Below the pieces are notes generated by a model, which was given only the letters and a program-made list of their open reading frames with translations, was not told the DNA's origin and did not search any database. A DNA stretch of 64,000 bases from Eledone cirrhosa (lineage: Eukaryota), in the NCBI GenBank assembly GCA_964016885.1, contig OZ024741.1, forward strand, positions 75,268,001 through 75,332,000, given 5' to 3'. Below, one piece after another: positions 1 through 64,000 of the stretch (the first letter of the stretch is position 1; each line of letters begins with the position of its first letter). Made by a program: the position numbers and the translations under genes.

Positions 1-139
1 ATTCTACAGCAATTTAGGCTGTCAGACTTTAAAAATGTCTGCACTGTTTCCCAAACAACTGTCATAACAAAAACTAAAGTAGCTAAATGAGAGCACATTT
101 AATATTGTTCAAATATATGTAATTGCCTTGTTAGACGTA

Positions 140-300
140 GATATGGCTGAATAGTTTAGAAGTTCACTTCACAATCATAAGATTCAAGGTTCAATCCCAC
201 TTTATGGCATCTCGAGCAAATGTTATTTACCATAGCCTCAGGTTGATTTATGTCTTGTAGGTAACATTGGGTAGATGGAAACTACATGGACATGTATCGG
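140..300 (+). mobile_element. Old tRNA-derived SINE, degenerate (similar copy at ~823-980)
   Basis: Box A-like TGGCTGAATAG and box B-like GGTTCAATCCC followed by a body resembling other repeats in the window. Confidence 0.5.
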
Positions 301-499
301 AGGGATTGTAATTCAAAGGTTCAGCCTTGTCACATTGTGTCATGCTGATTCAGCTTAGAAAATATAAGGGTTCATTGGTCTATGGAATACATATCAACTT
401 ACATGTTAAGTCATGAATTGCTCATTGGGTTGAAAGAACAACAGAATGTTCATTGTTGAAACTGAAGGAGAATTAATTCATCATTGTCTGATTAAAATA

Positions 500-722
500 A
501 TTGTTTCTACTTTAGGCATAAGGCCAACAATTTGAAGGGGGGGGGGGGGGGGGTTAGATTAAATTGAACCCAGTGATTTACTGGTGCTTTATTTATCGAT
601 CCTGTGAGGATGAAAGGCAAAGTTAACCTTGGTGGGATTTTAATTCAGAACATAGAAGATCATAATTCTATGCCGCGAAGCATGGTGTCCAATGCTCTAC
701 TGATACTGCCAATCCACCACCC
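500..722 (-). mobile_element. SINE family B (core GGATGAAAGGCAAAGTTAACCT), most abundant interspersed repeat
   Basis: Core recurs at ~1885-1996, 3085-3195, 3690-3832, 4955-5167, 6083-6225, 7427-7810, 8168-8300, 12660-12872, 36378-36480, 41676-41975, 49750-49920. Box B-like GAGTTCAAAT on the sense strand. Confidence 0.75.
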
Positions 723-1539
723 TTGTCTGATTAAAATAATAAAGTTTGATTGTTTTTAAAATTGATTACATTTCTTCTCATCAGAGTATGGTTTTAATTT
801 ATTAAAAATCATGTATTTTTAGGTGCAAATATGGTTGTGTGTTTTAGAAGTTTACTTTAAAATCACATGGTTCTGGGTTAAGTCACACTGCATGGTATCA
901 TAGACAAGTATTTTCTACTATAGTCACAGACTGACCAATGCTTTATGAATGAAATATGGTAGACAAAAACTTTGTGGAAGACAATTATATATGTGTGTGT
1001 GTTTAAGTTTACTGTTTGTTTATGTCCCATGTTTTACTGGTTCAACAAAAAAGTCATTCGTAAAATATGTACCAGACATGAAAAGAAAGTACTGGGATCA
1101 AGATGATCAACTAAATCCTTTCCAGGTGATGCTTTAGCTGCAGTTTACTGACAGAAACTAGTAAAAGATAAAAGAATTTACAGATTTAATGTTTACATTT
1201 TTGAAGTTGGTGCTCCAGTATAGCTTGGTTATGATGACTAAAACAAACTAAAAAACTAATATATTCCCATATGTGTACCTGTATTTAGTCCTAATAGCGA
1301 AAACATCGATGTAAATTAAAGTTATCCCCATGGTGAATTGGCTAGGCAAAGATTATATTCCATTTCACAATAAGTAGGCTTTTTATCCTTTAACTCTTAA
1401 GATCTTGTTAGAGTTTAGCAGAAAATATTTAAAAACAGATTTGAATATTCAAATATTTATAATATCTTTATTTTGAACAAATTGTTGTGTAAATTTGCAG
1501 TATTCTAAAGTAAATAGTTTTATTTTTAATGTGATACAG

Positions 1540-1603
1540 GCATAGTGCTGATTTATACTTTTCAAGAAAATTTTACTAATGGTGTTTCAAGTGGTACAGA
1601 ATG
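1540..1603 (+). CDS. Possible host internal exon (GIVLIYTFQENFTNGVSSGTE.), product unknown
   Basis: T-rich acceptor ...TACAG, donor GTAAGA, open frame, phase-compatible with an acceptor at 3452. No family recognised. Confidence 0.25.
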
Positions 1604-1672
1604 GTAAGAGTTAAAGATGTTATTGTAGGCCCAGGCATCATTTTTAGGTAAAGAAGTTTGCTTCACAATATT

Positions 1673-2302
1673 TTTTTCTATGATATTAGAGTATGATTTA
1701 AGCAAGATTTGGCTGCTGTTTCTAACAGATCAAGCAAACATATAGAGGTTTCTTTGTTGACTTTGTTGCAAATATTTCAGAACAATCTCATGTCTGACAA
1801 TAACCCCTTTAGCTGTGGTTTCTTCTCAAGGAGTCTCACAGTGCAATTGAATATGAAATCATAATATTGGTTTCTTATATAAGCACACAAGGCCAACAAT
1901 TTTCGATTAAATCGACCCCAGAGCATGACTGGTACTTTATTTTATTGACCCCGTAAGGATGAAAGGCAAAGTTAACCTCGGGGGGATTTGAACTCAGAGG
2001 TTAACTTTGCCTTTCATCCTTACGGGGTCAATAAAATAAAGTACCAGTCATGCTCTGGGGTTGATTTAATCGAAAATTGTTGGCCTTGTGTGCTTATATA
2101 AGAAACCAATATTATGATTTCATATTCAATTGCACTGTGAGCCTCCTTGAGAAGAAACCACAGCTAAAGCGGTTATTGTCAGACATGAGACTGTTCTGAA
2201 ATATTGCAACAAAGTCAACAAAGAAACCTCTATATGTTTGTTTGATCTGTTAGAAACAGCAGCCAAATCTTGCTTAAATCATACTCTAATATCATAGAAA
2301 AA
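1673..2302. repeat. Near-perfect inverted repeat, ~307 bp arms (1673-1979 / 1997-2302), 17 nt loop
   Basis: Direct reverse-complement match of the arms with only a few mismatches. Confidence 0.95.
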
Positions 2303-4089
2303 TATACTGGATAATGTGAGGTTCTGGATTCTATACACATAAAGAAAAAATAGGATGGTCATAGTTGGATTTCATTTTACCATAGGTACATGTCAGACTG
2401 ATCAGAGCTGACTTGGAGCATAAAACAACAAGAACAATAATAACAACTTAGTGGAAACTGCTAAAGACTCAGAAGGGCCATGTAATTAATTGGTCTAACA
2501 ACAATTATCCATTTCTATTACACAGCCAGGCCCTATATATATTAGAACATAAAGCCTTGCTTCAGTTTTAAAACTGGTTATGAATGGTTTCAAATGTAGG
2601 TACAAGGCTAGCAATTTGTGGAAGAAGAGAAAGTTGATTAACCTTTTGACACCAAATTGTCTCTAGTTCTAGAATTCTAAGTTGTGTATTTTGAAGTGTT
2701 TATTTTTTATCTAAAAAAATTTTCCTCAACATTTTATGTAAGAATCTTTGTTAAGTTATGTTTGAAACATCAGCTTAATAGTGAGAAAGTTAGTTATATT
2801 ACTAAATCCCTCTAAATTGTTTATTTTCAAGATTATTTCAAAATCATGATTTGCTTATTTCATTAGAAATAATGTAATGAAAGGTTTTAATCAACTAATA
2901 TGGCAGGTAAATATCCAACATGTAATGAGGTAGTGCTACTGCTACAAAAAATGCACCCAGTCTAACTTTTAATGAAGTAGTGATGGTACCAGGAAAAGAG
3001 CACCCAGTCCACCCTGTAAGGTCACCACACTGGTGCCATGACAAAAGCACCTAGTCCACCCTGTAAGATGAAAGTGCTGATGGTATGAAAGGCAAAGTTA
3101 ACCTCGGGGGGATTTGAATTTAGAATGGTAAGGGCCGTAACTCTATGTGTCAAAGCATGGCGTCTGACCCTCTACTGATACTGCGAATCCACCATAATTT
3201 TGTATTGCTTGTGCCACAGAAAATTCTGCCAGTAAACACTGTGAAGTGGTTGGCAATAGAAAGGGCATCCAGCCATAGAAAACCAAGTCAAAAGCAGAAT
3301 GTTTGAGGAAGATGTGATCATGTGATTTGTCTAGCATCATAACATGACAGCCTGTTTAATTAATGCAAGTACGGAAAATAGACGTTAAAAGAAAAAATCA
3401 TATTTTGAATTTATTACTGATATTATTTTTATATAAAATATCATTTTTACAGGGTAAAGGAAAGATTCAAAGGCTTGACTTGGTATATTACTGGTACCTG
3501 CTATATACCTTTCCTTATAACAATTTTTTTCCTAACCTAGACACTGCTATTAGAGCCATCACTCGCAATCCAGTATGACATGCTAGTATATACCATTTTT
3601 TCACTAAGAGTTTTTTGTGCTAATGCAGTTGTAAACATAGACACAGACAACCTCTTGACCCTCCCTCTTTTTGATTCAACAAACATCGATGATATAACAA
3701 CTGGAAAGAGGAAGGAATGCACCTGACTCACTGAAGGATAAAAGGCAAGTTTTGAACTCAGAATGTAAAGAGTTGGAACAGATGTCATAAAGTATTTTTC
3801 CAATGTTTCCGACTCTGTCAATCACTCCGCCCTATAAATGTAAGTAGTTTATCATGTTGTGTCTCTTTTGGAATTCAGTGTCACTGTATCTAGAACATGC
3901 CATATTTCAATCATTGATTTTCTTTTCTTCCCACTCCCACACCTCACTATTTTAAACATGTCTTCTACAGCCCACCCATATTATCATTATCTTCTATGAG
4001 CTTTTAGGAAGCCTGTCTCTTGACAGTTAAAAATATTATCACTTTCTCTCTCTTTGTCATCATCTATACCTCTCTCTTTCATTGTTTAT

Positions 4090-4127
<38 letters not shown>

Positions 4128-7100
4128 CTCTGTCTGCTGTCTCCTTTCTAGTGTCTATTTCTCTTTCTCTATCTCTATTGCTGAGCCCCCTTTCTCATTC
4201 TATCTCTGCTTCTCTTTCTCATTTTCTCTATATTTTTCTATATTTCTCTCTCTTTGCTCCCTTTCTCATTTTCTCTTCAAAATTCTATCATAGTCTCTGC
4301 CCCACCCTACACTCTCTCAATTGTACTGCACTATACTACTGCACTATATTGTAATATTTCACTAATGACTTCATGGTGCATTTTTCTATAGAATGACATA
4401 CTTTTCTGGCAATGAAATACATTGCTTTTGTTATCAGTTTTACTAGCTTTTTATTTATTTAAAAATACAAAACACCAATACACCAAAGACATCTATCTGC
4501 AGTTCTCTGTATCTAGACAACAACAATAAATTCCTTTTTTGACAGTTTTTATTATTTCATTATTATTTTTTTAATTTAAAGTTAAATAAGGAAAAAATAA
4601 AAGAAAATTACTGCTTTGTTTTTATGCCAAATTATTTGTTCTAGTCTGATATTTTTTTCATTTTGTTTGGAAATTTAAACATAAACAGTCAATAAGTAAA
4701 AACAAAAAAAGAAAATTGTTGAATTTTGTCTCATTTAAGAGTTTTTATGGTGAATTACTTGTTCTAGTTTTAAGAGACAAAAGAAATCATTCTATGACAC
4801 TCATATAACAGAATTCGAATAATTAGAGTAAAACCTTTGTAAATTTTGCTAATGAGCATTCCATTTAAACTGAAAGGGTTGTAACTAAATGCAAAAATGT
4901 ATTTGCTGTTCATTTCTTCAATTCAGTCAATCTACTTGCAAGCAAACAAATAATAATTTCTAATTTTGGCATAAGGCCAGTAATTTTGGGGGAAGGGGAA
5001 AGTTGATTAAATCAATCCCAGTACTTGACTAGTATTTTATTTCTCAACCCTGTAATGATGAAAGGCAAAGTTGACCATGGCTGGATTTGAACTCAGAACT
5101 TAAAGAGCTGGAACAGTTACTGCTATGCCTTTGTTTGGTGTTCTAACAGCTCTGCCAATCCACCACTCTTATTGAATGAACCTCAGTACTTGACTGGTAT
5201 TTTATTTTAGCAAAGTTTAGCTCAATGGGATTTGAGCTCAGAATGTAAAGAGCCAAAAAACTACCACAAAACTTTTGTCTGCACTGCAGCAATTTTCTTA
5301 ATTATCCATCCTAATAACCAAACAAATAATAATAATAAGTACATAAGTTTTTGCAGAAGTTAATTTTCTGCTTCTGCCAATATTTTTTGCTGTTATCCAG
5401 ACATGATTTCCTTTGATACATCCCATAATGCATGCAGGGATGCCTTGTTGATTCCACACATTCCATTTTCTTGGCTCATAGCCAGTTTGGGTGAATTCTG
5501 ATGACAGCTTTATATTCCAGTTATCCAATGAAAATGAAATACTAACAGGCCAGAAATCTAAGCAGTGAAAAAGTCTTTTGATTGGTTGAGTAGTGAACAT
5601 ACATAGAGGAAGGGGTGGAGAAAGAAGACATTTGTATGTATAGATCATCATAAAATACAACAACAATAAATAAATCCCAATCACTGAAATGGAATGAACC
5701 TACAACTGTTTTGATTGACATATGTTCCAGATGTTAGATTAAAAGAACAGCCAATTTGTAAGATTAACATGCAAATTGGTTGATTATTCCACTGACAATT
5801 CTACCTTTAATGCAAGTCCCTGGGAGATTCAGCATGACATAATATATGATAAAACTAAGTCTTTGAATTATAAGTACATTTGACTGTTTTGCAAACAGTT
5901 TCTATCAATCCAATATCACTCAAGGTTTGGGTTAACCTGAGACTATGGCAAATGATATTTGCCCTAGATGACATGCAGTAGGAACAAACTTGGGATCTTA
6001 TGATTGGGAAACAAACTTTGTCATCCACAATTAGTATATCAAAATACTAAGAAACTGTGTTATTCTATGCCAAATGTTAAAAGGCAGTGAAGTGGCAAAG
6101 TTTTTAGTGTGACGGAGTAAAGTGCTGTGCCTCATCTGTTTTGGCTCTCTGTGTTCTGAGTTCAAATCTTGTTGTGGTCAACTTTGCTTTTCATCCTTTT
6201 AAAGTTGACAAATAAAGTATCCAAGGTGGTGGATTGACAGAGTCAGATTTAAATTCTATGCAGCATTAATTCTGGTTTTCTGATCTCTGTGTTCAAATCC
6301 TACTGAACTGATGTGAATTTTACTTTTTATCATTTCAGGGTCAATAAATAAATTATCAGTCCAGGGATGGTGAATTGGCAGAATTATTAGTGTTAAACGT
6401 GATGCCTTGTAGTAGTTTTTTCTGTTATCTGAGTTTACCTGCAACCTCACTGATGCCATGGTATTAATTCTTACCTTAACCTTTCTCTTGGACAACATTC
6501 ATTACATGGAAAGGGGGGATTTGCATGCAACTACTGGCTTGTATCTTGGATAGGATGCTTTGGTTTTTAGCAAATAATAGTTTGTTTAGGGAACCCTGGG
6601 TCTAATTTGGCATCTTTGATGATTAAATAATACTTTATTGCTACTTTATTATATCATTGACCTTGAAGTATGAAGTTCAAAGTCTACATTCATACGATTT
6701 GAACTCACAATGTAAAGAGCTGGAATAAATACCACTGCACTTGCCAAATATGCAGCAAATTGCCGCATATAACTAGACATTTTAACTATATATTCTACAG
6801 CACACTCTTTAACCACTTGGCATTAGGAAGGGCATCTCACCATAGAAACCATGCCAAACATAAGAGGAAGATGTGATTCTCTAATCAGCCTAGACATACA
6901 TTGTGATGGTCCACTCAATCAATACCAGCATGGAAAGCAGATGTAAAATAATGAGAATGATGATGATGTGCCAATACAAATATCTTTATCTTGAAAAATA
7001 TTATATAAGGAGAAAAAAAAGACAAAAATCTATAGAACAACTCTAATTGGTTAGAGTGAGAAAATTGGAATAATTGATGACGTCAATGTATCTGAAGGAA

Positions 7101-9311
7101 TTCAATTATTAGTAAATGATTTTGGAAGTGACTCAAAAGAATTATGAAGTAAGGATGAATAGATCGAAAGTTCCTGTCTTCACAAAGTGAAACAAGACCA
7201 ATATCACTATTGATATTATTACATATAAAATAGTTAATAGACACATCATCATAAGCTAGGTGCCAATTGGTAGCCAAGTGGTTTCCGATCTATTCTTATT
7301 AAGGCAACGTAATTACAGCACCTTTTCTGTTTTTTTAATGTCATTTAATTAGCTCTTATTATGAGTTGATCAATCAAATTATCCCTTATTAAATGGCAAT
7401 GCTATTATGTGTATAGCTTATATGGATGGCAGATTTACAGAATTATTAGAATATTGGGCAAAAACATTTTGTGGTTTCTAGTTACGATATTTTTGGTCCT
7501 GAGATCAAATATTGCTGGGGTCAACTTTGTCATTCATCCATCCAGGGATTGATAAAAAAAATTACCAGTCAAGTATTGAGATCGATTTGAAAAACTTTCC
7601 TTCCCCTCAAATTGCAGGTTTGCTAGAATGTTGGGCAAATGCTTAGCAGTATTTGTTACAGCTCTTTACTTACCGAATTCAAATCCTGTCAAGGCTAACT
7701 TTGCCTTTCATCTTTCTAATGTCAATAAAATAGAGTACCAAAATCAAGTACTGGGGGACATAGAATCCACTTTCTCTTTCACTCCAATTGCAGGTCTTGT
7801 GTCAAATTGGATACCGTTATTATGCTTAACGCTCAAAAAATCTGCACACTCAAGGAGAGTCACATTGCATTGATGGTCTAATAAACAAATGTGTTTAACT
7901 TTGAACATACCCTATATTCATGGCTGTACATTAACATCTGAGGGTTTTACAAATTAATTTTCTTTGTAGCAGGAGCATTAGATGATTGACAAATAACTCA
8001 TTAGTATGTATAGACCTGTAACTCCTAGTAGGGTCATAGGGGTACCATAGTCTTGGGCATTTGAAATCTGGTAGAGCTCATCTTCTCTTCAGGTCATAAC
8101 ATTGCCTCTTCCTGATTTCTCCCAGAGAAGGATAGAGAGAGTAATAGAATGAAATTCAGGAAGAGATACACTGGCACTCTTTTTTATTGACCTTGAAAGG
8201 ATGAAAGTCAAAGTTGATCTTGGCGAAAATTGAACTCAGAGCACAGAGAAGCAGAATGATTACTACAAAGCATTCTATCTAACGAATCTGCCAGTTTGCT
8301 ACCTACAAGTCATTAGTTTTTCATGTTAACTTCAACTACAAGTTTGGGAAACATTTGGAGAGAGAGATAAAGCACTTAAAGTTAACTTTACTTGGTTGCA
8401 ATCATATTGGATATTGTAGTCCTATATACAAAATATCTGTTAGAAAACAAAAGCAATCTAGACCATGAAGGTCCCAGCTACAATACTTTTGATAATAGAT
8501 CTTGTTGATCAGGGTTAATATCAAATCCAACCTTCAAACAGTATATCTGTAATTTCTGAGAGAGCTACCCATGTCTTTGTAACACCCAACCACTTACATA
8601 TTAACTCTTTTGATACCAACACAGACAAAACCACCTTTAACTTTATGAAAAGAAACCACCCATTTTAAAGGGTTCCTATTTAAATTAAAACCTTCCAGCA
8701 AAATTATTAAATTATGTTGCAAAAATTATCTTAATAATGAATTAATAGTTTTAGTAAACTTCTCCAAATTCTGTATTAATTGATTGAAATACAATGTATT
8801 TAATTAGAACTGTTTTAATGAAAGAGTTCATTCATGACTTGGATATTTAGCTGATTGAACAACAGAATGCTGATTGTTGAATGAGGATCCATCATCCTCA
8901 TCACATACAAACACGTGAAGAACACCTCCAATTGATGAATTAGTTAATGGAAAGATAATGTTTCTTCTTTGTTTAGAATATATATTTCCAGAGACATATG
9001 ATGTCACATAATTGTCTGAACTTTATTAATTTGGTAACACCCCAAATATGAAAAAACTTATCGAAACATCTATGGCAGGGGTGGAAAACCTTTTCAATCT
9101 GAAGAGGTATTTTTAGCTAAAAAATAATTGAGAATATGGAAGATGCATAGTTTATTACAAGCAAAAATACACACAAGGAAACATGAATTTAGCTTTTTTT
9201 TGTACTCAATGTAATTTTTTTTTGCTTTGAACGTTATCTGAAATTGCTTCAATGCCCAAATCTAACACCTATATATATATATATATGTGTGTGTGTATGT
9301 GTGTGTGTATG

Positions 9312-9374
<63 letters not shown>

Positions 9375-9377
<3 letters not shown>

Positions 9378-10117
9378 TAAAAATTAGTGAGAATCGAATT
9401 TCAGCCCATGAATTAACGAGAATCACTTTCGAGTTGTGAGGCAAGCACTCTATAATTCATATGAATTAGAGCTTACAACTTACGTTAAAGGCCAAACACA
9501 CTGAGATGGTGGTTAAACTAATCATCCTCACAGCGAAGATTCGATCTCCTATTTCGGGTCAAACAGATATACAGATATAAAAATATATAAAAATATAAAT
9601 GGTTGAAAGCTTACCCGGACCCCTGGAATGATGGTAAAGTCCAGTGTTTGGGTTTCTGCGGCTCCATAAGTCATTTACTGTCCACTTACATAAAGGATGT
9701 TAAGTTTCTTGTATCCTGACTGAACTGGGAGTTCACGTTGTCAACGGGATTCAGTTCGAAAGTCTACATAGATGTGTCTGTAACTGACCCCACATGGGGT
9801 TCAGCAAGGGAGGCAACACCTATATTAGGCGAATGAATTCAGTTGTGTATAATATTGCGAAAATGCAAAATATCACAAATCGAATAAAGCTCTCGACAGA
9901 GTGGTTAAATATAACAAAGCTATTCGGCAGTCAATAGAATAGACCAAAACCAATCAGTAAAATTAACTGGCCAATAGCTAGACTCTGGATTAAGGCCAAA
10001 CACACTGAGATGGTGGTTAAACTAATCATCCACACAGCGAAGATTCGATCTCCTATTTCGGATCAAACAGATATACAGATATAAAAATATATAAAAATAT
10101 AAATGGTTGAAAGCTTA
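9375..10117 (+). mobile_element. Non-coding element in (TA)n with 126 bp terminal direct repeat (9488-9613 / 9992-10117, period 504); retrozyme-like
   Basis: Direct repeat visible, TA tracts on both sides, HHR-like motif at 9710-9776. Confidence 0.6.
9710..9776 (+). ncRNA. Variant hammerhead-like motif
   Basis: TGTATC-CTGACTGA-ACTG...CAGTTC-GAAA-GTCTAC-ATA-GATGTG. Stem I pairs with wobbles, the core has an extra nt, stem III is imperfect. Confidence 0.4.
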
Positions 10118-10379
10118 TATATATATATGTATGCATACTAGTTGTCTTCTCAATACAAAGCTTGACCACTTCAGTGTACATGATGCTCAGTTTTGGCATG
10201 AGATCTTATGTAGCTCTTTAGACCAGACATACTTTTAATAAACCATCCATATAAATTGCCCATTAGTTTTGGGGCAGCTTGACCTGCCTGTGTATCTTTA
10301 AACCTCCTTAAGATTTGCAGATTTTGTGGCATATTTAGCATAGATAAAGGTGAGGTGGTTTATAAGTTCTGCTGTTAGT

Positions 10380-11556
10380 AGGAAATGCCCTTATGAGAGA
10401 TTGATGTCCAGCTACTGACTGGCAGATTCTGTCACAAACTGTACAAGTAGAAAAAGTTCCATTAATTTCATATTACCTTATTGATTGTTTTTGTTTCTTA
10501 TATTCCTTTTTATATTTACTTGCATTATCCTGTTTTGAATGCCAAGTAGAGTGATCCACTGCAAGATTTTCTAGGTTTCTGGAGTCAATTCTTACATTTT
10601 TCAAGTCAAACTTGAAACTTTTCTTTGGTTTACTCTGTTTCCTTTTTTTCCTGAGTAAGTTCCCCATAAAACAGTTGTTTAGAGATATGTTCATCAGCCA
10701 TGTGGACAGACCACTGCAGTTGGTTTTTTTAAATTATTGCCTTGATGGAACAAATACCAGGTGCAGCTCGAACATTAGAGTCAGGAGTGAATGAATTCCA
10801 TTTCATTTTCAGTATATGACGTAAGCATTTTTGATGGAATCATTCCAGGAGTGCAAAGTGATATTTGTAACATGTCCAAATTTCAGAAGAGTACAAAGGA
10901 TTTATAAACAGATATTTTCGTTTCATTCTTGATATGTTTTTGTGACCTAACCCAAGACTCTAAACTACCAAATGATTTCACTGCCTTTTGAATCCTTAGA
11001 AATATTTCTGAATCCAATGTTCCATCTTTATTCACTGCACTCCCAAGGTATATGAAGAAATCAACAACCTTAAGAAGATTACATTTCACATATATGTTAG
11101 ACTGTTGCATGACTTGACCAGGTGCAGGTTAACACACAACTACTGTTTTCTTTAAATCTATAGTCAAACCAAAGATATCACATGCCTAATCAAAGGCAGA
11201 AATCAACAAGCACAATCCATGCTCAATATGACTGAAAAAATGACAGCCATCAGCATACAATAGGTCTCTTATTTGTGAGGTGAAAAATTTGCTCTTAAAT
11301 GTCATTCATACTAAATTAAAGACATTATCTGTGGTTCAATATTTTACATATACTCCTACATTGTTGTTTTGGAAAGCATAATACAGCATAGAGCAAAATA
11401 TATTGCAGAGTAGGAGCATTAAAGTCTCTCTGTTTCACACAATTTTTCACTGTAAAAGGTCCAGAGAGTGTGCCTCTAAAGTTAGCTTTGGCTTTCATGT
11501 CTTTATGAAGTGCTTTCAATATATTTACAAACTTTTGAGGGCATCCAAATTTCAGC
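10380..11556 (-). mobile_element. Degenerate RTE-clade LINE (RT C-terminal half to C-terminal zinc finger)
   Basis: LLKFGCPQKFVNILKALHKDMKA, VKNCVKQ..APTL, FIYLGSAV..LDSEI..RIQKA..FGSL in broken ORFs. Confidence 0.85.
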
Positions 11557-12335
11557 AAAACCAACCATAAACCAGGAACTACCAGAAAATCCCTGATCAG
11601 TAAAATTTACCCTTTTAAGAAAGCCTGCTGTACAAATAAGATTTGTGTAATATGTAGAGTAAGTCCACAAATAAATTGTAAAGATAGAAATGTAGTCTAT
11701 AGCATGAGGTGCACAGAGGATGCCTGTAGAAACATGACAATCACATACATAGGAGAGACAGCCCATAGCATAGGAGGGAGAATAGATGAACACTGGACAA
11801 AAAAACAATTCAGTACTATATGAACATACCAGACTAAGACATGATGGTAAAATAGACAACATAGAAATTAAAATAATATCTAAACAAAGAAATGACTCCA
11901 CAATTAGACAAATTAGGCAGGTTACAGAAATAGAATTAAGAAAACCTATGTTGAATAAAAAAAAAACGTAAATGGAATAACAACAACCATACATAGACAT
12001 ACACTAGTGATTTAAGATAAAATATAAATATACACAGATGCAATAACAATACCCACACACTAGTGACCAAAGGTAGAATATAACACACACTAGTGACCAA
12101 AGGTAGAATATAAACACATAAACACACACAGACTCAGGCACGAACACACAAGCACACACCAAACAGAATACACACACACAAACACATGTGTAAACAGAGA
12201 TAACAATAAATAAATAAGTAATATAAAAAAAAACATTATAGGAACACAATGGGAGGTAACGTGGAAACAGGATAATCACTGAGTATATCATAGATATGTG
12301 TGATGAAAGAACTTTGAGAAACTATATTTATATTT
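11557..12335 (+). mobile_element. 3' fragment of a Penelope-like element (GIY-YIG endonuclease, possibly Naiad-like) abutting the RTE
   Basis: Hand translation: PFKKACCTNKICVIC..NCKDRNVVYSMRC..C..TYIGETAHSIGGRIDEH, then after a frameshift SVLYEHTRLRHDG..RQI..PMLNKK. Confidence 0.8.
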
Positions 12336-13489
12336 TTAACTGTTGGTCAATCAATGATAAACATTAATTGCCAGCTAAATTATTTATAGAAATATAAAAA
12401 TATACTGAAGCAAAAACCAAACCAAACAGTGAGTGTGTTTTACTATACTTTTCTGACAATATTAGGACATGATCCTCCCAAATGTAACAATATAATATTA
12501 ATACATAATATATTAATGGCCATGATGTTTAATCTTTTTGTTACTGTCTGTATTTCTTATGAATTATCCTATCCTTCTGTTTCAATTAATTTTGAAAATA
12601 ATGAAAAATTTGTGTGGATTTAGTAACATCACATAACTTTTCACATAAAGCTGATGTTGGGTAGCAAATTGGTTGAGTTGTTTGAGTGTCAGACAAATAT
12701 TTAGGCAGTATATGTTCCAGGTTTCTATGTTCTGAGTTCAAATATTGAGGTTAACTTTGCCTTTCATCCTTCCAGGCTTGATAAAATAAAGTACCAGTCA
12801 AGTACTGGGGTCAATATAATCGACTTTCCCATTTCCTAAAAATTGCTGGCCTTTTGCTAAAATTAGAAACCATTAAAGCTGTTGTTAGTTTAGTAATATC
12901 ACTTAACATAACGCACTTACATAAAATGTTAATGTAAGATTTTAATTTAAATATAAACACTTTAAAATGGGCAGTTTTGTATTGTAAAAGCAAAGACAGT
13001 TTCAGGCATATTATTATCAAAACAGGTAAAATAAATATTGACATTGTACCTTTGTATGATGTTCAATTAACTCAGCCAATAACTTGATATCCTCAGGGGT
13101 TAATTCTCACATTCAATCCAATGCAAATGAGATATATTATGATGTTAGTCATTGTATAATATTCCATTGGTAATTATTAATTGCTCTAAAGAAACAGAAC
13201 CAGACAATGATTCTATTGGAACTGTCAATGTTAACATGAATATTGTGTGCGATTAATTGTGGTACAGCTCTTTTCAATTAAAGCTTTCTTCGTTGTTCAA
13301 GTGTTCTGTTTGTCCTAAAAGTAAGAATATTAATTTTCCTATGTATGGCATGATAAGGCAGCACCTCATTAGTCTATATATGTGTGTTGGTTATGACCTT
13401 GGCTGCACGTACATACTTGATTGGTTGAGTCAGTTGTGTGTTATTGTTGTTTATGTATAGATGTGTTTATAACCTATGTTCCATTTGGA

Positions 13490-14467
13490 ATGCAAGAAAA
13501 TACCAAACAATATGCAATCAAATTTTGTGTGAAACTCAATAAATCTGTCACTGAAACATTTAAATTTTTAATACAAGCTTATGGAAAAGCTACTCTATCG
13601 AGAAGTAATAATTTTAAATGGCACAAAGCATTCAAAGAAAGCCGAGAAAATGTTGAAAACAAACCTTGTTCTGGATGGACAATCTCATCAACAGATGAGC
13701 AAAATGTGGAACTGGTATGAGTGGTGATGGCCAAAGATTGCTGATTAAGTGTTAAGATGATTGCAGAAAAAACAAGTTTGGATTAAAATGCAGTACATAG
13801 AATTTTAACAGACCATTTGCACATGCAAAATATTTGTGCAAAACAAATCCTCAAAAACTTGTCTGTGGAGCAAAAAGCAAACCAGTTGTAAATTTATATT
13901 GATTTGCTTGAGACTCGAAATTAAGCCAAATTTCTGGATAAAGTAATAACAGAAGATGAATCATGGATGTCGGTGTACAATTGAAAGAAATAATAGCAAA
14001 GTTCTCCTCATCTGAAGAAAGTATGCATGAGCAAATCCAGAGGTTAAACGATGATTATCATTTTTTTGTGCCTTCTATAAAGATGTCTTGGAACGAATTC
14101 AAAAATGGGTCCAGACAGTCCGAAAGGACATTGCAGGAGATTGGGTAATGCACTAGGATAACGAGCCTGCTCACACAGTACTTTTGATTAGAGAATTTTT
14201 AGTGAAGAAAAACATTCCCACTCTTCCACAGTGATGATAAGATAATCTCTTCCCTAAGTAGAAATTAAAGCTTAAGGTTCATCATTTTGGATGTGTAGAA
14301 AATATACAAAAAATTGTTACCGATGAGCTCTGCTACAATTGATGGAAAATATGGAACTGTGTGACTTTCCAAGGATCGTATTTTGAAGGCGATAACTTGT
14401 AATTTCATGTGCATTCAATATACATTTAAATAAAACATCAGTATACTTACTTTTGGAACAAACCTCT
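13490..14467 (+). mobile_element. Degenerate mariner (Tc1/mariner) transposon
   Basis: QYAIKFCVKLNKSVTETFKFLIQAYG..LSRS..FKWHKAFKE (HTH), KVITEDESW (first catalytic Asp motif). Right end ...TTTTGGAACAAACCTC resembles a mariner TIR. Confidence 0.85.
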
Positions 14468-16373
14468 TGTGCATATATATATGGAGGCACATGGCTTAGT
14501 GGTTAGAGCATTGGCCTTGCAATCGAAAGGTTGTGAGTTCAATTCTCAGGCCGGGTGATGTGTTGTTTCCTTGAGCAAGACACTTTATTTCACATTGCTC
14601 CAGTTTACTCAGCTGTAGAAATGAGATGATAGGGACTGGGGTCCCTTTCATTCCACTGCAAAGTGGTCGTGCAGGTGCCACGGCAAAAAAGCATCCAGCA
14701 GTCACTGTAAATGAGGTTGGGGTTAGGAAGGGCATCCAGCTGTAGAAATCGAGCCAGAATCAGTTCCCGTCCCACCCTTGCAAGCAGGGAAAAAGCGGAC
14801 GTAAAATGAAATGAAAATGAAATGAAATAAATGGGGGCGACATCTTATCCCTCTTTCTGTCACACACACATGCACACACAAAAATGTTTTCAAAAATCTA
14901 TATATAAGCTATCCTCTTATATGTCTCTGTACTGAATGAGTAAGCACCACTGAAGATAAAGATCTTGAAATACTAATATACGACATGCTCATATGGTTAC
15001 TGGGTTAGCTGTGTCATGAATTGGAGCTTAAAATACCCACAATAAGACTTATACATAAACAAATTGCATGTGCTTCCATATATACCTCTCTCTCTCTCTG
15101 AATATATATTACTGTGTTTGTTCAACTGTTAATCTATATTATAATAAGAGTGCTGTCTGTTTGTCCACCCATCCGTCCCTCCATCTGTCACGCTCACTTT
15201 ATATAGAGAGGGAGAGCATCAAGAGAGATACGTACATAGATAGAGAGAAAAGGGAAAGCTGTGTGTTTTCGAGGTGACAGAGAGAGGTAGATGGACACAA
15301 AGCTACAACGTTGCCCTCATCTATATAGAGAGAAGGAGAGTTCCAAGCAAAAGAGATGTACATAAATAGAGAGAGAAAAAGGAATATCATTTGTTTAGAG
15401 AGAGAATGTGTGTGTGTGGATAAAGTAATAACAGAAGATGAATCATGGATGTCGGTGTACAATTGAAAGAAATAATAGCAAAGTTCTCCTCATCTGAAGA
15501 AAGTATGCATGAGCAAATCCAGAGGCTAAACGATAATTATCATTTTTTTGTGCCTTCTATAAAGATGTCTTGGAACGAATTCAAAAATGGGTCCAGACAG
15601 TCCGAAAGGACATTGCAGGAGATTGGGTACTGCACTAGGATAACGAGCCTGCTCACACAGTACTTTTGATTAGAGAATTTTTAGTGAAGAAAAACATTCC
15701 CACTCTTCCACAGTGATGATAAGATAATCTCTTCCCTAAGTAGAAATTAAAGCTTAAGGTTCATCATTTTGGATGTGTAGAAAATATACAAAAAATTGTT
15801 ACCGATGAGCTCTGCTACAATTGATGGAAAATATGGAACTGTGTGACTTTCCAAGGATCGTATTTTGAAGGCGATAACTTGTAATTTCATGTGCATTCAA
15901 TATACATTTAAATAAAACATCAGTATACTTACTTTTGGAACAAACCTCTTGTGCATATATATATGGAGGCACATGGCTTAGTGGTTAGAGCATTGGCCTT
16001 GCAATCGAAAGGTTGTGAGTTCAATTCTCAGACTGGGTGATGTGTTGTTTCCTTGAGCAAGACACTTTATATCATATTGCTCCAGTTTACTCAGCTGTAG
16101 AAATGAGATGATAGGGACTGGGGTCTCTATCATTCCACTGCAAAGTGGTCGTGCAGGTGCCACGGCAAAAAAGCACCCAGCAGTCACTGTAAATGAGGTT
16201 GGTGTTAGGAAGGGCATCCAGCTGTAGAAATCAAGCCAGAATCAGTTCCCGTCCCACCCTTGCAAGCAGGGAAAAGCGGACGTAAAATGAAATGATGATG
16301 ATGATGAAATGATATATAGTAATAATAATAAATGTGAAGACTAAATGAGGGCGATGTCTTCTCCCTCTTTCTG

Positions 16374-16415
<42 letters not shown>

Positions 16416-17475
16416 TCTCTCTCTAAACAAATGATATTCCTTTTTCTCTCTCTATTTATGTACATCTCTTTTGCTTGGAACTCTCCTTCTCTCTATATAG
16501 ATGAGGGCAACGTCGTAGCTTTGTGTCCATCTACCTCTCTCTGTCACCTCGAAAACACACAGCTTTCCCTTTTCTCTCTATCTATGTACGTATCTCTCTT
16601 GATGCTCTCCCTCTCTATATAAAGTGAGCGTGACAGATGGAGGGACGGATGGGTGGACAAACAGACAGCACTCTTATTATAATATAGATTAACAGTTGAA
16701 CAAACACAGTAATATATATTCAGAGAGAGAGAGAGGTATATATGGAAGCACATGCAATTTGTTTATGTATAAGTCTTATTGTGGGTATTTTAAGCTCCAA
16801 TTCATGACACAGCTAACCCAGTAACCATATGAGCATGTCGTATATTAGTATTTCAAGATCTTTATCTTCAGTGGTGCTTACTCATTCAGTACAGAGACAT
16901 ATAATAGGATAGCTTATATATAGATTTTTGAAAACATTTTTGTGTGTGCATGTGTGTGTGATAGAAAGATGGATAAGATGTCGCCCCCATTTATTTCATT
17001 TCATTTTCATTTCATTTTACGTCCGCTTTTTCCCTGCTTGCAAGGGTGGGACGGGAACTGATTCTGGCTCGATTTCTACAGCTGGATGCCCTTCCTAACC
17101 CCAACCTCATTTACAGTGACTGCTGGATGCTTTTTTGCCGTGGCACCTGCACGACCACTTTGCAGTGGAATGATAGGGACCCCAGTCCCTATCATCTCAT
17201 TTCTACAGCTGAGTAAACTGGAGCAATGTGAAATAAAGTGTCTTGCTCAAGGAAACAACACATCACCCGGTCTGAGAATTGAACTCACAACCTTTCGATT
17301 GCAAGGCCAATGCTCTAACCACTAAGCCATGTGCCTCCATATATATATGCACAAGAGGTTTGTTTCAAAAGTAAGTATACTGATGTTTTATTTAAATGTA
17401 TATTGGATGAAATTACAAGTTATCTCCTTCAAAATACAAACTTTGGGAAGTCACAGAGAAGTTCTATTTTTTCCC
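13935..17475. repeat. Complex local rearrangement: direct duplication (13935-14814 / 15417-16295) plus ~1.05 kb inverted duplication (~14350-15417 / ~16404-17475)
   Basis: Near-identical ORF translations at offset 1482 and mirror-image ORFs (15068+ / 16544-; 14496- / 17086+). Confidence 0.95.
14483..14830 (+). mobile_element. SINE family A: tRNA-derived head with RTE-derived 3' tail
   Basis: Box A TGGCTTAGTGG, box B GAGTTCAATTC. Tail CTTGCAAGCAGGGAAAAGCGGACGTAAAATGA is shared with RTE ends. Other copies at 15965-16310(+), 16991-17338(-), 19481-19837(-), 28605-28950(-), 28990-29267(-), 62740-63158(-). Confidence 0.85.
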
Positions 17476-17717
17476 ATATTTCTGGCTTGATGAGCTGGTA
17501 TTAATTAGCAGTAGAATAGAATGTATATATATAATTGTTTCAAATTTAGGCATAAGATCAGTAGTTTTTTTTTGTTTTTTTTTCAGTGCAGTGGTTTAAT
17601 TATATCAATTCCAGTACATTACTGGTACATTATTTTATTGACCCTTTATGTTTTTATATATTAAATCTCTTTATCAAAGCCATATAATGTGTATATATAT
17701 GTATATATGTGTGTGTA

Positions 17718-17880
17718 TCCCGAGTTCAATCAGTAACCACAGTAAGTAAGGTATTCAACACATGTAGTGTATATACAATATTTAATATATAAATGGGTTC
17801 TACAGGGCTTTCCTGATGATCTCCTTCGAATGAAATAGTTCTAGTACTGTAGAAACCATTTCTATATTAAATATTATATA
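17718..17880. mobile_element. Short fold-back insertion of a pLTR-like family (second copy at 61069-61245)
   Basis: Arms 17771-17805 / 17847-17880 flank CTGATGA...GAAATAGTTCTAGTA. The terminus (CCC.GTTCAAT...GTAACCACAGTA.GTAA) is shared with 61069-61245, and both abut microsatellites. Confidence 0.65.
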
Positions 17881-18179
17881 TATATCTTACAGTTGATTGA
17901 CAAGATCCCAAACTTCATTCGCTTAACGAGTGGAGTGGAGCTTGTCAAATGAGACCGAGGAAACAATGTTTCAATTAGTGTTTCCAATTATTAATACTAT
18001 CTACCAGTCATTAATCCAGCCAGAAAGAGCATGAAATAAAGTGTCTTGCTCAAGGACATAACATATCACCTGGTCTGGGAATAAAACTCACAACCTTATG
18101 ATTGTAACTCAGTCACTCTCTGTACATGTTATGTGTACATGTTATGACATAATTGCTATAAGTTATTGTTTTGTCTTAT

Positions 18180-18895
18180 ATATAGATACAAAACTCAGAA
18201 CTGCCACCTTCAATGTTGGCATCCTGAATGGTAAATTGAGTGAAGTTGTGGCTACTGCTAGAGAGGAGAAAAGTAGACATCTCCTGTGTACAGGAGGTGA
18301 GATGGAAGAGTCCCTCAACAAGACTACTGACAGGTAAACAGCATAGATACAAGCTTTACTGCATAGGAAATGATGATGGGGTAGGAGGTTTAGGCATCTT
18401 ACTAGCTGATAAATGGATTGATAAAGTGACAGAAGTAGTTATGGTAAGCATCAGAATTATCAAGCTTAGGTTAGCAGTAGGAATTAAAATGGCGACAATT
18501 ACAGCTACCTATGCCCAACAGACAGGATTGAGTAAAGAACAAAAAGACAGGGTCTATGAAAACTTTTACAGATGACTTCAGGTACTGATAAAGGTAACCG
18601 CATCATCCTAATAGCCGACTTTATCGGACATGTGGGGCAGTATCAGGATGGATTCAGTGGACTTCCCAGTTGGCTGTGGTTATGGCTCAAGAAATGAAGA
18701 AGGATTGAAACACCTGAAATTCTGGTGACACGAATTAACTAATAATTTGCAACACAAATGCCAGGAAACCAGCCAGCCACCTAATCTCTTATCAGGTGAA
18801 CACAAAAGCCAAATTGACTATTTACTTGCTAGACCACAAGACAAATGGACTGTAATAGATACTGAGGCCTTCCCTGGAGAGGAATGTACAGCTCC
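18180..18895 (+). mobile_element. RTE-clade LINE fragment, APE endonuclease domain
   Basis: LRTATFNVG, RRKVDISCVQEVRWK, GVGGLGILL, YAQQTG, SQIDYLL. Confidence 0.85.
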
Positions 18896-19035
18896 TATAA
18901 TTTCCTTTTATAATACATTTACTCCATCAAAGATGGATGAGTTGCATAACGTCAAGTGCTTTTCTTATATTACGTCATGGCTAACGTTGCTGAATGACTA
19001 ATTAGAATTATTTGGTGATAAACCACCAAATTTAA

Positions 19036-19088
<53 letters not shown>

Positions 19089-19198
19089 GAAGGTGAGTTT
19101 TATTGTAGTACAATAAAGCAATGCAGATATCGGATAAGAAGCACTCTACAATTTGTACATAATATATAAGATCAAAAGATGGTTAAATGAGTTCCATA

Positions 19199-19277
19199 TA
19201 TTTTATTATGTGCATTTCAAAAACAAATATCATCATGCAATAATATAATAATATTTGTGTTTTCATCAGATAAAATA
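19199..19277 (-). ncRNA. Type I hammerhead ribozyme in a solo pLTR-like fragment (19086-19335) embedded in (TA)n
   Basis: TATTTTAT-CTGATGA-AAACACAAATAT...ATATTTGTTTTT-GAAA-TGCACA-TA-ATAAAATA. 8 bp stem I, 12 bp stem II with one mismatch. Confidence 0.85.
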
Positions 19278-19376
19278 GGAAGACATGATATGAAGGTTAA
19301 AGAACACTTGTGGATAGTGCAGTTTTAAATCAACATATATATATATATATATTCATACTATATATATATATATTCA

Positions 19377-19437
<61 letters not shown>

Positions 19438-19887
19438 TACTATATATATATATATATATTCATACTATATATATATATATCATCATCATCATCATCATTT
19501 CATTTTACGTCCGCTTTTCCCTGCTTGCAAGGGTGGGACGGGAACTGATTCTGGCTTGATTTTTACAGCTGGATGCCCTGCCTAACACCAACCTCATTTA
19601 CAGTGTGGGCTGGGTGCTTCTTTGCCATGACACCTCCACGACCACTCTACAGTGGAATGATATGAATATATATATATATATATATATATATTCATACTAT
19701 ATATATTCATTTCTACAGCTGAGTAAACTGGAGCAATGTGAAATAAAGTGTCCTGCTCAAGGAAACAACACATCACCCGGTCTGAGAATTGAACTCACAA
19801 CCTTTCGATTGCAAGGCCAATGCTCTAACCACTAAGCATATTATGGAATACTGTTAGCTTCTCGCTACAACAATTTCTATACTTTTC

Positions 19888-19948
<61 letters not shown>

Positions 19949-19958
19949 CATACATATA

Positions 19959-20802
19959 TACGTACATACATATATGTATACAGACGTACAGTAGTATGTA
20001 TATATATATATATACATACATGCACACATATATATATATGTACGTATGGATTCACCAAACATTTGTTATAATGCTTGGTGTGTTTGTAAACAAACATTCC
20101 GAATTAAGCCGTACAGTGTCTAGCAACCATCGTTGCTCATTTGTTCAACACTGACAAAGGAACGCTGTACTAGTTTCAAGCTTATTAGCTATCATCAGCA
20201 ACATATACCTTCCTGCCAGATGGTTGAACGTCTGAAAGTATATACTTTCCTTATGCATATTAACAGCTGAGCAGCCTAATTTGCATATCGAGTGAGTTAA
20301 TGGGCCGGGGTACAGAAAACGATAAAAGGAAAAAATGAAATGAAATTTCATTTCTCACTCTTAGTACGGCTGTTACTTAAATATAAGTATGTATACGTAC
20401 ATACATATATGTATACAGACGTACAGTAGTATGTATATATATATATATACATACATGCACACATATATATATGTACGTATGGATTCACCGAACATTTATT
20501 ATAATGCTTGGTGTGTTTGTAAACAAACATCCCAAATTAAGCCGTACAGTGTTGAACAAATGAGCAATGATGGCTGCTAGACATGTACGGCTTAATTCGG
20601 GATGTTTGTTTAGAAACACACCGAGCATTATAATAAATGTTCGGTGAATCCATACGTACATATATATATGTGTGCATGTATGTATATATACATACTACTG
20701 TACGTCTGTATACATATATGTATGTACGTATACATACTTATATTTAAGTAACAGCCGTACTAAGAGTGAGAAATGAAATTTCGTTTCATTTTTTCCGTTT
20801 AT
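19959..20802 (-). mobile_element. Retrozyme-like element: ~434 nt unit in ~1.4 tandem copies plus an inverted copy (20547-20802), in (TA)n
   Basis: Direct repeat offset 433-435, palindromic arms around 20547-20584, HHR at 20163-20203, no ORF. Confidence 0.75.
20163..20203 (-). ncRNA. Minimal type I hammerhead ribozyme
   Basis: TGTTG-CTGATGA-TAGCT-AATA-AGCTT-GAAA-CTAG-TA-CAGCG, palindromic ACTAGT stem III, GUA cleavage triplet. Confidence 0.85.
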
Positions 20803-20820
20803 ATATATATATATATATAT

Positions 20821-21590
<770 letters not shown>

Positions 21591-21967
21591 ACATATATAT
21601 TCATACTATATATATATATTCATACTATATATATATATATATTTACACAATATATATGATCGACAAATATAGCTTTGCTTAAGAGACTGAATATTATGTA
21701 CCACTTCAGAGTAGAGTATTGCCTTAAGTTTAAAAGGTGTGTTTGCTGTTTTACTTTTGAAATATCTGTTAGTATTTTATGTTTAATCAGATTGGTCTAT
21801 AATTTGTTTCATATAAAGGTGTGTTTAATGAGCATTGTGTCATGGTCAATGTCTGAAACATTTTTCAATAGTCCCAAAATGACTAATACTGGTATTTCTG
21901 TAGTTGTCTATCTGTTTTATGTATCTAGTAAATTTGTTTTAAGAACGAGGCATTTAAATCTTATTTC

Positions 21968-22032
<65 letters not shown>

Positions 22033-22679
22033 ATAGATAGATATAGATATATCTGCATTCTTGCCCTTGTTACATTCTAAACAAAACAAACTACACACTC
22101 TGTCTCTACCATGTTAATGTTGTCTCTTCAATGTAAATACCCACGTTATCATAAAAAACCCAGCCATGAAAAGATAAGACCATTCAAGCTATATTTTGAA
22201 TTTACTTTTTCCAAACTTTCTCCCTCTCTTCTTTGTGGTCCCCCATTCGTTTATTTCAATGTTCAATGCTTTTTAAATGCTTCTGACTCTCTAGAAGCAA
22301 AACCCAGCCTCCATGTTGTCTCTTCGAAATCATTTCTGCATCCACCTCCTCCAACCCTATCTACCATATTCTGGTTAGCTGTTTGGCAAACATGGCTCTT
22401 GAGCCCCTCCAATCATTACTTCTCACAGTTACCCTGTTACATTATATTTTATATGTATGTATTTACATGTATACTATGTATATATATATATATATATATA
22501 TATACATTACATATCTAAGTGTGATGTGTATGTATATTGGGTGTGTGTACTATGTTGTATGTATATATTGTGTACTGTCTCTATATGTGTGTTAATGTAT
22601 ATTATATATGTATATTGTGTATTATGTACTGTTTGCTATATACAATCATATGTAGTATATATATATCATATATGTACCC

Positions 22680-23515
22680 AGCAGAAATATTACTATGAGC
22701 AAGGTATGGTGTGGCCAACTGACCAAGACTTGTCTCATAACAGTACCACCCAGTTCCACATTGTAAACAGGGTTGGCAGCAAGAAGGGCATCCAGCAGCC
22801 ATAAAAACCCAGCCTAAACTCGGCCCCACTATGAGCAAAGGATGGCGCAGCCAACTGGCCAGACCTCCCTCATAATGGGACAACCCAGCTCCCAAAATAT
22901 GGCATCACTGTGAGCAAGGTATGACCCTCCTCATAACGGTACCACCTAGTTCCACACTCTAAACGTGGTTGGTGTTAGGAAGGGCTTCCAGCAGCCGTAA
23001 AAACCCAGCTTACACAGAGTCCCAATATTTGCAAGGTAGAGTGCAGCCAACTGACCAGATTTGTTTCATAACAGGACTACCTAGTTCCACACTGTAAATG
23101 TGGTTGGTGTTAGAAAGTGCATCCAGCTGCAAAAACCCCAGCCAAAATACAGTTCCATTTTAACAAGGCACAGCATAGTCAGCTGGCCAGACTTGCCTCA
23201 ATAATGGCGCCACCCAGTTTCACACTCTAAACATGATTGGCAGTTAGAAGGGCACCAGCAGCTGTAAAATCCCAGCCTAAACTTATCCCCACTATGAGCA
23301 AGGCATGGTGCAGCCAACTGGCCAGCCATCCCTCTTAATGGGACCACCCAGCTCCCAAAATAGGATTCCACTGTAAGCAGGGTATGATGTGGACAACTGG
23401 TCAAACACTCCTCATAACGATTCCACCCAGTTCCCAACTCTAAACGGTGTTGGTGCTAGGAAGGGCATCTAGCAGTTGTAGAAACCCAACCAACATACAG
23501 TCCTGACATGTGCAA
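22680..23515 (+). repeat. Degenerate tandem array derived from the RTE/SINE 3' UTR segment
   Basis: GTTGG.GTTAGGAAGGGCATCCAGC-like motif recurs about 5 times at ~130-210 bp spacing. Confidence 0.65.
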
Positions 23516-24026
23516 GCTGAAAAAACTCTCTATATGTACATAATTAGGTCGCGCGCATGTGCCTGATTGTGTATGGATGGCTTTTGGATAGGTTACACTA
23601 TTTACACTCTCAGATACTCATCTGTATGTATATATATATATGCCTCACACCCTTCCACCACTTGTTCATTTTATTGTTTATTCTTATGTTTATTTTTACA
23701 TTTATTTTTATTTTTATTTGTTCTCCTTCCCCCTTTTTTTTATGTATTTCCACCCCTCCTCCACACACCCTCGGAACTCTCTTCCTAACCTATTTCCTCC
23801 TAACCCAGTTAGACCATTACTCACTAGAGTAGGATGGCTAATATGAAAAATTCGGGCTCTGACAGCTGAGCTCTGGCCATTCAGATCTAGCTGTTGAACT
23901 GACCGGAGCGCAGCCATCGGCATCCCGAACTTTTCATATATATATATATAGAGAGAGAGATAGATATGTGTGTGTATGTGTATGTGTGTGTGTGTGTGTG
24001 TATATATGTGTGTGTATATGTGTGTG

Positions 24027-24074
<48 letters not shown>

Positions 24075-24221
24075 CATCATCATCATTTAACTTCTATCTT
24101 CCACGCTAGCATGGGTTAGACTAAATACATAAATTAATTTTTTATGTGACTTATTATTTTGTTATATCTTTATAGATGTTTTATAGATTTTTTAGCAATA
24201 TAGAAATGTATACATTAATTT

Positions 24222-25086
24222 ATCTACCACTATTAGCCGTTAAAGGGTTCTCCCTAAAAATGAAAGGCAGGCTGTATGATGCCTGCATACGAACAGCAAT
24301 GTTACATGGCAGTGAGACCTGGGCATTGTGTGCAGAGGATATACGCAGACTAGAGAGGAACAAAGCTTGCATGCTCCGCTGGATGTGTAACAGTAATATA
24401 CGTGAACGGCAAAGCATAAACGAACTAAGGGAAATATTAGAAATAAGAGGGATCAGATGTTGTTTACTCGAGAGAAGGCTACGTTGGTATGGTCACGTGA
24501 TGCGCATGAAAGACGACAGCTGTATAAAAAAGTGCAGGGCAATAAAAATAGACGGTAGCCACGGAGTAGGCAGACCCAGAAAAACCTGGGATGACTTGAT
24601 AAATTCCGACCTCACACACTTACACCTCTCCAAGACAATGTCACTGGACCGAGAGCTTTGGCGCTACACAGTAATAGAGAAGACCCGCCTTACCTAAGTA
24701 CAAAGTGAAACCTACTACAGTCAGTAGGCACCTCTAACAAAATACACCCCCGTCCCACTACCGCCACCTCATCCACACCACCCCTGTCAATGTAAAGTTA
24801 TGTTGGTACCACAACATCCAACCCGAAACAAATGAGGTCGTGTAGGTGTCACGACAAAAAAACACACAGTCCACGCTGTAATGTGGCCATGTAGGTAACA
24901 CGGTAAAAACCTCCCAGTTCCACACTGTAAATGTGGTTGGTGTTAGGAAGGGCATCCAGCCGTAGAAAACCCGCCAGACATTACTATGCGAGCAAGACAA
25001 CCACTCTTGCCTCAAGTGGGAAAACACCCCTCCAAACCCATGCAAGCGTGGAATATGGACGTTAAACGATGGTGATGATGATGATG
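24222..25086 (+). mobile_element. 5'-truncated RTE LINE with (GAT)n tail
   Basis: KGRLYDACIRTAMLHGSETWAL..RRLRWYGHVMRM..GRPRKTW. Confidence 0.9.
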
Positions 25087-25561
25087 AATTTAAATAATAT
25101 ATGAGTTAAATAAGGAAAGGGAAGTATGGGTCAATTGTGCAGATTTGCTTATGCATATATCTAAATCTCTCCCTATACACTTGATTAGCTTTTATGTATA
25201 TTATAATATGTATGAATAGATTTTGTTGGGTTTAGTTATTAGTTATGCCTCCTTTTCTTTTGTTTTTCTGCCTGCACATGAATATGTATGCACCTATGCC
25301 TTTATACACAATTTCTTATTTTTTGTATACCTGTTTGTGCATTTCTCTGTATTTTATACTTATTATTTTCATTTTATTTTTACTTATTTTGTCTATCTAT
25401 ACAGATTTATATGTTCACCTAGATAATAAATAAGTTAGAATGCAGAGTAGATGTACAAATCAGATATGCAGATTTGAGGTTGTCCATTTAAATAAAATTT
25501 GTTTATTTATATTCCCTTTTATGAACACATTTTACATACATATATAAATGTGGTGCTGAAT

Positions 25562-26355
25562 ATCATCATCATCATCATCATCATCACCGTTTTACGTCCG
25601 TTCTTCCACGCCAGCATGGGTTAGACGGGTTGTCCTGTTGTGGGCAGTGTCTGGTCGGCTGACCATGCCTTGCTCATACAGGAACTGATTTGGCTTGATT
25701 TCTACAGCTGGATGCCCTTCCTAACACCAACCTCATTTACAGTGAGTGCTGGGTGCTTGGCGCCTACACGTCCACTTTACAGTGTGGGCTGGGTGCTTTT
25801 TTGCCGTGGCACCTCCACGACCACCTTGCGGTGGGGGATGTGGGGGCATATTGTCTATATGCTTCAGCTTGTACCCATGGGAGGTCGGGTACTCTGTATT
25901 ACTGCGTGACGCCAGAGGTCACGGTCGTGTGTCATTGCCTTTGAGAGGTGTAATTGGGTAAGGTCGGCTTTTATCACCTCATCCCAGGTCATCTTGGGTC
26001 TCCCCACTCCACGGTTTCCATCGACTTCTAGTGCTCTGCACCTCTTTATGCAGCTGTCATCCTTCATATGCATCACATGTCCATACCAGCGCAACCGCCT
26101 CTCCTGCACACAGCATTTGATTCCTCTTATGCTCAGTCTCTCTCTCAATTCATTTATGCTTTGTCGTTCACGTATATTACTGTTACACATCCATCGGAGC
26201 ATGCAGGCTTTGTTTCTCTCTAATCTACGTAAGTCTTCCACCTTCAGCGCCCAGGTCTCACTACCATGCAACATTGCTTTTCGGATACACGCATCATACA
26301 GTCTGCCTTTCATTCTGAGGGAGAAGCCTTTTGCAGCTAGCAGTGGTAGTAGTTG
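25562..26355 (-). mobile_element. 5'-truncated RTE LINE with (GAT)n tail
   Basis: ORF 25864-26313 KGRLYDACIRKAMLHGSETW..RRLRWYGHVMHM..GRPKMTW. Confidence 0.9.
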
Positions 26356-26856
26356 AATATGTATTAATATATAATTATGAATGGAAAAATAAATCCACTC
26401 CCAAATGTTATTATGATCATACTGTTAGAAACATAAATATAAACTTAATCAAATATACTCTTCATAAAAAGAAACAAAAATATTTCATAACTACTTTTAA
26501 AAAATAACTATATGTACATAAATGTTTATAAAAATAACATAGACACATTATTTATCGATATTTAAAGAAGGAACTAAATTAACTAACACTGCTATAGAAC
26601 GGTATGTCGACATACTATAATATTAATAGTTTTATATATTTGTGTATCAAATATAAATAATAAATGGTTTTCATAAATGTGTTCTTTAAAAGTAAGGAAA
26701 ATATATATAATATATTCATTTCAAGTAAAAAATATTTAATATACATGAATAAATAGTTCGATAATAGCATAAATTGTGAAACTAGGAACCAAATTTTAAT
26801 TAATACCGTTTAGTAATAATAATTCACTTGTATGAAAATCTAAAGTAGGAATTCTA

Positions 26857-27295
26857 TTTTTTTTTTTTAATAAATCTATAATTTATTCAAAAGCAAAAAA
26901 ACAAACCTTACTTTGTAAGAAAAACAAAAAGGGGGGGGGGGGGCAAAAGGAAAGAAAGACTAAGGAAATATAGGAAAAAAAGAGAGAAAGAAAGAAGAAA
27001 AAGAATGGGAAAGGGAGGGGATGGCAAGAGCTCTAGTGTCGCAGAAGGGAGGGGGTGAGAGGGAGGGGATTGGGCTTTGGGCCTAGGGCAAAGGGGCAGG
27101 AGTGCTGTGCCCTGCTGATAAGACAGCAAAAGCATTCCCCCAGACGATGGCCAGTGACACCCGCTGCAACAGCCACCCAACCTCGCGGGACTCCCTCCGC
27201 AGATGGGCTGCCAACGCTCGAAGGAGCACAGCAGTACAGGGTCCAAGTATGCCTGAGGTCTCGACGGTGACCGTGCAAAGAGGAAGCAGCTGGAC
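26857..27295 (-). mobile_element. 3' end of a CRE-like non-LTR retrotransposon (restriction-like endonuclease C-terminus) with poly(A)
   Basis: VETSGILGP..LL..LA..L..WLLQRVSLAIVWGNA, pyrimidine-rich 3' UTR, AATAAA and an A-run. Confidence 0.7.
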
Positions 27296-27589
27296 AAACC
27301 CCGGTATTTGTTTATTTACATTCTTTTGCAAGGCAGGTTGCAAAGCCAGGGTTTGTGGCCGAGTGGGGCAGTAATACTCTTCCTGAAGAGCAGCCTGATG
27401 GAATACCTCTGTCTTCTTTTAAGCTAATTTCTATCCCAAAGAGGTTGGCCACACCTCTGTGAAGTAGGAAGTGATACACTACAAGGCACTTTCTGTATAG
27501 GCAACAAGAACAGCAGAATTAGCAAAGTGGAGGTCTCAGATCAGTTGTTCCAGGTTTTTCATGTGGGCCTGTAATCAATGAAGATTAAA

Positions 27590-28604
27590 CAGGCTGCAAT
27601 GAAGATGGTATCTGACTCCATCCTCCTCATCAAGATCTTCTAAGGCTTGCTTGAACATCATGCTGAAGAAGATGGTGAAGAGTGTCAGGACCAGCACTCA
27701 ACTCTGTTTCACTCTGTTGATGATAAGGAGGGGCGCTGAGATGTCACTGCTGAGTCTGACTTGGTTACGCTGGTCTTCATGCAGCCAGATAACTAAGTTC
27801 AGGAACTTTGTGGACAACCAAGTCATTCATTCCGGAATCTGCCACATTCCTTTTCTACTCACTGTATCAAACACTTTAGTCAAGTCAATTAACACCACAT
27901 ACAGCCCTTTATTTTGCTCCTGGCACTTCTCTTGGAATTGCTTAAGATTAAACACCATGTCTGTGGTGTTCCTGTTAGCTCTAAAGCCACACAGGCCCTC
28001 TGGGAGATGTTCATCAGCAATGGTAAATATTGGTCTGTCCAGTAGAATCCTTGCAATGATTTTTCCTGCAACAGAGGGCAGAGTAATCCCTCCGGTAATT
28101 CCCAGAGTAATCCCCCGGTAATTTGAGCAGTCAGACATTTCCCCTTTGTTCCTTTACAGGGTGATGCAACATATGTAGAGCTCATGGAGTTAACCATGTA
28201 CCACTGTGTCCTCATGCTTCCAAATCACAAGTGGAATTCCATCGACTCGTTACTTTGACACTCCTGAGCTGCTCTATGGATTTGGTGGTCTCTTCAATGG
28301 TGAGCAATTCATCCAACTTCCCTTTTACTGGTTGTTGGGGAATGCAGAGAATTGCTGATTTCTGGAGAGTGCAGTTACACAAAAGAAGCCCCAGAAATAT
28401 TCTGACCAATGGCCTAGGATGGACGCCCTATCTGTGAGGAGTACTGCGCCATCTGCACTGCTCAAAATCTCTGGACCTGATATGTAGAGTCATACAACAC
28501 CTTTAAGGCTTCATAGAAAGCCCTGATAACTCCCGTGTCTGTGCACAGCTGAGTCCTCTCAGTAAGGCTGGTCCACCACTTGTTTTGGATCTCTTGAAGC
28601 TTGA
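27590..28604 (-). mobile_element. Degenerate RTE (BovB-like) RT fragment
   Basis: SDCSNYRGITL..SVAGKIIARILL..LPEGLCGFRANRNTTDMVF..QEKCQEQNKGLYVVLIDLTKVFDTVSR. Confidence 0.9.
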
Positions 28605-29266
28605 ATCATCATCATTTCATCATTTCATTTTACGTCCGCTTTTCCCTGCTTGCAAGGGTGGGACGGGAACTGATTCTGGCTTGATTTCTACAGCTGGATG
28701 CCCTTCCTAACACCAACCTCATTTACAGTGAGTGCTGGGTGCTTTTTTGCCGTGGCACCTCCACGACCACTTTGCAGTGGAATGATAAGGACCCCAATCC
28801 CTATCATCTCATTTCTACAGCTGAGTAAACTGGAGCAATGTGAAATAAAGTGTCTTGCTCAAGGAAACAACACATCACCCAGTCTGAGAATTGAACTCAC
28901 AACCTTTCGATTGCAAGGCAAATGCTCTAACCACTAAGCCATGTGCCTCCTTGAATGTGTGTATATATATATATGTATATATATATCATCATTGCATTTT
29001 CATTTCATTTTACGTCCCCTTTTCCCTGCTTGCAAGGGTGGGACGGGAACTGATATGGCTTGGTTCTACAGCTGGATGCCCTTCCTAACACCAACCTCAT
29101 TTACAGTGAGTGCTGGGTGCTTTTTTCCGTGGGTCCTACACGTCCACATTGCAGTGGAATGATAGGGACCCCAGTCCCTATCATTCCACATCTCATTTCT
29201 ACAGCTGAGTAAACTGGAGCAATGTTAAATAAAGTGTCTTGCTGAATGAAACAACACATCACCCAG

Positions 29267-29317
<51 letters not shown>

Positions 29318-29321
<4 letters not shown>

Positions 29322-29332
29322 GAGTGCTGTAT

Positions 29333-29376
<44 letters not shown>

Positions 29377-29748
29377 ATACAGCACTCGACAAGTTTTTGG
29401 AGTAGATATACGATATTAAATAAATGGAAACTATATTTATAAATATATATGTATAATGAAATAAATATGGTTTTATAAATATAGTTTCCATTTATTTAAT
29501 ATCGTATATCTACTCCAAAAACTTGTCGAGTGCTTTATATCAGTTATATATATATAAATATATATATATATAACTGATATAAAGCACTCGACAAGTTTTT
29601 GGAGTAGATATACGATATTAAATAAATGGAAACTATATTTATAAAACCATATTTATTTCATTATACATATTTCAGGGATACCAAATTAAAATATGGTATG
29701 CCTTCATCAGACAAAATACAATATATAAACAGTTTTATAAATAATTTT
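29318..29748. repeat. Four alternating-orientation copies of the adjacent PLE terminus, partly separated by (TA)n
   Basis: +29318-29338, -29372-29443, +29447-29545, -29570-29748. The segments match each other, and the three longer ones overlap pLTR 32299-32437. Confidence 0.9.
29654..29718 (-). ncRNA. Hammerhead ribozyme in the inverted pLTR
   Basis: TATTTTGT-CTGATGA-AGGCATACCA...TGGTATCCCT-GAAA-TATGTA-TA-ATGAAATA. Confidence 0.85.
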
Positions 29749-29752
29749 ATAA

Positions 29753-32433
29753 ATGCTTTTACTTATTGAAAATAATAGCTGTGAACTAAATAGAAAAAGA
29801 AAACAAATTATACAATTTTTTAATTACCTTAATCTAAAAATAGAAATAGAGAATAACCATAGAATAGTCAATTTTCTGGATGTAACACTAAATCTCAACA
29901 CATGTCTTCACTATCCATTTCACAAACTAAATGAGAACTTGAATTATGTCAATTTTAACTCTAATCACCCCAGATCTGTTAAAAATACTTTAGTGAACTC
30001 TGTTCAAGAACGAATTTCAAGAATTTCATCTAATAAAAATATTTTTGATGAAAAAGCGCAGTATTACAATGAAGCGTTAGCTAGAGCAGGATATAGAGAT
30101 AAAATTAAGTGCATCGATAATAATAAGCAAACTAACCAAAATAATAACAATTTTAATTACGGTAACAACCTTAACAACTATAATAGAAAACATTACAATA
30201 ATTCCAAAAGCCGAAAAAGAAATAGAACTAGAAATATATTATGGTTTGTCCCCCCCCCCCCCCTTCTCACTAAATATTAAAACCCATATTGCTAAACTAT
30301 TCTTTAATGCTCTTGACAAACGCTTCCCTAGAACACATAAATATCACTCAATTTTTAATAGACACACTATAAAATTAACTTACTCGTCCACCAAAAATTT
30401 AGCACAAATTATTAACAGAATTAATAATAGGAATTTAAAACCTAACCAAAATACCAATAATAACCCAAACAATATTCAATTAAATAACTGTAACTGTAGA
30501 AATAAATCTAACTGTCCGTTAAATAACAACTGCTTAGCTAAAAATGTAGTGTACAATTGTAATGTTAAAACTAATTTAAATTCTTTTAACTATATTGGTT
30601 CCACCTCGATAGAATTTAAACTTCGCTTCAATAATCATAAGAATTCTTTCACAGATCCAAACAAAAAATCCTCAACTTCGCTATCTAGCCTACTCTGGCA
30701 CATTAAACGAGATAATGTTAAATATTCGATGATTTGGAATATTGTCTCAAAAGGTATTCCTTCTAATTCCTCATCAGAGAATTGTGATCTTTGTGTAGAG
30801 GAAATATTCTTTATATTAAAGTCCAAAAATTCCCTTAATTTAAGGAGCAATTTATTCAGTTGCTGCAGACATAGATTGAACTCAACGTTTAAATATAAAT
30901 ATAAATTTAAAATGTAGTATAATTAATTAAGAAATTTAGTTAATATATGAAACCTGATGATAAATCATTAGATTCCTTCACCTTTTTCTTTTTAAACTTT
31001 CTTCCTAAATATAAACAAGGATATAATAAACTACTCTAAAATGTATATGCTCCCAATGTATTAAATAAAATTTACGTAAGATAAATTCCTATACTAAATA
31101 TTAGGGCATCCGTAGAATCACTGGGTCTTCTAAATCTTTTAAATTATTTTTGGTTTTTTATTTGTTTTTTGACTCTGATAGCTTCTAATAACTTTCATAT
31201 GTCTACCCTTGCAATATCTTGTTTGAGATATAGGTAGGATAGATTTCTATAATAAATATATAAAACATATTGTTTTTAACTTGAGATACTCTATAGTGTG
31301 TTAAAGATATTTAATGCTTTGATATTTCTGTATTAATATATTGATATTTGATTATCTCTATACAAAGGCCATTTGTGTGTATTAACATGCATATAAAAGG
31401 TTTATAGAGTTTATTTATGTGTTCGTATATATGTCTGTATATATGCATAGCGATGCTGGAAAACTCACGCAGATATTTATTTATACATATATTTGTGTAT
31501 GTATGGTTGTGTGTGTATATGTTGATGTGTGGTGCAGATATGCATAATATTAAATACATGAACGGTAATCATATATGTGAGGACATGAATATTAATCGTA
31601 TTTTTATGTATAGATACTGTGAAATTTTTATAACACAAGAAATGTATAGAAGTGATCAAGTGAAATCATTTGTATGTCTATATTATTGACTGGAGTAGAC
31701 ATAATTTTCTCTTTTTTCAGAACGTACATATGCGTGTATATATATATATATACATATGTGTATCCGTATTTTTATAAATAGGGTAATTTTTTAAGGTTTT
31801 AACTCAGATTTTGATATATTGACCTCAAGGTTTTAAACTAAACATATGGTCATTATTGAACAATGTTATTTTCTCATATTATATATCTATGTCTCATTCA
31901 TGAATATTGATATTTACATTTTTATTATTCATTTCATATGAATTGTTAATTTAATTTAATATGACATGACGTAAAGTTGTCACTATATCCTCCCCTCTCT
32001 ATATAGTACTTCCTCTCTCTTGAGTTTCTCTATCTGTATGATGAATTATTATCTCTCTGTTGCTTTCTTTTATCTTTCTTATTTCTTTCTTTTTTCTTTC
32101 TTTTTCATTTCCTCCTATCTATTTATATATATCTTCCTTTTCTCTCTGTCCTTTTTTTCTCTCCTTCTCTCTCTCCGTTTTTCTTTCTCTCCGTCTTTTT
32201 TCTAACTGTGCTTAACACTACAACTAATAAAATAATTATAAACATCTCACTATCCAGACAGCTTCCAAAAGTAATGGTCGCTTCTAATAGGGTACGTCAA
32301 AATTATTTATAAAACTGTTTATATATTGTATTTTGTCTGATGAAGGTATACCATATTTTAATTTCGTATCCCTGAAATATGTATAATGAAATAAATATGG
32401 TTTTATAAATATAGTTTCCATTTATTTAATATC

Positions 32434-32437
<4 letters not shown>
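29753..32437 (+). mobile_element. 5'-truncated Penelope-like element (RT thumb + GIY-YIG; Hydra-clade-like), frameshift in the poly-C at ~30250
   Basis: NFLDVTLNL, SNHP, WF.PPFS, CNCRNKSNCPL (CxCx5C), VVY..YIGST..FKLRFNNH, CDLCVEE, CCRH. Stop at 30917, then ~1.4 kb AT-rich 3' region and an HHR-bearing pLTR ending in (TA)n. Confidence 0.9.
32329..32393 (+). ncRNA. Hammerhead ribozyme in the PLE 3' pLTR
   Basis: TATTTTGT-CTGATGA-stem II-GAAA-TATGTA-TA-ATGAAATA. Confidence 0.85.
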
Positions 32438-32470
<33 letters not shown>

Positions 32471-32472
<2 letters not shown>

Positions 32473-32750
32473 AAAGTGAGGTTTTTTTTTTTAAATGAAA
32501 AATAACCGAGGTGTCCTACACGAGTGAAAGTATAAGGAAAAAAGATGAAATCGAAAATGCAACTGGAGTCTTTTTTTTTTAAATATATATTTATTTGGTT
32601 CCTCAGATGTGAAAAAAGCCACAGACCCGCCTTCTCAACTCTACTTTTGAAAAGCAGAAGAACTGCGAAACCGGTAAAGGAAGCAAATAAATATATATTT
32701 AAAAAAAAAAGACTCCAGTTGCATTTTCGATTTCATCTTTTTTCCTTATA
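32471..32750. mobile_element. Fold-back pLTR-like insertion in (TA)n with a degenerate HHR (32641-32683)
   Basis: Arms 32531-32603 / 32678-32750. TTGAAAA-GCAG-AAGAA-CTGC-GAAA-CCGG-TA, with the core mutated from CTGANGA. Confidence 0.7.
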
Positions 32751-32822
32751 TATATATATATGTGTGTGTGTGTGTATATATACATATGTATATACATATA
32801 TACATTTATGTATACATATATA

Positions 32823-33222
32823 CATGATGGACTCTCTCATTGTATTTTGACATACAATGGTAAAAATGACCCTTTTGCTTTTCTTTTTTTACAGAGCTGG
32901 TAGAGCTGTTGAGCTACCCACTGAAATGAATTGTTTATAGTGGTGAAGGCTTGTGTTGGACCAGCCCCACCTTTTGGAAATTTTGATAACAAAGGATTGG
33001 TGCAAAAGTTTGCCACAGCCCAGTGAACAAAACACTTGAGGTATTGGATGGCCATTGACTCTCAAGAGTTTCTCTGCCCTTTTCTAGCAGGATTTGTTTT
33101 TCATCCTATAGGATGTCCAAAATTCCCCTCCTCACCAAGCAAGCTTTGTGGAGTTACCAATTTAGTCACTGATGACCCGATAATGTGACAGGTTGTACTG
33201 GACTACATGTTACCAGTAGCGC
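32823..33222 (-). mobile_element. Non-autonomous bipartite RTE-like derivative (related copies 44712-45205, 48143-48600)
   Basis: All three share the 5' motif CTGGTAACATGTA..C.AGT.CAACCTGT and a CCATCAT-type 3' end, with no RT between them. Confidence 0.55.
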
Positions 33223-34227
33223 ACAAAGGTGACCTGATACACCCACATATATATGTATAAATACTCGTTATCCCACTTGTGTACCTAAGAATTCTTATTT
33301 ATTATTCAATAGAATAACATTGCAAATATGTTTTAAATATATACATAAATAACATTACAAATACGTAAATAACATTATAAATTGCTCGCAATTCGTTCAG
33401 AAGGACATTACAAATATAATGTCTAAGCCGTGTAAAATAACACAATAATATAAATTCATTGAACAAAAATAATAAAGGAAAGAAAAAAAGGGGGAGGAAC
33501 AATTAACCACCAAGTGTGATAATCAGCTGCACCTCACACCTTAGGGGTTAACTGCACACTTTCAGGCAAGCCAACATGCTCACAGCATTACCATGGTTGT
33601 TAGTGAGGCTAACGTGCTGAAATAACCAGGCACCCTCATGGGTATCACCTGACACCTCAGTAAAGTGAGCTGCTACTATATTGTGTACATCGTATGGAGT
33701 TTCTACCTACTCCCTTTCTACATATTGAGCAGTGCTACTTCCCTAAAGGAATCAGGATCCTATCTTCTGTTCATACCAATGAAGAATTTTGGAGGGATTT
33801 GATAATATAACTAACTATCTAATTATGAAGCTGGTGTTTGAAACATAAATGAATAACCCACATAAAATTATGATGGTAGATTTTTTTTTTTTAGATACAT
33901 GTAAACTTTTAAAATAAATAGTTTTGTATTGTTGAACCAGGGGTTGTTTTATGGCTTTGATATCAGAATTGTTAGACAGCTGAATATGTTGCTTTTTTTA
34001 AGGAGCCAATGTGATTTTTCAATAATTTCCATTGTATATACATTGGACATAGTTATCTCTGAAAGCTCCCATTCTTTTTTTCTTAAATCTGAGTGTTTTG
34101 ACATTTACACACATCTGGGAGTTTTGATATTTTGATGTCAATGGTTTCCTGAAAAATCTGCAAAACAAAAAGTTGCTTTGCTGTGCAACAAAGAATGATA
34201 TGAATGCCAACAAGTCTTGTGCATATG

Positions 34228-34647
34228 TCTGCTGGACATCACCAGAGCGCGTTAGCCCCCTGGTGTCTGCATAGCTATGGCTTCCTAAAACCGTATTTCT
34301 TTGGAGATACGAAATTTCTATACATATTGTATAAAGCTATGCTTGAAGCGAAATCTTATTTCTTTTCTAGAAGTTGAGCCAACTTATGCAGCTTCATATG
34401 CAAATGAGATTAATCACCTCATTTACACAGACGAGAAAACTATATACTCTCGGCTGTCTTCTAGTCCAGCAGTCGCAAGCGGTGGGAAGGATCTCCTGAC
34501 GAAGGCCAGTTAAGCCTGAAATGCATAGATGGTTGTCCCCCTTGCTTCTGCTGGATATCACCAGAGGGCGTTAGCCCCCGGGTGTTTGCAAAGCTACGGC
34601 TTCCTAAAACCGTATTTCTTTGGAGATACGAAATTTCTATACATATA
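34228..34647 (+). mobile_element. Retrozyme-like element: 319 nt unit with ~100 nt terminal redundancy and one HHR
   Basis: Direct repeat 34228-34327 / 34547-34647, ends in TATATAT, no ORF. Confidence 0.75.
34491..34532 (+). ncRNA. Minimal type I hammerhead ribozyme
   Basis: CTGACGA-AGGC-CAGTTAA-GCCT-GAAA-TGCA-TA-GAT, palindromic ATGCAT stem III, short stem I. Confidence 0.75.
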
Positions 34648-35769
34648 TATCATCATCATCACCGTTTTACGTCCGTTCTTCATGCTAGCATGGGTTAGAT
34701 AGGTTGTCCTGTTGTGGGCAGTGTCCAGTCGGCTGACCATGTCTTGCTCATACGGGAACTGATTCTGGCTTGATTTCTACAGCTGGATGCCCTTCCTAAC
34801 ACCAACCTCATTTACAGTGAATGGTGAGTGCTTTTTTCCATGGCGCCTCCACGACCACTTTACAGTGGAATGATAGGGACCCCAGTCCTATCATCTCATT
34901 GTAAACACAATCAAATCTTTCATGGCGGTGGGTGGCTGAACTTGCCTGTAGAACAATGAGAGAGGGGGTGGAGCCGGTCAAGTGTTGAAAGTGAATTCTA
35001 TACAGCAAATTCTAAGGAGTGTGGAAGAAATTAGGCTAACTAGAAAGCAGGCGAAAAAAGAATTCTGGAGGAATCTGAGAGTAGGAAGTTATAAAAGTAA
35101 AACGTTAATAAATTGAAATTAAAAAATTAAAAAATAATAATAGTATTAAAAAATTAAATAATAAAAAATAATTAAAAAACTAGAGTCTAAAACAGCTGCT
35201 ATATTTTTAGCTGGTATTGCGTTTTCGGCCAATGCTATATTTACTGGGGTGGGGTACTGAGGGTACAAAAGCCCGATGGGCTGCTTCAGGGTAAGCGAAA
35301 GAGGAAAAAGGAAAAGGAAGAGGAGAGGGAGTGGAAGGAAGTGAGAAGAAGAGATAAAGGAAAAAAAAGAAAAGAAGTACATCTACCTATGTATACTGGG
35401 GTTTCCCCTATCTTGTTCGGCAAGTGGGGAAAATAAGGATGTTACAGCCATTGTCTACCCACCCGGGTCATGAAGGGGTTTGAGGGCGAGGTAAGTCCTA
35501 CGCAATCGGTGTTTACATGCAGTTACAAGTTCGTCTTTTGACCAATCCTTTTGACAACTACAATCTTCTCATATAAGGAATTACCCCTTGAAAAGTTGGG
35601 CTATTTATTACCACGCTAAAAATCTAATTTAGTCCAGAAATAGCCGTTGAAACGGCTTGAGCTCTGCCGTCGGGGTCTTGAACAGTTTCCTCTTACCCAT
35701 TTTAATACCCTAAGTATTGAGTACTCTGGTACATTATGGTCCACCTGGTTCCTTACCACACTTCCTTCG

Positions 35770-35814
<45 letters not shown>

Positions 35815-35866
35815 GAAGAATTAGGCACATATATATACACATATTATACACACATATATATATATA

Positions 35867-35902
<36 letters not shown>

Positions 35903-35959
35903 TATATATATATATATAAATACATATATATATATAAATATATACATATATATAAATAA

Positions 35960-36754
35960 TGTGGGTAATATTAAATAATCAATATAATCCAATTAAAAGT
36001 ATGATAGTAGCTCAATGTAAAATAACAAATATAATACAGAGCCGGAATACTTTATAAATAACAATCAAAGTGTGTTTAATAACATTTAATTACTAACGAT
36101 CGTTTCATCCAAGCACAAGGCTGGATTCATCAGAGTATAAATCAAAGGTTAGAACACATATAACATTGTTAAATAACATTGTGGGCATACCGTATATGGG
36201 AAGAAAGCAAAAATAATAGGTATTAACATTGATATAAGAGAGGAAAGCAAGAAGCACATGAAAAGGATGATCATATAAATATGATTAACAATCAGCAGCT
36301 AGAGGCATTAAGAAAACCTAAAAACAAGATGGTATAAAGAAAAGAAAAAAAGCTGCTATAAGGAATTTAAGCATAATTGTTTCTACATTTGGCACAAAGC
36401 CAGCAAATTATCCAGTGTATTACTGGTACTTTATTTTATCGACCCCGAAAGGATGAAAGGCAAAGTTAACCTCGGCGGGAATTTAAGCATAATGCAAGCA
36501 TATTATACATTGACAAATCTACATATAACATAAGCATTACAACAGTCTATAAATTCTAGTGCATGGATCAAATATAAATTTAACTTTAAGAATGTGAAAA
36601 TACATCTTCAAGGTATTTTACTATATTTATATTAAAGTTATCTATGTTCTAACTTTTGATTTATACTCCGATGAATATGGCCTTGTGCTTGGATGAAACG
36701 ATCGTTAGTAATTAAATGTTATTAAACACTCTTTGATTGTTATTTATAAAGTAT
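35960..36754. mobile_element. pLTR-like insertion in (TA)n with inverted arms (36047-36164 / 36637-36754), each carrying an HHR; later SINE B insertion in the spacer
   Basis: Minus HHR 36088-36139 CTGATGA-ATCCA...TGGAT-GAAA-CGATCG-TTA; plus copy 36661-36715 has CCGATGA. The SINE is flanked by a GGAATTTAAGCATAAT duplication. Confidence 0.85.
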
Positions 36755-36887
36755 ATATAGATATGTATATATATATATAATCATTAACATTTAACGTTCA
36801 CTTTCCCAGCTAACAAGAGCTAGACAGGTCTACATAAACCAAGTTATATACGATATATGTATATTTATATATATATATATATATATA

Positions 36888-38080
36888 TCATCATCATCAT
36901 CATCATTTTATGTCCACTTTTCCCTGCTTGCAAGGGTTGGACGGATCCTATTCAGCACAGCATCTCTCCACTTGTCACGGTCCCTTGTCATCTCCTCCGT
37001 GAGTTTCAGTGATCTGAGGTCTGCTCTCACAAGCTCCGCCCATGTTTTTCATGGTCTACCTCTACTGCGTCTTCCTTATACTGGGATTTCTTGGCACTTC
37101 TTTACCCAGCGGTCATCCTCCATACGCATCACATGTCCATACCATCTCAGCCTTCTCTCCTGCACACCACAACTTATCCCTCTTATACCCAGTTTCTTTC
37201 TCAACTCGTCTATGCTTGGTCGTTCACGCACATTGGCAATGCACATCCAACGGAGCATACTTGCTTCATTTCTCTCCAACCGTCGCATATCTTCTGCAGT
37301 TGCTGCCCATGTCTCACTACCATGCAGCATCGTGCATCTCACACAGGCATCATATAACCGGCCTTTCGTATGCAGGGAGACACCCTTCTTTGTCAACAGA
37401 AGAAGCAGCTCCCTACACTTCTTCCAATCCATCCTTATGCTAGATACTATGGTCTCGGAACAACCCCTCCCATACTAATCTGATCACCTAGGTCCTGGAA
37501 GCTATCAACTACTTCTATATAACCCACCTACATTGGAAAAATGTGTCTATCACTGCAATTACTACTGCCAACTTTCCCTGTACATCTACTGCATACATAG
37601 TTTTCCCTACCTGTTAGTTTGCCTGCTATCCCGCTACATCTCTTGTGTACCCAAGATCTGCATTGCGTACATTTTATGGAATTTATGCCAGTTCCTTTCC
37701 TACATATCGAACACGGCCATTTCCCCGATGGAATCAGAGTATTGTCCTCTCTTCTACTTATCAACACTTTTGTTTTAGCTATGTTCACCCTCAGGCCTCT
37801 TGATTCCAACTGCTGTTTCCATAGCCAGAATCTATTCTCTAGCTCCTCACTGATTCTGCTATAAGAACCAGATCATCAGCATAGAGAAGTTCCCATGGGC
37901 ATCCAGTCTTAAACTCTTCTGTTATGGTTTGGAGGATATAATGAACAAGAGCGGGCTGAGGACCGAACCCTGATGTATACCTACTTGTATCTGGAATTCC
38001 TCACTAAACTCCATTCCTATTCTCACTTTACTGACAGCACCCCTGTACATAGCTTGCACTGTCCTCACAAGCCATTCCTC
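36888..38080 (-). mobile_element. 5'-truncated RTE LINE, flanked by TA
   Basis: VGIHQGSVLSPLLFII, ELLYADDL, GLRVNIAKTK, WPCSICRKG..C..C..WVHKRCSG, RRLRWYGHVMRM, (GAT)n tail. Confidence 0.92.
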
Positions 38081-38083
38081 TAT

Positions 38084-38279
38084 ATATTGTTATACTTAGG
38101 GAGGGTAATATTGTTGTAATAATACTGTCAGAAATAATAAGAGAACACACTCCCTGTTTCGTTGGTTTTCACTTCGGTTATTATTTCTGGCAATATTATT
38201 ACAACAATATGACCCTCCCCAAGTATAACAATATTTGTTTTGACACACGATTTCATATCAAAAACCTTGCAATACAAAT
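38084..38279. repeat. Mini fold-back insertion in TA (arms 38084-38140 / 38178-38234)
   Basis: 57 bp arms with ~4 mismatches; the right arm extends ~45 nt further into (TA)n. Confidence 0.85.
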
Positions 38280-38536
38280 ATATATATATATATATATATT
38301 TGTATATATAAATATCTGTATGTTTTATATTCAATACATTCTCTTATATCTCCCCAAATTGAAATTTTGGATTAAGTTTAATATGTTTAATTACATATAT
38401 CAATTACTTGATAATTTATTAGCACATTTTATCCTTTTATTGCGATGTCTAAGTATTAGAGACAAATAACTTTGGAATTGATAATAGCTACTCTTTCAAT
38501 GTAGAGTAAATTTATCTGAATTTATGTGTATGTATG

Positions 38537-38570
<34 letters not shown>

Positions 38571-38655
38571 CGTGTGTATATATATACACATATACATATA
38601 TACATATGTATATATGTATATATCTATATATATACATACACACATATATATATAT

Positions 38656-38708
<53 letters not shown>

Positions 38709-39650
38709 TGCATACACATATAGACAGAGTAGTAAACAGTACAGTGCATTGTTTAATTACCAAATGAACATATCCCTCTCTATATATTAGGACAATACTA
38801 CAGGCTAATAATGACGCTAGAAATAGCCGCTTAAATTCAGATAAATCTACTCTAACACATCTGGATTTTCACATTCTATTGTAGCAAGCTACTTTCCTTT
38901 CGCGCATTGATACTCTTTCCGTTCGTGAAGTTAAGCCAATCGTGATCCGCGCACGGATATGTATTTTCAACTTCCCCACCAAACGGAGAATTTCCCGCAT
39001 CTTTTAATAAATTTAATCACTTTGCGTGTCAACTGCATAGGGTAAACATCTATTCTTATTTTGCTCCACAACCAACAGCCAATATACAATCAAAACAACG
39101 TAACCACGGGCCTGGCTTCTCACTTCAGCCAGTATACCTTGTCTTCTCTTCTAAACTCTTAATTTGTTTGATTCATTTATTTTGGCATGCCAACCCAGCT
39201 TAATCCAGCTCTTCTTAACCTTTGTTAATAAATTATGTAAAAACATGCCAAAGTCTTGTGATGCTATTTACCACAACCATTGTCTATAAATGTGATATGG
39301 AAATATTCTTTCCAGAGTTATATTCACAGCAGAGCAACAGATTATGAGACTTACAGCAGAACCTTAATTCAACTTACATTTATTGATATTATGAACCATA
39401 CCTTTCCAATTACAAACAAATACGTTGTCATTACATAATCTTGTAGATATTACTCACTGCTAAAAGTATTGCTATACATCTAAAATGGTGACCTCTGTTG
39501 ATACACAATACACAAAACAACACATATACAAATAATAACTATTATCAATAATTCTTTTTAACTGCTTCACTATTTTCTGAAGTTCACTATTTTTAGAAAA
39601 ACCTTCATGCGAACATTAATATGGTGATAATGTATATATATATATATATA

Positions 39651-39870
39651 GTTAAAAGAATAGAGGTGTAACACACAAGTTATTATATATTGGTAAACGG
39701 AATAGAAAATGCTGACAAATTGTTCACAGTTGAAAAATGGTTTAATTAGGAATAAAAGAGTATTAGTGATTGTATGGGTTAGTATTCAGTTGTACTCTTT
39801 TATTCCTAATTAAACCATTTTTCAACTGTGAACAATTTGTCAGCATTTTCTATTCCGTTTACCAATATAT
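39651..39870. repeat. Mini fold-back insertion in (TA)n (arms ~39684-39762 / 39793-39870)
   Basis: Apparently perfect ~78 bp arms; the left arm extends ~33 nt into (TA)n. Confidence 0.9.
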
Positions 39871-41269
39871 ATATATATATATATATTGAAGAGGACGAGG
39901 GAGAATATACTTTTATTTTTCTGTTTTGCAAGAAAACAATACACTCAGTAACTTTTGGAATAAATATTTCTATTAATACATTACAATATGCTGGATTTCT
40001 TGAAACCTTAAACCAACGCTAATGGTGCAGAACACATGCACATATTGGTGGTAGCAATCATGTGTCAATCTCATTTCACATGAATGTTAATTAATAAAAT
40101 GCCTCATTAGTTAATCAAGTGCATAATTAATTGATTGCTCTAGATAACAATGTAGTAAATGCAAGTGATAATATTTTGATATGTATGTAAGCATGGATTT
40201 ATTGAATTAGGGAAAACGTCAACACTTACATACATTTATGTCTTCATAAATGCACACCCACACAGTCATATATGTGTGAATGTATGTGTGAATGTAGGTG
40301 TACTTATGTATGTTTGTGCATGCATTGCAAGCAGGGAAAAGCGGACGTAAAATGATGATGATGATGATGATCATGATAAATAGATAATTAGATAGATATA
40401 GATATATATGTGTGTGTGTGTGTTAATGTATGTATGTGTGTGAGTATGTATGTATGTATGAATGTATGTATGGACCTGTAAATCCTGATGGAGTTGTAAA
40501 GGTGCCATAGAGATACAGTATGTTTTGTGCATTTTAAACCTGGCAATACCCATCCCATATCCAGGTCTGGACACAGCCAATTTCTTCCATAGAAGGATAG
40601 AGTGAGAGAGAATGATAAAGAGGAAGGGGAAAAGAGGCATAGAGGACAAACGACTGCAGTACTGGACTGATACCTTTTTATCCACCTCAAAAGGATGAAA
40701 AAGAAAAAGTTGACAGGATTTAAAATCAGAGAGTGCATAAAGCTAGAGCAAAAATTGTGAAGCATTCTGCCCAGTATTCTGATGGCTCTGCCACTTAGCC
40801 ACATTTATATCTATGACTATATACATATGTTTGCTCCTTTCTGAACCTTGTTTGGGGTCTCAAGATATGTAACCTTTGTGCGTCCATCCCTGACCTTCCA
40901 GGGCAGGTCGCAGACACATCGCCAGTTTTTAGAGCATGAAATGGAGACAGCAATACCTAAGGCCTGAACACGTCTCTTGTTAACTCACATGATGGACAGT
41001 GCAGAATGATTCTTTTTCTTCCCTCTCGGTATTTTTTCAAACCCGCAAAGACAAAGCCTTTTTAGAGGTGACCTTCACTAGCCTTGTCGTAGCTACATTA
41101 CTGGGTTGTGAGAATTTTCTTGGGAGCTGAAGGTGTCACCCATTGCTCCATCTCTCCTAGTAGTTTACCGCTGTTGGTCTGAGATTGCTTATTAATCCAG
41201 CAGGTGCTTGCTTATATCACAACTAACCATCATAACTGGTGACCATATTATTATCCACCCCTGTGACCT

Positions 41270-41452
41270 GTTCTGTAGCAGAACAACTCTCCCTCAAGCA
41301 AGATGGGTGGATAACATCCATGAGCTCAGCTTCTCTCACCTGGGGATCCAGCCAGGTCAATTGGAAAAAGTTGCTCCTGGCAGGACCTGCTGGAAGGTAT
41401 GCTTGAGGAATCTACCTGTAGAACCCTCCCAAGAAGAAGAAGAAGAAGAAGT
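41270..41452 (+). mobile_element. 3' end of another RTE-like LINE with (GAA)n tail
   Basis: RWVDNI..LGIQPGQLEKVAPGRTCWK..L..LP. Confidence 0.5.
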
Positions 41453-42119
41453 GTAAATTCTATACAAAGCAAAGATTATAGGTAAAACGCAAAAGTTAAA
41501 AAGTACAGAGATATGATTAAAATGTTCTGTCAATATTTCTTCTTTTATATATGTTCTTTATGAATTTATGAAGGTAGGGTTGGTGATGGTAGCTTTGAGG
41601 TTCAACAGAACAGGATTTAACTGATTCACCAGACAATTTTCTTGGTTTAAATAGAAAGTTCCTTTTCTATTCATAATAATTGTTTCTACTTTTGGCACAA
41701 GGCCAGCACTTATCCTAGTGCGTTACTGGTACTTTATTTTATCGAGCCCGTAAGGATGAAAGGCAAAGTTAACCTCAGTGGGATTTGAACTCAGACATCA
41801 GCGGCTGTAACTTTATGGTGCCAATCCACCTCCAGTAATGTTTTACTTTTGGCACAAGGCCTGCAATTATTCCAGTGCATTACTGGTACTTTATTTTATG
41901 AACCCCGTAAGGATGAGAGGCAAAGCTAACCTCAGCGGAATTTGATCCCTGAACGTAAATGGCCATAACTCTATGCTGCAAGATGACCCAAATGTAATTT
42001 ATTTTGTTCTTTTGTGTGTGTGTGTGTGTGTGTGTGTGCCTGTGTGTGTATGTATGAATTTAGGTGGGGTTTTTATTGTGTCAAGAGTTGAAGTTATTTT
42101 CAGAATTTGTAAATATAGC

Positions 42120-42340
42120 AAATTCCAGCCCAATCTTCTTTCCTGCACATTACATCTAATTCTTCTTATATCCAGCTTCTCTCTCATCTTATCTATGCTT
42201 TGCCTTTCAAATATATTAACTTTACACATCCATTGAAGCATGCTTGCTTCATTTCTCTCCAGCCTTTGCATATCTTCCGCATTCACTGCCTATGTCTCAC
42301 TAACATGCAACATCGCACTTCATACACATCTGTTATATAG
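42120..42340 (-). mobile_element. RTE LINE fragment
   Basis: NAEDMQRLERNEASMLQWMC..QERRLGW. Confidence 0.8.
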
Positions 42341-42705
42341 CCTCAAAACAAACGTTTGAGAGGTATTTTCAATTGTATTAAGAACACAGCAACTTCATTT
42401 TCAGGTAGCCAGACAAAACACACCCAATATACTCTGTAAAGAAGGTAATAGGGCTGCATCCAGCTGTAGAAAACTTGCCAAACAAACCCTCAAGAGAACT
42501 CTTCAGTTATATCCAAAACATGATAACATCCCTACTTCTGGTGCCATGATAAAACACACACATTGCATTTTACAATTTTCAGAAATGTATGCAAATGAGA
42601 TGTCACAGGCACCATCTAAGTACTGACTTGCCCTGTAATGCCCATCAAATGCTTGCTAACAGAGAAAATGGACATTAAATAATTTTGATTCTTTATATAT
42701 ATATA

Positions 42706-43085
42706 TAAAATAAAGTTAAATAAAAGTCAAATGATTAAAATTTAGCTTCGTTTATTACTGCTATATATATTTCAGTGACAGCCATCTTTGGCTGTGATCT
42801 CTTCAGGCAGTTTGAATTAGTATGGTATAGACAAGTACGTATACCTCAACAACATATGTACTTGTCTATACCATACTAATTCAAACTGCCTGAAGAGGTC
42901 ACAGCCAAAGATGGCTGTCACTGAAATATATATAGCAGTAATAAACGAAGCTAAATTTTAATCATTTGACTTTTATTTAACTTTATTTTACACTACTCCG
43001 GAGTAACCAAACCAACCTGCGCACTTCGTCGAGTGCTCCAGCCTGCATACTGAGGTGTTGGTATACAACCAACATAAACTCAAAA

Positions 43086-43086
<1 letters not shown>
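42706..43086. mobile_element. Near-perfect hairpin insertion (42706-42990) with HHRs on both strands (42757-42811 -, 42885-42939 +) and a 3' extension into (TC)n(TA)n
   Basis: ACTGC-CTGAAGA-GGTCACAGCC-AAAGAT-GGCTGTCACT-GAAA-TATATA-TA-GCAGT. Confidence 0.9.
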
Positions 43087-43127
<41 letters not shown>

Positions 43128-43129
<2 letters not shown>

Positions 43130-43794
43130 AGAGTATTGAAGTTTGCTTGAAGCATTGTGGAATAATAGGTAAATATCTTTAAGTCGTTTGGAAGCCTCGA
43201 CAATGCAAATGGGTAAATCTCCGGGTAACAAGATCCTGTGGTGGAGAGAGAGATGTAAGTGGGTGTACGTTGAGATGCGTGGTGTGTATAAGACGTGTAG
43301 AAGAATGAAGGAAAGAGTATAAAGGATAAAATTAAAATAACAACACAAGAGAGAGTTACCTTGGGAGAGATTTAATTGTCCCTATATATTTCGGATTCAC
43401 ATCCATCAACTGGGGTTTTTTTTTTTTTCTTTTTTTTTCTTTTTTTCTTCTTTTTTTTTCTTTTTTTTTCTTTTTTTCAAAACAACAAACAGCGGAGGAC
43501 GCGTTTCGCACCTTTCTAACAGACAACCTTTCCCCCACCCCGGAAACAACCCCCAGTTGATGGATGTGAATCCAAAATATATAGGGACAATTAAATCTCT
43601 CCCAAGGTAACTCTCTCTCGTGTTGTTATTTTAATTTTATCCTTTATACTCTTTCCTTCATTCCTCTACACGTCTTATACACACCACGCATCCCAACGTA
43701 CACCCACTTACATCTCTCTCTCCACCACCGGATCTTGTTACCCGGAGATTTACCCATTTGCATTGTCGAGGCTTCCAAACAACTTAAAGATATT

Positions 43795-43797
<3 letters not shown>
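43128..43797. mobile_element. Inverted pLTR pair (43169-43415 / 43551-43797) in (TA)n with a variant HHR
   Basis: ~247 bp arms. CCC-CAGTTGA-T-GGAT-GTGA-ATCC-GAAA-TATA-TA-GGG (the right copy has AAAA). Confidence 0.8.
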
Positions 43798-43883
<86 letters not shown>

Positions 43884-45639
43884 TATTAAAACTCTGTGAT
43901 TGTGTGCTTGTCTGTAATGTAATACAGCCTAAACGGCATATAATGGGAAAATACCTTGAAAGGAAGATGCCTCTGAAATGGGAATACAAATAGAATAAAA
44001 CAAGTTTCACGTAAATGCAAGCACAGGTTCCCAAGATACGGTTTTACGGGTACCTTCATAAATAGAGAGAGAAAGAGATAAAGGTTGTGAGAGGATAGAT
44101 TGAAAAAGAGACATAGAGAGAGAGAGAAGGAGACACAGAAGGAAAACGGAAGAGAGAGAGAGAAAGAGCTGGTGGTGTTGTTGAATGAAATTATAACATG
44201 TGACGTCAAAGAATCAAATACAGCATTACTCACATATATATATATACGCATACACATATATATATGTATATAAACGCACGCACACACACACACACACACA
44301 CATATATGGTCCTGCCAAGTTCATTTTACATTATATACATGTCTGTATATTTTCATTATTTGAAAATTATTTTTAAGTGAACATGATTTTTTAAAAAATA
44401 TCTTCAATTGAACGTGACCTGTTGGGTCATGGGTGGTCTAGTATATATATAAATTTAATACCCAATGAAACTAAGGTTGTTAATTTAAATCCATCTGAGA
44501 TTAAAGTTGAATTTAAATTAACAACCTTGGTTTCGTTCTGAATTAAATATTTATACTTTGCAATTCTCACTGTCTTCAACTGCAAGTATATTAATCCTCA
44601 GAGTACACCTTTGATTAAGCTTAGATTCCTGATTACTGTTGACCTTAAGTATGCATAGAGCTTTACACACCTTACCAAAAATAACAGTGGATTCCTCCAC
44701 TATAATTACTTACATGATGGCTGCAAACTCTGCTAAGAATACTGCAATCGCTTGTCAGATTATGGAGTTTAGTGCACTTTTAGGCTACAGCCAGCCACAC
44801 AAACCTGTAACAGATCCTGAACAAGCAATGCCTGTGCTTTGAAGGTTTTTTAAGTGGGAAAAGGCCTTGCACTCAACCAATCCTACTCTCTGAGCATCGA
44901 AAACACTACCCGAAAAGGAGAATTGGTCAACATCATCGGATGCTTCTGAAGCCGCAGTTTTATTTCAGAGTTTTCCTCTCCTAGAAAGGTGTTGTGACAA
45001 CAACTGGATGCCTTTCACTCCCAGAGGAAAAAAAATACTATTAGGATGGCCGTTGACTCTGTTGAGTTCCTCCACCCTTTGTCGGGTCTTGTATTTCATC
45101 CAGCAGGGTGTCCAAATATCACCCTCCTCACCAAGCAAGCTTGGCTTAGTTGCAACGACCCGACCATGAGACAGGTTGTACTGGGTTACATGTTACCAGT
45201 AGCACTTGTAGCGCTCTCTAGACAAAGGGAAGTAGCCAAAGTTACTTCTCGTGGAATTTCTAGAATACTCCTTGAACTTCCGTTTCAGAGATTATAAAAA
45301 AAGGAGCAAAGGACAATCTATCTCTTTTCCACCTCTTGGCCGCCTGGCCTTAAGGCCAGGCATGGTTACGCCAAAGGTATACACTCTCTTTCACCAACGG
45401 CTCTAGAACTGACCACACCAAGCACAGATGCTAAACTTTTTCTAATCCTATCCTATACCTCAGGATTACACCACATCATGGCACGAGGTACGTTTCACTA
45501 CCAAAATTGTAACAAGCTACTTCAATAAATGCAAATCGTTACTGATACACTTTTCCGAAGTATTCGTCATGTTTCAATTACTACATCGTCATTTTCTTTT
45601 ACATCTTCTAAACAAATTAAATTAGTGGTTGGCATGTAG

Positions 45640-47510
45640 TGGTATTTACTGGAGTGAATAACCCTATGGCCAATGCACTAAACACTCAAGAACGGCCTGA
45701 CATGCATACATACATCTGTTCCCCATTCTTGGATGATAGAGGCCCTCCGACTTACTAAAATTCTAGACATTATTATCAGAGCCATAAAGAAGCTGTCTTC
45801 TTCTTGGGCTAGAGAGAAGGAGAACTCTATTTCCACTGATAAAATGGAATATCACAGGGGTATATTTCAAGGAGAGAGTCTCTCTGTGCTGTTATTTATC
45901 CTGTCATTAAACCCCTAGTCCTTTTTGCTCAAGAAATGTGAAGGATACATCATTGTCTCACAGGAGGACAGAAATACAAATTTAACCCATAATTTATTCA
46001 TGGATGACCTGAAACTCTATACCAAGTACATAAATGGGATGAAGAAAAATGTTGACCTGGTTACAACGTTCTCAAAGGATATAGGAAAGGTGTTTGGCCT
46101 AGATAAATGCTCATATATGATTATAAAGTGAGGACAAACTACAACCCAATCTAGCAACATTTGTATCAATGGCCTAACTGTTTCACCGATATCTGATGAG
46201 GACTGCTACAAATACCTGGGGATAGATGAGAGTATATCCTATAATGATATTTGTAATAAGGAATGTGTAACCAGGGAATATTACTCCCAATTAAGAAAAA
46301 TATGGTCATCAGTAAAACAGTGGCTCACAATGTGTTTGCTGTGCCTGTCCTAACACCAACATTTGGAATACTCAAGTGGACGATAGACGAAATCCAAGCA
46401 ATTGATGTTAAATCTCGAAAAATTCTAAACAACACCGGAAACTTCCACATCAACAGTGACATAGACTGCCTCTACTTGAAACATAAGCAGGGAGGCAAAA
46501 TCCTAAAATCGGTCCAGACAACATTTACAAACCTCCAAACGAAAGAGCCCATCTATTGAACAAGTCTGTCTGCATGAGACAGATAAGATTATGAGAGTTG
46601 GGAAAGAACTCCTTGAAAGATACTCCCTGCAGGATAATCAAAAACTCACACCCAGGGAAATTGCCTAGCAATACCGCAGCGAATCCATGGAAGAAAAACT
46701 GCATGCTTATCAGCAAAAAATCATGCATGGATATATTGCCAGGAAGCTCCAGAGTGAGAGTAATATAGATAAACAAAGTAATCTATCTTGGATCAACAAC
46801 CGCTATATTGGCTCCCACTTTGAACGATATGCTTTTGCAATCCAAGAACAGGAGATTAGCACGAAATACCTGATTCATAAAAGAAATAGGGATACAGGCA
46901 AAACACCTAGATGTGATAACAAGTGCAGACTGCAGAATTAACATCGAAGATGTCACCCCTGTCATAAGCAGCTGTCCAAAGATGTCATCACAGTACTATC
47001 TACCTATGAGGCATGATGTAGTGGCCAAAACACTGTACAATGCAATTTGTACAAAAGCTAGCCCCGACAATAAACACATTAAAAGTTACAGCAATGTGGA
47101 AAACATACACATACATAATTTGAAAGAGTACTGGTGGAATGTTCAGTAAATATAAATGCAGGCATAACAGGCCAGATATAATGATATGGGACAGGGAAAA
47201 GAAGGCATGCACAGTTGTGGAAGTTAGCTGCCCAGCAGATGCCAATATAATATTAAAGATTAGCGAAAAGGAGAATATCTATGCAGAACTAATAAGAAAT
47301 CTACAGATAATCTACACTGACTATACCTTCAGATTTATACCTGTAATTATTGGGGCACTGGGATATGTTAGTAACTGCCTCAGTACAAATCTTGAGAAGC
47401 TGGGCTTCACAGAAACAGAAAGAACATGACTAGTTAGAAAATTACAAGTAAAATCCATTAATGGAACAGTAAAAATATGTAAAACAATCCAAAGCATATG
47501 CATCTAATAA
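45640..47510 (+). mobile_element. Degenerate 5'-truncated R4/Dong-like non-LTR retrotransposon (RT, CCHC, restriction-like endonuclease)
   Basis: RGIFQGESLSVLLF, HNLFMDDLKLY, FGLDKC, ISSCP..YLPMRHDVVAK, HNRPDI..VVEVSCP, IPVIIGALG. Confidence 0.88.
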
Positions 47511-47724
47511 CTCCATGTACACATGTATACATACAAAGCATATACACATATAACTCAAAACATCCACATCCACACATACAATAACATCCATACCTGCACA
47601 CATGCATGCATGCCAGCATACATATCTACCTAGTTGATATTGTGTAAATTCCAATGAGAGGGTCTTGTATCCATGTAAGAAACTGACTCTCTCTCTATTG
47701 GTAAACATTTGTGAAATTATAAAA

Positions 47725-48120
47725 CCAGAAGAACATGATGGCTGAAAACTCATGTTCAAGCATTGCCATCACCTGATAAAATGCTAAAAAATGTGAGGCA
47801 CAAATGTGGCTCATTAAACCAGCCAAAGACTTGCACCCTCTGGCACACAGCTGGCAACTATAGGCTCTTCTGGGACTTTCCATTGCTTGGTTCTGACTGT
47901 GTGTTCTAATATGTCTTTTAAGACCTCCCATGCTTGCACATTCCTTGCCACATTCCTTACACATTTTCAGATCATAATCTACACATGAGGTCTACTGATA
48001 TGACTTTGTTCATGTCTAATCAAACCAGCTTTGCTCAGGCAGACTTGACCACAGTGCTGGCAAACCAGATGTTGCTCAACAGCAGGCTGTTCAGAACAGT
48101 CCATTTTCCTCACCTTCCTT
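47725..48120 (-). mobile_element. 3' end of an RTE-type LINE with three C2H2-like zinc fingers
   Basis: CQHCGQVCLSKAGLIRHEQSH, CKECGKECASMGGLKRHIRTH, CQLCARGCKSLAGLMSH. The C.S..GL..H pattern is typical of RTE C-termini; frameshifted. Confidence 0.65.
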
Positions 48121-50250
48121 TTCATACATACACACATACATAGATGATGGCTGCAACTCAATTTCGAGTAATGCTCATTTAGCATGAGCATCACAGGCGT
48201 GGCTTTTTGGTCGTGCTAGGGACTTGCCTATGACCAGCAATACCATGCATCACAAAAAATGTCACATATCAAGCGATGCCTGTGCATGAAGTTTTTTAAG
48301 TGAGGAAAGTCTTTGCACGGCACCAATCCCTCTCTCTGAACATCAATTGCATTTGCCCAAAAAGAAGAACTCGTCTACATCATTAGATGCAAATGAAGTT
48401 TCAGGTTTTATATCAGTGACCTTCTCCTAAAGAGATGTCTTAATGAAAACTAGGATTCTCTCGCTCCATGAAAAAAAAAAAAAACTTTATTGGAACGCCG
48501 TTGCCTCTCCTGTGTTTCTCTGCCATTTGATGGGTTTTGTTTTTCATCTCGACCATGCACAGGTTGAACTAGGTTACATGTTACCAGTAGTGCTGAAAGC
48601 AACCTGACATACATACACACATACATATATACATGCCCCCCACCACCGCACACACACACACACATGCATACATACATAATAAATGATAACATATTCGTGA
48701 TTGAAATTACAAGTATAATTAAGAATTAATTCCCATTAAAATGGAATAGATTTTAATCAGGTGTGCGGAAATCTCTGTTAGTCTTCACTCTTGATTTCTC
48801 CTGCTATTGCCATTAGTAGCAGCAAAGAATATGTAATAATATATTAATTAATTCTGAAATTTTCCACCTATCTTGCCCTAATGGACAATAGGTCAATTTT
48901 GTTCTACACTCATGACTGATAACTATTATCACAAGTAGGATTGAGTATCCTTCCCTCCAACCCTACACATTTGAAATAATGAACAATGGAACCATCTAGA
49001 AATTAATATTGGAACCAAATAATCATTTAATAATTCTTTCATTACCAACATTTTATTAAGAACTTTTTGTATTTTTTCATTAGACCTTTATGCCTAGTTT
49101 GGAAGAGTAGTGTTCTTCAATCATCATCATCGTCATCATTGCCACATTTTACGTCCATTTTTCCATGCTAGACAAGTTGTCCTGTTGAGGGCAATGCTAG
49201 GTCAAGTAACCATGTCTTGGTTACTTGACCATACAGAACTGATTTTGGCTTGGTTTCTACAGCTGGATGCCTTTCCTAATGCCAACCTCATTTACAGGCT
49301 GTTCTTCAAGCCATGTGTGTATTAACGTTTCCAAATCAATACAGCCCAGTCTTAAGAATCAGAATGTCATACTAGTGGTATATTGGTCACATGATATATA
49401 GTGGTCACATTATGTATATTGGACACATTATACATTGCTTGTGGTCATAAAGGATCATGTTAGTAGTAGGAAATCATGGGTGCTTCATTTGAAATTTTAG
49501 TGTTATCTTCTGACATTAATAAAGCTGTATGGAAATATGTTGCAATGGCACCTTATTGTAAGTGAATGGTTAACTAATGGGAACATACTAAGCTTGAATG
49601 ACTGATGTAACAATATATATAAAAAAGGATACGATAAAGATCCCATAACTCCTTGTGAATTCATAGAGTCACTGTCATACAGCATGTTTAGGGCACTTTT
49701 AAACCTGGCAGAGCCCAACCCTCTCCAGGTCTGAACACAGCTGATTTTTTTATAGAGGAAGAATTGACCCCAGTACTGGATAGGTACTTTTTTTATTGAC
49801 CTTGTAAGGATGAAAGGCAAAGTTGACCACGGCGGGATTTGAACTCAGAGCACGCAATGAGGTGGGATGAATACCATAAAGCCTTCTATCCAACATCTTA
49901 ATGACTCAGCCATTTCACTGCAACAATACATATATATATATATATAATCTATTATGAATTTTGTCTGTTGATAACAAAATTGTCACACACGTGTCCAAGA
50001 AAATCTTTAGCTGTTGTTTCTAATTGAAAAAATGCTAGATACTGACATTTCTAACCACCCACCAACCCACATATATGCACATACATATCTTTCTTGTATA
50101 CTGTATACACACACACATGCTCTCATTGTATTATTTATCTGGCTTGACTGATTTTGATTATCAGCATTGTACATATATTACAAGTGTGTAAACAGAAGCT
50201 TTTAGGCTTCAGTAAAAAAGAATTCATATTATATATATATATATATATAT

Positions 50251-53200
50251 GGAGGAGGTTATAGTTCACTTGAAGCATTGTGTAATGAGGTATAAACGTT
50301 TGTATATGTATAATAAAGCCAAAACAATGCAGGTATGTACATAGAATAAAGAATGCAAATGCAAAAGATATTGTTGACAATTAGTCTTTTACCTTAGATT
50401 TATTTAAATGTCCTAAATTTTCGAGATAATATTTCTTCTTCAGAGGGAATAAAGTTGTCAAATCAGTGTTCTAAATAGCTTGCCAAGTCATGCTGACAGG
50501 AAATGGTATAGAGTATCTGTTCTATCTCTAATTTCAAAAAGTTAAGATTAGGTGGATAAAGAGTAGTCTCCCTTTAAGAGGGGTTTGTTTTTTTTTTGTT
50601 TTTTTTTTGTTTTTTTGTACATGCCTGTTTAAGTGTGTGGGAGAATGCATGCAGGTGTAAGTATGTGAGTGTGTGAGTGTGAGAAGATATGTCTATACGT
50701 AAATGTGGGGGATAGATGTTATCTCGTGTTAGAACAGGTTTAGTGTGTGTATGTGTGAGAGAGAATAAGTGGAGGTGTAAGCGTGTGTGTGTGTGTGCGT
50801 GCGTGTGTGTGTGGGGGGGGGTGTAAATATGGGGCTAGGAGCTCTATCAAGTTATAAATTGGGTGTTGAGTTCTAGTCTATTATTAATTGGTGGTTGTGT
50901 TTTGTCTATAATTAGTGCTTCCTTAATTCTAAGATTGCCGAGGTTTCTTTCCTTAGTTTCTATCCTAACTGTTATGGTTTTGTCGGTATTTTTGCATTTA
51001 ACTAGGTGTTTCTTAAATGGGGAAGCGTTAGTATTGAGGTGTTCTTTTATTCTTATGTGGAGTGGTCTTGTGGTGCTACCTACGTAGAAGTTGTTGCATT
51101 TGTCACACTCTAGTCTGTATACGACGTAAGCCTGGTGGCATAGGTCTGTGTCGTTGATGGGGCAGTTGGCTAGTCTGCAGCAGTTGTCATATCTGGTGGA
51201 GTGTCTTTTGGTTAGCTGACAGCGTAGAGAAGGACCTGAGTGGGCCAGTTGGATATCTAGTCCCTCTCGTCTGATAGCTCTGCGGATGGCTGTTGTTGTT
51301 TCGTCACTGAAGTGTGGGAGCTTCAGGAAGCAAGTGTTAGTGCCTCGGGTGTGGTGTCCTCTGTTCTTTCTGGCACGGTTTGTGGTGGATGTCGTGTATC
51401 CGTTCAGTTTGAGTACTTCCAGGAAATGTGTGGTGTGTGTGTCTCGGTCTCAAGCGTCGGAGCATTTGTTCCGGATACGTGACAGTTCGTTCCATATGTA
51501 TCCGAACTTGGCACCGAGTGGGAGGGCTGATCTGAAATGTACGAACAGGTCCCTGCTGGCGGCTTTTTTATAGAAGCAGGTGTGGATGTTGCCTTCCTCT
51601 GTTACCCTGAGTTGGAAGTCCAGTAGGGATAGGGATCCGCGGTCATCGGGGTGTTCCATGCTGAACTTTATACTGGCGTCCATGCTGGAGAATGTTGTGC
51701 ATATTTTATCTGCCTCCTCACGTGATGATGTAAGGATGAGTATGTCATCTACATATCGGGTGAAGAAGGTATGGGAATGGCAGGTGTTGAGGGCTCGGCA
51801 TTCTAGCTGGTTCATGTAGGTGATGGCCAGCAGGCCCGATAGGCTGGATCCCATGGGTAATCCTGTTGTCTGTCTGTATGTGTGGTGGTGGAAGGTGAAG
51901 TACGTGTTGTCTACTGTGAAGGACAAAAGCTGGTGTATGTCCGTCGGGTGGAGGCCGTAGCAGTGGTTGTCCTCTGCGACCACGCAGTCCGTCAATAAAT
52001 CGACAGCTGGATGAGCGGGGACTGTAGTGTAGAGGGAGACAACGTCGAGGCTAAAGGCGTAACTATTTAGTTTAGGTTGTTCTGGCTGGAGTTGGTGTAG
52101 TCTACGTATAACTTCGTCGGAGCTACTGACATGCCCGGGAAAGGTGGAGAGTAGAGGCTTGAGGACCTGGGAGAGGAGCCAGGAAATTTTGTATAGGGGT
52201 CCTTCTATGCTAGAGACGATGGGTCTTATTTGCGTATTAGTGCTATTCTTGTGGGTCTTGATGAGGTGGTAGAAAGTGGGCAGTCTGCTATTTCTAGTGG
52301 TGTAGTTGAGCTTAACTTTATTAGGGAGTTGTCTTCTCCTGCAGATATCGAACCAGATGGAGTTGGTCTGTTTTTCAATCTGGGCTGCAGTCATGTCCGG
52401 GATATCTGTGTGTAATTCATTGTCGCTTAGGTGTTCAAAGGCTAGGTTGTTGTATGTGGCTTGAGAGATGACCCAACACTCTTTACCTTTGTCGGATGGT
52501 AAGTATATAAGTTCCCTATTCCGTAGGTGAGGTTAGGGGCTATCTTCTTCTGTTTCCGTAAGATGTTAAATACGGAATGTTTTAGCCTCGAGAGTTTTTC
52601 TTCAAGCTCGCGGTTGGCAGGCGGTGGACAGAGTGGGCGATCCAGTTGGTATATCGGGAATCTGGGTTTGATAGATTCCGTGGTGTTGTTGCCGAGAGTC
52701 GATGTCCATTTTAGTTGGTAGGCAGCCCGACAGAAATTCGTTTCTATGTCGAGCCATAATTTGTCGTCCAGTCTCTGTTTCAATATGAACTTGGGGCCCA
52801 GGCTGAGGAGGTCTAATTCCTCTCGGGAGAGGGATCTTGTCAAGTCTGTGACGAGGTGTTTTGCGTCAGGTGTGTTGTTGGTCGGGGCGCCGCTAGGTTC
52901 GGTGTTGGTACCGTCTTGTTCGTCTCTGTTGGTGTTTAGAGTTGGGATGTTGTTAAGACAGTTGGCCGTCCTGAGTTTGAGAAATTTTTGCGTTAGACGT
53001 ATTTTCTCGTAGTCTCGGCGATGGTGGTATGACCTGTCTATAGCGTCGGAGATGACTCTGGACAGAGGTTCTGGGGTTTCAGCGAGTTGTGGTACAAGGC
53101 TGGAAATAGTTCGTATGTGTTGTTGTAGCGTGCGGTGTAGGTGTTGTAAAAAAAAAAAAAAAAAAAAAAACCCTCTTAAAGGGAGACTACTCTTTATCCA

Positions 53201-53462
53201 CCTAATCTTAACTCTTTGAAATTAGAGATAGAACAGATACTCTATACCATTTCCTGTCAGCATGACTTGGCAAGCTATTTAGAACACTGGTTTGACAACT
53301 TTATTCCCTCTGAAGAAGAGATATTATCTCGAAAATTTAGGACATTTAAATAAATCTAAGGTAAAAGACTAATTGTCAACAATATCTTTTGCATTTGCAT
53401 TCTTTATTCTATGTCCATACCTACATTGTTTTGGCTTTATTATACATATACAAACGTTTATA
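50251..53462 (-). mobile_element. Penelope-like element, near full coding length, with inverted HHR-bearing pLTRs (50291-50585 / 53171-53462) in (TA)n
   Basis: LSLGPKF, PSDKG, LIKTHK, IRPIVS, SLDVVSLYT, GLPMGSSLS, YVDD, then in-frame past one TGA (51450) to VVY..CDKC..YVGSTTRPLHIRIKEH..KH..KEA..IN, stop at 50847. One frameshifting deletion near 52525. HHRs at 50409-50449(-) and 53303-53345(+). Confidence 0.95.
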
Positions 53463-53711
53463 TATATATATATATATATATATTTTAAAAAAACGTTGTA
53501 TATACTGAAGTTCTCTAAGTGTTTTATAATTTTCGCAGATTACATTTTTTATCATTTTTTTTATTACTTTCTGTATTTAGATATTCTAAATAAATTTTAA
53601 AAATTATGTTATGCAATATTTAAATACCTTTTAACATCTTTTATTCTAATGGAAATGGACATTATGACAGATGACAGTAGGTACCTTATGAATAGATTTG
53701 AGCACAGTACA

Positions 53712-54301
53712 CTAGTGGACTCCCAGCCTTCACCCCACTCTGTATGTGTGCATAAGCTCTAGTTAGTTATTGGACATACAGAAACACACACATATTCACA
53801 CACAAAAATACACGGTAATACACTCATTAAGTTTTAGTTAGTTAGAGCAAGGGGTGGAATGGAGTGAGTGAGAGCTGAAGTAGTGTTTCACTCTCTCTAT
53901 AGATAGCATGAGGGATGATATATATATAAATATACAGATAAGGAGAAAAAGAGGTAGTGAGAAAAAAAGAGAGTGGGGCAGATGTCAGGCCGGTGGACAA
54001 CAAACGTTTTAGATAGTTAGAGAGAGGAGGAGGAGGTGGTGGTTTGAGTGAGGGTTGTAGTGTTTCCCTCTCTCTATAGGGATAGCATCACAGAGGAAGA
54101 GACAGTATTTGTGTGTTAGAAATAGCAGTAAATTCTCCTCTAACTTGCTACCACCATTCCATTTTCAGAAAATAAGTCCTCAGTTAGCTTGAGGGATATC
54201 AATTAGTTGGAAATACATGAAAAAACTTAATTATTATCAATTTTATTTAGTGATGTTTGCGGTCAACGTGCAAACAAACTTCCGTTTTATAAGGATATAG
54301 A
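53712..54301 (-). mobile_element. Non-autonomous Helitron
   Basis: 5' A|TCTATATCCTTATAAAA, 3' degenerate GC-rich hairpin then CTAG|T. Confidence 0.6.
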
Positions 54302-54309
54302 TACATGTG

Positions 54310-56180
54310 AAAGTGAACAGAAATAACAAAGCAAATGACACAGTATATTGAAGAAATATATTAGTTTAACGCTTGATATAACAGGGAAAGAGTCTTAACA
54401 TTTCAGTCACTAGACATTAATCAGAAAATAAAGTTAGAAAAAAAGATAAAATAGAAAGATAAAGAGTGATAAGAGGAAAGAAAGGAGGAAAAAATAAGAA
54501 AAAAGCACATGTACATATTCAGTCAGTCATTTGGGAGATTTGCTGGTCAAAGGGTATCCTACACGTTAGAAAAGTTTAGGAAGGGAGGAAATCCATGTAT
54601 ATTGGGGTGTATATTTATATGTATGTGTGTGGGGGGGGGGGGGGCTGAGTAAATGTTAGGAAACATTCAGCACTGAAGGTACCATAGCCATGACACTAAG
54701 TGGATGGTTATGTGTATGCAGAAGTATGTGTGTGTTGGGTGATATATACAGATGTTAAAAATGTGGATGTGTATCGTATGGTAGCTGGAGTTGTGTATAG
54801 CTATGTGCATCTGTTTATGTGTGAAGGCAAGGATAAAGGGGTTTATAGGAACTCGTGTGTGTGTAGGGGAATTTAGTCCATTTGGAAAAGTAGTTTCAAA
54901 AGTAAGATTTAAGTTCTGCTTGGTCTTGGTGTGAGTAGCTGTAGATTTGTGGTGTAAAATGAGGTGTTGAGTAAAGTGGTTGAGGGAACTGAAGTGAGGA
55001 GTGACAAGGGTGTCCCCCAGGTGTTTGACAAATTGGTCTGCCAGACGGTGGCCTGTTTTTCTAATGTAAATGGACCCACAAAAGGAACACCGGAGAGCAT
55101 AGACAACGCTGGTGGAGGTGCAAATGAATGAGTGGTGAATGCAAAAAGAATGGTTCATATCTGTGAGGGAGGTGAGGTTTGTTATGTATGGACAGGTATT
55201 ACAGTGAGGTCAGAAACAGCAACAGGATCCAGGTGGAGCCCTAGGGGAGGGAGAGGAGGTACCATGTGCAAGAAGGTCATGGAAATTATGAGCACGCTTA
55301 AAGGTAATGTTGGGTGGGTTGGGAAAGAAGCAAGAAGCGACGGGGTCAGAAACGAGGTTCGGACGCAATGAAGGATGCAGTGCTGTAGTGGTAAGGTAGT
55401 CGGGTGGTAGCTGAAAAGGAGTTGGGGGTGCAGTTGGTAGATAAGCGGGCTGTAGTGTTGTCAGTATCACAAGCATGGGCAAGAGAAGCTTGAATCACGG
55501 TGGGAGGATATCCACACAGGAAGAATCAAGAGGCCATGCATTGGTACTGGATCTCAAAATCAATGTCCTGGCTGCAGAGCCAACAAAGACATAGGAATTG
55601 GAAGTAGGGCATAGAGAGTTTGGTGTGGGTGGGGTGGAAGAAGGTGAAGTTGAGGTAGGAGTGGGAGTCAGTGGATTTGTAGAAGATGGAGGTAGTAAGG
55701 GTATTGTGAATGTGGTTGATAGAGAAAGAGATGTCAAGAAATTGGACTGAAGAGTTGGAGATGGGGGTGGTGAAGGTGAGGGTAGGATGAAAAGATTGAA
55801 TAAAGGAAAGAAAGGAGTTGAGCTGTTCATGGGAAAGAGAGGTGGCACTGATACAGTTGTTTATATAATGACCACATAGCTCAGGGGTAGGCCCAGTGTA
55901 CTGGGAGAAGAACTGATCCTCAATGTAACCAACAAACAAGTTGGCATAGTTTGGGCCCTTTCTGGTTCACATAGCTACTCCAAGGCCTGCTGGTAAATCT
56001 CTCTGGAAAAGGAAAACTCATTGAAGGTGAGAACAAGCTCAGCAAGATGGAAAAGAGTGGAAGTGCTAGAGTAAGGTGTAGGGTGCAGGTCCAAAAAGTG
56101 TTGGAGAGCACGGCGGCTGTCATCGTGAGGGATGGCAATGTAGAAAGAGGTGATGTCTAGGGTGAAGAGAAGGTGAGAGG
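54310..56180 (-). mobile_element. Degenerate Penelope-like element, Neptune-like, with a decayed HHR at ~54390-54430
   Basis: FVGYIE, FHP.LTFT, FLDISFS, YKSTDSHSYL..HP.HTK.SMPY.QF, FICTSTSVVYALRCSFCG.IYI.KTG.RLAD.F.KHL. Confidence 0.88.
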
Positions 56181-56315
56181 ATGTATATATATTATATATA
56201 TATATATTATATACATTATATATATATATATATGTATATAAATATTTTCTCTATTTTCTCTGCTTATATCATCTGTGTTTGCTGTGATTCCTTTATTGAG
56301 TAACTAATTATGCAA

Positions 56316-56380
56316 TACACACCTGATGATGTCACCAAGATATTAGGTAAACTGGCCATTGAAATATATATATAATGTTT
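56316..56380 (+). ncRNA. Hammerhead-like motif in a pLTR-like fragment between microsatellites
   Basis: CTGATGA...GAAA-TATATA-TA; stems I and II are weak. Confidence 0.4.
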
Positions 56381-57317
56381 TTGCAACAATAAAACTTTAA
56401 GGGAACTTCACCAGTCTGGCTTCCTGTCATCTTAATCAAACTAATATATATATGTGTGTGTGCGCGTGCATGTGTGTACACAGACAATGGAGGAGGCAGA
56501 CATAAACCAGTGTGTGGTATTTAATAATATCAGCAAACAATGAGTTTACAATGATAATTTTTATTTTTTTAATAGTTGTGAAAATATCAGAATACCACAC
56601 GTGGTGACAGTAAGACGCCTCAGTATGTTTTGCCTGAATCCATATCCACTTAGTGTGTGATAAATATGATATCAAAGAATGAGGCCTCTCACTCTTGGCA
56701 ACAAAATAGATTAATATTAAAAACATCAGCCATGATTATTTCATTAGCTGAGAAGCTGTACAACTGGGTGAACATTAACATGAAGAGAATCATGAAGTGA
56801 GTGCAATGTATATAGTTGTGTGGTTGTGTGTGTGTGTGTGTGTGTGAGAGAGTGTATGTGTGTGTGTATATATGTATGTATGAATATGTGTGTATGTATG
56901 TAAGTTTGTATGTATGTTATAAATATCTATGTATATGTGCATATATGTATGGATGGATGGAGTTATGTCTGCATGCAGGTGTAGGTGTATACGCCTATGT
57001 ATGTGAATGTTTATATGTTGGCTTTTAGTGTTGCTTATCCCCCCTATGGCCTGTGGTTTTCGTCTCAAGTATCCATGTACAAACATACAAACTTCTCAAT
57101 GAACTGTATGTGTGTGCAAGTATACATCTATGTATTTTTATATGTATGTATGTATATATGAATAAATCTTATCCAATAACCTCATGTTTTAGAATATGTG
57201 AGAAATTAAATTATGTTATTTTGATGAATGTGAAGATGGAAATAAAAACGAAATTCACCAATCCAACTTAGATAAAAATCCCTTATGCTTACACATATAC
57301 TTGCAAATGTGTGTGTG

Positions 57318-57376
<59 letters not shown>

Positions 57377-57398
57377 ATGTGTGTGTGTCTGTGTGTGT

Positions 57399-57442
<44 letters not shown>

Positions 57443-58289
57443 TCATTAGCATTATTCTTAATAGAGAAGAACATCATCTGTTGTATTTTCATTCCAAATA
57501 GCTATCTTCCTTTAAATACTATTGATGCACTGGGAAGAATAGTCCTGTCTTTAAAGCATTTGAAACTATGATTATTCCTAGAAGAGAACTGATGACCAAG
57601 AACTGTCCATGTGTCCTGTTTTTGAGTTTTCTGTGTCCTTTTCTTGTCTCATTAGTATTGTAACTCACACAGCCTAATTTTGAAATCTGAACTTGTTTAC
57701 TACTTTTGTGATTTTCTCTCTCCATACTTCCCTCTCTTTTTCTTTCTCCCTCCCCTTCTCTCCCAGTCTGTCTATCTAACTATCTCTATTTCTCTCTTTG
57801 TATCTATCAGTCTATCTCAGATCATGATTCACACTTCAGTCATGTTTTGAACACCCTAATAGTGAAAGCCTGTCATGCTGTCTATCTTTTTGTAATTGAC
57901 CTCTTGTGTGCATCACAGTTTATAGTCTTTTGTTTCATGTGAGGAGCCCACAATGAAAAACAATATCCAGGCAAAGGTAGAGAAGAGAAGGATAATCATG
58001 TGAATATCAAAACTAGAAAGTTCTAATAATCTAGGAACACACTTTGCTGTTTATGGGAGTACTCCAGCTTAAGTTGATATCAACAATTGCTCCAAAGTCT
58101 CCAGTGTTGTTGGATGCCATGAGGGTTTCACCTGAGGGAAGAAAATATGGTAACTTAAGTGCATCCTCTTTTCCAAAGTGAATTACTAAAATTTCTCCTT
58201 GTTTAGTAGCATATTGTATATTTTCATGTATTAGGAAATGGGAGGTGTATGAAGGGGGGATGGAGGTGAAGGTTGTGCATACTAGATGT

Positions 58290-58580
58290 ATGCTTTAGCC
58301 TGTGCTCATGGAAAAGTGGGTCTTCTGTATTGCTGCATAATGCCAGAGATATCGGTCTTGTGTCATCATCCTTGAATGGTGCTATTGTGCAAAGTCAGCC
58401 TTTATCACCTCAGCCAAAGTTTTCCTAGGTGTTCCTACTTCATAGTTCCTATCAATTTTGAGCTCTCTGTACCTTTTTATACAGTTGTTATCTTTCATAT
58501 GCATCACATGTCCATACCAATACAATCTACATTCCTACACACTGCATCTGATCCCTCTTATGTCCAGCTTCTCTCTCTGT
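58290..58580 (-). mobile_element. Old RTE 3' fragment
   Basis: Nucleotide similarity to 25864-26150 (CATCACATGTCCATACCA motif). Confidence 0.65.
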
Positions 58581-59850
58581 TCATAAGTGTGTGTGTGTGT
58601 GTATGTGTGGATGTAAGTGTGAGAGTCTGGAAAGAAGCGAGTGTATGTGAATGTAGGTTTTGAAAAAAACCATTGTGTGTGTTGGGGTAGAGTGTATGTC
58701 TGTGCGTGTATAGTCCCTGTATGGGTGCTGGTGTGTATGTGTGTGTGGGGATGGATGGAGGGGGATGGATGGGATGAGATGAGATTGTGTCAAATCCAGA
58801 GGTGGTGTGGGGTGAAGTGTCGGTGTATGTGTAGATATGCATGTGTGTCTGTGTGTGGTTAAAAGAAGGAGATGTGTGATATGTCTGTAGGTGCATAGTT
58901 GCGTGTGTGCAGAAATGGTGCAAGTGTCTGTGTGTGGATGGTAAAAATCCAAGGGTACAGCAGGTGAATTTCAAGGTGAGGTAAATTCCAAGTTTGAGCA
59001 GGTGAGAATGGCAATGAGGAAGTGAAATGGCAGTGTAGCAGGAGGAGAGAGTGGGGAGGGTGATAATGGCAGGACAATGTATGAGAGGGAGGGGAAAAGG
59101 TGGTGCCAACAAAACAGAACTTGGTGGCTGAGAGTGATAGTTAGCTGTGTAGACAGGCAGGTGCGTATGGGCAGAGGTGTCTGAAAGTGGCATGTGTGTA
59201 TATATGTGTGTATGGAGTTATGTGTATGTGTGTGTAGAAAGCATAGTGGACATGTGAGGAGGTATTGTCAGTGTGTGTGAGAGAGTTCTGTCCGTCACTG
59301 TTTTGATGTGTACATACACATAAGTGAGTGTAAATACTGGTGTGTGTGTGTGTGTGTTTTGTGGTGTAAGTGTGGTAGGGGAAGTGTGGTGGAGTGTTAG
59401 TGGATTAGGAGGTGATGGAGTGGAGTAGAGGGGTGTGGATGTGGGTGAGTGGGGTTTATTAGTAGGTTAGAGGGTGAAGGAAAGGGTGGTGGTGTGAGGG
59501 AGTTAGTTGTGTTAGTGGGGTGGTGGGGTGTGGGTGTGTGTGGTGAGAGGTTAGTGGTGATAGTAGCAAGAGGTGATGGGGGAGAGGAAGGTTCACGTGA
59601 GTGTTTGGTGAGGGGGGGGTTAGTGCTTTGGGGGGGGGTCAGTGGGTAGCTGGTAAGGTGGAGGTAAAGGCTGTGTGTGTATGTACATTGTTGAGTGGGG
59701 GTGGTAGGTGTGGGTGGTGGTATGTTAGTGAAGTTAGTGGTAGGTAAGGCTGGGTGATGGTCGGTGGAGGATAGTGGTGTCAGTAGGGGGGGGGGGGGGG
59801 GGGCTAAAGGAAGAAGGTTGGGGGAGATCAAACTGGGGAAGGTGCATGAG
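58580..59850. repeat. G/T-rich low-complexity tract
   Basis: GT/GGT-rich composition; the P/T/H-rich ORFs are compositional. Confidence 0.8.
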
Positions 59851-59902
59851 TAATGAAATAGAAGGCAATAGGTTAGAATTTCACCATATTTTATTTATAT
59901 AA

Positions 59903-60567
59903 CTAGCTGAAGTACTCGGCTTTGCCCGGAAGAATAGTTAAGAGAAGACAGATAAAAGAGAAAACGACTGTATTGGATGTGTTGTCTGGTATGAGGTGTG
60001 AGTGTGTGAGAGAGACATAAACAAAACAATTATAAAACTTCCTTATTAGGTTGGGGGAGTAAACTGCCGATTAAATGGTAGCATTGGCCTTTGATTTTAA
60101 ATGTGAAATAACCATAGTCAGTATGATCATTTTCAGCTACAAAGGACGTCATCTGAAATGCAGCAATGTACCGCATAACATTGCTTCTGAAGTGTTTAGC
60201 TTCATTAGTACGGTCTGTAAGTAGTATATGGATAAAAGCTGGAGGGTAGATTAATTTCAAATAGTATCAATTTTTCTTTGTTCTGTAAAATCAAAGACTA
60301 AAATGACTTTATAAAAGCTAACTCAATATTCTTAAACCTTCCTATAGATCAAGGGATCTATAGACTTTCATGAGACATTACTTTCTCTGTCTCTCTGAAT
60401 ATCTAACACTTTAATTGTATCTCTTTCTGTATAATGGTCTATCTCTCTCTCTTTCTGTCTCTCCCTCTGTGTCGCTCACTCTCTAGATGTGTGTGTGTGT
60501 GTGTGTAGTTTTCGTGTGATTCAACCAACCAGCCAACCAATAAACATCTCTCTTTTATATATATAGA
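59903..60567 (-). mobile_element. Complete non-autonomous Helitron retaining a RepHel fragment
   Basis: 5' A|TCTATATATATAAAA, 3' CCGGGCAAAGCCGAG...CTAG|T. Internal HFRSNVMRYIAAFQMTSF..TFKIKGQCYHLIGSLLP matches the Helitron RepHel N-terminal motif. Confidence 0.9.
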
Positions 60568-60984
60568 TTGTTGTTATATGCATTTCAATTATATCAGTTA
60601 TGTAATTGTAAATCCTTTGATACAATCTTTTCAGACAGCTCTTAAATATATATTAGTAACATAATTTCTTATGTAATTTATCACTGGGTAAGCTTATGAT
60701 GTTTATTCTTCTCCACCCAGTTAGCATATAGAATCCAACCATAGATTTTCTAGCTAGCATAACTAATAGAATATAGTGAAATTCTAACCTACTGACTTCT
60801 ACTTAATTACTATACCTATACACTTTGTACACAGACCTACATGTTAATATCACAACTAGGAAAGTTATACTATGTTGAGTGCTTGATTCCACTTATACAA
60901 GTGTTTATTAATCTGTATCTGAAACTGTAAAATTAAGAATGGATTAATCAACATGAAATAAACATAACAAAATATGTATACATG

Positions 60985-61044
<60 letters not shown>

Positions 61045-61245
61045 TGTGCGTGTGTGTGTGTGTGTGTGAGTCCCAGGTTCAATTGGAGGTAACCACAGTA
61101 TGTAATGTACTTAATATATTAGTAGAGTGTAAACAACAAATTTAATATAGAAAAGGCTTCTATGGGACTAGAACTGTTTTATTTGAAGGGGATGATTGCA
61201 TTCGAATGAAACAATTCTAGTCTTGCCGAAGCTATTTCTAAATAT

Positions 61246-62283
<1,038 letters not shown>

Positions 62284-62298
<15 letters not shown>

Positions 62299-62730
62299 TT
62301 TTTCCACGCGAGCATGGGTTAGACGGGTTGTCCTGTTCTGGGGCAATGTTAGGTCGGCTCACCTTGTTTTGCTCATACGGGAACTGATTTTGGCTTGATT
62401 TCTACAGCTGGAAGCCCTTCCTAACACCAACCTCATTTACTGTGAGTGCTGGGTGCTTTTTTGCCATGACACCTACATGACCACTTTACAGTGTGGGCTG
62501 GGTGCTTTTTTGCTATGACGCATCCACGACCACTTTGCAGTGGGAGGGGATGGGGGCATATTGTCTATATGCTTCGGCTCCAGCTTGTTCCCGTGGGAAG
62601 TTGGGTCTTCTGTATTACAGCATGACACCAGAGGTCATGGTCCTGTGTCATCGCTGTCGAGAGGTGCAACTGGGCAAGGTCCACTTTTATCACCTCGTCC
62701 CAGGTCTTCTTGGGTCTCCCCACTCCATGG
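62284..62730 (-). mobile_element. RTE 3' end with (GAT)n tail abutting TA
   Basis: Similar to 25562-26010. Confidence 0.8.
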
Positions 62731-63420
62731 CTATATATATTTCATTTTACGTCCGCTTTTCCCTGCTTGCAAGGGTGGGACGGGAACTGATTCTGGCTTG
62801 ATTTCTACAGCTGGATGCCCTTCCTAACACCAACCTCATTTACAGTGAGTGCTGGGTGCTTTTTATCTGTAGCGCCTACATGTCCACTTTACAGTGAGTG
62901 CTGGGTGCTTTTTTTGCCGTGGCGCCTACACGTCCACTTTACAGTGTGGGCTGGGTGCTTTTTTGCCATGGCACCTCCACGGCCACTTTGCAATGGAATG
63001 ATAGGGACTGGAGTCCCTATGATCTCATTTCTACAGCTGATTGAACTGGAACAATGTGAAATAAAGTGTCTTGCTCAAGGAAACAACACATCACCCAGTC
63101 TGAGAATTGAACTCACAATTGCAAGGCCAATGCTCTAACCACTAAGCCATGTGCCTCCATATATATAACCAAATGAAAAATATATATGTATATTATGAGA
63201 GAGAAAGAGCCATATACCCTATAAGAAACAGTATATTATATATATACCAAATACATATTCTATAGAAGAATATGTACCAGATGGAATCATAAGAGAAACC
63301 TTATAGCGCTATTTCATATCCGCAGAGTGTAACTCAGCATCAATCTATGTAATTGATCATCGAAAAAAATCAATCAATATAATTGATCATCGAAGACAAG
63401 CTATCAATTATATATATATA

Positions 63421-63720
63421 AGAGGGATAAGTTGTGGTGTGCAGGAGAGAAGGCTGAGATGGTATGGACATGTGATGCGCATTTAAGATGACCACTGGGT
63501 GAAGAAGTGCCAGGAAGTCCCAGTGGAGGGAAGACGCAGTAGAGGTAGACCATGAAAAACATGGGCAGAGGTGGTGAGAGCAAACCACAGATCGCTGAAA
63601 CTCACCGGGGAGATGACGAAGGACCGTGACAAGTGGAGAGATGCTGTGCTGAATAGGACCCGTCCAACCCTTGCAAGCAGGGAAAAGTGGACGTAAAATG
63701 ATGATGATGATGATGATGAT
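63421..63720 (+). mobile_element. RTE 3' fragment flanked by (TA)n on both sides
   Basis: Matches 36888-37185 in reverse; (GAT)n tail. Confidence 0.85.
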
Positions 63721-64000
63721 ATATATATATATATATATATAGTGAAAGAATAACATGGTCAACAGTATAAAAAGGGTTTTATTTACAGTATTAACAATTG
63801 TTTCATTGATTAGGATGTCTAAAGGTTGCTAATCACTTGAAGTTGTGTCACTCAACCTTCAATACAGTGTATGCCTAATCAAATTATCGGAATAACTGAC
63901 AAAATTACACTCGATGTTTGTATTTATACTACGGAGAATTCAAATAACAACATCAATAATAAAGAAAGAAAAAGATAAAATAATAATAAAGAAGTTAGAA

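Follow-up and report, generated by a model that had tools for sequence, protein, structure and literature searches.

INTRODUCTION

The insertion unit published for EN+ Penelope-like elements (PLEs) carries an inverted, 5'-truncated pseudo-LTR (pLTR) and a tail of 30-40 bp on one side only (PMC8557442, Fig. 2 legend; Pen2a_Av in PMC3846280). The tail has been attributed to resolution by the endonuclease, or else self-priming of an antisense transcript has been proposed (PMC8557442, PMC3846280), and the available sections of these two papers give no count of how long and short ends are combined and none of arm haplotypes. The origin of the inverted repeats and of the one-sided tail is named there as an open question (PMC8557442).

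The sole in vitro study of a PLE concerns PAc (Poseidon of Anolis carolinensis). Its protein, predicted to be a dimer, cuts and extends both strands of an AT-rich target and starts reverse transcription at two internal sites that correspond to the ends of the tail; the later steps are left unvalidated (PMC11167929). Both target strands also prime in L1 twin priming, which yields an inverted 5' part flanked by copies of the duplicated target. There, the starts are the poly(A) and a variable internal site, and the overlaps are short, with a median of 12 bp (PMC12016303).

RESULTS

PLE insertions in the window

The window is a stretch of 64,000 nt of Eledone cirrhosa DNA (GCA_964016885.1, contig OZ024741.1, positions 75,268,001-75,332,000 of the forward strand). 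Judged from their sequence, its fold-backs are insertions of PLEs, each combining an inverted pseudo-LTR with a tail on one side. The first-pass annotation of this DNA did not identify the layout as the published PLE arrangement. Eight families (A to H) lie behind the fold-backs, and the features are as follows, in window coordinates.

29318..29545, unstranded: secondarily rearranged family A stubs (22-nt tail piece, (TA)n, small head-to-head fold-back)
29572..29748, minus strand: inverted 5' pseudo-LTR copy of family A with a partial tail
29749..32439, plus strand: 5'-truncated PLE of family A (Hydra-type motifs), tail-less 3' end ATCGT/ATAT
29753-30917: broken ORF pieces of family A, with a CxCX5C linker and a GIY-YIG-like region without CCHH
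32337..32377, plus strand: minimal hammerhead-like core in the family A pseudo-LTR (sequence, motif scan)
32471..32750, unstranded: fold-back of family B, left arm with a ~60-nt tail, short end TTATA
35957..36754, unstranded: family C fold-back, ~90-nt tail on the left arm, short end AAAGT/AT
near 36668-36698: hammerhead-like core in the family C fold-back
38084..38279, unstranded: fold-back of family D, left end short, ~44-nt tail on the right
39650..39869, unstranded: fold-back of family E (Neptune-type), left arm with a 41-nt tail, short end ACCA/ATATATA
42706..43087, unstranded: fold-back of family F (Hydra-type), left end short and paired over 1 nt, 99-nt tail on the right
42890-42926: hammerhead-like core in the family F fold-back
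43127..43797, unstranded: family G fold-back, 41-nt left tail with the ORF start codon inside, unpaired short end TTTAC/ATAT
50251..53147, minus strand: 5'-truncated PLE of family H, tailed 3' end at 50251, 43-nt tail with the ORF start codon
51450-52532 and 50847-51449, minus strand: RT and C-terminal GIY-YIG, respectively, of family H, in broken frames (Pfam)
53148..53462, plus strand: inverted 5' pseudo-LTR copy of family H, tail-less, ending ACGTTT/ATA
53310-53334: hammerhead-like core in the family H pseudo-LTR copy

The piece at 29318-29572 is a secondary rearrangement; both of its fold-back arms end at a mid-tail TA site rather than at one of the two family A starts, and this end was seen 0 times among 127 sampled family A ends.

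All eight families were sampled across the genome. Pattern searches of seven of them gave 1,531 to 10,949 exact matches per family, family E copies were gathered in this way, and head-to-head pairs with an inverted, 5'-truncated pLTR numbered 211 across the eight. Most of the families are recognizable as PLEs, with RT and GIY-YIG collinear with the terminal repeat. Pfam finds RT (PF00078, E 1.6e-15) and GIY-YIG (PF01541, E 8.7e-7) in family H and both domains at a family E locus (L413), while those of families G, B, A, and F were placed by tblastn and motifs. Family D has a divergent RT, with a weak match (22%, E 2e-13) in one of seven long loci; no linked ORF was found in the seven long loci sampled for family C, and the family A ORF pieces in the window have no Pfam match.

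Families A and F have a CxCX5C linker, no CCHH, CxxC and CxH near the C-terminus, and (TA)n targets. They share these traits and a hammerhead-like core with the Hydra clade as described in PMC8557442, to which the motifs alone would assign them. Families E and B (translations of L413, L452, and L453) have the CX2-5CxxC linker and the CxxC of the CCHH in GIY-YIG, as does the Neptune clade (PMC8557442), and on these motifs alone they probably belong to it; family B is called Neptune-type through a linked ORF at another locus. Families G and H, with the CCHH cysteines and a reduced linker, look Nematis-like by motif, and both carry the ORF start codon inside the tail.

Fixed starts and coupling of long and short ends

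All six short-arm ends listed in the first-pass annotation are real and lie at or within a few bases of where it had put them: ATCGTATAT (32431-32439), CCTTATA (32744-32750), AAAGTAT (36748-36754), CCAATATA (39862-39869), ACGTTTATA (53454-53462), and, on the minus strand, the end at 38084. Its observation that the long arm runs tens of nucleotides further also stands, as the partner arm extends ~41-99 nt beyond each short end merging into (TA)n, and the arms in the window are 93-99% complementary. Two fold-backs in the same range that it omitted fit less well: 43127-43797 ends in TTTAC/ATAT on a template without TA, and the end at 42706 pairs over 1 nt. Nor is the short arm in every case the inverted 5' copy. 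In the insertion at 29572-32439, it is the short inverted copy that has the tail, while the main copy of 2.7 kb lacks one; in that at 50251-53462 the reverse holds, with a tailed main copy and a tail-less inverted one.

Across the eight families, one tailed end was joined to one tail-less end in 190 of 197 two-ended fold-backs (174/181 without the H loci selected by tail), where about half would be expected if each end chose its start independently; only 7/197 had two long or two short ends. The modal short start was used by 40/40 ends in family E, 64/69 in A, 59/67 in H, and 22/28 in F. Read-through copies exist in families A, E, F, G, and H, in which the template goes on past the long end. 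The 40 nt after each start form a direct repeat in family A (p=0.0005), and a repeat or hairpin after both starts was not significant in E, F, G, and H, leaving one of five tested families significant. Tail arms that stop within 15 nt of the short start, as might follow from a collision on one RNA, numbered 19 of 306, several of them probably alignment failures, and show no clear excess.

TA pairing at the starts

It had been suggested that the second strand primes at an internal TATA, and TA microhomology at the modal short starts of the eight families is indeed enriched above chance. The bases that the template can pair there with the ...ATAT primer total 24 nt across the families, versus 6.3 expected from the local sequence (p ~8e-4, a value made optimistic by the partial relatedness of the families); pairing reaches at least 2 nt in six of the eight (p≈0.001), and TA is present in seven. 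The remainder of the suggestion fares less well. Both starts are internal, long starts pair too (6 nt in A, 2 nt in E and in F, 2 nt or 0 in G, none in H), and family G lacks pairing at its modal short start, 27/47 of its short ends having none at all and 0/47 using the other TA phase after TTTAC. The start position is fixed, and TA pairing, being optional (0-7 nt), appears only to adjust the register. The order of first and second priming is not readable from the sequence.

Target duplications and inner ends

Interrupted target duplications, which cannot be read in pure (TA)n, adjoin both junctions in 20 of 189 pairs, and 12 of these are 12-15 nt long; shuffled partners gave 2.0, with a maximum of 5. 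Two independent insertions into one (TA)n, or fold-back artefacts of assembly, might be invoked for such structures, given that (TA)n is a hotspot, that nested elements are common, and that the window holds unrelated tail-to-tail palindromes, some of them nearly perfect. However, a single duplication spans both ends, long and short ends are coupled, and the two arms share haplotypes (see below) while differing by 1-7%. The short-end junction also recurs in independent short-read contigs of one sample (39 in X1 and 39 in X2) and in two further organisms. For the class, then, independent insertion or artefact is refuted and has next to no probability, although single cases may be of this kind. 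None of the short-read contigs searched spans a window insertion, and none gave an empty allele.

Inner lengths, which are approximate (taken from direct BLAST for H, inexact for a few non-H values, and with 27 pairs unassigned in the arm-length script), favor neither arm: the tailed arm is longer in 53 of 164 pairs (by >300 nt in 16), its tail-less partner is the longer one in 49 (11 of them by >300 nt, among these the window copy 29572-32439), and the inner ends lie within 20 nt of each other in 62. The two cDNA copies overlap over the whole of the shorter arm, from tens of nucleotides to 2.4 kb. A single cDNA started from the tail might instead have snapped back and copied itself up to an internal TATA annealing to the other (TA)n end, or the endonuclease might have trimmed one of the tails at a TATA within the element itself; concordance of the arms, short ends with TA in 7/8 families, and 44 variants common only to two partner arms would fit. 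Yet such a fold requires a tailed arm at least as long inside as its partner, contrary to the 49 pairs just given, the family G ends lack TA, and trimming would not leave the duplication beside the short end intact. Later central deletions could save some cases but not the near-symmetric counts. We therefore regard this account as largely refuted and its probability as very small.

Perfect palindromic centers with zero spacer recur, at GATC in family E and at CATATG in family F; inner ends lie within 4 nt of each other in 39/164 pairs, and junctions cluster at palindromes. This clustering and the shared haplotype of the arms agree with a published proposal in which an antisense transcript primes itself at the palindrome of the inverted junction and is integrated after end processing by the endonuclease (PMC3846280). 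Against it, a single strand cannot fold at a zero-spacer center, which offers no loop, and both outer ends resemble primer junctions, with a fixed TA phase, 1-3 nt of jitter, occasional extra bases, and an intact duplication. In vitro, moreover, it is sense RNA that is extended from both target strands (PMC11167929). Self-priming is thus improbable in our judgment. Long/short coupling, fixed starts, duplications spanning both ends, and inner lengths in which either arm may be longer argue together for double priming, and with the zero-spacer centers they leave the earlier proposal that both target strands prime cDNA well supported.

One RNA or two

The same evidence bears out the earlier view that one stretch is copied twice, and so does the finding that arms are closer to each other than random family members are. 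At diagnostic subfamily sites, partner arms were concordant 951 times and discordant 28 times (of 979), versus 380 discordances expected at random and ~15 from background mutation; such sharing of subfamily alleles favors one RNA read twice over two RNAs. Some long arms are nearer each other than to any other copy, and at a family G locus (L373) the arms have 0 mismatches in 372 nt. One H insertion (L038+L039) departs from this pattern, its arms being 5.3% apart versus a median of 5.0-5.5% for random copies, and at another H locus (L021) the arms differ at a linked cluster of sites. Early gene conversion between arms, with which such close long arms would agree, could be an alternative source of concordance, and one RNA or two sibling RNAs of one source locus would be expected to leave the same sequence outcome.

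A C/T site in hammerhead stem II of family A was considered as a two-template marker, with 6/9 pairs discordant at first. It was dropped as an ascertainment effect: the larger sample gave 6/37 (31 CC, no TT), and all six discordant loci had been chosen for likeness to the T arm in the window.

Double priming might also use two RNAs, nearly always from the same source locus and one per start, both bound in an asymmetric complex. This would explain complete overlap without strand displacement, would accommodate the one or two H insertions with arms of different haplotype, and could draw on subfamilies active at different times, which give concordance anyway. Hammerhead dimers might pair the two RNAs, since minimal PLE hammerheads have been proposed to act as dimers (PMC4209133), and the first-pass annotation had looked to such dimers to deliver two templates. 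But a symmetric dimer predicts two long or two short ends, the rare class here, and discordance is near background; strict long/short pairing and allele concordance both favor one RNA. A motif scan found a hammerhead core-like motif in families A, C, F, and H and none in the 150-300 nt scanned at the ends of B, D, E, and G, and an Rfam search of the window gave no hammerhead match. Naiads, which lack canonical hammerheads, share the PLE layout (PMC8557442), and hammerhead cleavage is dispensable in vitro, where ribozyme mutants insert normally (PMC11167929). Ribozyme delivery of two RNAs is accordingly unsupported, and we consider a two-RNA origin unlikely.

DISCUSSION

Fixed starts, long/short coupling, target duplications, shared haplotypes, and free inner lengths are all directly seen in the copies themselves. 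They lead us to think it probable that (TA)n insertions of EN+ PLEs arise when both 3' ends of the target prime on a single sense RNA, starting at two fixed sites inside it. A dimer of the element protein would cut both target strands ~12-15 nt apart, presumably at T^A, so that the 3' ends read ...AT. Both ends would prime reverse transcription at the two sites that bound the tail, with one start at the distal site and one lying 41-99 nt upstream of it, and a few A-U pairs with the primer (0-7 nt), where the RNA permits them, may bring the start into register without being required. The enzyme at the distal site would read that RNA again, displacing the first cDNA as it goes; PLE RTs are not known to have RNase H. 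The two antisense cDNA 3' ends would then anneal via a short palindrome or microhomology, followed by fill-in.

In a bolder form, toward which we lean a little less than halfway, the double priming is obligatorily coupled: the dimer would straddle the tail of a single RNA bearing two repeated binding signals, cut ~12 nt apart, and read the RNA twice, and the (TA)n families would have evolved telomerase-like AU alignment patches at the starts. If this is true, a single step yields the inverted pLTR and the one-sided tail directly. Telomerase is the sister group of PLE RTs, a kinship that gives a short alignment patch evolutionary interest.

The layout itself is already known, as are two-strand cleavage and extension and the two internal starts in vitro (PMC11167929). 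What is added here is the near-strict long/short coupling and the evidence for a single template; with the 12-15 nt stagger, the one haplotype per insertion, and the optional pairing, they narrow the options for PLE insertion. The insertions resemble the EN+ PLE unit described in the available text of PMC8557442 and PMC3846280 in their head-to-head copy, a tail at one end on either side, target duplication, junction palindrome, overlap of the tail with the ORF start (here in families G and H), and (TA)n targets. They differ in tail length (41-99 nt versus 30-40) and in their duplications (mostly 12-15 nt versus 8-10).

As in L1 twin priming (PMC12016303), both target strands would prime cDNA in one event. 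Here, however, both starts are internal, fixed per family, 41-99 nt apart, and without poly(A), the overlap reaches 2.4 kb as the whole shorter arm, and the start is not chosen by homology, as the unpaired family G ends illustrate. Twin priming with full overlap was not found in the literature searched. PAc is alike in using both strands and two internal starts on an AT-rich target, with no need for hammerhead cleavage (PMC11167929). The available sections of that paper do not connect the inverted copy with the two starts or address strand coupling, and they report starts that are non-homologous to the target, unlike the 1-7 nt of possible pairing at 7/8 short starts and most long starts here. 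The pairing data thus qualify the claim of homology-free PLE initiation, while family G, as the exception, shows that pairing is optional.

Fold-backs and their identity

Eight head-to-head fold-backs, one for each of families A to H and most of them identified as Penelope-like elements (PLEs), lie in the window between 29572 and 53462. In all eight, one arm ends 41 to 99 nt short of the other and then merges with (TA)n; we call the long end tailed, the short end tail-less, and the stretch between the two starts the tail. The first-pass annotation had placed TATA at the short ends, and the window sequence confirms the positions of the six that it cited, but two further fold-backs in the same range fit poorly:

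43127-43797, family G fold-back, short end TTTAC/ATAT
42706, short end of the family F fold-back, pairing of 1 nt

This layout is that of the published PLE insertion unit, for which the accessible text of PMC8557442 and PMC3846280 has in common an inverted 5'-truncated pseudo-LTR (pLTR), a tail at one end only, a target duplication, and a junction palindrome. RT and GIY-YIG domains are both present in a family E locus (L413), and a family B locus (L452) carries a relative of the family E domains, 52 to 53% identical. Families A and F have a CxCX5C linker with CxxC and CxH motifs and without CCHH, the set that defines the Hydra clade in the accessible part of PMC8557442. G is related to H (~55 to 60% identity); a weak RT match was found in one of seven long family D loci, and no RT match among seven long family C loci. 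A second, decayed PLE-like ORF lies at 54667-55966 (reverse strand), with RT and endonuclease-like pieces seen by eye and no Pfam match.

Exact-pattern hits in the 3.0-Gb assembly of this apparently cephalopod-like host, in which the window spans 75268001-75332000 of contig C2, numbered 1,531 (H), 2,530 (G), 2,876 (D), 3,940 (F), 8,341 (E), 9,532 (A), and 10,949 (B); our counts rest on 450 loci (L001 to L450), a small fraction of each family. Best-hit DNA searches fed the sample, with the tail in the query for the first 30 H loci and body-only queries for A, G, and C. The remaining loci came from the pattern hits listed first on another contig, C1, and, by coordinate, from regions where patterns paired on opposite strands or around a single hit. 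Loci L451 to L470 served the ORF search only, outside the counts. Near 34.85 Mb on C1 (L301 to L305), a unit of ~315 nt that consists of a family D fold-back with (TA)n is repeated in tandem.

Fixed, coupled ends

The modal short site was used in 40/40 cases for E, 64/69 for A, 59/67 for H, 22/28 for F, 23/32 for D, 12/18 for C, and 7/11 for B. From 211 head-to-head pairs, 14 with a read-through or unreadable arm were set aside; 190 of the remaining 197 join a tailed to a tail-less end (174 of 181 once tail-selected H loci are removed), six are tail-less twice, and one is tailed twice. Tailed ends are about as frequent as tail-less ones, and independent choice of ends would therefore give mixed pairs only about half the time. 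Both starts are internal, since template sequence continues beyond the long end in read-through copies of five families (A, E, F, G, and H); in G and H the ORF start codon sits inside the tail.

The start site is fixed by position, and pairing tunes the register. For primers ending in ATAT, with one modal value per family, possible pairing at short starts was 3 (H), 4 (A), 3 (B), 2 (C), 4 (D), 7 (E), 1 (F), and 0 (G) nt, a total of 24, where local sequence predicts 6.3 (p ~8e-4, indicative only, as the families are partly related and give one value each). Long starts gave 6 (A), 2 (E), 2 (F), 2 (G; 0 at a second G site), and 0 (H) nt (p 0.017, also indicative only). Priming at TATA, as the first-pass annotation had it, is a real bias and not the cause. 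Against a need for pairing, 27 of 47 G short ends are unpaired, 16 sit a few nt off the modal site at an AU close by (1 to 4 nt), and four fall in neither class; H long ends jitter across several nt without pairing. None of the 47 G ends is in the other TA phase after TTTAC, and this single phase suggests that cuts may fall at T^A.

Two cDNAs, probably from one event

Of 189 pairs, 20 have an interrupted duplication that abuts the two junctions, and 12 of those duplications are 12 to 15 nt long; with shuffled partners the number is 2.0, and at most 5. Such a duplication has element joined at both ends and therefore implies 3' overhangs on both strands. Among 164 pairs compared by approximate inner length (27 were left without a call in the main arm-length run), the excess is >20 nt on the side of the tailed arm for 53 and of the tail-less arm for 49, with the other 62 within 20 nt; differences >300 nt, likewise approximate, number 16 and 11, respectively. 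A single cDNA folding back could not yield the longer tail-less arm of those 49 pairs.

Many of the centres are spacer-free perfect palindromes, at GATC in E and CATATG in F, a form consistent with annealing between two 3' ends. The duplications, the arms of either relative length, and these centres support the earlier proposal that both target strands prime, and double priming, whether on one RNA or two together, is likely overall. The family E short-end junction is present in independent short-read contigs too. In E loci L411 to L430 and F loci L431 to L440 both arms end at the same base, ~192 nt (E) or 198 nt (F) inside, which suggests that the RNA has a defined 5' end in the pLTR, off which both cDNAs run.

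Number of RNA templates

At subfamily-diagnostic non-CpG columns in 188 pairs, the arms were concordant 951 times and discordant 28 times, where random pairing would give 380 discordances and background mutation ~15. Nor are the arms, as a class, as divergent as random family members, the outcome that the first-pass annotation had tied to independent insertions: divergence is lower within than between pairs in 8/8 families (1.3% versus 6.9% in A, 2.6% versus 3.5% in H). One H insertion (L038+L039) is an exception, and the arms of L021 differ at a linked cluster. One RNA with two sites is the simplest account of coupling and concordance together, and probably the right one; double priming on two RNAs seems less likely. 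Concordant arms could also come from two transcripts of a single locus or from conversion between the arms early on. The 40-nt stretches that follow the two starts in family A are direct repeats of each other (p 0.0005), with no significant repeat of this kind in families E, F, G, or H. PLE RT is not known to have RNase H.

Some palindromic arms that persist in the assembly are very long or perfect (L388, 2400 nt at 0.3%; L360+L409, 1547 nt at 0.4%; L373, 372 nt at 0%), perhaps reflecting either recent insertion or arm-to-arm conversion.

The suggestion that hammerhead dimers deliver the RNAs found no support. Four families (A, C, F, and H) carry hammerhead-like cores; a scan of the ends of the other four (B, D, E, and G) turned up none. 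In the accessible literature, dimer action has been proposed for minimal hammerheads (PMC4209133), but Naiads share the layout without canonical hammerheads (PMC8557442), and insertion in vitro is normal for catalytic mutants (PMC11167929).

Neighbouring repeats

One (TA)n tract can host different PLE families back to back, as for F beside G (43087-43127) and A beside B (32440-32470) in the window and at L156, L211, and L232; every insertion therefore leaves fresh target for another. Inverted duplications arranged tail to tail, with (TA)n itself at the centre, lie at 61240-62303 (1/463 mismatches; containing a SINE-like end and other DNA), 29447-29670 (0/99), and 20954-21588 (9/264). They may be assembly fold-backs, or they may have formed when a self-complementary (TA)n 3' end snapped back at the DNA level, possibly following cleavage by a PLE. 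Two further near-perfect inverted duplications are not PLE fold-backs: 1666-2309 (7/313 mismatches) and 14412-17409 (8/1007), the latter within a direct/inverted complex with tRNA-derived SINEs. Degenerate tandem repeats at 22692-23516 (units of ~135 to 160 nt) and 62436-62989 (49 nt) are related to a SINE-like repeat that is abundant and ends in (ATC)n.

Comparison with known systems

We found no twin-priming account of PLE inversions in literature that reached little into subscription papers, older PLE reviews included. The accessible text of PMC11167929 describes in vitro cleavage and extension of both strands, two internal starts that coincide with the tail ends, no homology to the target, and a predicted dimer. 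For L1, the median overlap is 12 bp in the accessible parts of PMC12016303 / PMC13282606. The PLE structure was already known; what is added here is coupled, full-overlap double priming as the probable mode of insertion.
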